A stretch of DNA of 25,147 nt from a virus (taxonomy: Duplodnaviria > Heunggongvirae > Uroviricota > Caudoviricetes). The notes under the pieces were generated by a model. That model was not told the origin of the DNA. It saw nothing but the letters and a program-made list of their open reading frames with translations, and did not search any database. Shown here one piece after another: positions 1 to 25,147 of the stretch. Positions within the stretch are counted from its first letter, which is position 1, and every line of letters starts with the position of its first letter. A program made the position numbers and the translations under genes. The DNA lies in the IMG/VR virus record IMGVR_UViG_2740892230_000012, one strand, 5' to 3'.

Positions 1-105
1 TTCCGAATCCCTGGATATGTTAAATCTTCAGCCCGCCAGCGGTAGGACACTGGCGTTTTTCCTGATGGCTGAAATATATCTGACAATTTCAGTAGAGGAT
101 TAACC

Positions 106-420
106 ATGCATAACGATCAACATAATTATGATTTATGCCTGCAAGCCATAAATGAGCGGGTAAAATCAGAGTGCCTCTTACTCCTCCCACAAGAACACGA
201 TGCAGTAAAATCCATTCAGGCTGAGCCGTATGGACATCTCACACCTGTGACTCTCGGCATTATCGCCAGAGCATTAACACAGCCCATGCTTATGCGTATT
301 AAGACCAATATAAATAACTGGTTGAATGAAGAATTAAGCTACCTTGATTGTGAGTGGGACAATCATTACGCAAAAACACAAAAAGAACGCATCTTCAGTC
401 GATTATCCAGCAACAGATAA
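106..420 (+). CDS. hypothetical protein, 104 aa, no family recognised
   Basis: Intact ATG-to-TAA ORF from the six-frame track; GAGGA Shine-Dalgarno-like motif about 7 nt upstream of the ATG; convergent with gene X fragment whose stop is 9 nt away. Confidence 0.4.
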   Translation: MHNDQHNYDLCLQAINERVKSECLLLLPQEHDAVKSIQAEPYGHLTPVTLGIIARALTQPMLMRIKTNINNWLNEELSYLDCEWDNHYAKTQKERIFSRLSSNR

Positions 421-429
421 CGAGCCACC

Positions 430-617
430 TTATATACGCCCTTTCAGATAAGTCATCCCCGGCTGCATCCAGTCAACAGGTGCTTTCTTAAAGGGCGTAT
501 TATCAAAATCACGCAGAAGAGCCTCCAGCACAACTGCATCATTGTCAGCACCACTGGCCATCATTTCAATCTCAGCTGCTACCTGCAGATATCCCATGCA
601 ACGACCAATGCGCTTCN
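430..617 (-). CDS. hypothetical protein X, C-terminal fragment (copy 1, cut by N-gap at 618)
   Basis: Minus-strand frame ending ...TYLKGRI-stop; about 85 percent identical at DNA level to copies at 646..832 and 23661..23847. Confidence 0.35.
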
Positions 618-645
618 NNNNNNNNNCAACAGATAACGAGCCAGC

Positions 646-832
646 TTATATACGTCCTTTAAGATAAGTCAGTCCTGGATGAAACCAGTAAGCCGGCACT
701 TTTTTAAAGGGCGGATTATCAAAATCACGAAGAAGAGCCTCCCGCACAACTGCATCCTTGTCCGCACCACTGGCCAGCGCTTCAATCTCAGCAGCTATCT
801 GCAGATATCCCATGCAACGGCCAACGCGCTTC
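646..832 (-). CDS. hypothetical protein X, C-terminal fragment (copy 2, cut by N-gap at 833)
   Basis: Variant copy of 430..617; translation ...PAYWFHPGLTYLKGRI-stop. Confidence 0.35.
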
Positions 833-842
833 NNNNNNNNNN

Positions 843-1713
843 CGAGGCCAGATACTGCGAGGTGGTTTTGCCCTTAATGGTGATGTCTTTTTCCGTCACC
901 CAGCCACCATTACGNNNNNNNNNNTGAGGCCAGATACTGCGACGTGGTTTTGCCCTTAATGGTGATGTCTTTTTCTGTCACCCAGCCACCATTACGCTGT
1001 ATCTGAACCAGCAGGCGGACTTCCGACGGATTCCNNNNNNNNNNCTGTATCTGAACCAGCAGGCGAACTTCCGACGGATTCCTGTCTCCCTTTGAGGTGG
1101 TTTCCACCAGTGCCTGTACACCGAAGGTAAAGCGCAGACGGTCGATGTTTGCCGACGTGATGGTCCGGGTGATCGGCGNNNNNNNNNNGCCGAAAGTAAA
1201 ACGCAGACGGTCAATGTTTGCCGACGTGATGGTCCGGGTGATCGGCGNNNNNNNNNNACCGAAGGTAAAGCGCAGACGGTCGATATTTGCAGACGTGATG
1301 GTCCGGGTGATCGGCGTGTCATATTTCACTTCCGTACCCAGCACCGTCTCGGAGCCGGAGGATTCAAATCCCTCCGGCGGAGTCTGCTCCTGCTCACCAG
1401 CCCGGAACACCACCGTGACACCGGCGATGTTGGTATTCCCATCACTGTCCAGCACCGGCGTACTGTTCAGCAGCANNNNNNNNNNTGTCTGCTCCTGCTC
1501 ACCGGCCCGGAACACCACCGTGACGCCGGATATATTGGTATTCCCCTCACTGTCCAGCACCGGCGTACTGTTCAGCAGCACGCTTTTTAATCCATCCACC
1601 GGACCTTCAACCGGCCCTTCGCTGATGGCATCGATCACACTCAGCAGCTGCGTGGACTTCAGGTTGTCCTTCGCTTCGCGCGGGGTATGCCCCTTACTGC
1701 TGCCTTTACCCAT
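843..1713 (-). CDS. J: tail tip host-specificity protein J, N-terminal part only (several allelic segments separated by N10 gaps)
   Basis: Translation MGKGSSKGHTPREAKDNLKSTQLLSVIDAISEGP... matches my recollection of the lambda J N-terminus almost residue for residue; the remainder of J is absent, the reading frame stops at an assembly gap. Confidence 0.85.
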
Positions 1714-1773
1714 TCCTCACGCTCCATAAATGACAAAACCGCCCGCAGGCGGTTTCACATAAAACATTTTGCA

Positions 1774-3087
1774 TCAGCGACCAATCACCACAACCTGACC
1801 ACCGTCCCCTTCGTCTGCCGTGCTGATCTCCTGAGAAACCACGCGTGACCCCACGCGCATTTCACCGTACAGAACCGGCAGAACATTGCCCTGGGCAACC
1901 ATGTTATCCANNNNNNNNNNGACCACCCGCGACCCCACGCGCATTTCACCGTACAGAACGGGCAGAACATTGCCCTGGGCAACCATGTTATCCANNNNNN
2001 NNNNCCGCGACCCCACACGCATTTCACCGTACAGAACAGGCAAAACATTGCCCTGAGCAACCATGTTATCCAGTGAGGAAAAATAGGTGTTCTGTTTGCC
2101 GTTATCTGTACTGGCTGCCGTGGACGTCCTGGCTTTCGGTGCCAGCATCTGCGCCACACCGCCCAGGATCATACTGGCCCCTGCCGNNNNNNNNNNGAGC
2201 ACCATACTGGCACCGAGAGAAAACAGAATGCCGGTCATACCACCGGCACCAATGGCAGCCCCCCATGTTGCAAGAGTGGCTCCGGCGGTAAAGAATGATC
2301 CGGCAATGGCGGCTGCCCCCAGAACAATCTGGAATACGCCCCCTGACTTGGCCCCGGCGACTCTGGGAACAATATGAATCACAGCGCCGTCAGGCAGAAC
2401 CTCATGTAACTGCGCCGTCAATCCGGACGTGCTGACGTCCCGCCCGGCAATCCGTANNNNNNNNNNGACAATCTGGAATACACCACCTGACTTGGCCCCG
2501 GCGACTCTGGGAACAATATGAATCACAGCGCCATCAGGCAGAGTCTCATGTAACTGCGCCGTTAACCCGGACGTGCTGACGTCCCGCCCGGCAATCCGTA
2601 NNNNNNNNNNTGTACTTGCTGCCGTGGGCGTCCTGGCTTTCGGTGCCAGCATCTGAGCCACACCGCCCAGGATCATACTGGCCCCTGCCGCATACATGCC
2701 CGATACAGCCGCGGCACCCAGCCAGCCCACAGGGTTCCACCATGCCACCGCAATCAGCGCCGCCCCCAGCACCACCTGAAACACACCGCCACTTTTAGCT
2801 CCCGCCAGACGCGGCACGATATGGATCACGGCACCATTTGCCAGCGGCTCATTAAGACGAGCAGACAATTCGGTTTCACCTGCATCACGCCCGGCAATGC
2901 GCACCTGATACCAGCCGTCGCTCAGTTTCTGACGAAACGCCGGGAGCTGTGTGGCCAGTGCCCGGATGGCTTCAGCCCCCGTTTTCACACGAAGGTCGAT
3001 GCGGCGACCAAATCGTTGTAAATCCCCGTAAAGGCAGATGCGCGCCATGCCCGGTGACGCCAGAGGGAGTGTGTGCGTCGCTGCCAT
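1774..3087 (-). CDS. I: tail assembly protein I (length inflated by duplicated allelic segments)
   Basis: MAATHTLPLASPGMARICLYGDLQRFGRRIDLRVKTGAEAIRALATQLPAFRQKLSDGWYQVRIAGRD... and C-terminal ...VVSQEISTADEGDGGQVVVIGR match recalled lambda I; the 437-aa ORF reads through six N10 gaps. Confidence 0.85.
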   Translation of the reverse strand: MAATHTLPLASPGMARICLYGDLQRFGRRIDLRVKTGAEAIRALATQLPAFRQKLSDGWYQVRIAGRDAGETELSARLNEPLANGAVIHIVPRLAGAKSGGVFQVVLGAALIAVAWWNPVGWLGAAAVSGMYAAGASMILGGVAQMLAPKARTPTAASTXXXXRIAGRDVSTSGLTAQLHETLPDGAVIHIVPRVAGAKSGGVFQIVXXXXRIAGRDVSTSGLTAQLHEVLPDGAVIHIVPRVAGAKSGGVFQIVLGAAAIAGSFFTAGATLATWGAAIGAGGMTGILFSLGASMVLXXXXAGASMILGGVAQMLAPKARTSTAASTDNGKQNTYFSSLDNMVAQGNVLPVLYGEMRVGSRXXXXDNMVAQGNVLPVLYGEMRVGSRVVXXXXDNMVAQGNVLPVLYGEMRVGSRVVSQEISTADEGDGGQVVVIGR

Positions 3088-4172
3088 TTGTCGGTATACC
3101 TCTCTCGTTTGCTCAGTTGTTCAGGAATATGGTGCAGCAGCTCGCCGTCACCACAGTAAATGGCGGCATGATTCGGCACCGATGAACCAAAACAGCACAG
3201 CAGCACATCGCCCGNNNNNNNNNNGTACCTCTCTCGTTTGCTCAGTTGTTCAGGAAGATGGTGCAGCAGCTCGCCGTCGCCGCAGTAAATTGCGGCGTGA
3301 TTCGGCACTGATGAACCAAAACAGCACAGCAGCACATCGCCCGGCTGCGCCTCTGTCAGTGCGACACGGTAAAAACCAGTAGCCTCCATATTGTCAAGAT
3401 AGAGATTCTGACCGTGACGCCACCAGTCATNNNNNNNNNNTGCCGCTGACAACGGCACCTGATACAGCCCCGTCGCCTCCAGATTATCCAGATAGAGATT
3501 CTGGCCGTTACGCCACCAGTCATCCTCACGATGAAAGTCCGGCATCTCAATCCCCGCCAGATGATAAGCATNNNNNNNNNNTATCCCCGCGATGAAAATC
3601 CGGCATCTCAATTCCCGCCAGATGGTAAGCGTCCCGGAACAGCGTGTAACAGTCCGTTACCCCGTGCTCAAAGCGCCGCCCGGTGAGATGCGGCACACAG
3701 CGGAACTTATGAATCGTCCCCCGGCAGACCAGCCACCACGGCAAATCACTCTGCACCTGCAGCCGCCGGTCGGCCTCACTCAGCCAGGGCAGACCACCGG
3801 GGTGGCTGTGGACCAGCGCCACAATCTCACCCTGCATTTCTGCCTGCAGCCAGTCTTCCGGCGACATACGGAAATACGCCTCCGGCTCACCGGAGATATT
3901 CACGCAGGGAAANNNNNNNNNNTCCCTGCATTTCTGCACTCAGCCAGTCCTCCGGCGACATCCGGAAATACTCCTCCGGCTCACCGGAGATATTCACGCA
4001 GGGAAANNNNNNNNNNCTCCGGAGCCATCCGGAAATAATCCTCCGGCTCACCGGAAATATTCACGCAGGGAAAATATCTTTCCCCCTCCGGCGCTCTCAC
4101 CACGAAGCCGCACGACTCCGCTGGCGCACATCGCCGGGCGTGCGCCAGAATCGCTGATTCTGTCTCTGTCAT
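2985..4172 (-). CDS. K: tail assembly protein K (inflated by duplicated segments)
   Basis: MTETESAILAHARRCAPAESCGFVV...GEPEAYFRMSPEDWLQAEMQGEIVALVHSHPGG... through ...WRASAFTGIYNDLVAASTFV match recalled lambda K; the 3-prime end overlaps the I start, as in lambda. Confidence 0.85.
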
Positions 4173-4177
4173 GGGAT

Positions 4178-4901
4178 TTACTGCGAAAGTTTGTTAATGG
4201 AAAGGAAGCTGCCAAAGTTGCCGACGTTATTGCGAAACTTACAGCCGCTCAGGCATTTGCTGCATTTATCCTTCGTGATATCGGACGTCGGCTGGTCATA
4301 TTCATCCGCGACTGCCGGACCGTGATAACCGCACTCATCACCGCGATAGGTCCAGGTGCAGGTGTTGGCCAGCATGATACGCCCCGGAAAAACAGCACCA
4401 TCCGTTTCCGTCGGTGTGGAGAGCACAAAGGAGGCACTGACCGCACTCANNNNNNNNNNTGGACAGTACAAAGGAGGCACTCACCGCGCTCAGTTCGCTG
4501 CACTGCTCGATGCGCCAGCGGCTGATCACCTCCTGCTCCGGATCGGCGTCGCTGTTTCCGTTGACGAAGTTCACCGCATCCAGAAAACGGGCGTAAACCT
4601 TACGCCGGACCACCGTTCCGCCGACCAGACTCTGCAGATCTTCCGCCATCCCGGTGACCATACCGTACAGGTTAGAAACCGTCAGCGTGGGGCGCGTACT
4701 GGTGCCTTTGCCATTCAGTTCAAAACCACTCCCCTGAATGGGATACGGCTGATACTGTCGCCCCTGCCAGGTGACCGGCTCACCTTTTTCGTNNNNNNNN
4801 NNTCCACCGACCTCTGTCAGGTCGATTTCCCAGAGCACCACGCTGGCCGACTGCTCCGCACGGGTGCATTCATTCAGTGTTTCCTGCCGGATATCCTGCA
4901 T
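4178..4901 (-). CDS. L: minor tail protein L (lambda-like allele, two internal N10 gaps)
   Basis: MQDIRQETLNECTRAEQSASVVLWEIDLTEVGG... and C-terminus ...CKFRNNVGNFGSFLSINKLSQ match recalled lambda L. Confidence 0.85.
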
Positions 4902-5233
4902 CAGTTCACCACCTGTTCAAACTCTGCGCTGAACTCAACACGCAGCATACTGACCCGCGACGACCATTTTGCGCAGGTCACCTTTATCTGCCGCCACTCA
5001 TAAGGCGGCGTCCACAGAAAGGCTTTCCAGCCCCCGTGCTCTTCCAGAAACGACTCCAGTACCGTGGCCTCCTCACGGGGGACAGAAAGCGTCACGCTGT
5101 ACGTTTTCAGGTTGGCATTCAGCCCGGCAGGCGCTCGCTGAGAATAGCCATCACCAAAGCGCACCTTTCTTACAGAAGGGGCCGAAGCCACATCCATACC
5201 GGGTTTCACTTTCCAGCGGAAGGTCTTCATCAT
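4901..5233 (-). CDS. M: minor tail protein M (lambda-like allele)
   Basis: 110-aa ORF MMKTFRWKVKPGMDVASAPSVRKVRFGDGYSQRAPAGLNANLKTYSVTLSVPREEATVLESFLEEHGGWKAFLWTPPYEWRQIKVTCAKWSSRVSMLRVEFSAEFEQVVN, essentially my recollection of lambda M. Confidence 0.9.
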   Translation of the reverse strand: MMKTFRWKVKPGMDVASAPSVRKVRFGDGYSQRAPAGLNANLKTYSVTLSVPREEATVLESFLEEHGGWKAFLWTPPYEWRQIKVTCAKWSSRVSMLRVEFSAEFEQVVN

Positions 5234-5522
5234 CCACCTCCGGAGAACAGACCACCATCGCGCATCTGTGCCTGAATTTCATCACGGGCACCCTTGCGGG
5301 CCATGTCATACACCGCCTTCAGAGCAGCCGGACCTATCTGCCCGTTCGTGCCGTCGTTGTTAATCACCACATGGTTATTCTGCTCAAACGTCCCGGACGC
5401 CTGCGACCGGCTGTCTGCCATGCTGCCCGGTGTACCGACATAACCGCCGGTGGCATAGCCGCGCATCAGCCGGTAAAGATTCCCCACGCCAATCCGGCTG
5501 GTTGCCTCCTTCGTGAAGACAA
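5230..5522 (-). CDS. H: tape measure protein H, C-terminal fragment (lambda-like allele, cut by N-gap at 5523)
   Basis: ...VFTKEATSRIGVGNLYRLMRGYATGGYVGTPGSMADSRSQASGTFEQNNHVVINNDGTNGQIGPAALKAVYDMARKGARDEIQAQMRDGGLFSGGG matches the recalled lambda H C-terminus. Confidence 0.75.
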
Positions 5523-5532
5523 NNNNNNNNNN

Positions 5533-5770
5533 TGTAACCATAAGGCGGCGTCCACAGAAAGGCCTTCCAGCCCCCGTGCTCAGCCAGAAACGACTCCAGC
5601 GCCGTGGCCTCCTCACGGGAGACAGACAGCGTCACGCTGTACGTTTTCAGGTCAGCGTTCAGCCCGGCAGGCGCACGCTGGGAATAGCCATCACCAAAGC
5701 GCACCGCCCTGACGGAAGGAGCCGATGTCACATCCATCCCGGGTTTCACTTTCCAGCGGAAGGTTTTCAT
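5533..5770 (-). CDS. M: minor tail protein M, N-terminal part (second allele, cut by N-gap)
   Basis: MKTFRWKVKPGMDVTSAPSVRAVRFGDGYSQRAPAGLNADLKTYSVTLSVSREEATALESFLAEHGGWKAFLWTPPYGY, a close variant of lambda M. Confidence 0.75.
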
Positions 5771-6421
5771 CGTCCACCTCCGGAGAACAGACCACCATCG
5801 CGCATCTGTGCCTGAATTTCATCACGGGCACCCTTGCGGGCCATGTCATACACTGCCTTCATCATCTGTGGACCTGGCAGACCATTCGTACCGTCGTTCT
5901 GAATCACCACGTGATTGTTCTGATTAAAATTAATGCCTTCCGTCCGCCGCATCTGCGCCGGACTTCCGGCACCGCCCACATAACCACCTTCCGCATAGCC
6001 CCGCATCAGGCGGTACAGATTGCCGACACCAATCCGGCTGGTCGCCTCCTTCGTGAAGACAAACTCCCCGCGATGAACAATTCCCGCAGGTTCATATTTA
6101 CCCCCCGTCCCCGTAAATCCCCCGGTCGCGAAATGGAAGTTCGCCGCCGCAGCCTGAATGGCCGTCCCCGTGGAGGCAGACGCACCACCACCGAAAGCAC
6201 CGCCAATGGCGCTGCCGATACTCCCGACTATCCCCACCATCGCCTGCTTCAGAAAAATCTCTGTCAGCATGGAGAGCACAGAACGGGTGAAACCACGCCA
6301 GTTCTGTTCGCTGCCGGTCAGCATCGCTGCCATATTCTGTGCAATACCGTCAAAGGTCTGCGTGGCCGCGTTTTTAACCTGCGAAAAACTGTCCGTCGCA
6401 CTTTCCGCCCACTCGCCCCAG
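5767..6421 (-). CDS. H: tape measure protein H, C-terminal ~190 aa (second lambda-like allele)
   Basis: MAAMLTGSEQNWRGFTRSVLSMLTEIFLKQAMVGIVGSIGSAIGG...GGKYEPAGIVHRGEFVFTKEATSRIGVGNLYRLMRGYAEGGYVGG... matches recalled lambda H C-terminal region. Confidence 0.8.
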
Positions 6422-6431
6422 NNNNNNNNNN

Positions 6432-7073
6432 GAACTTACAACCGCTCAGGCATTTGCTACATTTATCCTTCGTGATATCGGACGTTGGCTGGTCATATTC
6501 ATCCGCGACCGCCGGACCGTGATAACCGCACTCATCACCGCGATAGGTCCAGGTGCAGGTGTTGGCCAGCATGATACGTCCCGGAAAAACGGCACCGTCC
6601 GTTTCCGTCGGCGTGGAGAGCACAAAGGAGGCACTGACCGCACTCAGTTCGCTGCACTGCTCGATGCGCCAGCGGCTGATCACCTCCTGCTCCGGATCGG
6701 CGTCGCTGTTTCCGTTGACGAAGTTCACCGCATCCAGAAAACGGGCGTAAACCTTACGCCTGACCACCGTTCCGCCGACCAGACTCTGCAGGTCTTCCGC
6801 CATCCCGGTGACCATGCCGTGCAGGTTAGAGACCGTCAGTGTCGGACGGGCAGCACTGCCCTTACCGTTCAGTTCAAATCCCGTCCCCTGAATGGGGTAT
6901 GCCTGATACTGCCGCCCCTGCCAGGTGACCGGCTCACCTTTTTCGTTCTGCTCATTACAGAAAAAATAACGTTCACCACCGACCTCTGTCAGATCGATTT
7001 CCCAGAGCACCACCTGGGCTGACTGAGTAAGGCGTGTCGTCTCATGATGTGTTTCCTGTGAAATATCCTGCAT
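6432..7073 (-). CDS. L: minor tail protein L (second allele, 3-prime end cut by N-gap)
   Basis: MQDISQETHHETTRLTQSAQVVLWEIDLTEVGGERYFFCNEQNEKGEPVTWQGRQYQAYPIQGTGFELNGKG... is a divergent but clear lambda L homologue. Confidence 0.8.
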
Positions 7074-7082
7074 CAGGGCCTC

Positions 7083-7412
7083 CTATGCCACGACCTGTTC
7101 AAAATCTGCCGTTATGGTTACCCACAGCGCCCCCACGCTTGCCGACCATTTACGACAAACCACCCTGATCGGCTTCCAGTCATAAGGTGGCGTCCACTGA
7201 AATGCGCGGACGCCACCGTGCCGTTCCAGAAAGGCTTTTAAAGATGGGTGTTCGCATTTACGAACACGTATCGTCACGCTGTAAGTCGACAACTGGTTAT
7301 TCAGTCCCGCCGCACGACGCTGTTCATAACCATCGCCCAGCTTCACTGTCACCACTTTCGGCTCTGATACCACATTCATATCCGGGCGCACTTTCCAGTG
7401 AAACGTCTCCAT
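7083..7412 (-). CDS. M: minor tail protein M (divergent third allele)
   Basis: METFHWKVRPDMNVVSEPKVVTVKLGDGYEQRRAAGLNNQLSTYSVTIRVRKCEHPSLKAFLERHGGVRAFQWTPPYDWKPIRVVCRKWSASVGALWVTITADFEQVVA; same architecture as lambda M at roughly half identity; start ATG overlaps the upstream H stop (TAATG). Confidence 0.85.
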   Translation of the reverse strand: METFHWKVRPDMNVVSEPKVVTVKLGDGYEQRRAAGLNNQLSTYSVTIRVRKCEHPSLKAFLERHGGVRAFQWTPPYDWKPIRVVCRKWSASVGALWVTITADFEQVVA

Positions 7413-8210
7413 TACCGATATGCTCCACTTAACCGACCACCATCACGGGCCTGCTGTTGCATAAAGTCCGCTGCTGCTTTTTTCCCGAGGTCATAAACCA
7501 CCTTCAGGGCAGCCGGACCTATCTGCCCGTTCGTGCCATCGTTATTGATCTCGATGTTGTACTGCGGGGCAAACATCGCCATACCTGAACCACCAATATC
7601 CGCCACAACCCCCAGCTTACCGTCAGCACCACGACGCAGAGGCAGAATGGCTTCAGGCCCAGCTTCCCCCATCACACCTGCACCTTTTGCAAAAGCAAAA
7701 AACGTCGGACGGTTAANNNNNNNNNNTGGCAGAATGGCTTCAGGTCCAGCTTCCCCCATCACACCCGCGCCTTTTGCAAAAGCAAAAAACGTCGGACGGT
7801 TAACCACCGTGCCACTGTAGCGACTCAAATCAGCCGACTGATAAACACCGCCATCAGCATTGGCTACAAAATCAAAAGGCAGCGCGGAAGCAATGCCTTT
7901 TACCGCTTTCATTAAAGCTATCTGAGCCATGATTCTGGACATATCTGACAGCACAGAAGAGGTGAAGGATTTGAAATTGAGTTTGCCTGTAGTACAGAAT
8001 GTCGCCAGCCAGTCACTCATGCTACTGAACGCAGACGTGAACAACTGTTCCACTGTCCCGGCTGTGTTATCCGCATTCTCAGTGACATTCTGGAGTGCAC
8101 GCAGGACTCCGTTTTTCCAGTCACCCTGAGCAATTTCAAGCTGTTGCCAATAACGGCGATTCTCATTCAGTTGTCGGTTCAGGCTCTCCGTCAGCGCCTG
8201 CTCGGCCTTT
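7412..8210 (-). CDS. H: tape measure protein H, C-terminal region (divergent allele, internal N-gap at 7717)
   Basis: ...TTGKLNFKSFTSSVLSDMSRIMAQIALMKAVKGIASALPFDFVANADGGVYQS...NNDGTNGQIGPAALKVVYDLGKKAAADFMQQQARDGGRLSGAYR parallels the lambda H C-terminus; 8054..8210 is a variant copy of 8460..8600. Confidence 0.75.
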
Positions 8211-8220
8211 NNNNNNNNNN

Positions 8221-10959
8221 AGACTGATAAACACCACCATCAGCATTGGGCGTCACACTGGCAGTTGCTGCACTCCCCCAGCCAAACGCCGAACCAATCC
8301 CCTTAACTGCCTGCATCATGGACATCTGAGCCATGATTTTTGCCAGATCAGAAAGGAGCGAGGCGGTAAAAGATTTGAAGTTCAGTTTTCCGGTGGTACA
8401 GAATGTTGCCAGTGCATTACCTGCACTATTAAATGCCGCTGTAAGCATCTGCTCCGCAGTGCCTGCCGCATTATCCGCATCTGCCGTGAAATTCTGAAAC
8501 GCCCGCATGGCACCGTTTTTCCAGTTACCCTGAGCAATTTCAAGCTGTTGCCAGTAACGGCGATTCTCATTCAGTTGCCTGTTCAGGCTCTCCGTCAGCG
8601 CCTGCTCGGCCTTTCTGTAGTCATCCGTGTTATATGTCCCTTTCTGCTCACTATCCCGCCTCAACTGCTCCAGCTGTTGCTGGTATTTCTGGCGAAGGCT
8701 CAGTTGTACCTGATATCGCTGCCGCTGCTGATCACCCATACCCACCGTGGCGATATCCAGGTCATGTTGCTGACGCTGAGCGCGCTCTTCTTCAGCCAGT
8801 TGACTGGTCAGCTGAATTGTTTTTTTCTTCAGATCGTTGAGTGCCGTCTGTTTCTGAAGCTCCTGCTGTTTTACATCCAGCAGCGTCAGTGCCTGAATCA
8901 GTTCATCTTTACGGGCCAGCACACTCTTTTCATCTGCCGTCAGTTTTTTCCCGTCCAGGTCGCTGATGCGCTGCTGCAGAGCCAGAAGCTGTTTATGCGC
9001 TTCTGTCATCCTGTCAGTGGCAATGCCTGCTGACTGTCTGGCAGCAGCAATCTGCCCTTCCACCTGTGCCTGTTGCTGGCTGTACTGCAGCAATAACCGG
9101 GTGGCCTCATCATTACGGGTTTCGCGTGTTTTTTTCTTACCGGATGCCAGGGCTTTCTCGTAACGTTCATTTTCACGTTGTATCGCCGCATCCCTGACAG
9201 CCTGATCGGCGTACTGCATGGCATTAATACGCGCAATTTCACGCTGATGTCGTGCTGCTTCCGTTTCATTCATCCGGTTCAGTGCAGCATTTTCAGCATT
9301 ACGGCGTTTCTGTTGCTCCTGATAATTCCGCTCTGCCTGCTCTTTTGCATCCTGCAAATCCTTCTGGCGTTTTTTCTCCTGAAGCTCGTTAAGACGCTGC
9401 TGATCGTATTCAACCTGAGAAGATGATGCCGTCCAGGGGAGTCTTTTCGCCCGCGATACTTTCTCCTGCAAAGTGGCAATCTGCGCATCCAGCGAATCTT
9501 CACGACCAATATTCATGGCCGCATCCCAGAACTGCTTCCACCAGTCAGACAAGGTTTGCAGCGTACTACCCAGCGCATTGAGGTTATTATCAATATCCGC
9601 AGTACGCCGACCGGTTTCCTCTGCCAGTGCAAACATGGCTATCCGTGCAGCATCACTGGACCGTCCCTGATCCCCAAGGACACGTATCTGCTCAAGCTGA
9701 GTGGCAGTAAGAAAATGCAGCTCATTGTCCAGAGCCTTCGCGGCATTTACAGGATCATCCTTCAGCCGCTTAAACTGATTTATGGTATCGCTGACCGACT
9801 GGCCAACCGATCGCTCCATCTGTGCGGCAGCTCTCGCCACCATACCGATATCGTTTCCACGAAATGCACCACTCCCCACCACCTGAGCCAGCGCACCGGC
9901 TGCAGCATGTTGCGTGATACCATTCCCGGAAATAGCACGACTAAGCGTCCACAGCTGCCCGGCAGTGACTCCGGCATAATGCCCCGTCAGCGACAACTGG
10001 CGGTTAAATTCTTCCCCCTCCTTCTGACCGTCATACCAGGCTTTACCCAGACCATAGACGGCCGCGGCAATACCGCCAATAACCCCGCCCAGCATCATGC
10101 CTTTCGGTGACATCAGTGTGTCTATCCATCCGGCACGGTTAGCCAGCGTTATCCCGGATCCCCTCAGCGCACCTAAATTGCCGCGAGCCAGTTCACCTAT
10201 CAGAACGCCGATCTCCTGGCGGGCCGCTGCACTTTTCAGACCCAGCGAATGCGTGGCTTTTCCTGCCTGCTCCATTTTGCGGATATACACTTCTGCAGCA
10301 CTGCTTACCCCCAGCTGGGCAGCCTTAGCACGAAGCAACTCAGAAGAAGAAAGATTCTGGCGGGTTGCCTGCTCTTTAAGCTGACGGATAAACGCCACTT
10401 TCTGTCGGGTAGCCTCTTCCTCAGCCTGTGTAAGAACACGGGTTTTCGCCGTAACCTCAGAAATCAGCGCCAGATAATCCTGCTGACCAATCCCGCCACT
10501 GTTTCTGGCCTGTCGGATCTGCTGCTGAATACGCTGTAACTCCTGCAACCCCGCGCTGGCCTGTTTCACACTGTCAATCTGACGATAAAACGCAGCAGCC
10601 GCTTTATCCTGAGCCTCCGCCAGAGCCATGGCCTGTGCCTGTTCCTCGCGCATTTTCTGGCTCAGTGCCTCCATACGCTGGCGGGTTTGCTCCACCTCGC
10701 GGGCCATGCGTTCATGAGCCTGTGCGTTCTTCTCCACCGTCTGCGCATGGACGGAGGCGGCTGTTGCAGCCGAAGAAGCCGCCTGCGTTGTCTGCCGGGC
10801 GGCCTGAGTCTGACGCTCCATAAAACGCTGCATACGGGCAGAAGACCGTTCTGCATCGCTGGCGGCACCATTCAGAAGGTTTTTGATACGGGGAATTTCA
10901 TTTTTAAACTCTGCCGCATCAATCCCCAAATCAATGACCAGGTTGGCTATCTGGTCCAT
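8221..10959 (-). CDS. H: tail tape measure protein H, main body
   Basis: Long coiled-coil-rich ORF in the H position, uninterrupted by N gaps; proposed start MDQIANLVIDLGIDAAEF resembles recalled lambda H MAEPVGDLVVDLSLDAARF; GGAGGTG Shine-Dalgarno motif 6 nt upstream of the ATG at 10959. Confidence 0.85.
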
Positions 10960-11283
10960 AACGCACACCTCCGGAAATACCTTCTCCAAGATGCATCAGT
11001 TCTTCGTCCGTTCGCTCCGGTATCTCGTTCTCTTCCGGTAAAAGGCTGAAATCAGCCACCGCAGCATCACTGCTGCCGGACACCATTCTCACGATCAATG
11101 CCTTCAGCGAGGCAAACTGCGCATCCATCCACACATCACTGAAGCTCTGCATCCGGAAATAATCGCCCCACTCACCAAGCTCAGTGGCCGACATTTCCGA
11201 CAGCATCCGCCGCCAGTCTGCCCGCCGGAACTCCCGGGCAAGCCGCATGACAAACTGCATTTCCCGCGTCAGGACTTTTCCGG
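10931..11283 (-). CDS. T: tail assembly chaperone T, the -1 frameshift extension of G (expressed as a G-T fusion)
   Basis: Frame translating ...MQFVMRLAREFRRADWRRMLSEMSATELGEWGDYF...GEGISGGVRYGPD resembles recalled lambda T; it is open upstream into the G 3-prime end in the -1 frame. Confidence 0.65.
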
Positions 11284-11835
11284 CGTCAGCACCTCATGCT
11301 CCAAATACCCGGCATTCTCAATGGCTCCCATACCGCTCAGCGACAGAACCATCTCCGCCCNNNNNNNNNNGCCTCATGCTCATCATCCCCGGCATTATCA
11401 ATGGCCCCCATACCGCTCAGCGACAGAACCATCTCCGCCCNNNNNNNNNNAACATCCTGAGACTGTTCCGCATTCCACAGTGAGCGGGAAACTAGCCAGG
11501 CATTGATATCCATCCCCATCCGCAGAANNNNNNNNNNCCGCACCCAGGGCATCATACGACCATGTTGTAATAACGGATGCGCAAAGCGTCTCTACATCCT
11601 TAGACTGATCCGCATTCCACAGTGAGCGGGAAACCAGCCAGGCATTGATATCCATCCCCATCCGCAGAAAAGCAATCTGTCGTTCAGCCTCCGGCAGTTC
11701 TCCCTCCCCGGCATCAAACTTTGCCGTTCGCTGCTGAACAAACGCCAGATATTCAATTCTCTGCAGCCCGGACAGCTCACTGAGCACCACGGACTGTTTT
11801 TCATAATTAAACGTGCCCTGTTTCAGAAACATCAT
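11269..11835 (-). CDS. G: tail assembly chaperone G (span inflated by three N10 gaps and duplicated allelic segments)
   Basis: MMFLKQGTFNYEKQSVVLSELSGLQRIEYLAFVQQRTAKFDAGEGE... lies between V and T and resembles recalled lambda G (MFLK...TLSELSALQRIEHLA); GGTGGAG Shine-Dalgarno motif upstream; stop TGA at 11269..11271. Confidence 0.7.
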
Positions 11836-11848
11836 GTTCTCCACCTGC

Positions 11849-11872
11849 AAAAAAGCCCCGGATAACCGGGGC
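11849..11872 (-). terminator. intrinsic terminator-like hairpin downstream of major tail gene V
   Basis: Minus-strand sequence GCCCCGGTTATCCGGGGC followed by TTTTTT, in the 57-nt gap between the V stop and the G start. Confidence 0.5.
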
Positions 11873-11892
11873 AAATGATGAGTATCGTCCTG

Positions 11893-12636
11893 TTAACCTG
11901 CGGCGCTGACAGCCACCGTAGCCACTGCCACAAAATCGCCGTCAGAAGTCATGCCCACAATGCTGACACTGCCCTGCTTCACGCCTTTCACCGTGGCCAC
12001 AAGCCCGTTCAGGGTCACCGTGGCAGTCTGTGGATCTGTCGAATGCACACTGATCGCTTTGTCACTGGCTCCGTCAGGTTTTACTGTAAAGGTCAGCGTG
12101 GTGGTTGCTCCCACATTGACACTGGCAGATGCCGGTGCCACCGTCAGCCCGGTAACGCCCACGGTTTCAGTGCCTTCCTCTGCCAGATACGGACGCCCCA
12201 CACCGCTGATTTTCACGGTGCGGGTCATCACGTCTTTTGAGGCAATGGTTTTACCCAGTGAACTCAGCCAGCCACGGAAAACATCAACAGTACCGTTGGG
12301 ATATTTGATACGAAACGCGCAGACTTCACCGGAGTCGAACAACTGAACCAGTTTTTTCTGCCCGCTGTCACCCGGACGCCAGGCCAGCGTCGCCGAAGTA
12401 TCACCAACGGATTTCTGCCCCTGGGTTGTCGTTTTCCAGTCTGCATCTTCATCATCGAGATAAGTGTCATCTTCTGCATCAGCGGTCATTTCGCCAGGTT
12501 GCAGATCCTTCACCATCGCAAGACGCAGCCAGTCAGTGTCCGACAAAGGGTTCGCAAACGCATCGCCCTTGCCGGTGTACATCCAGAACGTCGTTCCCGC
12601 ACCTTTCGTTTTTGCCAGTGGATTTGGTGTGGTCAT
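11893..12636 (-). CDS. V: major tail protein V
   Basis: MTTPNPLAKTKGAGTTFWMYTGKGDAFANPLSDTDWLRLAMVKDLQPGEMTADAEDDTYLDDEDADWKTT... matches recalled lambda V including the C-terminal Ig-like segment; AAGGAGGTG Shine-Dalgarno upstream; the track ORF extends further 5-prime over the U gene and that extension is rejected. Confidence 0.9.
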   Translation of the reverse strand: MTTPNPLAKTKGAGTTFWMYTGKGDAFANPLSDTDWLRLAMVKDLQPGEMTADAEDDTYLDDEDADWKTTTQGQKSVGDTSATLAWRPGDSGQKKLVQLFDSGEVCAFRIKYPNGTVDVFRGWLSSLGKTIASKDVMTRTVKISGVGRPYLAEEGTETVGVTGLTVAPASASVNVGATTTLTFTVKPDGASDKAISVHSTDPQTATVTLNGLVATVKGVKQGSVSIVGMTSDGDFVAVATVAVSAAG

Positions 12637-12646
12637 TGCCACCTCC

Positions 12647-13048
12647 TTAATTCGTGTACGTGATCTGGTACGTGATTTCCGCCATCGCCCAGGTGGCCAT
12701 CTCATTATCACGTTGATAGTTAAAACCGAGTGGGATCAGGGTGTCGATGAGTCCGGAAAGTGCCGGTACATCATTCAGGGCCGGGAAAATGGTGCTCTCC
12801 ATCCACATATCCAGCTCTGAATCCGGTGCCTGTGCCCGGATGAAGACGGCAATATGCAGAACAGCCTGCCAGTCATCTTCATCCGTCATTTTTCCGGTGT
12901 ACTGAGCATCACTCAGCCACACCGCCACGGCAGGCAGTTCCTGCGCATCAATAAATGCCGGAAGCCCGTCAAAAAACGTGGCGCTGTCTCCACACTGTTC
13001 CCGAAGGCGTGCCAGTACGGCCTGGCGGATTTGTGTATGTCGGTTCAT
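12647..13048 (-). CDS. U: tail terminator protein U
   Basis: MNRHTQIRQAVLARL...TFFDGLPAFIDAQELPAVAVWLSDAQYTGKMTDEDDWQAVLHIAVFIRAQAPDSELDMWMES... matches recalled lambda U; start ATG overlaps the Z stop (ATGA). Confidence 0.9.
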   Translation of the reverse strand: MNRHTQIRQAVLARLREQCGDSATFFDGLPAFIDAQELPAVAVWLSDAQYTGKMTDEDDWQAVLHIAVFIRAQAPDSELDMWMESTIFPALNDVPALSGLIDTLIPLGFNYQRDNEMATWAMAEITYQITYTN

Positions 13049-13623
13049 CGGGTCAGCCATAATCTCAGTTGTTGTTTCAGTGCATACCCCAGCTGTTTCG
13101 GCATTTCCGCAGCAATGATGTGGTCGCGGGCATCTTCAAATGCCTGTGTCAGCGGTCCGGACAGCGGGATTTTCACCACATCAATGGGGTAACGATTTTT
13201 GCCATCAATACGTCGCATCACATGCCAGCGACCATTCGCCAGTTGCTGAATAAACGCATCCCGGAAAAGATATTTACCCACCTTCAGCACACTGCCACGG
13301 TACTGCAGTTTTCCACCACGCCGGGCCAGTCTGACCCGGGCTGTCCCCAGCTTAATGGCGGGCAGATTGCCCCGGTTAACGCGGATCCTGGCCGTCATTT
13401 TTCCTGACGGACTGGCTTTAAACACCCGGACACGCTGACGTACCAGTTTCAGGGGGATCCCTTTCACCTGGTTATCTCCCGCAACGGTATCCCCGGCAAC
13501 CTGCCGGGTGGCAACCGAGACCGCTTTCTGTGCCACACGGTTTATCGCCCATGCGCTGGCCTGTGGCACCATACGGGTATCAAGGCTGTTCAGATTGCGG
13601 ATGGCATTCTCAAGCCCCTTCAT
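13045..13623 (-). CDS. Z: minor tail protein Z
   Basis: 192 aa; MKGLENAIRNLNSLDTRMVPQASAWAINRVAQKAV...RWHVMRRIDGKNRYPIDVVKIPLSGPLTQAFEDARDHI...LGYALKQQLRLWLTR aligns along its length with recalled lambda Z. Confidence 0.9.
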   Translation of the reverse strand: MKGLENAIRNLNSLDTRMVPQASAWAINRVAQKAVSVATRQVAGDTVAGDNQVKGIPLKLVRQRVRVFKASPSGKMTARIRVNRGNLPAIKLGTARVRLARRGGKLQYRGSVLKVGKYLFRDAFIQQLANGRWHVMRRIDGKNRYPIDVVKIPLSGPLTQAFEDARDHIIAAEMPKQLGYALKQQLRLWLTR

Positions 13624-13634
13624 CCCACACCTCT

Positions 13635-13910
13635 TTACTCAATAAAGATCATTGGCTTACCGTTAAAACGTTCATGCCGTGTGACCGTCCATTGTTGTCC
13701 GTCATAAACAACGCGATCCCCGCGCCGTGGGCGGTATCCCGAAGAAAACACCACCAGAGAGACCGCAGGTCCGGACAGAGCATTCAGCTCTGCCAGTGTT
13801 TCTCCCGGGATCACAGTCATATCGACATCATTAATCGAGGCTGTCTTTCCCATCTTTCTGACCGTGATAGCATCCATACGCGCTGCCAGCCGGGAAAAGG
13901 GATCAGACAT
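13635..13910 (-). CDS. head-tail joining protein, FII-like
   Basis: 91 aa immediately upstream of Z, the lambda FII position; the motif RRGDRVVYDGQQWTVTRHE parallels recalled lambda FII RRGDTLTIGEENFWVDRV. Confidence 0.7.
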   Translation of the reverse strand: MSDPFSRLAARMDAITVRKMGKTASINDVDMTVIPGETLAELNALSGPAVSLVVFSSGYRPRRGDRVVYDGQQWTVTRHERFNGKPMIFIE

Positions 13911-14226
13911 TGAGTTTTACCGGCACTTCTTCTGCACTGGTTCCGGCATCTGCCCAGACAACCCCGACCAGCGGATCAGAGCCGCTGTTAGTCAACTGAA
14001 CTTTTCCGGACTTCAGATAAACCTTCTTACCCGTTTTCATGTCATCCGTTTTCAGCTTAGGCAGCATAAACACACCTTCGGTCATACCGTCGCCTGTTTC
14101 ACCTTGTGGAATATCGGTCAGCGCCACCGCAAAAACATCACCCACCTGCACCAGATCTCCGCTGCTGATGGCTGCACTGGCAACAATCGCCACCGTTTTT
14201 CCTTCTTCTACAAAATTCTTTGCCAT
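13903..14226 (-). CDS. small phage head protein, DUF2190-like (possible decoration or cement protein)
   Basis: 108 aa from MAKNFVEEGKTVAIVASAAISSGDLVQVGD...; Gly/Ala/Val-rich small protein directly after the capsid gene, as in the DUF2190 family; GGAGA Shine-Dalgarno upstream. Confidence 0.5.
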   Translation of the reverse strand: MAKNFVEEGKTVAIVASAAISSGDLVQVGDVFAVALTDIPQGETGDGMTEGVFMLPKLKTDDMKTGKKVYLKSGKVQLTNSGSDPLVGVVWADAGTSAEEVPVKLNV

Positions 14227-14269
14227 AACTGTCTCCGCACAGCCCCGTTCAGGGGCTGATTTCAGGTAC

Positions 14270-14288
14270 AAAAAAAGCCCTTACGGGC
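14270..14288 (-). terminator. intrinsic terminator-like hairpin downstream of the capsid gene
   Basis: Minus-strand GCCCGTAAGGGC followed by TTTTTTT; a second hairpin CAGCCCC-GTTCA-GGGGCTG lies at 14240..14258. Confidence 0.5.
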
Positions 14289-14312
14289 CATCAGAGTTGT
14301 TGTCTGCGACGT

Positions 14313-16277
14313 TTACGCCGTACATTTCACCAGACCGCGGTGATCAACTGGCGCGACACCGGCGTCAATACGCACTTTCGTTGTCACGCCATCCACACTG
14401 AAGCCCTCCATCTGATCAATATATGGCGTATCCACACCGTTGAGATAAGCCACTTCAATCGTATCGGAGCCTTTTGACGCAGCCAGGTAGAAGGTGGTCT
14501 GGCTGTTATCATCAAGACGAGGCTCTGCAATAACGGTCGCAAAATCTTTCACCGGGTTAATAATACCGGCGTTAATGTCAGCCCCCTTGACACTTGAGGA
14601 GCGAATGACCTGGTTAGCAACAGACTCCATCGCCGTCGGTACCAGTACGAACGCAGGACGAATATTCAGATGACGCTCCCCCTCTTTCTGAACGCGCATC
14701 AACTGGCGGGCTTTATCCAGCGATGCCACGTCCATTGCCGCGCTCTCCAGTACGTTTGCATGTTTCGCTTTATCGAACAGACTTACATTATCTGTGGAGA
14801 TTTTCGGGTTAGACGTCAGAATGGCATAAACCAGATCGGCAATAGTGGATTTCGCCGCACGGCCCAGTTTCATCGGGACATCGGTCAGCATATTCAGATC
14901 ATCATTGATAATGGCCTGACGGGTGATACTGAACAGCTCGCCATAGGTCGCCAGTGCAATAGTGGCCTGTTTATCTCCGGTGGTGACGTATTTATATTCC
15001 GCCCCTTCACGCACCTGACGCAGAGCACTGAAGCCCCCCATACCCACACGATGGGCAATTTTAAAATCAGACAACTGACCTTTCCGCGTCCACTGTTCAT
15101 AGGTTTCAGGGGCATCTTCCCAGCCCTGCAGAATGGCTTTGTTCGCAACATCCAGCAGAATATTACCGAAGTCAGACGTACTGTGTGTGAACGCCGCACC
15201 GACCATCTGCATCGGGTTATAACTGGAAACCCCAATACCCCGTTCAGTCAGTGACATACGGGCATATTCACGCAGGGTCATCCCGTTGTAGACATTATCA
15301 CGTTCGGTTTTTTCAAATCCGGCACGCGCCATCAGCGCCTGGCGGATCCCGTCCCCCACAAAATTACCGTTACCGGCATAAATATGAGCAGGGGTATTTT
15401 TATTGGATGGCGTGGACTCGCGCCCCATCTCGTTCAACAGCTTTTCGCGGGCCTGCTCCAGCGAACATTCAGGATCGGCAAGACACTGAGCCTGCAGCGT
15501 CTGATAACGCCCGCCAAACATGGCAAACAGATCATTAATACCGTTTACACGCGCTTTTTGCTCTGCCAGGACCTGCGCACGGATACTGTTTTCATCCACC
15601 ACGGGTGCTGCTGCCTGCACTGGCGTCCGGGAAGCTGCAGGTTCATTATCCTGTACGCGTGGAGCACTGTTGCGTGGCGGAGTAATCATGTTTCGAATGG
15701 ATTCCGGCATCTTTTTAAATTCCTCTGTACGTTTTGACTGAATACATGCCATTGCCTTAACGGCTGGCGTCACCTGATCAGCAAATCCCTGTGCCAGACA
15801 TTCGGCACCGGACATCCAGGTCTCATCCGCCAGCATGGCAGCAATTTCATCGGTGGTTTTCCCGGTTTTCTGTGCATAAGCGGGTAACAGAACCGCCTCA
15901 ACTTTATCGAGCAGGTCGGCATAGGTGCGCATGTCCTCCGCATCACCGCCCGTAAAGCCAAATGGTTTATGAATCATCATGAAGGTGTTTTCCGGCATAA
16001 TGACCGGGTTTCCCACCATCGCAATGACCGACGCCATTGATGCCGCCACACCGTCGACATAAACGGTAATGGACGCACCATGTGTTTTCAGCGCATTAAA
16101 AATGGCGATGCCTTCAAAGACATCGCCACCCGGTGAATTGATATGGAGATTAATGTGGGTGATATCGCCCAGTGCATTCAGATCACTGATAAACTGCTTC
16201 GCTGTAACACCCCAGAAACCAATCTCGTCATAAATATAAATATNNNNNNNNNNGTCACTCTGGTGACCAGCCTGCAT
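14313..16277 (-). CDS. prohead protease (ClpP/S14-like) fused to the major capsid protein
   Basis: N-terminal IYIYDEIGFWGVTAKQFISDLNALGDITHINLHINSPGGDVFEGIAIFNALKTHG...VDGVAASMASVIAMVG is a ClpP-type prohead protease; the capsid assignment for the C-terminal ~400 aa is by elimination, since no separate capsid ORF lies between portal and FII-like. Start at MQAGHQSD is tentative because an N-gap sits at 16244..16253. Confidence 0.75.
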   Translation of the reverse strand: MQAGHQSDXXXXIYIYDEIGFWGVTAKQFISDLNALGDITHINLHINSPGGDVFEGIAIFNALKTHGASITVYVDGVAASMASVIAMVGNPVIMPENTFMMIHKPFGFTGGDAEDMRTYADLLDKVEAVLLPAYAQKTGKTTDEIAAMLADETWMSGAECLAQGFADQVTPAVKAMACIQSKRTEEFKKMPESIRNMITPPRNSAPRVQDNEPAASRTPVQAAAPVVDENSIRAQVLAEQKARVNGINDLFAMFGGRYQTLQAQCLADPECSLEQAREKLLNEMGRESTPSNKNTPAHIYAGNGNFVGDGIRQALMARAGFEKTERDNVYNGMTLREYARMSLTERGIGVSSYNPMQMVGAAFTHSTSDFGNILLDVANKAILQGWEDAPETYEQWTRKGQLSDFKIAHRVGMGGFSALRQVREGAEYKYVTTGDKQATIALATYGELFSITRQAIINDDLNMLTDVPMKLGRAAKSTIADLVYAILTSNPKISTDNVSLFDKAKHANVLESAAMDVASLDKARQLMRVQKEGERHLNIRPAFVLVPTAMESVANQVIRSSSVKGADINAGIINPVKDFATVIAEPRLDDNSQTTFYLAASKGSDTIEVAYLNGVDTPYIDQMEGFSVDGVTTKVRIDAGVAPVDHRGLVKCTA

Positions 16278-16323
16278 CCTGAACCAGGAATTATTCTTCG
16301 GACTGGTCGTCGGTGTACTGCGG

Positions 16324-18021
16324 CTACTGTCGTTTCGTTGCGGCACTGCTGCCTCCTTTATCACTGGCCGGATCGGTATCAAATACCAGGTCCAGCTTGC
16401 GGTTTTCATCAATTTCGGCCTTGCGCCGACGTTTGACATCATCCGGATTACGACCACCTGCACGTACCCAGTCTGATTCTGTCGCCGCTCCACCACGAAT
16501 CTGGATTTTCCAGGCCTCAGCCTCCTTAACAGGGTCAATCCACGGCATCACCGGTCCGGAATACACCGCGGTATACAGTGAAGAACGGTCAAGATCGCGG
16601 GGTAGCCTGATAACACCGGATGCCACAGCCTGTTTCAGCCAGGCACGATACATCGGGCGGGTGACGGCACCAATAAACCAGTCCTGCAGGATCAGGTAGC
16701 CATCAGTGGATTCAACCAGCTCCTGACGCTGGGCGCTGTAAGTGCCGTTATAGTTGCGCGCTGTACTGGAAAAACTCAGACGACTGCCCGCCGCCACGGC
16801 ACGCAACTGAGCATTACGAAAAGTTTCAAGGTTAGGATTTGGGCGATCCGACTTCACCATTCCGATTTCTTCGCCGGGTTTCAGATCGTCGTAAATAATG
16901 CCCGGCTGAATGGTAAGCTCGCGTTCATTCTCCTTGCTGTCATTACCATCCGTTTCATAGCTCTGTCCGTCGCCTTTGCGGATGTACATCCCCAGAGCAG
17001 NNNNNNNNNNAGCCGCCACTGCACGCAACTGACCATTACGAAAAGTTTCAAGATTAGGATTGGGGCGATCCGACTTCACCATTCCGATTTCTTCGCCGGG
17101 TTTCAGATCGTCGTAAATAATGCCTGGCTGAATGGTAAGCTCGCGTTCCTTATCCTTGCTGCCATTACCATCCGGTTCATAGCTCTGCCCGTCGCCTTTG
17201 CGGATGTACATCCCCAGAGCAGCGGCGACCCTTGCTGCAGTCAGCTCAGAATCTTCATACTCTTTCAGGGCGCTGAGGCGGATCAGCACACCGGACAATA
17301 AAGACGTCCCGCGCATCTGGTGCAGACGGCGAACAAATTTAAGATGCAGCATTCGCTCTGCATCCACTTCTTTGGTTTCCATCTGCCGCCCGGATACGGG
17401 ACGGCTTTTATACACCAGATATTTTTCGGGACGCCCCCAGTCATCAACAAACACGCCCTGATTCAGCCTGTTGCTCTCATCACTGGTCATGGGAATAAAG
17501 TCCGGCTCGAGCGCCTCCAGCCAGAAATGAACACCGGCAGAAGGCGTCAGGCTGTTTATGCGCCCGGAAACCATCTGGGCAAACACCTCACCATCGCGCA
17601 GCCAGGTACGCAGCATCAGACGTTCCAGCATCGGACGGGTAAACTGCCCGGTGACTTCCGGACTGACAGACCATTCACTCCATCGGGTGCGTATCTCCGC
17701 TGCCAGATCACGGGCAATGGCCCCATTGCGTAATACCGGATGTGGCTCGACAATAATCCCGTTTTTCCCCACCACCCGTTCTTCCAGCTTGTCAAATACA
17801 CCAATGACCAGATCGTGGTTGTTATCAAGGTAACGGGCCTGCTCACGTAACGACACGGCCCCGTACTGGCTTAACTGGTCGGCAGTTCGGTTCTCCCGTC
17901 GGGCTTTGTGTGTCCGCGTCGTTTTTACGGCCTCATAAGCCTGAATCACCGCACGGGAACGCAGCCTTGCCGCTTTCCATCCTGGTGAAAAAACGCCAAT
18001 CACATCATCAAGAATTGCCAT
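16324..18021 (-). CDS. portal protein, lambda B-like (internal N-gap with duplicated ~70 aa segment)
   Basis: Start MAILDDVIGVFSPGWKAARL... overlaps the W stop (ATGA); size and position between W and the protease fit a lambda-family portal; the track ORF's upstream 24 codons are rejected. Confidence 0.85.
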   Translation of the reverse strand: MAILDDVIGVFSPGWKAARLRSRAVIQAYEAVKTTRTHKARRENRTADQLSQYGAVSLREQARYLDNNHDLVIGVFDKLEERVVGKNGIIVEPHPVLRNGAIARDLAAEIRTRWSEWSVSPEVTGQFTRPMLERLMLRTWLRDGEVFAQMVSGRINSLTPSAGVHFWLEALEPDFIPMTSDESNRLNQGVFVDDWGRPEKYLVYKSRPVSGRQMETKEVDAERMLHLKFVRRLHQMRGTSLLSGVLIRLSALKEYEDSELTAARVAAALGMYIRKGDGQSYEPDGNGSKDKERELTIQPGIIYDDLKPGEEIGMVKSDRPNPNLETFRNGQLRAVAAXXXXALGMYIRKGDGQSYETDGNDSKENERELTIQPGIIYDDLKPGEEIGMVKSDRPNPNLETFRNAQLRAVAAGSRLSFSSTARNYNGTYSAQRQELVESTDGYLILQDWFIGAVTRPMYRAWLKQAVASGVIRLPRDLDRSSLYTAVYSGPVMPWIDPVKEAEAWKIQIRGGAATESDWVRAGGRNPDDVKRRRKAEIDENRKLDLVFDTDPASDKGGSSAATKRQ

Positions 18022-18233
18022 CAGAACCTCGCCAGCCGGTACCCGGGATGCCCCCGTCGTCGTGTAATCAGAGCAGCAAGGCGGCGCTCCCACTCCTGCC
18101 GTCCCTGCCGGATCTCAGATAAGTTTTCCATGGTCATCTGCTGACCATTAAAAGTGACGGATTTTCCGTCCAGCACCGCCATTTCAGCTTCCATATAACG
18201 CTGAATCATGGCTTCGATATCATTCTGGTTCAT
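18021..18233 (-). CDS. W: head-tail joining protein, gpW-like
   Basis: 70 aa MNQNDIEAMIQRYMEAEMAVLDGKSVTFNGQQMTMENLSEIRQGRQEWERRLAALITRRRGHPGYRLARF; lambda W-like size and C-terminal RRRG motif; GGAGGA upstream; start overlaps the TerL stop (ATGA). Confidence 0.7.
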   Translation of the reverse strand: MNQNDIEAMIQRYMEAEMAVLDGKSVTFNGQQMTMENLSEIRQGRQEWERRLAALITRRRGHPGYRLARF

Positions 18234-20329
18234 AACCATCCTCCGGAAGTCAGCCAAGGGTTAACATCGTCAGTTACTGTTTTCTTCCGTTTTTGTTTTT
18301 TAACAGGCGTGGATACCGGTTCCGGTGAGGATGACGGTTCGGTACTGTCCTGGACACACTCCAGCCAGGTTTCCCGGCTCGCCCACTCCGGTGCATCCGG
18401 CCAGCGGATCTTTTCGTATCCATGCAGAATGACCAGCGCCTCGGCATACACCATCAGGTCAAAAGCTTCGTTGGCACCGCGACCCGGCTTACTCCATTTC
18501 CCGTCACTGCTCCGCTCTTCATACGTCAGTTCGTCGTAAAACCAGCTCCCCAGCCAGTCAGGGAAATGCACATAGCCTGGACCTGGCGAGTCACGCCATA
18601 ACGCGTTATTCACCCGGTCTTTCAGGGCATCCGTCTGAAGAAGCCAGAGCGGCACATCACCTGCGGCCTGCGCCCGGCGGCCCGTTCGTCCGGTGTTATC
18701 AGGGAATGTACGGCTGATCAGTTTTGCGCGCCGGATGCTGTCGCCCTTAAACAGGTAAATACGTTTACCAAGGCCATCACGACGGCAACGACGCCAGAAT
18801 TTATAGGCATTATCAGTGACCCCGTCTTCACCGCCGGAGTCCACCGCCATTGCCATCAGTCGCATTTGTTGAGAAGGATCGGAGGCCAGCGGCCAGCTTT
18901 TATGAAAAACATCCGTCAGCAGGACATCCCAGTCTTCCGGATAGCTGGCCGGATCAATTCGCTGGCTCTCCCCGTCGCAGTCACTGCGCAATGACTGCGT
19001 GATGTTGTAACGATCAATAATCCAGCGTTCGCCACGGCTGCCATAGCCCGTTACCTGAACCACAAAACGGCGATGACGTCCCGCCTGCACATCCACTGTC
19101 GCCACAAGGAAATTAACGCCATCCGGAACACTGCGGGAAGGAACTGGCTCTGCCCGCTGCTCAAGCAGTTCACTTTTTCGTTGCTCCATGCTGGCACGAG
19201 GAAGATAAGGCAATCCCCAGTCGGTGTTGATAACCGCCCTGAGTGTTTCTTCGCTTCCTGTCGCTTCATACTCCTGTTCTGCAGTCAGTAATTTGTAAAC
19301 CAGTTGCGCCCAGGTCTGATACGCAGCAGCTGGCCCTTCCATCCAGAAACTGGCGATACGGGAGCGGCGCGGTTCACCGGAAACGTTGCCGTTACGATCA
19401 ATGACCTGACCTTCACGCAACCAGACTCCTGCACTATTGAGCTCACGCTTTTTCTCCGCAGTGATAATGCCGCTGCAGTGCGGGCAAAGTAGATACGCCG
19501 CCTCACTGGCTTTAAAGGGATCCGGTTCATTACGGTAGCCGGTCATGGCATCCATGGCTGGCTGAAAATATTCACCGCAGTGCGGACATGGCCAGTACCA
19601 GCGGCGGCGGTCACCACGATTGTAAAGGGAAAGAATACCAGTCGTCGGTGGCGCTTCATGAGGCGACTTACGTCGCCATTTGCTGTCGCAGATGTCACGT
19701 CCCGGCGAGCTCTCCACCAGAGTCATCCCGGCGGACATAAATGTGGTGGTACGTTTTGAGGCCAGGGAGAAACCATCACCCTCGCTGTCGATATTCTCCG
19801 GAAAACGGTCGTAATCGGTTAAGGCGACAAACCGGTAATCCGACGACGACATAATGTTGACCGAGGGCCAACCAATTTTAAGGAACGAGCCATCCCTGAA
19901 CGTCTTATCATGAACATTATTGTCGTTACGACGTGGACTCATTCTTTTCTTTACCGCCGCACTGCTTCTGAACGTTCTGTCGAGGCGCTTTTTAGAATGC
20001 TCGCGGGCCTTATCTTCGGTCATCTGCACAACGAGCATGTCCGAAGGATCGCAAACGATGGTATAGACAATCCATCCATCGATCAGACCAATGGTCTTCC
20101 CTGTTCGCGCAGGACCAACAAAAATCACCGCATCGTATTCACGCGATGCCAGGCAGTTCATGGGCTCAATGATGTAGGGTGTCAGTTCAGGATCCCATGG
20201 CACCGAGTTACCAGCCCCCTTGGGAACACGCATGAATTTTTTAACAGCCTCCGAAATCGGCATGCGACGTGGTGGGGAAAATCCTGCCGATATGTCCCTT
20301 CCCAAATTTCGGGCTGATGAAAAACCCAT
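18230..20329 (-). CDS. terminase large subunit (GpA-type)
   Basis: 699 aa with Walker A GPARTGKT near the N-terminus and a CPHCGE motif; perfect AGGAGG Shine-Dalgarno 4 nt upstream of the ATG at 20329. Confidence 0.9.
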   Translation of the reverse strand: MGFSSARNLGRDISAGFSPPRRMPISEAVKKFMRVPKGAGNSVPWDPELTPYIIEPMNCLASREYDAVIFVGPARTGKTIGLIDGWIVYTIVCDPSDMLVVQMTEDKAREHSKKRLDRTFRSSAAVKKRMSPRRNDNNVHDKTFRDGSFLKIGWPSVNIMSSSDYRFVALTDYDRFPENIDSEGDGFSLASKRTTTFMSAGMTLVESSPGRDICDSKWRRKSPHEAPPTTGILSLYNRGDRRRWYWPCPHCGEYFQPAMDAMTGYRNEPDPFKASEAAYLLCPHCSGIITAEKKRELNSAGVWLREGQVIDRNGNVSGEPRRSRIASFWMEGPAAAYQTWAQLVYKLLTAEQEYEATGSEETLRAVINTDWGLPYLPRASMEQRKSELLEQRAEPVPSRSVPDGVNFLVATVDVQAGRHRRFVVQVTGYGSRGERWIIDRYNITQSLRSDCDGESQRIDPASYPEDWDVLLTDVFHKSWPLASDPSQQMRLMAMAVDSGGEDGVTDNAYKFWRRCRRDGLGKRIYLFKGDSIRRAKLISRTFPDNTGRTGRRAQAAGDVPLWLLQTDALKDRVNNALWRDSPGPGYVHFPDWLGSWFYDELTYEERSSDGKWSKPGRGANEAFDLMVYAEALVILHGYEKIRWPDAPEWASRETWLECVQDSTEPSSSPEPVSTPVKKQKRKKTVTDDVNPWLTSGGWL

Positions 20330-20337
20330 TATTCCTC

Positions 20338-20865
20338 CTAGAGACTCTCTCCTTCCTCATCAGGAATTAATTCAGCAGCACAAGCCTCGTAGGATTTTTC
20401 CTGAAGAGTGTATCGCAGGTCATCAATGGCCTGCTGTACAACGCCGACGGCCTGAGGAGTCAGGGCGCAATCGCGTTCAAGAACATCCGGAATTGTCTCC
20501 AGAACCTGGACGACAGCCTTTCTCATGGACGAATAGACGATGACTACTTCATCAACGGGGATGAGTTTTCGCTGCTCCTTTTCCAGCTTGATCCTTTCAT
20601 TTTCAGACTGGTACCAGTCCTTTCTCTCTTTCGGCTCCATACGGGATGGATCATGAACAGAGTCTGCTGCCTCATGCTTCACACTAAACAGGGCAGGCCC
20701 GACATGCTGCAGGGCGTAAACGGGGTTCCCCCTGACAGTCGCAGCCACAGGAGTGTTGGCCGCGAGGAGCCGTTTTTTTACTGTGTCCCGGTGAAGCCCA
20801 AAGGCCTCGGCGATTTTAAAAACACTCCAGTAATAAGCATCACCGATCCCGCTCACATTTGACAT
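20338..20865 (-). CDS. terminase small subunit (Nu1-like, N-terminal HTH)
   Basis: MSNVSGIGDAYYWSVFKIAEAFGLHRDTVKKRL... has a helix-turn-helix, with an acidic C-terminus; sits directly upstream of TerL with its stop inside the TerL Shine-Dalgarno. Confidence 0.75.
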   Translation of the reverse strand: MSNVSGIGDAYYWSVFKIAEAFGLHRDTVKKRLLAANTPVAATVRGNPVYALQHVGPALFSVKHEAADSVHDPSRMEPKERKDWYQSENERIKLEKEQRKLIPVDEVVIVYSSMRKAVVQVLETIPDVLERDCALTPQAVGVVQQAIDDLRYTLQEKSYEACAAELIPDEEGESL

Positions 20866-20879
20866 AAGCAACTCCATCT

Positions 20880-21100
20880 GGCAGGTAAAAATCAGGTTTA
20901 TTTATATATTTCAATTAATTGCAAACTGGTCTAATGACAGGGAGAAAAAAATATTGTACAGGTGAAAAGAGAAATAACTTTTAATTATCAATAAATTACC
21001 AAACATGCTGCCGCCGCCATGGAAATGCAAAAACTAGCCTTTTTCCGCGACGCTCCCGCCCCGTGGCAGGCCACCCCACCGGGAGGACCCGTCAGCCTGA
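20880..21100. promoter_or_regulatory. putative cos / packaging initiation region
   Basis: Position between Rz and terS corresponds to lambda cos; AT-rich tract at 20880..21000 next to a GC-rich segment; the lambda cosN 12-mer was not found, so the cut site is unassigned. Confidence 0.3.
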
Positions 21101-21458
21101 CAGCCATGACGAACGTCTGATACAGCACCCTGCATGAATGGCATCGGGATAATCCAGAAAGGAATAGCATCGTACCCACAAGAATCTGTGTGAGTGTCCT
21201 GTTTCTTCCACCCCCGCACAGGACTGGCGAGCATGAGGGACAAACCCGCGAATCATTAGCGCGGTAAAAACCCGGTGTGCATCGTTTTTGATTATTCCCG
21301 NNNNNNNNNNTCGCAGAAGGAGTTCCCCGTCGGGCTACGGTCTCTGTTAATACGGGAATACGGCGACGATACAGCGCATGATGTGTCAGGCTTGAATACC
21401 TTTATCCGTTAAAAGGGATATCAGTTAAGTTATCCCGTGTAGGGTATAAGCCATTATC

Positions 21459-21487
21459 AAAGCCACTCTGTAGGGAGTGGCTTTTGT
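21459..21487 (+). terminator. terminator-like hairpin on the plus strand in the Rz-cos intergenic region
   Basis: AAGCCACTC-TGTAGGG-GAGTGGCTT followed by TTTGT; no ORF of 60 aa or more in the vicinity. Confidence 0.35.
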
Positions 21488-21693
21488 AATGGCAATAAAA
21501 AGCCCCGCGAATACGAGGCTAAATCCTGGTATTTGTAATGACTGGCTCTTATCTCAACGCAGCCCCTTACCGCGCGCAAGATGCTCAATATCAAGCATCA
21601 GCAATGAGATGTTTAATCTGGATTCACTCCAGAAGTGATAACCACCATGTCTACAGAGCCAGATGTGAAGGATGATGAGTAAAATTATCGCTA

Positions 21694-22299
21694 TCATCGA
21701 AGGCATTGCGTCCTGATGTATTCCTGAAGCGTTCTCAGTGCTGTTTGGTCGCTGATGATTCCGTCCCGGATACCGAGAACGTTTCGTCCAGCAACTGGAG
21801 AGAGTTCGACGGTGGCATCATTGCCCATGCCGGAGGCGCTGGAGGTTTCGGCTGAGGATGGCACAGGGCATTTTCCTTTGACGAACACCCGACCACCATT
21901 ATCAAGCTTGCGCCGAAGAGCATCATTTTCAGCTTTCGCATCAGCTAACTCCTTCGTGTATTTAGCATCGAGTGCATCAGCAGAACGCTGGCGCTGCTGC
22001 ATGTCAGTAATGGTGGCGGTCGCCTGCTTCAGCTCACTGACTTTTTTATCTCGCTGTTCTTTGTAGGCGATGGCGTTATCACGGTAATGATNNNNNNNNN
22101 NTGCATCGAGCGCAGCAACATCACGCTGACGCATCTGCATGTCAGTAATTGCCGCGTTCGCCAGCTTCAGTTCTCTGACATTTTTGTCGCGCTGGGCTTT
22201 GTAGGTAATGGCGTTATCACGGTAATGATTCAGCCCCAGACTAAGCACACCACAGGCTACCAGCAGGACAATAATCACCACACACAGAACACGGTTCAT
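21694..22299 (-). CDS. Rz: i-spanin Rz (contains N-gap at 22092 with a duplicated allelic segment)
   Basis: [83 protein letters not shown]... matches recalled lambda Rz through the N-terminal half. Confidence 0.85.
21735..21941 (-). CDS. Rz1: o-spanin Rz1, lipoprotein embedded in the +1 frame of Rz
   Basis: [44 protein letters not shown]... has a lipobox (VVGC) and a proline-rich mature region, fully nested in Rz as in lambda. Confidence 0.75.
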
Positions 22300-22300
22300 A

Positions 22301-22387
22301 TCACCACCAACGGATTGCCCAGACCAGAACAGCAATGGCCACAATACGAATGGCAAATGCCATTGCCCGAATAAGTTCAGCACTCAT
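22301..22387 (-). CDS. hypothetical 28-aa hydrophobic peptide directly upstream of Rz
   Basis: [28 protein letters not shown]; its stop TGA lies 1 nt before the Rz ATG; below the ORF-track length cutoff, found by manual translation. Confidence 0.25.
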
Positions 22388-22517
22388 CTTTTTAAAGTTC
22401 ACGATTTCAGCGCAATGACCAGTTTTGCCAGCCCATACAGCATCGGAGACACAGCAATACCGACCGCCACCCACTTAATAGCAAAAGCCAGCGCTCTGCT
22501 GATGTCATCAGTCACTG

Positions 22518-22649
22518 TCACCCCAGCAGCCCCGACGAAGACAACATCACCCAGGCGAGGGACAGAAAAAGAGCAACCAGCATTAGTGAAAATGAAATAC
22601 CGACAATCACACACAGGACCTTTGCCGGCGTTATGAGTTTGTCTGACAT
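22518..22649 (-). CDS. hypothetical 43-aa single-pass membrane peptide
   Basis: MSDKLITPAKVLCVIVGISFSLMLVALFLSLAWVMLSSSGLLG; AAGGGG Shine-Dalgarno 5 nt upstream of the ATG. Confidence 0.3.
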   Translation of the reverse strand: MSDKLITPAKVLCVIVGISFSLMLVALFLSLAWVMLSSSGLLG

Positions 22650-22651
22650 AG

Positions 22652-22747
22652 CTACCCCTTAATTGCCACAATTAACTGGGATACTACCCATAAAAAAGGG
22701 ATGCTCCAGACCAGCAAAAATTTCCAGTTTGGTAATTGACTAATCAT
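22652..22747 (-). CDS. hypothetical 31-aa single-pass membrane peptide
   Basis: MISQLPNWKFLLVWSIPFLWVVSQLIVAIKG; GGGAG about 9 nt upstream; its stop overlaps the Shine-Dalgarno of the next peptide. Confidence 0.3.
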   Translation of the reverse strand: MISQLPNWKFLLVWSIPFLWVVSQLIVAIKG

Positions 22748-22810
22748 GAGTCGCAACTCCCTAATCAGTTTGCTAAAATCAATCAAGGCAGCCTCCCATA
22801 GCTTACTGCC

Positions 22811-22858
22811 ATAAAAACAAAACCCCGCTTGCTGCCAACAAACGGGGTTTTTACTTTT
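22811..22858. terminator. bidirectional intrinsic terminator-like hairpin downstream of the endolysin
   Basis: AAAACCCCGCTTGCTGCCAACAAACGGGGTTTTTAC: CCCCG/CGGGG stem flanked by A-run and T-run. Confidence 0.5.
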
Positions 22859-22941
22859 ATTCACTTACGTTTCGCCAGTTCGCAGGATTTCGTGTTATCC
22901 GCCCGCGTGGCCATGCCTTATTTTTCAGCAAAATATTCTGC

Positions 22942-23624
22942 TTATCTGTCGATACCCCAGCACGCCAGCGCGCTCTCCTGGTCACGACGGGATACCTGAC
23001 CGTAGCAGTTGTTTGAACGAATACGGCAGTCTCTGCCACCGTCCTTAATCCACCNNNNNNNNNNCTCACTTACATTTTGCCAGTTCGCAGGATTTCATGT
23101 TATCCGCCCGCGTGGCCATGCCTTATTTTTCNNNNNNNNNNCTTGGCCAACGTCATTTATTAGCAAAATATTCTGCTTATCTGTCGATTCCCCAGCACGC
23201 CAGCGCGCTNNNNNNNNNNTGCTCCCCTGCGATCACCAGCATTAATTCGTCTGTAAAACGTCGACGGGAAACACTTACCGGGACCAATGTTGTACGGACA
23301 GAATGACGCGATCCCCGCTTTCTGGGGTTCGGTCAATGGCACTCTGATGTTTTTCTCCACCCATGCCAGCGCCTTATCACGTTCGATGGCGTTAACCTGG
23401 TCGCATTTCTCCTTCGACAACTTCATGCCCGGGACGACAGGTTTACCATCCACCAGAATGGCACCGCGACAGATGGTCCAGATACCCGCGCCATCACGGT
23501 ATGCCGTGGTGTGGTTACCTTCCTTTTCATCCAGAAACTGGTCGAGAATGTCAGGCGCAGGCGCACCAGCGGCAATCAGCGCCAGAACGGCAGCCGACAG
23601 GCCGTATTTGATTTTGGTGTTCAT
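22942..23624 (-). CDS. SAR endolysin, GH24 T4-lysozyme family (span inflated by three N10 gaps and duplicated C-terminal segments)
   Basis: MNTKIKYGLSAAVLALIAAGAPAP is a Gly/Ala-rich weakly hydrophobic N-terminus typical of signal-arrest-release domains; catalytic spacing E-8aa-D-5aa-T in DEKEGNHTTAYRDGAGIWTICRG; C-terminus ...WIKDGGRDCRIRSNNCYGQVSRRDQESALACWGIDR. Confidence 0.85.
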
Positions 23625-23660
23625 GGATATATTAAATATTCAGCCGCTGTCCCTGGCCCA

Positions 23661-23847
23661 CTAAATACGCACTTTAAGATAAGTCAGCCCCGGATGAAGC
23701 CAGTAAGCCGGCACTTTTTTAAAGGGTGGAGTATTAAAATCACGAAGAAGAGCCTCCCGCACAATTGCATCCTTATCAGCACCACTGGCCAGCGCTTCAA
23801 TCTCAGCAGCTACCTGCAGATATCCCATGCAACGGCCAACGCGCTTC
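23661..23847 (-). CDS. hypothetical protein X, C-terminal fragment (copy 3), directly upstream of the endolysin
   Basis: ...CMGYLQVAAEIEALASGADKDAIVREALLRDFNTPPFKKVPAYWLHPGLTYLKVRI-stop, 36 nt before the endolysin ATG; visible part is soluble and not holin-like; N-terminus lost in the N-gap at 23848. Confidence 0.4.
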
Positions 23848-23857
23848 NNNNNNNNNN

Positions 23858-24232
23858 TCCTCACTGTGCTGGTGCGATGGAGGTGTTACTTTCCCATTTT
23901 CTGAGATGGTTATTTTCCCAGCATCACCGGATACAACAAAGGATGGCCGGTTACACTCCCATTCCTGATCTTTATCAGGTGCAGACGCAATAAAATAACG
24001 TTTATTTCCTTCCTCTCCGGCACTTTTAACCGTAATGGAGTACTCAGACTGCAGACAAGACGCCTCTTTTTCTGACCGCAGTGTTGACGGCGGCATCTTC
24101 AGAGAACCAGTAATTCTTCCCGGTAGCTTTCCTTTGTAGGTTATCAACACATCCTGCGCCTCTAAAATTATGGGGCGCTTTTCCGGCAACGGTTCGTTCC
24201 CTTCACATAACCCGGCAGCAACATCCATGAAA
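23858..24232 (-). CDS. hypothetical Y-family protein fragment (between N-gaps)
   Basis: ...FMDVAAGLCEGNEPLPEKRPIILEAQDVLITYKGKLPGRITGSLKMPPSTLRSEKEASCLQSEYSITVKSAGEEGNKRYFIASAPDKDQEWECNRPSFVVSGDAGKITISENGKVTPPSHQHSE; paralogous to 24243..24463 and 24826..25104. Confidence 0.4.
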
Positions 24233-24242
24233 NNNNNNNNNN

Positions 24243-24463
24243 ATCAGCCCCTGCTTTTTATTGTTCTTCAGGTAATCAATGGCAAATTCAATGAGCGCCT
24301 CACTATGCTGGTGCGATGGCGGTGTTAATTTCCCATTTTCTGAGATGGTTATTTTCCCGCCATCTCCGTATACAACAAAGGATGGCCGGTTACACTCCCA
24401 TTCCAGGTCACTGAAATTATCATTATGAATACTGAAACACTCTGCGAGATTTCTGCTCATCAC
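24243..24463 (-). CDS. hypothetical Y-family protein, N-terminal part (cut by N-gap at 24233)
   Basis: MMSRNLAECFSIHNDNFSDLEWECNRPSFVVYGDGGKITISENGKLTPPSHQHSEALIEFAIDYLKNNKKQGL; GTG or ATG start 38 nt after the upstream gene stop. Confidence 0.4.
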
Positions 24464-24497
24464 TTTCCGGCAATAATCGTAAAACGCAGCAAACTGC

Positions 24498-24748
24498 TCA
24501 TCGCGGCGTTTTTTTTTCAGGCTGCTGAAGATGCTCTTTCAACCAGGAAGCGCAGCTTAGATTCGCCGCGCGATCAAGAATAGCTTCTTTCATTTCGTCT
24601 GCTGCAAGCACCTCATTTTTTGTTGGGGTACTTTTTTTCAATTCAGCGATATAGCACTCCAGTTTTTCAATGCGTGATTCAACATCATCTTTTTCTGACC
24701 GCAGCGTTGACGGAGGCATCTTCAGAGAACCAGTAATTCTTCCCGGTA
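24498..24748 (-). CDS. hypothetical Y-family protein, C-terminal part
   Basis: ...GSLKMPPSTLRSEKDDVESRIEKLECYIAELKKSTPTKNEVLAADEMKEAILDRAANLSCASWLKEHLQQPEKKTPR-stop; contains an A9 homopolymer on the coding strand. Confidence 0.4.
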
Positions 24749-24825
24749 NNNNNNNNNNCTGATTTTTGCGTTCATGGATATTTATCAGGGTTTATCGATT
24801 TCAAATCCCTGGATATGTTAAGTCT

Positions 24826-25104
24826 TCAGGCCAGCGGTGGAGTCTTCAGAGAACCAGTAATTATTCCCGGTAGTTTTCCTCTGTAGGTTATCAACACATC
24901 CTGCGCCTCTAAAATTACGGGGCGCTTTTCCGGCAACGGACCATCCCCTTCACATAACCCGGCAGCAACATCCATGAAAAACTGCTTCGCCTGCTTTTTC
25001 GCCTCAGCTTCGTAAAACTCCAGCGTGGCACCTTCAGTACGGTCAAGACTAATCGCCACATCTGGCAACAACAGTGACGGATACCCACCAATTTCCAGTG
25101 CCAC
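24826..25104 (-). CDS. hypothetical Y-family protein (paralog ending ...GSLKTPPLA)
   Basis: MALEIGGYPSLLLPDVAISLDRTEGATLEFYEAEAKKQAKQFFMDVAAGLCEGDGPLPEKRPVILEAQDVLITYRGKLPGIITGSLKTPPLA; likely GTG start with no clear Shine-Dalgarno; followed about 50 nt downstream by a second endolysin start variant (ATGAACGCAAAAATC at 24775). Confidence 0.35.
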   Translation of the reverse strand: MALEIGGYPSLLLPDVAISLDRTEGATLEFYEAEAKKQAKQFFMDVAAGLCEGDGPLPEKRPVILEAQDVLITYRGKLPGIITGSLKTPPLA

Positions 25105-25147
25105 AGTAACAGTAATCTTATCCGGGTAATTATTTATCCCTTTAACA

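Follow-up and report, generated by a model that had tools for sequence, protein, structure and literature searches.

Runs of ten N in a lambdoid prophage record, very probably left by the serial write-out of allelic bubbles from a k = 35 de Bruijn graph

Near-identical late genes carried by several prophages are known to break short-read assemblies, as stated for EHEC (PMC7175801), and in assemblers of the Velvet type a graph node is represented by the final nucleotides of its successive k-mers (PMC3488206). The stretch of DNA analysed here (the window, 25,147 nucleotides) is the whole of record CCPR01000046.1, from assembly GCA_000752855.1, an ordinary NCBI genome assembly; the record was traced through its artefactual portal protein of 565 aa. 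It contains a lambdoid late region, in which J-I-K-L-M-H-T-G-V-U-Z, head, portal, terminase and lysis genes are colinear with those of known lambdoid phages; over the non-redundant part, it is 95-97% identical at the DNA level to phages cdtI and mEp460 and to E. coli prophages. The region is interrupted by many short runs of N, a pattern which is an ordinary assembly artefact and not biology. The record is best read, with a probability of about 0.92, as the serial write-out, by a short-read de Bruijn assembler operating at k = 35, of allelic bubbles from similar lambdoid prophages.

By direct count the window holds 36 N runs, each of exactly 10 N, which delimit 37 segments (S00-S36), ranging in size from 59 to 4706 bp. 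The runs are distributed as 23 in positions 1-8220, 6 in 8221-21310 and 7 in 21311-25147. The number and length reported by the initial annotation were found to be correct, while its starting position of 618 was off by one.

617..24758, no strand: span containing all 36 10-N runs, read as placeholder joins between assembly-graph nodes
617-626: first N run
24749-24758: last N run

By self-BLAST and end-anchored comparison, the end of a segment was found to be 78-97% identical to the start or the end of the next one, and never exactly so. No exact suffix-prefix overlap longer than 2 nt was detected between neighboring segments, which rules out simple contig-end overlaps. Mapping on gap-free prophages revealed that at 31 of the 36 junctions the neighbors are alternative or overlapping copies, 63-97% identical, of one reference interval; positions 843-24978 of the window span just 17.5 kb of strain E4. 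Four junctions conceal small real gaps (S18|S19, 28 bp; S26|S27, 4 bp; S28|S29, 7 bp; S30|S33, 16 bp) and one, S01|S02 (833-842), connects unrelated sequence. The statement that nearly every N run is flanked by near-identical copies therefore applies to the 31 junctions, and not to the four gaps of 4-28 bases or to the single join of unrelated sequence.

Exact matches between segments show a sharp preference for one length. Nineteen maximal matches measure exactly 34 nt, and for 18 of these the end coincides with a segment 3' end; at the neighboring lengths there are none of 33 nt and one each of 32, 35 and 36 nt. No 34-nt inter-segment match starts at a segment 5' end. Twelve end-anchored pairs have an identical tail of exactly 34 nt, never longer, and in 11 of them the following segment begins at the mismatching base. 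The length of the short nodes (59, 70, 74, 84 and 134) equals the variant span plus 34, and all the real hidden gaps are shorter than 34 nt, as expected where a 34-nt node prefix is dropped. As a control, four intact natural haplotypes were compared: 3 of 178 matches were 34 nt long, 101 were of 41 nt or more, and no spike was seen. When k = 35 unitigs of three natural haplotypes were simulated with Velvet-style labels, 35 matches of 34 nt were obtained, 34 of them terminating at the 3' end, and none longer. Segment boundaries are thus k = 35 de Bruijn node boundaries. The strict expectation that each 35-mer occurs once did not hold: 209 35-mers are shared, deriving from just 7 long common stretches (35, 36, 47, 62, 68, 81 and 118 nt). 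Because of these seven matches longer than 34 nt the segments cannot be strict k = 35 unitigs; certain graph nodes must have been output in duplicate, and the long common stretches were not counted against k = 35.

A single path was obtained by removing N runs, 12 alternative segments and overlaps. This collapse reduced 21,249 bp to 16,670 bp, to be compared with 16,682 bp in a gap-free reference prophage; the redundant sequence amounts to about 4.3 kb of 21.2 kb, and the record exceeds its proper length by about 20%. Before collapse, J, I, K, L, H, G and portal each come in 2-4 pieces, whereas along the collapsed path every one of the 19 complete reference proteins can be aligned over its full length in a single frame, with 97-100% protein identity for most genes. 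The view of the record as a serialised multi-allele scaffold is borne out by the overlapping reference intervals, by the k = 35 node boundaries and by the 19 intact genes restored along one path.

The initial annotation had also maintained that reading frames crossing the gaps are in frame merely by chance. This part was wrong in detail, since in 10 of the 15 transitions along the path the added length is divisible by 3 (P = 0.0085). The frame is kept above chance because the variants lie at third codon positions (53 of 68 differences between alleles share one codon phase) and because k-1 = 34 and 10 are both 1 modulo 3. Long artefactual ORFs therefore survive.

Bubbles are dense in the tail genes, where 2 or 3 alleles per site are found.

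843..8210, minus strand: dense bubble chain S02-S22, over the J N-terminus, I, K, L, M and the H C-terminus
1120..1316 (1120-1178, 1189-1247, 1258-1316), minus strand: three 59-bp J alleles, at the S04 end, in S05 and at the S06 start
1774..3087, minus strand: artefactual 437-aa ORF labelled 'I', which crosses five N runs and strings I alleles together
4460..7716, minus strand: two full alternative haplotype paths in series, over the K C-terminus, L, M and the H C-terminus
8191..10989, minus strand: artefactual 932-aa ORF labelled 'H', which crosses N runs

Within the chain, the retained path is S02-S04-S06-S07-S09-S12-S13-S15-S17-S21-S22, and S03, S05, S08, S10, S11, S14, S16, S18, S19 and S20 are redundant alternatives. 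The three J variants noted earlier were recovered at the coordinates listed, S04 and S05 being identical over exactly the last 34 bases at the 3' end, and the three I variants at 1837-1910, 1921-1994 and 2005-2072. The two serial paths differ in type: S18, S19 and S20 are similar to the prophage types O104:H4 and L007, S21 to the types L001 and L143. The real tape-measure gene is distributed over S23, S22 and S21, with duplicated overlaps. The 437-aa I and the 932-aa H are indeed artefacts, as had been proposed, the collapsed path giving 215 and 1018 aa, respectively.

The head module is almost free of bubbles. It is restricted to a single prophage type, which is close to phages cdtI and mEp460.

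8221..21300, minus strand: long nodes S23, S26, S27 and S28, coding for H, T, G, V, U, Z, a ClpP-major capsid fusion, portal, large terminase and DUF1441
11371-11440 and 11451-11527, minus strand: small alternative nodes S24 and S25, written between S23 and S26
16789..17222 (16789-17000 and 17011-17222), minus strand: 212-bp portal segment present twice with 11 mismatches, N run at 17001-17010

Despite the interposed S24 and S25, S23 and S26 actually abut. The duplicated portal segment, already noticed in the initial annotation, turns the true portal of 502 aa into a 565-aa product, with a 70-aa near-duplicate around XXXX.

Bubbles appear again in the lysis region, to which two segments at the opposite end of the record are also related.

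21311..25147, minus strand: lysis-region bubbles S29-S36, over Rz, small ORFs, endolysin, an upstream hypothetical gene and a ydfR-like gene
1..832, minus strand: S00 (1-616) and S01 (627-832), two more alleles of the spacer upstream of endolysin

Here S30 has S31 and S32 as nested alleles, S33 and S35 abut, and S34 and S36 are alternative structural alleles. The Rz segment is duplicated, as claimed, at 21964-22091 and 22102-22229. For endolysin the claimed duplication is real at the 3' end (S30 versus S32), while the S00/S01/S33 triplet is located outside the gene, just upstream. S00, S01 and S33 (23220-23847) have a common homologous end point, yet the first two are located 23 kb away, adjoining J, which makes the join at 833-842 either false or unexplained. 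A perfect match to S00 (100%) lies in the O104:H4/55989 prophage (L183, 20001-20616), directly followed there by the 5' end of S35. The position of S00 and S01 beside J falls outside what the model accounts for.

The alleles appear to be natural sequences, as judged from differences falling in one codon phase and from segments matching gap-free contigs at 100% (S00, S02, S05, S08, S14, S22, S24, S25 and S31). Differences between copies total 105, of which 57 are transitions and 48 transversions; all types are represented, mostly at third codon positions. Programmed variation of the DGR type was rejected, since this spectrum is not adenine-specific. Groups of segments resemble distinct prophage types: S02, S05, S07, S12, S14, S21 and S22 are similar to L143; S08, S11 and S18 to L124; S00 (100%), S19 (99%) and the 5' end of S35 (100%) to the O104:H4/55989 prophage, which has another head module. 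No single one of 5,426 complete genomes carries all the alleles at 100%, and S20 tops out at 97.1%; it may be either a rare allele or an in-silico mosaic. No 10-N runs were found in the loci of about 170 gap-free relatives, from viral and metagenome contigs. A search of genome contigs by DNA pattern gave no match, and three artefactual proteins were absent, by exact look-up, from a collection of 15 billion proteins.

From these observations, the way in which the record was very probably produced can be described. The sequenced DNA would contain at least three lambdoid prophage copies, with tail-tip genes (J, I, K, L, M and the H C-terminus) and lysis genes 80-97% identical and with different head modules, so that the common tail-tip and lysis regions would give rise to chains of bubbles in the graph. 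The scaffolder would arrange nodes by estimated position; alternative alleles occupying the same position would receive an estimated distance of zero or less, and would for this reason be written serially, separated by a minimum placeholder of 10 N. With every k-mer of a node contributing just its last nucleotide to the output, the following node would start at the first variant base and end 34 nt after the last variant. As a consequence of such a serial write-out the N runs are not physical gaps, the extra 4.3 kb are redundant, and ORFs crossing the joins are artefacts. The assembler is most likely Velvet or a derivative. A minimum gap of 10 N and the re-use of repeat nodes during repeat resolution would fit Velvet behavior; a literature search for the Velvet 10-N minimum gap, and for the accession, yielded nothing usable.

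The same artefact could derive from alleles of two or more E. coli strains, in a mixed culture, a contaminated sample or a metagenome bin, as the graph signature is independent of allele origin and each allele is found in many different strains and metagenome contigs. This origin is considered unlikely, given that there are never more than three alleles per site, that the source is a genome assembly of the usual NCBI kind, and that bubbles are limited to modules known to be common to different lambdoid prophages, whereas mixed strains with the same prophage would yield them throughout. In addition, one set of alleles corresponds to a prophage whose head module is unrelated, and single complete E. 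coli genomes routinely carry 2-8 copies of the M/H segment and match the window at a median of 4 places, and at most 19. The initial annotation had named co-resident prophages or strains as the sources; prophages fit better, on account of the number of alleles per site and of the distinct known prophage types, and we infer that the alleles probably belong to co-resident prophages of one isolate. There is also a slight chance that some bubbles reflect real heterogeneity of the culture, recombination or gene conversion between co-resident lambdoid prophages having produced mosaic sub-populations, of which S20 could be one.

Two further explanations concern the joins themselves. Fixed-length N spacers are typical of tools which order contigs after assembly, and the order of the segments tracks the reference almost perfectly from S02 to S36, as it would if exported contigs had been arranged on a reference genome and joined by 10-N spacers. 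Such an origin is nevertheless very improbable: exported contigs keep k-1 flanks at both ends, and 34-mers would be expected at 5' ends, where the segments start instead at the variant base; segments of 59-84 bp are normally filtered from contig files; and S00 and S01 are out of reference order. The remaining explanation takes the copies as genuine tandem partial duplications within one prophage, and the N runs as short unsequenced stretches. The frame-preserving transitions would on their face agree with tolerated in-frame duplications, but they are explained by third-position variation and by the arithmetic of 34 and 10. Genuine tandem duplication was rejected on gene integrity, as seven essential genes (J, I, K, L, H, G and portal) would be disrupted or contain internal near-duplicates. 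It is also unseen in gap-free relatives (about 180 loci, in addition to complete-genome matches), and boundaries placed exactly 34 nt past the last variant are a property of k-mers rather than of biology; hardly any weight is left to it. The serial write-out of bubbles at k = 35 is thus retained as the preferred reading.

The value of this result is practical, not biological. CCPR01000046.1 is unusable as is, its prophage region being overstated by the redundant length, and false proteins derive from it: the 565-aa portal with its internal repeat of 70 aa, H versions of 922 and 932 aa and the 437-aa I. At least three haplotypes are mixed in the record, which would lead gene catalogues, phage taxonomy and recombination analyses astray. 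An open frame is no reassurance, since the 10-N spacer, k-1 = 34 and third-position variants together keep the artefacts in frame, and these can evade quality checks based on frameshifts. The combination of fixed N runs, exact (k-1)-mers at 3' ends and variant bases at 5' ends may be reused as a diagnostic, which recognizes such scaffolds, recovers k and permits the collapse of the record.

Compared with Velvet-type scaffolds, the record shares an odd k-mer size (35), a fixed 10-N placeholder, retained nodes of 59-84 bp and some repeat nodes written twice; its nodes lack the k-1 prefix and keep the k-1 suffix, as in the published definition (PMC3488206). Derivatives such as MetaVelvet or Oases would give an equal pattern. 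With respect to the fragmentation of lambdoid prophages usual in short-read E. coli assemblies, the fragments are here chained into one record rather than left as separate contigs, which inflates its length and creates fused ORFs. As for the prophage itself, gene order from J to the lysis genes is the same as in the lambdoid phages cdtI, mEp460 and PhiR40_1 and in the E. coli E4 prophage (NZ_CP104516.1). It differs from these in a Z-like gene which is just 78.6% identical, and in a lysis cassette which resembles instead that of STEC strain 2013C-3264; both features are ordinary lambdoid mosaicism.

The 360 N of the window fall into 36 runs of uniform length (exactly 10 N each), beginning with the one at 617-626 and ending with that at 24749-24758. 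Both the count and the length given in the initial annotation were reproduced; of the span assigned there to the pattern (618-24758), the end was correct, while the start was one base off, the true one being 617, and the rest of the description was accurate. Cutting at the runs yields 37 segments, numbered S00 to S36 from left to right and ranging in size from 59 to 4706 bp. Exact suffix-prefix overlaps between adjacent segments never exceed 2 nt; by self-BLAST, nearly every segment end finds a counterpart, 78-97% identical, at the start or end of the segment one or two places further on. When mapped on the E. coli E4 prophage (L001), which is gap-free and served as reference, the segments tile one lambda-like late region over overlapping intervals, as in the examples reported below. 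S10, S11 and S18-S20, missing from this haplotype, were placed on overlapping intervals of other gap-free contigs, and the lysis-region segments on STEC strain 2013C-3264 and an O104:H4 prophage.

Examples of segment positions on the E4 reference
S04: 6073-6206
S05: 6148-6206
S06: 6149-6365
S27: 17070-17816
S28: 17606-21894

The nature of the sequences flanking each run was evaluated from these placements. Alternative or overlapping copies of one interval are found at 31 of the 36 junctions, in agreement with the flanking near-identical, non-identical copies originally described; four conceal small real gaps, and one, at 833-842, joins unrelated sequences. At S02|S04, S23|S26 and S33|S35 the true neighbors abut exactly, and alternative nodes are inserted between them in the record.

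Real gaps hidden by N runs
S18|S19: 28 bp
S26|S27: 4 bp
S28|S29: 7 bp
S30|S33: 16 bp

A collapsed path, carrying one allele per site, was built by joining S02, S04, S06, S07, S09, S12, S13, S15, S17, S21, S22, S23, S26, S27, S28 and S29, trimming overlaps, removing N runs and 12 alternative segments, and closing the two gaps of 4 and 7 bp with reference sequence. The 21,249 bp at 843-22091 were reduced in this way to 16,670 bp, versus 16,682 bp in the reference.

Accounting of the collapse of 843-22091
Sequence kept: 16,659 bp
Alternative segments removed: 2,941 bp
Overlaps trimmed: 1,379 bp
N runs removed: 270 bp
Total accounted: 21,249 bp

Each of the 19 proteins that are complete in the reference can be aligned over its whole length to the collapsed path, in one frame. 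Before collapse, J, I, K, L, H, G and the portal are each broken into two to four pieces, and the portal ORF has a 70-aa near-duplicate on either side of XXXX. Since genes split in the raw window are whole on the collapsed path, the 437-aa I and 932-aa H are artefactual, as already suspected when they were first noted.

Proteins on the collapsed path
I: 215 aa
K: 247 aa
L: 232 aa
M: 109 aa
H: 1018 aa
T, G, V, U and Z: among the 19 full-length proteins
ClpP-capsid fusion: 675 aa
Portal: 502 aa
Large terminase: 699 aa

The way in which the segments end carries a further signature. In end-anchored comparisons the later segment opens on a mismatching base, and in 12 segment pairs identity after the last difference extends for exactly 34 nt, never more, and the earlier segment stops there, at its 3' end. 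When all maximal exact matches shared by two different segments are counted, 19 have a length of exactly 34 nt, with none of 33 nt and one each of 32, 35 and 36 nt; 18 of the 19 stop at the 3' end of a segment and none begins at a 5' end. Short segments (59, 70, 74, 84 and 134) have a length equal to the variant span plus 34. Four intact natural haplotypes of the same region, used as control, show no such spike, 34 nt being found in only 3 of 178 matches, 101 of which reach at least 41 nt. A k = 35 de Bruijn graph simulated from three of the four haplotypes, in which every k-mer of a unitig is represented by its last nucleotide, yields the same picture (35 matches of 34 nt, 34 of them at a 3' end, none longer). 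Nodes are defined by the last nucleotide of each k-mer in Velvet (PMC3488206). Because signature, control, simulation and node labelling match, the segments are read as nodes of a k = 35 graph, output in the window's + orientation by a Velvet-type scaffolder. The four hidden gaps are all smaller than 34 nt, which fits a node losing its 34-nt prefix after a gap. The runs of 10 N would be Velvet's minimum placeholder, written where two nodes are estimated to lie at a small or negative distance from each other. The overlapping intervals, the k = 35 signature and the recovery of intact genes by collapse bear out the proposal that an assembler wrote out allelic bubbles, i.e. alternative paths in its graph, one after another.

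Seven common stretches longer than 34 nt (35 to 118 nt) do not fit this scheme, including the five of 47-118 nt listed below, each shared by different segments. As they exceed k-1, some graph nodes must occur twice in the output, so that the segments cannot all be pure unitigs. Velvet's repeat resolution would be consistent with such twice-written nodes.

Exact repeats of 47-118 nt
4489-4606 and 6643-6760
5233-5313 and 5773-5853
4314-4381 and 6511-6578
16841-16902 and 17063-17124
2342-2388 and 2486-2532

Reading through a gap had been expected to be in frame only by chance. This expectation failed: of the 15 path transitions at joins in 843-22091, 10 insert a number of bases divisible by 3 (P = 0.0085). 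Overlap differences fall in one codon phase in 53 of 68 cases, mostly at third positions, so that the distance covered by the variants usually leaves a remainder of 1 on division by 3; k-1 = 34 and the 10 N leave 1 as well, and with the three remainders adding up to 3 the frame is kept. Serialised bubbles therefore tend to remain in frame and to generate long false ORFs. This period-3 pattern also shows the alleles to be natural sequences under purifying selection, rather than sequencing errors. Substitutions comprise 57 transitions and 48 transversions, with every type represented, a spectrum that gives no hint of programmed mutagenesis.

At least three haplotypes are recognisable, and S00, S02, S05, S08, S14, S22, S24, S25 and S31 have 100% matches in gap-free public contigs.

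Haplotypes recognised among the segments
Similar to the gap-free locus L143: S02, S05, S07, S12, S14, S21, S22
Similar to the O104:H4/55989 lambda prophage: S00 (100%), S19 (99.0%), 5' end of S35 (100%), S02 (100%)
Similar to the gap-free locus L124: S08, S11, S18

N runs are unevenly spread, with 23 in 8.2 kb of tail-tip genes, 7 in 3.8 kb of lysis genes and only 6 in the 13.1 kb that begin with H and take in the genes for tail shaft, head and packaging. This is explained by the O104:H4-type prophage, which carries an unrelated head module of the lambda E/D/C/B type, without close matches to S23, S26 and S28. Co-resident prophages and mixed strains had both been put forward as sources of the alleles. 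The former, within one isolate, are favored, since no site has more than three alleles, places matching the window are multiple in complete E. coli genomes (median 4, up to 19; 2-8 copies for the M/H segment), and lambdoid prophages are well documented as places where short-read assemblies break up (PMC7175801); a mixture of strains would also supply alternative alleles, and on these grounds is less favored. S20 (5533-6421), an allele of M and of the C-terminus of H, has a best match of 97.1% among 5,426 complete E. coli genomes, and reaches ~92% at best in the fetched IMG/VR loci, yet has exact 100-mers in common with these loci; either the allele is natural and rare, or it is a mosaic created in silico by the path taken through the graph.

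The unrelated junction involves S00 and S01 (1-832), which add two alleles of the spacer that lies upstream of the endolysin. Both terminate at the same homologous point as S33 (23220-23847), and are placed at the left end of the scaffold, adjoining a J fragment and 23 kb away from where homology would place them. The lambda-like prophage of E. coli O104:H4 2011C-3493 and 55989 contains S00 at 100% identity, and there the start of S35 directly follows S00, ~19 kb from J. The join at 833-842 is therefore either a mis-scaffold or a link not accounted for by the bubble model. Between the endolysin and holin regions, a 104-aa ORF on the opposite strand (106-420, +) corresponds to hypothetical protein WP_000551290.1 of the O104:H4 prophage (20106-20420 of its locus, L183), and may be a moron-like insert. 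The first ~80 nt of S36 (24759-24840) resemble the endolysin start and its upstream region, with 37 of 43 positions identical to the start of S00 (1-43), and are directly followed by ydfR-like sequence; this points to S36 as a putative further structural allele of the lysis cassette, without the ~0.8-kb insert seen in S33 and S35.

A look-up of the artefactual 565-aa portal led to the source: the window corresponds, over all its 25,147 bp, to the complete entry CCPR01000046.1 of NCBI assembly GCA_000752855.1. Among the genes called on this entry are the 565-aa portal itself, with the 70-aa near-duplicate around XXXX inside, an H of 922 aa and a capsid fusion of 677 aa, which also has XXXX in it. 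No paper mentioning the accession was found, and the artefactual proteins were not found in a large protein collection. The serialisation is a real property of the record and biologically nothing new; in practice, the record has to be collapsed before use. The Z-like minor tail gene (13045-13623) is, on the collapsed path, 78.6% identical to the E4 reference, with an indel, and its neighbors are 97-100% identical; a module swap of the usual mosaic kind seems likely here. Beneath the artefact lies the late region of an ordinary lambdoid prophage, with phages cdtI and mEp460 as close relatives.

Follow-up and report, generated by a model that had tools for sequence, protein, structure and literature searches.

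The window analysed here (the whole stretch of DNA, 25,147 nucleotides) is very probably a scaffold from a fragmented short-read assembly, made from source material in which three or more related lambdoid phages or prophages were present; in this scaffold, known alleles of the tail genes have been stacked one after another. Those alleles are that of λ itself, that of a λ-type variant, and that of the cdtI/HannyBb type to which the backbone of the window belongs. The DNA is not contiguous; it consists of 37 segments and 36 spacers, each spacer being exactly 10 N. Fixed N spacers, overlapping non-identical pieces and a collapse onto a shorter reference were all observed, as in a scaffold of stacked allelic contigs. 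Three H C-terminus/M/L junctions had been placed by the original prediction between 4178 and 8210, and they are present at the positions and with the gene identities that it gave, as judged by Pfam and by λ protein identity: gpM occurs three times, each time with the C-terminus of H (tape measure) upstream, along with pieces of gpL. The alleles are all known ones, the junction pattern is already known, and there is no new biology in the arrangement.

The region 4178–8210 is interrupted by five 10-N spacers (4450–4459, 4793–4802, 5523–5532, 6422–6431 and 7717–7726), and a sixth (8211–8220) abuts its end. Each boundary between copies (5522/5533, 6421/6432 and 8210) coincides with the edge of a spacer. 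Between copies 1 and 2 (spacer 5523–5532) a fragment of H meets the middle of an M gene across 10 N, and between copies 2 and 3 (spacer 6422–6431) the interior of H meets the interior of L; a pattern spanning the latter spacer had 0 matches in the viral and genome collections. Segment ends cut genes in mid-course (M at 5533; L at 6432; H at 5522, 6421, 7716 and 8210), and despite these cuts each gene fragment is open in frame throughout. The copy-to-copy junctions at 5523–5532, 6422–6431, 7717–7726 and 8211–8220 are all 10-N runs rather than the uninterrupted sequence of a tandem duplication. The description of three copies packed into 4 kb is accurate for the letters, which do lie there; what it describes is a scaffold and not a molecule, and the joins between copies are 10-N spacers. 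In the collections searched, no segment had a full-length 100% match except 1–616 and 3441–3571. Next to the start of J stands a piece with 100% identity to the Stx2 phage 86 late region, 22 kb away from its homologue within the window.

Membership in gpM was defined by a full-length match to the 108-position PF05939 profile (gathering score 39 bits). The M genes at 4901–5233, 5533–5770 and 7083–7412 matched this family with E = 1e-39, 2e-29 and 1e-39; copy 1 M (135.6 bits) and copy 3 M (135.7 bits) both extend over profile positions 1–108, and copy 2 M (102.4 bits) over 1–76 only, since its segment stops at 5533. Membership in gpL was defined by a match to PF05100 together with a cysteine-rich C-terminal (4Fe-4S) region as in λ gpL (PMC11101478). 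The L pieces at 6432–7073, 4460–4792 and 4178–4449 matched with 309, 179 and 126 bits, and both L alleles keep all five cysteines of the λ C-terminal stretch (CTWTYRGDEC...KCSKCLSGC), and the L of copy 3 stops with its segment, 18 residues short of the C-terminus. For gpH (PF06791 / PF09718) the definition was a Tape_meas_lam_C domain followed by a C-terminal tail abutting or overlapping the M start. The pieces at 5767–6421 and 7727–8210 matched PF09718 at 64.6 and 87.5 bits; those at 5230–5522 and 7412–7716 lie downstream of this domain and have no Pfam match, the former sharing 99% protein identity with the λ H C-terminus and the latter 96–98% identity with the H ends of E. coli prophages L001–L008. 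Overlaps of the H stop with the M start are present, and the defining features of gpM, gpL and gpH were all found. In λ, the hexamer of gpM rests on the pseudo-hexameric hub of gpL and gpJ, with the gpH C-terminus inside and touching gpI (PMC11101478). The lambdoid order H-M-L-K-I-J and the strand are preserved in the window; as written the genes are not single-copy (depth up to 3), and the single-copy order holds in the natural relatives, and in the window after the stacked alleles are collapsed.

All gene pieces of segments 17 to 23, which cover the region and its flanks, lie on the minus strand. Copy 1 is the λ allele. Its segment 19 (4803–5522) holds L codons 1–33 (4803–4901), a complete M (4901–5233) and the last 96 codons of H (5230–5522), and is 99.2% identical to λ 13527–12808 over all 720 nt and 99.3% identical to many E. 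coli genomes; because 6 of the 720 nucleotides differ, copy 1 is a wild relative and not laboratory λ. Segment 18 (4460–4792) is the middle of L, 110 codons without gene start or end (PF05100 profile 16–125), and matches λ 13888–13556 at 98.5%, the L of copy 3 at 91.6% over 333 nt, and its best relative, L011-13, at 99.7%. Segment 17 (4017–4449) holds the C-terminal 89 codons of L plus stop (4178–4449; profile 117–206), the L-K intergenic sequence and the N-terminus of K; it matches λ 14286–13856 at 94%, 6432–6646 of copy 3 at 96.3%, and its best relative, again L011-13, at 98.2%, and it is one among up to three alleles stacked at its stretch. Segments 17 and 18 overlap by 33 nt at only 88% identity. 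The L of copy 1 is pieced together from these three segments, with ten residues (SAVSASFVLS) duplicated and ERYFFCNEQN missing. Reading copy 1 (4178–5522) as a single haplotype was rejected; its three segments have different best relatives (λ versus L011-13).

Copy 2 (segment 20, 5533–6421) is the λ-type variant, with M codons 1–79 only (5533–5770), the last 217 codons of H (5767–6421), and no L. It is 83.5% identical to λ 13337–12449. Its best match, over the H C-terminus and the start of M, is a prophage of E. coli PK8241 (NZ_CP080139.1) at 97.1%, followed by phages 2B8 and 21 (92% and 89.8%); among 5,426 E. coli genomes and 50,697 phage records nothing matched it more closely than PK8241, and three large collections (metagenome, genome and viral) gave no exact hit to a 150-mer of copy 2.

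Copy 3 (segment 21, 6432–7716) carries L codons 1–214 (6432–7073, C-terminus cut), a complete M (7083–7412) and the last 100 codons of H (7412–7716). Along its whole length the segment matches several E. coli chromosomes at 99.7%, and copy 3 is 98.0% identical to HannyBb and 97.8% to cdtI. DNA identity to λ is 37–62% through the H end and M, then 92–98% from L onward, with the mosaic boundary at about window position 7014 and the divergence ending about 60 nt into L; in protein, the H C-terminus and M of this type are 36% and 56% identical to λ, and L is 92.5% identical. Copy 3 had been put forward as an unusual lineage, and this is not supported: its M has exact matches in 51,521 index blocks of public assemblies, always single-copy and in the order H-M-L-K-I-J, and its L is nearly that of λ. 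The window backbone matches cdtI/HannyBb/PhiR40-type phages at 95–97%, and copy 3 is the allele cognate to this backbone, copies 1 and 2 being foreign λ-type pieces.

The adjoining segment 22 (7727–8210) is an internal H piece of 161 codons, of the copy 3 type, 99.2% identical to L001 and 99.0% to L005. It begins with 77 nt that imperfectly repeat the final 77 nt of segment 21 (76-nt overlap, 96% identity), and segments 21 and 22 together collapse to a contiguous 1691 nt in cdtI. Segment 23 (8221–11360) is the main body of H; its low-coordinate 330–400 nt, from 8221, form a fourth partial H allele of the same stretch as 7727–8210, which is 78% identical to segment 22 over about 330 nt and only 78% identical to all fetched loci, the remainder of the segment being 95.5–95.9% identical.

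The copies resemble one another much more than chance would allow (blastn E-values of 3e-163 between copies 1 and 2 and 1e-29 between copies 1 and 3), at nucleotide identities of 84% and 65% with indels; in protein, M is 92% and 56% identical and the H ends 80% and 52%. If there were one locus only, with all copies the same sequence and the differences sequencing or consensus errors, the copies would map to one homologous locus, as they do. The differences, however, far exceed sequencing error, open reading frames are kept in all fragments, and each copy has an independent natural lineage at 97–99.7%; the measured identities refute this explanation, and we give it practically no credence. Each copy is an allele of one homologous locus, placed in series with the others. 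The original proposal of three or more different lambdoid tail modules in the source material is supported by alleles that match distinct lineages at 97–99% and by a stacking depth that reaches 3, and the copies do not resolve into error-level variants of one sequence.

The stacking becomes apparent when the window is laid onto natural genomes. Window 4017–7550 (3534 nt) maps in 6 pieces to one 1839-nt K-L-M-H stretch of E. coli genomes; window 843–24984 (about 24.1 kb) corresponds, colinearly and on a single strand, to about 17.4 kb of phage PhiR40_1; and the 3554 nt of λ 12449–16002 are represented by 6692 nt of window at a depth of 1 to 3. The depth never exceeds 3, and it stays at 3 for longest over 530 nt that coincide exactly with the H end and M. 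The H-M-L junction was single-copy in all 12 natural loci fetched. More than one such tail module per chromosome is normal in E. coli, with a median of 2 places per genome (maximum 13), and AP022811.1 has two prophages with identical M.

A real tandem array would be one phage or prophage molecule on which three incomplete, diverged H'-M-L' units follow one another, perhaps left behind by illegitimate recombination between lambdoid phages, the Ns being small sequencing gaps. The pieces do share one orientation and one record, and the joins are concealed by Ns, which leaves adjacency formally possible and counts to that extent against the scaffold reading also. Against a tandem array, an N spacer stands at every join, the units break off inside genes, neighbouring ends are allelic overlaps and do not lead into new sequence, and the stacking extends along K, I and J down to 59-nt pieces, which is unlike gene duplications. 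The arrangement is found in 0 of 5,426 complete E. coli genomes (in none of the 4,417 matching records does at least 80% of 4017–7550 occur in one place), and the 12 fetched loci each have one junction. We regard the array as very improbable. Were the pieces physically linked, they would form a prophage remnant with serial H'-M-L' units of three lambdoid lineages, a recombination graveyard of the tail-tip operon, and this too we hold to be highly unlikely.

How the scaffold was laid out may be read in part from its joins. Neighbouring segments have imperfect end overlaps of 33–333 nt at 85–97% identity, and are therefore alleles of the same stretch. Exact suffix-prefix overlaps of at least 15–20 nt between segments were found in neither orientation, so the pieces are not adjacent graph nodes retaining k-mer overlaps. 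Spacer 4793–4802 covers a true gap of about 28 nt (λ 13528–13555; L residues ERYFFCNEQN), and other spacers conceal negative gaps (overlaps); a run of 10 N is therefore a fixed placeholder that says nothing about the size of the gap. The segment order is imperfectly monotonic on reference coordinates, 6432–7716 being out of rank, so a simple sort by reference cannot fully account for the layout.

The same artefact could have arisen by another route, in which contigs were ordered against a reference phage or genome, or a bin was concatenated with a 10-N linker, with no paired-read scaffolding; we consider this a possible course, though a doubtful one. All 36 spacers are 10 N whether the true gap is +28 nt or negative, the segment ends follow the reference end coordinates in nearly perfect order, and 10-N linkers serve to concatenate scaffolds (PMC9894930), all of which supports such a route. 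In the literature on a specific assembler that writes 10 N, only 10-N runs as unresolved gaps or as concatenation linkers were found. A reference sort is contradicted by 6432–7716 and by 1–832, which is placed 22 kb from its homologous position, and random concatenation of a bin would not yield uniform orientation and colinearity. Some de Bruijn assemblers may also insert a fixed 10-N gap at joins that cannot be closed, and this counts against ordering by reference or concatenation. The rank of 6432–7716 also speaks against the layout step of the preferred reading, that of a scaffold from a short-read assembly.

For such a scaffold, the course of events was probably as follows. The phages have a near-identical tail-tip module in common (L-K-I-J, 90–98%), and it is in M and the C-terminus of the tape measure that they are strongly divergent. 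In the near-identical stretches the assembly graph would tangle and break into pieces of 59–600 nt, and in the divergent stretches each allele would form its own contig of 0.7–1.3 kb; the change from 37–62% identity in the H end and M to 92–98% from L onward would thus explain the pattern of fragmentation. A scaffolding or ordering step would then have put all pieces into one record, in the same orientation and in genome order, with a 10-N placeholder for each unresolved join, and alternative alleles of one stretch would come to lie in series instead of superimposed. No copy-to-copy join is observed sequence. The software step behind this layout may have been of more than one kind, and the phages could have come from a single multi-lysogenic genome or from more than one strain. 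Near-identical prophage modules are a known cause of broken short-read assemblies, e.g., in EHEC genomes with many lambdoid prophages.

The quality-control lesson is that in windows with regular 10-N runs each segment must be read by itself; neither gene order nor copy number nor an ORF running across a spacer counts as evidence there, examples of such ORFs being a 437-aa 'I' (1774–3087), a 251-aa 'L' (6318–7073) and a 267-aa 'J' (910–1713). The biology restates known lambdoid mosaicism, with a divergent H C-terminus and M joined to a λ-like L-K-I-J body, and with the receptor-binding end of J reassorting independently. The suggestion that copy 3 goes with a different J and host range was not sustained: in eight loci with M identical to that of copy 3, the J body is 93–97% identical to λ J and there are at least four J C-terminal types, so the host-range part assorts independently of the H/M allele. 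If the three phages were phased, they would make a modest natural case of phages that occur together and have a tail-tip module in common.

Each allele has a counterpart in known phages. Copy 1 has its counterpart in λ (NC_001416, 12808–14127), with protein identities of 98.2% for M, 99% for the H end and 98% for the L pieces 4460–4792 and 4178–4449; λ and copy 1 alike have a 4-nt H/M overlap and a 1-nt M/L overlap. Elsewhere in the window (H body, shaft, head and terminase), however, nucleotide similarity to λ is absent or only distant (66%). The PK8241 locus has the ordinary head and tail context of a λ-type prophage, whereas copy 2 in the window is an orphan 889-nt piece with M truncated. 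Copy 3 together with 7727–8210 is 98.0%, 97.8% and 97.7% identical to HannyBb, cdtI and PhiR40_1, and the M protein of E. coli prophages L001–L008 is identical to that of copy 3. Modules of the HannyBb/cdtI/PhiR40_1/mEp460 type and E. coli prophages share the layout of copy 3 (1-nt H/M overlap and 9-nt M-L spacer); in genomes of this type the junction occurs once and is contiguous, whereas in the window it is cut at 6432 and 7716/7727 and flanked by foreign alleles. Assemblies of E. coli with multiple lambdoid prophages likewise hold several modules per genome; in fragmented assemblies of that kind the pieces are left as separate contigs, whereas in the window they have been serialised in one record with 10-N spacers.

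We examined the junction of the tape measure gene H with M and L within 4178-8210, all on the minus strand (copy 1, 4803-5522 plus L pieces to 4178; copy 2, 5533-6421; copy 3, 6432-7716). Pfam, blastn and protein identities upheld the gene calls of the original prediction and its observation of three copies, with corrections. The three M proteins matched PF05939 (E = 1e-39, 2e-29 and 1e-39), the L pieces PF05100, and the H pieces 5767-6421 and 7727-8210 PF09718; the H end at 5230-5522 shared 99% identity with the C-terminus of lambda H. Copy 1 aligned with copy 2 at E = 3e-163 (DNA 84%, M protein 92% and H end protein 80% identical) and with copy 3 at E = 1e-29 (65%, 56% and 52%); judged by sequence, the copies are clearly homologous and clearly different. 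Copy 2 was without L and its M broke off at position 76 of the 108 in the profile, and copy 3 L was without its last 18 residues. Copy 1 L was three segments joined, with SAVSASFVLS duplicated and ERYFFCNEQN missing.

Translations in the ORF listing of 3000-9500 were interrupted by XXXX blocks, and a direct count over the whole window gave 360 N in 36 runs, each of exactly 10, dividing the 25,147 bases into 37 segments of 59-4706 nt. Five runs lay inside the range (4450-4459, 4793-4802, 5523-5532, 6422-6431 and 7717-7726) and a sixth, 8211-8220, abutted its end; the boundaries predicted for the copies (5522/5533, 6421/6432 and 8210) were edges of N runs. When the 37 segments were compared all-versus-all, most segment ends were an imperfect copy of a following segment's start (33-333 nt, 85-97% identity) and no end overlap was exact, which argues that neighbouring pieces are alternative versions of one stretch. 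The spacer at 4793-4802 concealed a true 28-nt gap and the others concealed overlaps; the 10 N are thus placeholders. What published work confirms is limited to the use of 10-N runs for gaps left unresolved or for joins made by concatenation (concatenation: PMC9894930). Segment ends broke genes, and every fragment was open in frame from end to end, so that they represent undamaged parts of functional genes instead of decayed repeats.

On the lambda reference (NC_001416), 4017-4449 was placed at 14286-13856 (94%), 4460-4792 at 13888-13556 (98.5%), 4803-5522 at 13527-12808 (99.2%), 5533-6421 at 13337-12449 (83.5%) and 6432-7716 at 14070 to about 12800 (78%). Over lambda 12449-16002, 6692 nt of the window stood for 3554 nt of reference, at depths of 1, 2 and 3 across 1322, 1326 and 906 nt and never above 3; the longest depth-3 run, lambda 12808-13337 (530 nt), corresponded precisely to the H end and M. 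Compared with 5,426 complete E. coli genomes, 4017-7550 fell as six pieces on one 1839-nt K-L-M-H stretch, and the arrangement as written occurred in 0 of the 5,426. The region 843-24984 collapsed to about 17.4 kb of phage on a single strand, with order kept. The side-by-side position of the three alleles is a scaffold artefact; the alleles themselves are real, ordinary and already known.

In a sliding comparison with lambda, copy 3 showed 37-62% identity across the H end and M, rising to 92-98% beyond roughly the first 60 nt of L (L protein, 92.5%), which indicates that the co-occurring phages have a near-identical L-K-I-J module in common. Such a module shatters the graph of a short-read assembly, leaving pieces of 59-600 nt, while the divergent H/M stretch gives a separate 0.7-1.3 kb contig per allele, and a scaffolding or ordering step (we infer the program responsible) would then have serialised all the pieces. 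Within the divergent H C-terminus, an 87% island at lambda 12961-13020 (window ~7494-7554) encodes INNDGTNGQIGPAALK, exactly common to copies 1 and 3, and copy 2, otherwise nearer lambda, has IQNDGTNGLPGPQMMK there, a pattern suggestive of a constrained motif or local exchange. Alleles were stacked throughout the tail-tip region 843-4006 (J start, I and K) as well, with peptides present two or three times across spacers (PITRTITSANIDRLRFTFG three times in J, DNMVAQGNVLPVLYGEMRVGSR three times in I and FPCVNISGEPE three times in K), which makes ORFs like 1774-3087 (437 aa) and 910-1713 (267 aa) chimeric.

The window's ends also pointed to mixed origin and misplacement. Region 1-616 was 100% identical to orf5/orf6 (YdfR family) of the late region of Stx2-converting phage 86, and 1-616 and 627-832 were allelic (85-93%) to 23220-23847, which lies close to the lysis genes; 1-832 adjoins the J start, 22 kb from that homologue at the other window end, and looks like a misplaced piece or scaffold wrap-around. 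The lysis cassette, predicted from sequence reading alone at 21311-23847 (minus strand, as are its putative Rz-like spanin ORF, 21694-22383, lysozyme-like ORF, 23160-23624, and small membrane ORFs), was likewise cut by spacers, with alleles stacked.

Copy 1 is essentially the lambda allele (99.2% across 720 nt; 99.3% with many E. coli chromosomes). Copy 2, a lambda-type variant that is rarer, matched best (97.1%) a prophage of E. coli PK8241 with ordinary lambda-type head and tail; its identity was 92% to phage 2B8 and 89.8% to phage 21. Between L and K, that PK8241 prophage (NZ_CP080139.1; 7619-9189 of the fetched locus) has three extra genes whose annotations read Arc-family DNA-binding protein, hypothetical protein and P22AR C-terminal domain protein (antirepressor-like); this looks like a moron insertion in the tail-tip operon. 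Copy 3 together with 7727-8210 matched HannyBb (98.0%), cdtI (97.8%) and PhiR40_1 (97.7%), and copy 3 matched several E. coli chromosomes at 99.7%; its M had exact matches indexed in 51,521 public assembly blocks and was a single gene in all eight places read, in the order Z-U-V-G-T-H-M-L-K-I-J-Lom. The long segments (H body, shaft, head and terminase) matched this same phage type, whereas their nucleotide similarity to lambda was distant (66%) at most. Copy 3 is therefore the backbone's own allele and the two lambda-like copies are foreign pieces, which reverses the framing of copy 3 as the odd one out. In the long H segment, the low-coordinate stretch 8221-8620 shared only 78% identity with 7727-8210 and with each of the eight cdtI-type loci fetched, and had no close relative among the sequences compared, while the remainder of the segment was ~96% identical to those loci; 8221-8620 is a fourth allele, in a part of the tape measure protein that varies.

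The expectation of at least three tail modules in the source was right, each of the three real alleles having its own known relatives. An E. coli chromosome normally has several such modules (median 2, maximum 13 places per genome), so a single multi-lysogen is as plausible a source as a strain mixture. Scans with a pattern spanning the 6422-6431 spacer (viral and genome collections) and with a 150-mer of copy 2 (metagenome, genome and viral collections) gave 0 hits, and none of these collections yielded the source record. In AP022811.1, two prophages about 96 kb apart (1191561-1205893 and 1287203-1301535) have an identical copy-1 M (110 aa) and near-identical surrounding tail genes, a direct example of repeats that break short-read assemblies. 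The useful outcome is a warning that this window should not be read across its N spacers.

J was present in the window only as about its first 500 nt (lambda 15505-16002), in stacked alleles 90-98% identical to lambda, and the idea of a distinct lineage with a different J was therefore tested on relatives, namely the eight loci carrying an identical copy-3 M. Their J N-terminal 900 residues were 93-97% identical to lambda J; the last 160 residues formed at least four types, which shared 41-71% identity with one another and 42-47% with lambda, and the downstream fibre genes also varied. With the same M accompanied by differing J ends and fibres, the H/M allele is no predictor of the receptor-binding part, and that idea was left unsupported. 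In the lambda tail, the hub of gpL and gpJ carries a hexamer of gpM, and the C-terminus of gpH is located within the tube, where it touches gpI (PMC11101478); co-variation of the H end and M as one unit would fit this structure.

Follow-up and report, generated by a model that had tools for sequence, protein, structure and literature searches.

Between the endolysin gene R and the spanin gene Rz, the minus strand of the window (the whole stretch of 25,147 nucleotides of an E. coli prophage analysed here, IMG/VR virus record IMGVR_UViG_2740892230_000012) contains four small ORFs, named here A, B, C and D, each of which encodes a hydrophobic peptide with one predicted transmembrane helix. ORFs C and D are clearly protein-coding and under purifying selection, with a pN/pS of about 0.2, and A and B, judged from the conservation of their sequences, are very probably protein-coding. 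Since the minus-strand frames are conserved, unlike the plus-strand alternative, which is not kept as a unit, we consider all four to be real small membrane-protein genes, and from their sequence context we place them with the small accessory membrane proteins that phages encode in late or lysis operons.

Organisation of the interval between R and Rz

From the R stop (22942) to the Rz ATG (22299), both on the minus strand, the interval measures 642 bp, close to the 640 bp or so of the original prediction, which had also described it as contiguous sequence; indeed, not a single N is present within 22290-22945, and the whole window holds 36 runs of 10 N. Several of these runs fall in the flanking genes. 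The R gene (22942..23624, minus strand), encoding a SAR-type lysozyme, contains three runs of 10 N, each flanked on both sides by near-duplicate pieces, and is therefore chimeric as written; its final contiguous piece carries the stop codon (22944-22942), and the intact homologues found in L001 and L005-L008 have 177 aa. The Rz i-spanin gene (21694..22299, minus strand) is also chimeric as written, with a HYRDNAI.YK segment duplicated on either side of the N-run at 22092-22101, and it contains the Rz1 o-spanin ORF (21735..21941, minus strand; 68 aa as listed, lipobox VVGC).

Read along the minus strand, the interval consists of a 20-nt sequence, a hairpin and then the four hydrophobic ORFs. 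The 20-nt junction sequence AGAATATTTTGCTGAAAAAT, located directly past the R stop (22920..22939, minus strand), marks a conserved module boundary and is present as one exact copy apiece in 93 of the 148 fetched loci. The terminator-like hairpin that had been noticed before (22819..22851, minus strand) is G+C-rich, with 15 pairs and a T-tail. Since an A-run borders it on one side and a T-run on the other, it resembles an intrinsic terminator whichever strand is read, and homologous hairpins in other cassettes differ in stem sequence yet still pair. The remainder is filled by ORFs A to D, which use three different frames and are separated by gaps of at most 12 nt. Same-strand ORFs cover 99% of these 491 nt, a value equalled in 8 of 2000 dinucleotide shuffles, and the presence of four strongly hydrophobic ORFs was equalled in 10 of 2000. 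The lower G+C content ascribed to the interval proved modest, with values of 0.42-0.49 over 22550-22850 but 0.54 over 22400-22549. A 17-aa ORF just past R, MATRADNTKSCELAKRK, was rejected as a gene, its ATG not being conserved in the homologous regions although the DNA is.

The peptides encoded by ORFs A to D all reach a 19-residue Kyte-Doolittle mean of 1.9-2.9, in line with the hydrophobic, transmembrane-like character originally attributed to them, and only 0-8 residues remain after the helix: KG in A, none in B, KLVIALKS in C and RWW in D.

The four ORFs and their families

ORF A (22652..22786, minus strand) encodes a charged N-terminal segment followed by one transmembrane helix. It most likely begins at TTG 22786, which gives 44 aa; the alternative ATG 22747 corresponds to the 31 aa of the original prediction, whose frames of 31, 43 and 28 aa are all present. 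The TTG is preceded, 5 nt upstream, by GGGAGG (anti-SD duplex of about -10 kcal/mol), and the additional N-terminal residues MIDFSKLIRELR are conserved in homologues of 44-45 aa from five genera. Those from Salmonella, Citrobacter, Enterobacter and Klebsiella all begin with these residues, which supports the start at TTG 22786, and the conservation of the charged N-terminus across genera is the reason why A is counted as coding. The match to the phrog_6632 profile (E-value 1.4e-13) covers positions 1-43 of 45. In the decayed prophage of L005, ORF A is a pseudogene.

ORF B (22518..22649, minus strand; 43 aa) starts 2 nt past the A stop, behind the Shine-Dalgarno motif AAGGGG (-8.4 kcal/mol), and has one transmembrane helix with the conserved core VGISFSLMLV. 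It matches phrog_4906 (4.5e-21), and its relatives, almost all of exactly 43 codons and with identities down to 62%, are known only from E. coli and Shigella. Homologues of B occur in 276 phage records, including 933W, phi24B, Min27 and most Stx1 and Stx2 phages. In 933W, the homologue is unannotated and lies in the apparently empty 153 bp between ant and Rz, its ATG overlapping the ant stop; in the re-annotated Sakai genome, it is ECs_5707. Two further ideas about B were examined and dropped: a two-helix, holin-like B-C fusion produced by a -1 frameshift at G GGG TGA was unsupported, the B-C junction resembling a recombination scar, and the motif VLCV(I/V) common to B and the Rz transmembrane segment was too short for evaluating B as a copy of the latter.

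ORF C (22399..22515, minus strand) corresponds to the additional hydrophobic frame that had been seen among the other three and is a genuine family member of 38 aa (phrog_1115/4493/3246), starting at GTG 22515, 2 nt past the B stop, with an anti-SD energy of -6.0 kcal/mol. ORF D (22301..22402, minus strand) has 28 aa if it starts at ATG 22387, and 33 aa if GTG 22402 is used, the latter overlapping the C stop as GTGA. Its TGA stop at 22301 leaves 1 nt before the Rz ATG, exactly as first described, and computed anti-SD pairing found no Shine-Dalgarno motif for D.

C and D are paralogues. They have in common the core R-A-x-A-F-A-I-(K/R)-x-V-A-(V/I) and differ in their C-terminal ends, either long (...SPMLYGLAKLVIALKS) or short (...WA(V/I)RWW), the D of the window being the short-ended paralogue of C that terminates in RWW. 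Natural recombinants pair either N-terminus with either end. Full-length forms have 48 aa (MKNGLELKAPVTDD...) or 37 aa (MKGIEVETPASLDL...), and the 48-aa form begins with MKNGLELKAP, so that the C of the window is N-terminally truncated: its first residue is the V of the ancestral ...APVTDD..., and the native start is lost. When 1.84 billion cluster representatives were searched with a profile, only 23 C/D clusters were returned, all of them small, whose full-length members keep a MKNGLExDAP-type N-terminus that the 38-aa C and the 28-aa D of the window do not have. PHROG profiles matched C and D of the window with E-values of 3e-24 and 4.4e-07, and the full-length C and D with 1.6e-33 and 7.4e-16, respectively. 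Being N-terminally shortened, C and D may be weakly expressed or partly redundant in this array.

Coding status and selection

The ratio pN/pS, calculated by the Nei-Gojobori method on unique sequences, was lowest in the called frame. For C-type sequences it was 0.19, and 0.24 on the codons outside the search pattern (last 19; first 17); of the variable sites, 12 fell at the first codon position, 4 at the second and 23 at the third. D-type sequences gave values of 0.24-0.39. ORF B is moderately constrained (about 0.5), as usual for transmembrane mini-proteins, with 0.47 for codons 1-28, 0.62 overall, and pairwise values of 0.43-0.48 at a pS of 0.4-0.6, including the comparison of the window with 933W. 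None of the four ORFs is interrupted in any array copy seen.

These results were weighed against coding on the plus strand, for instance by the 73-aa ORF at 22415..22636, which is uninterrupted in all homologues and ranks second-lowest in pN/pS. An open antisense frame with common third positions is nevertheless the expected by-product of NTN-rich hydrophobic codons, and for C the antisense ratio lies above that of the sense frame (0.42 versus 0.24). In addition, the 73-aa ORF opposes the whole late operon and crosses the B-C junction, which does not exist in the common C-then-B order, and the breakpoints of BLAST matches coincide with the boundaries of the minus-strand ORFs. Since the junctions it crosses are missing from other arrangements, it is not a conserved unit, and plus-strand coding appears highly improbable. 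Coding on the minus strand, as first proposed, thus withstood this challenge.

Distribution and shuffling of the mini-genes

About 590 complete E. coli genomes, including O55:H7, O103:H2, E2348/69 and ST131 strains, contain a 701-nt stretch with the whole array at an identity of at least 99%. The 521-nt core, whole or in parts, is present in 1944 of 5426 complete E. coli genomes (about 36% with at least one member), at up to 12 places per genome. BLAST matches to the window stop exactly at ORF boundaries and comprise A+B, B+C, or B, C or D alone.

Gene orders were compared among about 120 IMG/VR contigs gathered with a back-translated C/D motif. The most frequent order was R-C-B-Rz (28 contigs), followed by the R-A-B-C-D-Rz order of the window (about 25), M15 peptidase-D-Lpp51 (16), R-D-Rz (10), GH108-C-B-Lpp51 (5) and R-C-D-Rz (4); rarer orders included ant-A-B-D-Rz and, in one contig, a lambda-R-type endolysin followed by C. 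Wherever both flanks were visible, the mini-genes lay between an endolysin and either Rz or Lpp51, a lipoprotein of 51-60 aa. They were always on the strand of the lysis genes, alongside four unrelated endolysin types and several annotated holin types. The mini-genes behave as independent cassettes that are shuffled at ORF boundaries.

Motifs of the C/D type and of A recur across Escherichia, Salmonella, Citrobacter, Enterobacter and Klebsiella, and among homologous regions of related prophages the minus-strand frames are kept, as the original prediction would have it. The mini-genes are absent from the K-12 prophages Qin and DLP12; as lambda and the K-12 cryptic prophages do without them, they are accessory rather than essential. 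A protein-pattern scan of GTDB species-representative genomes gave no confirmed relative, and a degenerate DNA pattern matched only unrelated MAGs among these representatives, by chance; the E. coli and Salmonella representatives evidently do not carry the mini-genes. The R-Rz junction hosts ant (antirepressor) genes elsewhere, and bor/iss lie just downstream.

Translation signals and expected expression

The last codons of D, TGGTGGTGAT, constitute the Shine-Dalgarno sequence of Rz, with 8 of 9 matches to the extended motif and -6.2 kcal/mol. The corresponding junction, TGGTGGTGA-N-ATG, was counted 86 times among the fetched loci, always with the next gene following immediately; Rz takes this place 57 times and the lipoprotein 23 times. 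Where a member of the A family is the mini-gene next to Rz, it has the RWW ending as well. As this tail is common to the unrelated A-type and D-type families wherever they abut the next gene, it is dictated by the downstream ribosome-binding site.

In an intact reference as well as in the window, the mini-genes share the strand of the late operon, whose order is holin, (YdfR), R, mini-genes, Rz/Rz1 and terminase. In the window, L013 and L007, a consensus scan, which can miss real promoters, revealed no sense-strand sigma-70-like site in the stretch from the hairpin to the genes; no terminator was found between the mini-genes and Rz. Given that no sense promoter was found and that the Rz ribosome-binding site lies within the last codons of D, the mini-genes look like cistrons of the late transcript made under Q antitermination, with translation alongside that of Rz. 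The hairpin after R would then be read through only by Q-antiterminated late transcription, leading to the transcription of A to D, which would be translated along with Rz; for D, the probable route is coupling to C. The supplements of a Sakai Ribo-seq study and of an Hfq-CRAC study had no entry at the Sp5 coordinates.

Comparison with known families and systems

ORFs A to D fall into three PHROG families or groups, all labelled as of unknown function, with profile E-values mostly between 1e-13 and 1e-33. The homology search recommended for these small proteins yielded only these families. RefSeq lists hypothetical proteins for B (WP_001280935), C (WP_042004856, called from CTG) and D (WP_032140280), and PGAP likewise calls three hypothetical proteins, with C starting at CTG (51 aa). 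Identical sequences were retrieved by exact look-up in thousands of contigs under the labels 'hypothetical', 'membrane' or 'prophage protein'. Database starts are inconsistent (31, 44 or 70 aa for A; 38, 51, 60, 71 or 83 aa for C): in phage records, A is given 70 aa and extends across the terminator, C is given 38 aa, and several of these records, including 933W, leave the mini-gene unannotated. Sequence searches of Pfam, NCBIfam, PADLOC and the PDB with A to D gave no match, and the literature searched on lysis cassettes, 933W, Stx-phage genomics, EHEC ribosome profiling and prophage sRNAs made no mention of them. The first reading, in which none of these peptides was recognised, was thus a fair one. 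It had also proposed a holin or antiholin, a membrane toxin or a superinfection-exclusion gene; the small membrane proteins stand, but no holin, toxin or defence family in Pfam, NCBIfam or PADLOC matched them. The four are therefore already catalogued, as hypothetical proteins and PHROGs, yet functionally uncharacterised and unevenly annotated.

Holins and antiholins, such as the pinholin S21 with its antiholin form and lambda S105/S107, are likewise small membrane proteins of the lysis cassette, expressed late as is expected of the mini-genes, and the glycine zipper of S21 is an example of the small-residue helix faces by which holin transmembrane helices pack. In contrast, ORFs A to D have one transmembrane helix only, almost no hydrophilic C-terminal tail and no holin family match, and separate annotated holins are located upstream in the homologous cassettes. 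They therefore fall outside the holin definition. An antiholin dedicated to one holin is disfavoured by the range of partners with which the mini-genes occur, namely four unrelated endolysins and several types of annotated holin. Nor are they spanins, given that they do not possess a periplasmic domain and that a separate Rz/Rz1 pair follows downstream.

Two further systems offer parallels. The releasin of phage Mu, gp25, is a membrane-tethered cytoplasmic accessory lysis protein, covered over its whole length by DUF2730, which occurs with SAR endolysins as well as with cytoplasmic endolysins (PMC9239132). Like releasin, the mini-gene products are non-holin, membrane-anchored proteins of lysis cassettes; unlike it, they belong to families of 28-48 aa with no DUF2730 and no Pfam match. 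The hokW-sokW locus of the Sakai prophage Sp5 is a toxin-antitoxin pair of type I and aids phage release (PMC8621323). Here the likeness consists in small, hydrophobic, prophage-borne peptides and in a possible antisense promoter beside full-length C/D genes, whereas the mini-genes have no sequence relation to Hok, are sited inside the lysis operon, hokW-sokW being elsewhere in its prophage, and revealed no promoter for a toxin mRNA.

Possible functions of the mini-genes

We tentatively propose, as a possibility that falls somewhat short of probable, that A to D are accessory inner-membrane modulators of lysis. They would insert in the inner membrane beside the holin, the SAR endolysin and the i-spanin, make helix-helix contacts through their small-residue faces, A.AFAI..VAVG in C/D and VGISFS in B, and thereby tune the membrane step of lysis, through either the timing and completeness of holin triggering and membrane depolarisation or the hand-over to the envelope-disruption step. 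This proposal is based on the late co-expression expected with holin, SAR endolysin and i-spanin, on the strict placement in four unrelated lysis cassettes, on the conserved small-residue helix faces suited to transmembrane packing, and on the precedents of Mu releasin (PMC9239132) and of the Hok-type peptides of Sp5 (PMC8621323). Position in a lysis cassette is in itself weak evidence of a lysis function, as the R-Rz junction also hosts ant. Against a role in lysis, the genes are optional and have been pseudogenised at least once, B is moderately constrained and a terminator lies upstream; moreover, the 38-aa C and 28-aa D do not carry the MKNGLExDAP N-terminus, D has no Shine-Dalgarno motif, and the peptides have no similarity to a known holin, antiholin, releasin or spanin.

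The mini-genes could instead be morons expressed in the lysogen to the advantage of host or prophage, for instance through a block on the DNA entry of superinfecting phages or through modulation of a host membrane protein, which we regard as unlikely. According to PMC4104026, where Juhala et al. (2000) are cited on this point, a moron brings a promoter and a terminator of its own and is expressed in lysogens. The lambdoid morons bor, lom and HK97 gp15 resemble the mini-genes in being optional, mosaic, inserted between conserved late genes and often membrane proteins, and the presence/absence polymorphism, mosaic shuffling, slightly lower G+C content, many copies per genome (up to 12-17 places), bounding of the module by a terminator on one side, and acceptance by the R-Rz junction of non-lysis insertions such as ant, with bor/iss just downstream, all fit such an origin. 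The arrangement of the mini-genes is nonetheless that of late-transcript cistrons: the hairpin is upstream, where it would halt read-through in the lysogen, and not downstream, the gap to Rz is 1 nt, and the Rz Shine-Dalgarno sequence is embedded in the last mini-gene, which has translation signals in common with Rz. PADLOC gave no match, and a classical moron is disfavoured by the failure to find a sense promoter in any of the three contexts or a terminator downstream. A somewhat slimmer chance is given to type I toxin-like peptides that would depolarise the membrane, be silenced by an antisense RNA in the lysogen and help trigger lysis on induction, as is reported for hokW-sokW of Sp5 (PMC8621323). 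The peptides match type I toxins in size (less than about 60 aa) and hydrophobicity, and the related loci L013 and L007 have, on the opposite strand, a sigma-70 match of 9-10/12 (TGGACA or TAGTCA, 18 nt, TATACT) that lies over the start of the full-length C/D gene and is aimed at the two-way hairpin, with a predicted RNA of about 75-80 nt; at this site, Rfam gave weak, below-threshold matches to the sar antisense RNA of phage P22. The plus strand of the window has a putative promoter as well, CTGACA-18-CACAAT with an upstream TG (22643..22672), which overlaps the B start antisense to the ORFs and is directed through A to the hairpin. These sites are consensus matches only, however, and that of the window, the sole sigma-70-like match in the interval (1 found versus 2.3 expected by chance), is at chance level and not conserved in L009. 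Because C is fused behind B here, the window does not have the antisense element that lies upstream of C/D; the consensus scan found no promoter for a toxin mRNA, no Rfam family reached threshold, with nothing at all in the window, and neither Pfam nor NCBIfam revealed similarity to a known toxin.

Doubtful to a slightly greater degree is the view that the peptides have little or no function in this array, the ORFs, especially the 38-aa C and the 28-aa D, being scars or serving in cis to deliver ribosomes to the Rz start by coupling. It would account for a C that has neither its native start nor the N-terminal motif, a D with no Shine-Dalgarno motif, an RWW tail set by junction and Shine-Dalgarno sequence, and a pseudogene of A in L005; and the array, at least 99% identical in about 590 genomes, provides no selection test of its own. 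Yet the amino-acid constraint on the families extends well beyond the junction codons, their motifs are conserved across genera, and the ORFs are open in all array copies seen.

A broader form of the proposed lysis role, to which we assign a low probability, is that the three mini-families represent an unrecognised and widespread class of lysis components of enterobacterial temperate phages, including Stx phages, which would set the time or manner of envelope failure from within the membrane. In the M15 and GH108 cassettes, the D-type peptide and the 51-60 aa lipoprotein next to it at this junction would form a new, minimal device for the final, outer-membrane step of lysis. No Rz/Rz1 homologue or candidate spanin ORF was found in the cassettes with M15 or GH108 endolysins.

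Implications

Lambdoid lysis is usually described as the work of holin, endolysin and spanin. In about one third of the complete E. coli genomes, and in most Stx-converting phages, this cassette has one to four extra membrane mini-genes inserted midway. Comparisons of lysis cassettes overlook them as a result of inconsistent annotation, which omits the one in 933W and gives CTG or over-long starts in RefSeq. The precedent of Mu releasin indicates that lysis cassettes still hide new classes of components (PMC9239132). If the mini-genes alter the timing or efficiency of lysis, they would affect the phage burst and, in Stx phages, the release of toxin.

Module boundaries and organization of the lysis cassettes

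Across positions 1-25147, the window consists of scaffolded pieces linked by 36 N-runs of exactly 10 N each, among them those at 22092-22101, 23055-23064, 23132-23141 and 23210-23219. Around the R endolysin and Rz genes, these runs are flanked by near-duplicate variants of one segment, pieces that probably originate from several prophages of a single genome. In the form written in the window, R and Rz are chimeras: R reaches its first artefactual stop after 154 aa, and the 201 codons of Rz contain the HYRDNAI.YK segment twice.

A 20-mer, AGAATATTTTGCTGAAAAAT, lies on the minus strand at 22920-22939, with a second minus-strand copy carrying two mismatches at 23155-23174. It occurs as one exact copy per locus in 93 fetched loci, directly 3′ of the R stop in R-type cassettes, whereas in cassettes with an M15 or GH108 endolysin it is found 3′ of a lipoprotein gene instead (seen in L013 and L026). 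This 20-mer is a module boundary marker. The stretch of approximately 70 nt (CGGATAACACGAAATCCTGCGAACTGGC...) between it and the terminator-like hairpin likewise shows high conservation and is non-coding.

Inspection of an M15 peptidase cassette (L012, 1377-1746) and a GH108 endolysin cassette (L013, 1448-1745) revealed no Rz/Rz1 annotation in either, and the six-frame ORF list of L013 contained no Rz/Rz1 candidate. In both, and in at least 20 further IMG/VR loci (e.g. L026 and L043), a C- or D-type mini-gene, encoding a one-helix membrane protein, is followed by a gene for a 51-60-aa lipoprotein, through the same TGGTGGTGA-N-ATG junction that precedes Rz elsewhere. This lipoprotein, which displays an LVGC lipobox and three cysteines and belongs to phrog_7528, is a candidate that could act as a spanin substitute or as an exclusion lipoprotein. 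L012 also harbors an unannotated 71-aa Cys-rich ORF (1177-1393; MSFKHYYVNKNAQSNGDHEVHAEGCSYLPE...CYWCAKECHTS), with the M15 endolysin region on one side and the D-type gene on the other.

Putative antisense RNA at the full-length C/D genes

A promoter-like site (TGGACA or TAGTCA, 18 nt, TATACT) lies on the strand opposite to the mini-genes at L013 1416-1445 and L007 1442-1471, overlapping the full-length C/D start codons. No other non-coding stretch upstream of C/D is as well conserved as the 40 nt around this site. The site is directed toward the hairpin (about 1323-1352 in L013, 1369-1401 in L007), which resembles a terminator on that strand too, and an antisense RNA of about 75-80 nt is thus predicted. 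Sub-threshold Rfam matches to the P22 sar RNA fall at the same place (L011 1336-1407, L013 1319-1422).

A and B families in other phages and prophages

The B family has homologues in 276 phage records and, among the matches listed, many carry no annotated gene there. Phage 933W (AF125520) encodes an intact but unannotated 48-aa B-family ORF (record 27424-27569), which occupies the gap between ant and Rz and whose ATG overlaps the ant stop; the Sakai homologue is ECs_5707.

Locus L005, from NZ_CP027435, belongs to a decayed prophage with flanking IS elements; its A gene contains a premature stop (L005, about 1570-1660; …VVSQ*IVAIK), alongside intact B, R and Rz genes.

An unannotated 32-aa A-family ORF, MAEKLSTWKFILIWLVFAIMASGYFIGQIRWW, is located at L011 1690-1789. 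Its end is separated by 1 nt from an ATG (MKRVLYVV...); this ATG is in the Rz frame, 30 nt ahead of the Rz start called by PGAP. Immediately before this ORF stands a remnant of the R gene 3′ end, evidence that the junction has recombined repeatedly.

Follow-up and report, generated by a model that had tools for sequence, protein, structure and literature searches.

A predicted SAR endolysin in a lysis cassette of the Qin/Stx-phage type, with a phage-21-type holin gene expected just beyond the window edge

Overview of the lysis cassette

The window analysed here, a stretch of 25,147 nucleotides of phage DNA, most probably (at a probability of about 0.9) ends within the lysis cassette in the late operon of a lambdoid Escherichia coli prophage of the Qin/Stx-phage type, the holin gene of which would lie just outside its edge. 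An earlier note, made from the sequence alone, had described a signal-arrest-release (SAR) endolysin with no recognisable holin beside it and had treated this as an anomaly. Such a call of a "holin-less SAR endolysin" can arise where the edge of a window meets an assembly that is fragmented and collapsed, and the holin-ydfR-endolysin arrangement is an already known, standard layout of E. coli prophages.

The cassette would comprise, in this order, a phage-21-type pinholin S, a YdfR protein of variable length, an R21-like endolysin exported by Sec, one to four mini-membrane peptides, Rz/Rz1, and the terminase. By analogy with phage 21, and in agreement with what has been published on the cassettes of Stx phages, the endolysin would be exported by the Sec pathway, and its weakly hydrophobic N-terminal segment would restrain it in the inner membrane in an inactive state until the pinholin, having accumulated, would trigger and depolarise the membrane. 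The SAR segment would then exit the bilayer, allowing the enzyme to refold around an active site formed by E35, D44, and T50 and to cut the peptidoglycan, after which the Rz/Rz1 spanins would disrupt the outer membrane.

Scaffold composition

The window consists of 37 pieces, the joints of which are all exactly 10 N long, and the region of the lysis cassette takes up the last eight of them, with all cassette genes, and all features described below, on the minus strand. From position 22942 to 25147, the pieces represent the same genes in alternative versions, and their layout is not colinear. Open reading frames crossing the N runs are artefacts, and what the earlier note had called two alleles and a mosaic block is the product of a short-read scaffold collapsing several near-identical prophages. 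Many of the pieces in the lysis and tail regions are alternative alleles of 59-200 nt set side by side, their true order being lost. Since the order of the pieces in the scaffold is unreliable, the linkage of the first endolysin allele to a given upstream copy is taken from relatives, in which the pieces 24243-24748 and 23220-23847 abut directly. Scans of the window for Rfam families and tRNAs returned no matches, and no stx genes were visible in it.

Endolysin

The endolysin gene is distributed over several pieces. Codons 1-135 of an R21-like enzyme of family GH24 are located at 23220-23624 (ATG at 23624, in the piece 23220-23847), and the 3' end, comprising the last 36 codons and the stop at 23052-22942 and ending in ...ESALACWGIDR, is found in the piece 22942-23054, about 16 nt of the gene having been lost in the gap between pieces. 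Two short pieces of 67 and 68 nt (23065-23209) hold alternative endolysin 3' ends with post-stop sequence and map to positions 5731-5844 of the related E. coli O104:H4 locus (L001) and 4511-4624 of phage PhiR5_1 (L002). A second endolysin allele is represented by its first 17 nt only (24759-24775, encoding MNAKI), and MNAKI(R/K)YGLS is the commonest N-terminal allele among the relatives.

The translated endolysin matches the Pfam family Phage_lysozyme (PF00959; E = 3.4e-24) and shares 89% identity with RrrQ of the K-12 prophage Qin. A comparison with the PDB retrieved the endolysins R21 (3HDE/3HDF) and RrrD (4ZPU) as remote homologues, at E values of about 1e-16 and in the same alignment register. 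In the translation, a catalytic triad E35-x8-D44-x5-T50 was identified at 23475-23522 following the motif definition of PMC9239132, so that both the lysozyme domain and the E-x8-D-x5-T triad of an R21-type SAR endolysin are present.

The N-terminus reads MNTKIKY-GLSAAVLALIAAGAPAP, with K4 and K6 preceding a SAR-like, weakly hydrophobic segment YGLSAAVLALIAAGAPAP at 23553-23606. SAR domains have been defined by two to three basic residues followed by a segment of transmembrane (TM) length made up mostly of weakly hydrophobic residues (PMC9239132), and the N-terminus studied here conforms to this definition, showing K4, K6, and then YGLSAAVLALIAAGAPAPDI with 50% G/A/S/T. Its hydrophobic core is short, with about 14-16 residues, and the Kyte-Doolittle maximum over 19 residues amounts to 1.74, which is borderline for a TM helix, versus 2.11 for RrrD. 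Among the relatives, the segment ends in AGA-S in 65 of 107 alleles and in AGA-P in 37, the latter being the form of the window allele as well. By the -3/-1/+1 rule, AGA|S is formally cleavable by signal peptidase and a proline at +1 argues against cleavage. Because the two forms thus differ in their formal cleavability, assignment of the enzyme to the R21-type SAR endolysins, which the sequence hallmarks suggest and which agrees with the earlier reading, is given here as a prediction, albeit a well-founded one.

[quoted passage not shown] For the RrrQ-type subfamily, our literature search returned bioinformatic predictions and no experimental paper, and the endolysins of Stx phages have likewise been predicted to carry SAR domains (PMC8136144).

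There is a small chance that the N-terminus is instead an ordinary cleavable Sec signal peptide, the enzyme being soluble in the periplasm and controlled in some other way. The short core, the low hydrophobicity maximum, and the -3/-1-compatible AGA-S of most related alleles would fit this explanation, and a precedent exists in T4 RI, whose presumed SAR domain is reported to have proved cleavable (PMC8385771). What tells against it is the proline at +1 in the window allele and over a third of the relatives, as well as the homology of the endolysin to R21 and RrrD, with the triad in the same register. The expected pairing with a pinholin points in the same direction, given that holes so small are of use only if the enzyme has been exported and is restrained by the membrane, and constitutive secretion of an active lysozyme during late expression would give untimed lysis.

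YdfR

Two partial genes had been described upstream of the endolysin alleles, provisionally named X and Y. X (23661-23847) comprises the last 61 codons and the stop of a long YdfR/DUF1327 protein cut by an N run. All of its 61 residues are identical to the C-terminus of an open reading frame of 296 aa in the viral contig L037, which stops 36 nt before the lysozyme gene, the same spacing as in the window. In E. coli O104:H4, the DNA matching X belongs to a single open reading frame of 268 aa (L001, 4381-5187), stopping 42 nt before the lysozyme gene, with a DUF1327 N-terminus (148 bits) and a match to phrog_1085 over residues 132-268. Y (24826-25147) is a short ydfR allele from codon 9 to the stop (Pfam DUF1327, E = 1.3e-29); its fragment 24826-25104 scored 102.7 bits against PF07041 (cutoff 25) and the long forms 136-148 bits, placing them all in the YdfR/DUF1327 family. 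The distances given in the earlier note hold: the stop of X at 23661 lies 36 nt before the ATG at 23624, and the stop of Y at 24826 lies 50 nt before the start of the second endolysin allele at 24775.

Further parts of the long variants are present on separate pieces. The piece 24243-24748 encodes the middle of one of them, namely the coiled-coil region and the start of the C-terminal domain; being located directly upstream of 23220-23847 in four related contigs (L073, L047, L043, and L074), it supplies most of the missing 5' part of X. An alternative middle part, of the 268-aa type found in O104:H4, occupies 23858-24232 and is 98% identical to L001 4572-4945.

No segment of TM grade was detected in X or in the short and long forms of DUF1327, with Kyte-Doolittle maxima over 19 residues between 1.16 and 1.31 (1.16-1.18 for X), in agreement with the earlier description of the genes preceding the endolysin as soluble-looking. 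N-terminal TM helices in the full-length X protein, which would have made it the holin, are missing from both the 296-aa (L037) and the 268-aa (L001) open reading frame, so X, being the C-terminal part of a DUF1327 protein devoid of TM helices, is ruled out as the holin. A search with PF04971, the phage 21 holin S family of proteins of about 70 aa with two TM segments, likewise gave no match to X, to full-length YdfR, or to the four small peptides encoded downstream.

YdfR of K-12 has been listed as a cytosolic protein and as an interactor of RNase E in a 2026 study (PMC13232886). A sequence search of the PDB with the long YdfR yielded no match, and a structure prediction for the 296-aa form, based on an alignment of 30 sequences, was of low confidence (mean pLDDT 50.8, pTM 0.32).

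Within the long ydfR piece, positions 24509-24517 form a T9 homopolymer, read as A9 in the coding direction; the corresponding stretch measures 8 nt in the relatives (A8 or AAGAAAAA) and 7 nt in L074. Were it 8 nt long in the window too, the codons on either side of it would be in frame (QQPEKKRRDEQF), and the extra base splits the open reading frame in two, reflecting either a sequencing error or pseudogenisation.

Holin

Searching the 25-kb window by tblastn with phage-21-type and lambda holins revealed no holin (best E = 0.69), as had been stated before. The probable reason is that the window stops about 30 nt too early, inside ydfR at codon 9. In the alignment with E. coli O104:H4 (L001), its last piece starts at a point 24 nt into ydfR, which is 28 nt downstream of the stop of the holin gene.

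Gene order in related prophages indicates what is to be expected there. The order class II holin (71 aa), ydfR family gene, lysozyme, Rz is annotated in O104:H4, in phage PhiR5_1, and in the K-12 prophage Qin (essQ-ydfR-rrrQ-rzpQ/rzoQ), the holin stop being located 3-4 nt before the ydfR start in all three. The upstream open reading frame of the relatives matches the Pfam family "Bacteriophage P21 holin S" at E = 9e-33 and is 80% identical to K-12 EssD. To survey this position more broadly, we collected 120 IMG/VR contigs containing the exact terminal 38-mer of the window, 110 of which extend at least 243 nt further upstream. Of these 110, 106 contain an intact homologue of the holin, whose end lies about 30 nt upstream of the 38-mer, the other 4 contain a damaged copy, and none is altogether without it. 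In 63 contigs, as in the window, 372 nt separate the 38-mer from the ATG of the lysozyme gene. From these relatives, we infer that a holin gene would follow about 30 nt beyond position 25147, in line with that part of the earlier note which had suggested a membrane-depolarising partner further upstream. Counted as present at a coverage of at least 80%, the unit of holin, ydfR, and lysozyme was detected in about half of the complete E. coli genomes (2765 of 5426), which, together with its presence in Qin, gives no support to the reading of the cassette as an anomaly.

In about 32 of the 110 related holin genes (L017, L026, L034, and about 30 other IMG/VR loci), an ATA stands in place of the first ATG (IHQMEKITT...), leaving Met4 as the only start; these genes would give the shorter product only, without the dual-start (antiholin) form.

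It is very improbable that the window derives from a decaying cryptic prophage remnant, its holin deleted or broken and its endolysin truly without a partner in this genome. The damaged holins among the relatives (about 4%), the long ydfR copy split by the +1 homopolymer change, and the very fragmentary assembly could be taken as signs of such decay. Against this, the last piece of the window shows 100% identity, over 389 nt, with the contigs L044, L060, L083, and L024; in L044, for which the open reading frames were listed, an intact holin gene lies directly upstream of ydfR. Moreover, the terminase, head, and tail genes in the rest of the window look complete as a set, and the homopolymer change may be a mere sequencing error.

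Comparison with known lysis systems

The closest described counterpart is the cassette of K-12 Qin, which shows the gene order expected here, a DUF1327 gene standing between those for the class II holin and the lysozyme, and whose ydfR (L003, 8055-8366) belongs to the same Pfam family as that of the window. The two differ in the length of YdfR, which has 103 aa in Qin and either 114 aa or, with extra C-terminal domains, 268-296 aa here. They differ as well in the spacer before the lysozyme gene (36-50 nt here, an overlap in Qin). In addition, Qin has no counterpart of the four genes for small TM peptides that separate R from Rz here.

With phage 21 (S21/R21) and prophage DLP12 (essD-rrrD-rzpD), the relatives of the cassette share the P21 holin S family, their holin being 80% identical to EssD, and the endolysin of the window has the weakly hydrophobic N-terminal segment and the E-x8-D-x5-T register of R21 and RrrD. 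In DLP12, as in phage 21, the gene for the holin adjoins or overlaps that for the endolysin, whereas here ydfR would stand between them. The endolysin, with its predicted SAR domain, represents a distinct Cys-rich subfamily, matching R21 only remotely (E = 3e-16).

Many Stx phages match the window DNA at 92-93% identity. Those of the 933W/H-19B type carry, as the present cassette is expected to, a predicted SAR endolysin, a P21-family pinholin, and Rz/Rz1 downstream of nanS-p, while the presence of ydfR or of the small peptides varies by phage. The combination of a predicted SAR endolysin with a P21-family pinholin has been described for almost all Stx phages (PMC8136144, PMC10462455).

Small membrane peptides and spanins

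Between the endolysin and Rz genes lie four tightly packed open reading frames (22301-22747) encoding single-TM peptides of 31, 43, 40, and 28 aa, the last of them separated from the ATG of Rz by a single nucleotide. All 87 relatives having both R and Rz contain one or more frames of this kind, in mosaic combinations. Every copy found was intact and pN/pS ranged from 0.11 to 0.60, so they look like real genes. The four peptides gave no match in Pfam (E up to 1) or NCBIfam and matched only PHROGs without assigned function, no holin, antiholin, or releasin family being hit in any of these collections.

One of these peptides had been proposed in the earlier note as an alternative depolarising partner, and a holin-less or unconventional system can be conceived, in which the endolysin is freed by a small TM peptide from the R-Rz interval that works either in the manner of the Mu releasin or as a novel mini-holin. 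[quoted passage not shown] Nevertheless, this explanation is scarcely credible, because in the relatives the peptides are invariably accompanied by an S21-type holin and thus do not replace it, match no holin or releasin family, and fall far short of the Mu releasin in size. With 28-43 aa, they are essentially without a soluble domain, whereas the releasin gp25 of Mu has 99 aa, including a cytoplasmic domain of 73 aa, and belongs to DUF2730 (PMC9239132), a family excluded for the peptides by the negative Pfam search. What the cassette has in common with the gp22/gp25 pair is the lysines at the N-terminus of the endolysin and the position of TM-protein genes a few genes downstream; Mu is holin-less, and the relatives of the present cassette carry a holin. 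A peptide as depolarising partner is therefore not needed.

[quoted passage not shown] It is YdfR, the mini-membrane peptides, and the predicted SAR domain of an RrrQ-type endolysin, all within a very widespread lysis cassette of E. coli and Stx phages, that give the locus its residual value.

A strong terminator-like hairpin with a 15-bp stem (6 G-C pairs) followed by a T run is located at 22819-22851, between the endolysin stop and the first peptide gene, and is presumably read through under Q antitermination. In 3 of the 87 relatives, an Ant/KilAC antirepressor gene is inserted between the endolysin and peptide genes, overlapping the start of the first peptide (in PhiR5_1 at L002 4817-5512), which marks the R-Rz interval as an insertion hot spot.

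The cassette is completed by a two-component spanin, consisting of an Rz with a Phage_lysis domain and an Rz1 embedded in it in the +1 frame. The i-spanin Rz (21694-22299) was identified by Pfam Phage_lysis (PF03245; E = 1e-31) and by phrog_13 on the L001 orthologue, and it is artificially lengthened in the window, two allele pieces having been joined across the N run 22092-22101. The o-spanin Rz1 (21735-21941) has 68 aa and displays a lipobox-like VVGC motif, its cysteine following LIMVVG.

Follow-up and report, generated by a model that had tools for sequence, protein, structure and literature searches.

Several phage proteins, among them T7 gp0.7, T4 Srd and phiKZ Dip, target RNase E of the host or its degradosome in the course of infection. 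For gp0.7 and Dip the target is the C-terminal scaffold region of RNase E, whereas YdfR of Escherichia coli K-12 is reported to bind the catalytic N-terminal domain. The likeness of YdfR to these proteins is a functional analogy only, provided that the K-12 interaction is physiologically relevant; no relation of YdfR to gp0.7, Srd or Dip was found in sequence or fold.

YdfR is encoded in the K-12 Qin prophage (b1555, P76160) in the gene order essQ-ydfR-rrrQ, corresponding to the order holin-ydfR-lysozyme that we find at the closed-genome loci matching the window. In bacterial two-hybrid and co-purification experiments, the K-12 protein interacts with RNase E, at its catalytic N-terminal domain, and to a lesser degree with RNase G; residues 1-72 suffice for binding of RNase E, and the eluate of the purified protein contains much RNA (PMC13232886). 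Upon overexpression there is little change in the transcriptome and neither toxicity nor a growth defect, and the protein is listed as cytoplasmic (PMC13232886). According to the citation in the same paper, ydfR was also picked up in a genome-wide screen for envelope biogenesis (Paradis-Bleau et al. 2014, via PMC13232886). In our literature search on YdfR and DUF1327, functional data came from PMC13232886 only; 'DUF1327' occurs in one comparative-genomics paper, and most occurrences of 'YDFR' denote a melanoma cell line.

Family identity and genomic setting

The window analysed here is the whole 25,147-nt stretch of a Caudoviricetes record (IMGVR_UViG_2740892230_000012), and the locus of interest lies at positions 23858-25147. 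The remainder of the window holds lambda-like late genes, e.g. terminase and portal. The initial annotation described the locus as a multi-copy block of paralogous and allelic genes that could not be assigned to a known family. The family is already known and named. The minus-strand ORF 24826-25104 matches Pfam DUF1327 (PF07041) with 102.7 bits (E = 1.3e-29, cutoff 25), full-length alleles of the matching closed loci reach 145-148 bits, and all three pieces of the region match loci annotated by NCBI as 'YdfR family protein'. NCBIfam returned no hits. The long form of the protein matches phrog_1085 (296 positions) end to end with E = 8e-162, a split-off 135-aa ORF aligns to positions 162-296 of the same group, and the short form matches phrog_406. 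The short, medium and long forms fall into PHROGs 406, 2091 and 1085, respectively, and these groups are the same family as ydfR, cut at different lengths and with no substantive difference. Compared with K-12 YdfR, the window allele is 46 % identical over exactly residues 1-74 (E = 1e-22) and unrelated beyond. In place of the K-12 version, the window carries a 114-aa short form together with fragments of 268-aa and 329-aa long forms.

The sequence motifs on which the earlier description was based are all present. EWECNRPSFVV..HQHSE is found in the minus-strand ORFs 23803-24228 and 24203-24463, and FMDVAAGLCEG..ITGSLK likewise in two ORFs (23803-24228, 24826-25104) and, as a third, truncated copy, at 24720-24748. 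One copy indeed runs on into ...GSLKMPPSTLRSEK (MPPSTLRSEK), and another ends with ...GSLKTPPLA-stop. Similarity between the pieces is well above chance and amounts to 92-97 % identity over 61-145 nt, with E = 1e-24 to 1e-57.

The best-covered segments of the family occur in 3,135 of 5,426 complete E. coli genomes, at up to 8 places per genome (median 2), and ydfR is present in 106 sequenced phage records, mostly of Stx-converting but also of other lambdoid phages. The order at every closed-genome locus examined, including L001-L005, is class II holin, ydfR and lysozyme, with a single such unit in each prophage. ydfR is always found next to genes for a Phage_holin_2_1 holin and a PF00959 lysozyme. 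In Salmonella, the gene lies just upstream of both, in the interval between Q and holin and beside a ParE/HTH pair. The placement of the gene in a slot upstream of the lysis genes does not hold for E. coli, where it resides inside the lysis cassette. This position argues against a moron, that is, self-contained cargo, as does a consensus scan of the holin-lysozyme interval of L004, in which no sigma-70-like promoter was found on the coding strand. With no such site there, transcription together with the late lysis operon is the simplest reading, and we infer that ydfR is transcribed within the phage late transcript alongside the lysis genes.

The window as a chain of assembly pieces

The window contains 36 runs of exactly 10 N, which divide it into 37 pieces of 59-4,706 nt with a median of 333 nt. 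In the ydfR region, the spacers lie at 23848-23857, 24233-24242 and 24749-24758, so that the finding of the initial annotation spans three pieces (23858-24232, 24243-24748 and 24759-25147). All 37 pieces match at least one other piece, mostly a neighbour, at identities of 65-97 % and mostly of 85-97 %. In 24 of 39 pairwise matches the similarity reaches an end of both pieces, and many of the alternative alleles stop at common branch points. Matches running to both piece ends are expected for the branches of an unresolved repeat graph. The layout of allele after allele is found throughout the window, including the tail, head and terminase genes.

Comparison with closed genomes shows where the individual pieces belong. 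The pieces of the ydfR region are 98-100 % identical to the closed-genome loci L001-L003. The piece 23220-23847 corresponds to L003 1873-2500 (99.8 % identity), and the piece 24243-24748 (minus strand) to L003 2501-3006 (98.4 %). In the closed genome the two matches abut directly at L003 2500|2501, so that the DNA of 24243-24748 continues from position 23847 in real genomes. Written between these contiguous pieces is a different allele: 23858-24232 (minus strand) matches L001 4001-4374 with 98.1 % identity and is an internal part, covering approximately residues 65-189, of the fused 268-aa ydfR type that occurs in E. coli O104:H4. Within 24243-24748, the minus-strand segment 24243-24463 contains the first 73 codons of the split-off 135-aa ORF, and 24498-24748 encodes residues ~100-182 of a 182-aa ORF, an extended YdfR.

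The last piece comes from yet another locus, being 100 % identical to L002 2501-2889. Its positions 24759-24775 (minus strand) belong to a third lysozyme allele (MNAKI...), of which they are the initial 17 nt, as the lysozyme CDS of L002 ends at 2517. This lysozyme start indicates a short-form locus in which ydfR directly precedes lysozyme. The short-form ydfR of the 114-aa type follows at 24826-25147 (minus strand; PF07041), with 100 % identity to the locus of the 'YdfR family protein' WP_000731192.1; the window stops 23 nt before its ATG is reached, so that the 5' end is missing. None of the ydfR copies in the window is complete. The lysozyme (endolysin) gene at 23160-23624 (minus strand; PF00959, 65.7 bits) is likewise broken, by the spacers 23132-23141 and 23210-23219, with alternative-allele pieces at 23065-23131 and 23142-23209; the piece 23220-23847 matches the L003 stretch where a lysozyme is annotated.

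The recurrence of a 'gene X' in different contexts, noted initially, is seen as well, at 430-616, 646-832 and 23661-23847 (all minus strand) with 85-93 % identity. 'Gene X' is the C-terminal end of the C-terminal module (C-module) of long-form ydfR. The copy at 23661-23847 comprises the last 62 codons of the C-module of an L003-type allele, in the same register as the ends of the 135-aa ORF of L003 and the 329-aa ORF of L004. The copy at 430-616 is the C-module end of a fourth locus type (L005), the piece 1-616 being 100 % identical to NZ_CP027394.1 865464-866079. The copy at 646-832 is of the L001 type and forms the C-terminal end of its fused 268-aa ydfR, the piece 627-832 being 100 % identical to L001 3740-3945. 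The adjacent pieces 1-616 and 627-832 thus each match a separate prophage of E. coli O104:H4 (NZ_CP027394.1), and the two loci, L005 and L001, lie ~750 kb apart in this one closed genome. Three alleles of one 186-nt segment are present in the window, which shows that the source genome carries three or more such lambdoid prophages. At the window start, positions 1-45 (minus strand) are a remnant of a short-form ydfR 3' end with intergenic DNA, just upstream of the L005-type lysozyme, and 38 nt of it are 89 % identical to 24804-24838.

We rejected the possibility that the Ns are masked bases in a continuous sequence, as the flanks do not lie at a distance of 10 nt in any reference but overlap, repeat or go backwards. 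From this misplacement of the flanks and from neighbours that stem from distant loci, we conclude that the Ns join separate contigs. The multi-copy block is very probably an assembly artefact, with ydfR as the gene concerned. An assembler would have failed to separate at least three prophages, and the alternative ydfR alleles would have been written in succession. That a graph was flattened in this manner is deduced from the pattern of the pieces. It is quite probable that the explanation holds as a whole, namely that the locus consists of ydfR allele fragments from different prophages joined by 10 N, with one such late-operon gene per lambdoid prophage.

A true tandem array of paralogues in the cargo slot of one prophage would also place copies side by side, as they are written in the window, and genomes do hold several copies, up to the maximum of eight. 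Two or more copies contiguous on one molecule, which would define such an array, are found neither in the window, where 10-N joiners separate all copies, nor in the closed genomes examined. No copy in the window is complete. The order of the pieces fits no closed genome, a foreign allele interrupts reference DNA that is contiguous, and neighbouring pieces map 750 kb apart. The same allele-after-allele pattern in the tail, head and terminase genes and the single unit per prophage at every closed-genome locus examined add to this, so that a tandem array is highly improbable and close to refuted. The adjacent 'paralogues' are alleles from separate prophages. The recombination joints described between them correspond to real indel and recombination differences among the prophages of closed genomes, but not to joints within one contiguous block. 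The main value of the case is one of caution: the window is a chain of unresolved assembly pieces, and repeats, duplications or 'recombination joints' anywhere in it need comparison with closed genomes before they are read biologically.

Architectures and predicted structure of YdfR

The gene is seen in its long form in L004 of E. coli 90-3040, where a single ORF of 329 aa runs from the YdfR N-terminus through a linker into the C-terminal part. In this C-terminal part EWECNRPSFVV..HQHSE comes first and is followed by the 'X' sequence ..GRCMGYLQVAAEIEALASG..LTYLKVRI. X therefore belongs to one gene together with that part of the family initially termed Y which contains EWECNRP, and the two are not separate families. 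The long form consists of a conserved N-domain of ~73 aa, a linker of variable length and a C-module of ~115 aa with the motifs EWECNRP, GRCMGYLQVAAEIE and DF(D/N)xPPFKK.

The survey of related prophages that had been proposed does show variability: closed genomes hold short 114-aa, split 182-aa plus 135-aa, intact 329-aa and fused 268-aa forms. The short form directly precedes lysozyme in L002, and in the 268-aa form of L001 part of the linker is replaced. L005 carries an in-frame holin::ydfR fusion, followed by the reverse-strand 104-aa ORF and the 3' remnant of a short form. In L007-L009, a 213-aa protein comprises linker and C-module without the DUF1327 domain and is followed by a 75-aa DUF1327 fragment. 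The modularity between prophages is real, yet it is ordinary lambdoid mosaicism.

The split form of L003 is caused by a homopolymer. At 24509-24517 the window reads T9 on the plus strand and A9 on the coding minus strand, as placed by alignment and ORFs, and A9 in place of A8 splits ydfR into ORFs of 182 aa and 135 aa in different frames. The A9 run lies exactly where the two ORFs meet, and the 329-aa frame is regained by a +1 shift or when one A is lost. Among 67 closed genomes matching this stretch, the A8 query is found at 99 % identity or above in 57 and the A9 query in 8. As the in-frame A8 is commoner, A9 is more simply read as a sequencing error or an ordinary frameshift mutation than as programmed slippage. 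A programmed -1 frameshift at A_AAA_AAA was rejected, since the -1 frame, as read from the sequence, meets a stop.

K-12 YdfR, with 103 aa, diverges after residue 74 and carries neither the linker nor the ~115-aa C-module. The short forms of 103-114 aa, including the K-12 protein, end shortly after the N-domain. As a K-12-type N-domain joined to a long C-terminal part exists (P0026), the K-12 protein seems to be a shortened version, namely the truncated N-terminal domain of a larger protein with two domains. This larger protein has a wide distribution among lambdoid and Stx-converting E. coli prophages and occurs in Salmonella too.

A word-indexed homologue search with the 329-aa query returned 160 hits, and all that carried an organism name were from E. 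coli; their length classes were 329, 296, 287, 305, 268, 333, 211, 183 and ~213 aa. An exhaustive search of 1.84 billion proteins with the C-module protein found only 38 representatives. The distant ones among these are from Salmonella enterica, where a profile search gave 202 hits, of 105-338 aa among the matches listed. At ~30 % identity, these relatives keep the plan of YdfR-like N-domain, variable linker and C-module, and eight invariant residues and both domains are shared by the E. coli and Salmonella forms. In Pfam, the Salmonella relatives gave only sub-threshold hits, for P0130 (DUF1327 17.7 bits, YqeY 16.5 bits), and the C-module and the 104-aa ORF gave none.

The AlphaFold2 model of the long form, built on an alignment of 61 sequences, predicts an N-domain of three beta-strands and a long helix for residues 1-73 (pLDDT 76-95), a disordered stretch of low pLDDT for residues 74-119, a helical hairpin for residues 122-170 (pLDDT ~70) and a C-module of three strands plus helices for residues 190-270 (pLDDT 78-92). 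It supersedes an earlier model from 22 E. coli sequences, which had a mean pLDDT of 48 and was usable at residues 1-72 only. The complete gene product is a protein of 296-329 aa, with two folded domains in the model. Structure prediction, suggested initially as a route to identification, delivered these domains but no significant fold match in PDB or BFVD.

Selection and possible function

Among closed-genome alleles (n = 4-5), dN/dS is 0.18-0.52 for the YdfR N-domain and 0.17-0.39 for the C-module, compared to 0.06-0.08 for lysozyme and 0.00-0.07 for holin. The values of ydfR are 3-5 times those of its neighbours, and ydfR is under purifying but relaxed selection. Diversifying selection was rejected, as each informative pair gave dN/dS of 0.17-0.52 in this small sample of 4-5 alleles. 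The dS of ydfR is up to 0.22 and does not exceed that of the neighbours (up to 0.41). Hypervariability, as proposed initially, is thus not found at the level of substitutions. What varies is the module content between prophages, through indels, truncations and recombination.

The diversification had been taken as a signature of defence or anti-defence genes, with ydfR or its exchangeable C-terminal part acting e.g. in superinfection exclusion or in inhibition of host defence. The strong module variation between prophages of both E. coli and Salmonella would fit such cargo, and so would the relaxed constraint relative to the flanking genes (0.17-0.52 against 0.00-0.08), the neighbouring ParE/HTH pair in the Salmonella interval and the additional reverse-strand ORF inserted at some loci. 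This ORF lies at 106-420 on the plus strand of the window, encodes the 104-aa hypothetical protein WP_000551290.1 between ydfR and lysozyme in the L005-type locus and matches phrog_1853 with E = 8.4e-50. In PADLOC-DB, at E <= 0.01, there was no match for the long form, the stand-alone C-module protein, the short form or the 104-aa ORF. With dN/dS well under 1, dS not above the flanking genes, no promoter-like site on the coding strand (L004, consensus scan), a presence in well over half of the complete E. coli genomes and a housekeeping RNase as the sole experimental partner, we consider a role in defence improbable.

The raised dN/dS could also reflect erosion of a remnant without current function in cryptic prophages. 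Many length classes, fragments of 62-213 aa, the A9 frameshift, the holin::ydfR fusion and PGAP pseudogene flags among ydfR loci agree with decay. In contrast, dN/dS remains at 0.17-0.52, the intact forms of 296-329 aa represent hundreds of member sequences, both domains and the eight invariant residues are kept from E. coli to Salmonella at ~30 % identity, and the gene is carried by sequenced Stx-converting and other lambdoid phages. Decay as the general explanation is therefore unlikely. Frequent truncations, the frameshift allele and the holin fusion could by themselves also mean that the gene is dispensable.

From its position next to holin and lysozyme at all loci, YdfR may be an accessory protein of lysis that modulates the cassette of class II holin and lysozyme, e.g. 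lysis timing or envelope breakdown. In lambda, S is directly followed by R, and this pair works without a gene in between. The model of the long form contains no membrane-like segment, and truncated and frameshifted alleles are common. The appearance of ydfR in the envelope-biogenesis screen, as far as it is cited (Paradis-Bleau et al. 2014, via PMC13232886), favours the proposal, whereas the cytoplasmic listing and the absence of a growth defect upon overexpression of K-12 ydfR (PMC13232886) speak against it. On balance we regard a lysis accessory role as rather doubtful.

Another possibility, by analogy with the K-12 protein, is an action on RNase E. The similarity to K-12 YdfR over residues 1-74 coincides with the confidently folded N-domain, and docking on RNase E is on this ground proposed to occur via the N-domain. 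YdfR would be expressed late, together with the lysis genes, as a cytoplasmic product; its N-domain might dock on the catalytic N-terminal domain of RNase E, possibly also on RNA, and could thereby tune host or phage RNA decay late in infection. Binding of RNase E was demonstrated for the K-12 allele only and under overexpression, and the fold and family searches gave no match of independent functional support. For the YdfR alleles of the window, this mechanism is a tentative proposal.

If docking on RNase E does take place, the long form could act as a modular late-phase effector, in which the flexible linker tethers a C-module with a second activity or partner. This extension is speculative and itself rather unlikely to be correct; the C-module is often truncated, split off or lost. 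If it were true, K-12 YdfR would be a docking stump, and its weak overexpression phenotype would underestimate the function of the family. For follow-up work on RNase E, the relevant form is the one of 296-329 aa, beyond the 103-aa K-12 protein.

Assembly of the window

The entire window (1-25147) consists of 37 contigs strung into a single chain, with a 10-N spacer at each of the 36 gaps (for example 833-842, 915-924, 1035-1044 and 1179-1188). Along this chain, tail, head and lysis genes appear as alternative alleles placed in succession, and 8,084 of 24,787 bases have a match in another piece of the window. Any further finding of the initial annotation in this window that builds on repeats or duplications is suspect. 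The lysozyme gene adjoining the ydfR region (23160-23624) is broken up by two short alternative-allele pieces (23065-23131 and 23142-23209). Its apparent ORF of 154 aa spans N spacers and is no real protein.

Length variants of YdfR

The long ydfR allele of the window carries a homopolymer of nine A residues on the coding strand (24509-24517). Comparison of a closed-genome locus (L003) with that of E. coli 90-3040 (L004) reveals that A8 versus A9 sets whether the gene is a single 329-aa ORF or is split into ORFs of 182 and 135 aa. The split A9 allele is matched at ≥99% identity by 8 of the 67 closed genomes having the stretch. Three explanations of the A9 run are possible: an ordinary frameshift, an error in sequencing, or a site of slippage.

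YdfR of the K-12 Qin prophage (L006 6055-6366) comprises 103 aa. In comparison, the long-form homologue P0026 (296 aa), found on 129 contigs, contains an N-domain of the K-12 type (MTQNYELIVKGIRNFENKV...) fused to the complete linker and C-module. This occurrence of the K-12-type N-domain in a full-length context supports the idea that the K-12 protein is a truncated derivative.

Module order and neighbouring insertions

In three E. coli prophage loci (L007-L009 3001-3897), a 213-aa protein consisting of linker and C-module without the DUF1327 domain lies directly 3' of the holin, and after it come a DUF1327 fragment of 75 aa and an ORF of 95 aa on the reverse strand. As the DUF1327 fragment comes after the linker/C-module protein, the domain order is rearranged. 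In Salmonella enterica (contig AAIPEJ010000005.1, L010 1136-1838 and 3001-3918), a long YdfR-like gene is located in the Q-holin interval, so that its slot differs from that in E. coli. Upstream of it lie a ParE toxin and HTH pair and a 177-aa ORF, for which no Pfam match was found.

Some prophages carry a 104-aa ORF (phrog_1853) as an insertion between ydfR and lysozyme, on the strand opposite to ydfR (window 106-420, plus strand; L005 3106-3420). Next to this ORF, 38 nt remain of the 3' end of a short-form ydfR. At the O104:H4 locus with the 268-aa ydfR (L001), only ~20 nt of the end of this ORF are left, suggesting that insertions and deletions were nested at the site. In the second prophage of E. 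coli O104:H4 (NZ_CP027394.1, L005 3430-4560), loss of the stop codon of the class II holin has left its reading frame continuous with ydfR, yielding a 376-aa ORF; PGAP marks holin and ydfR each as a pseudogene.
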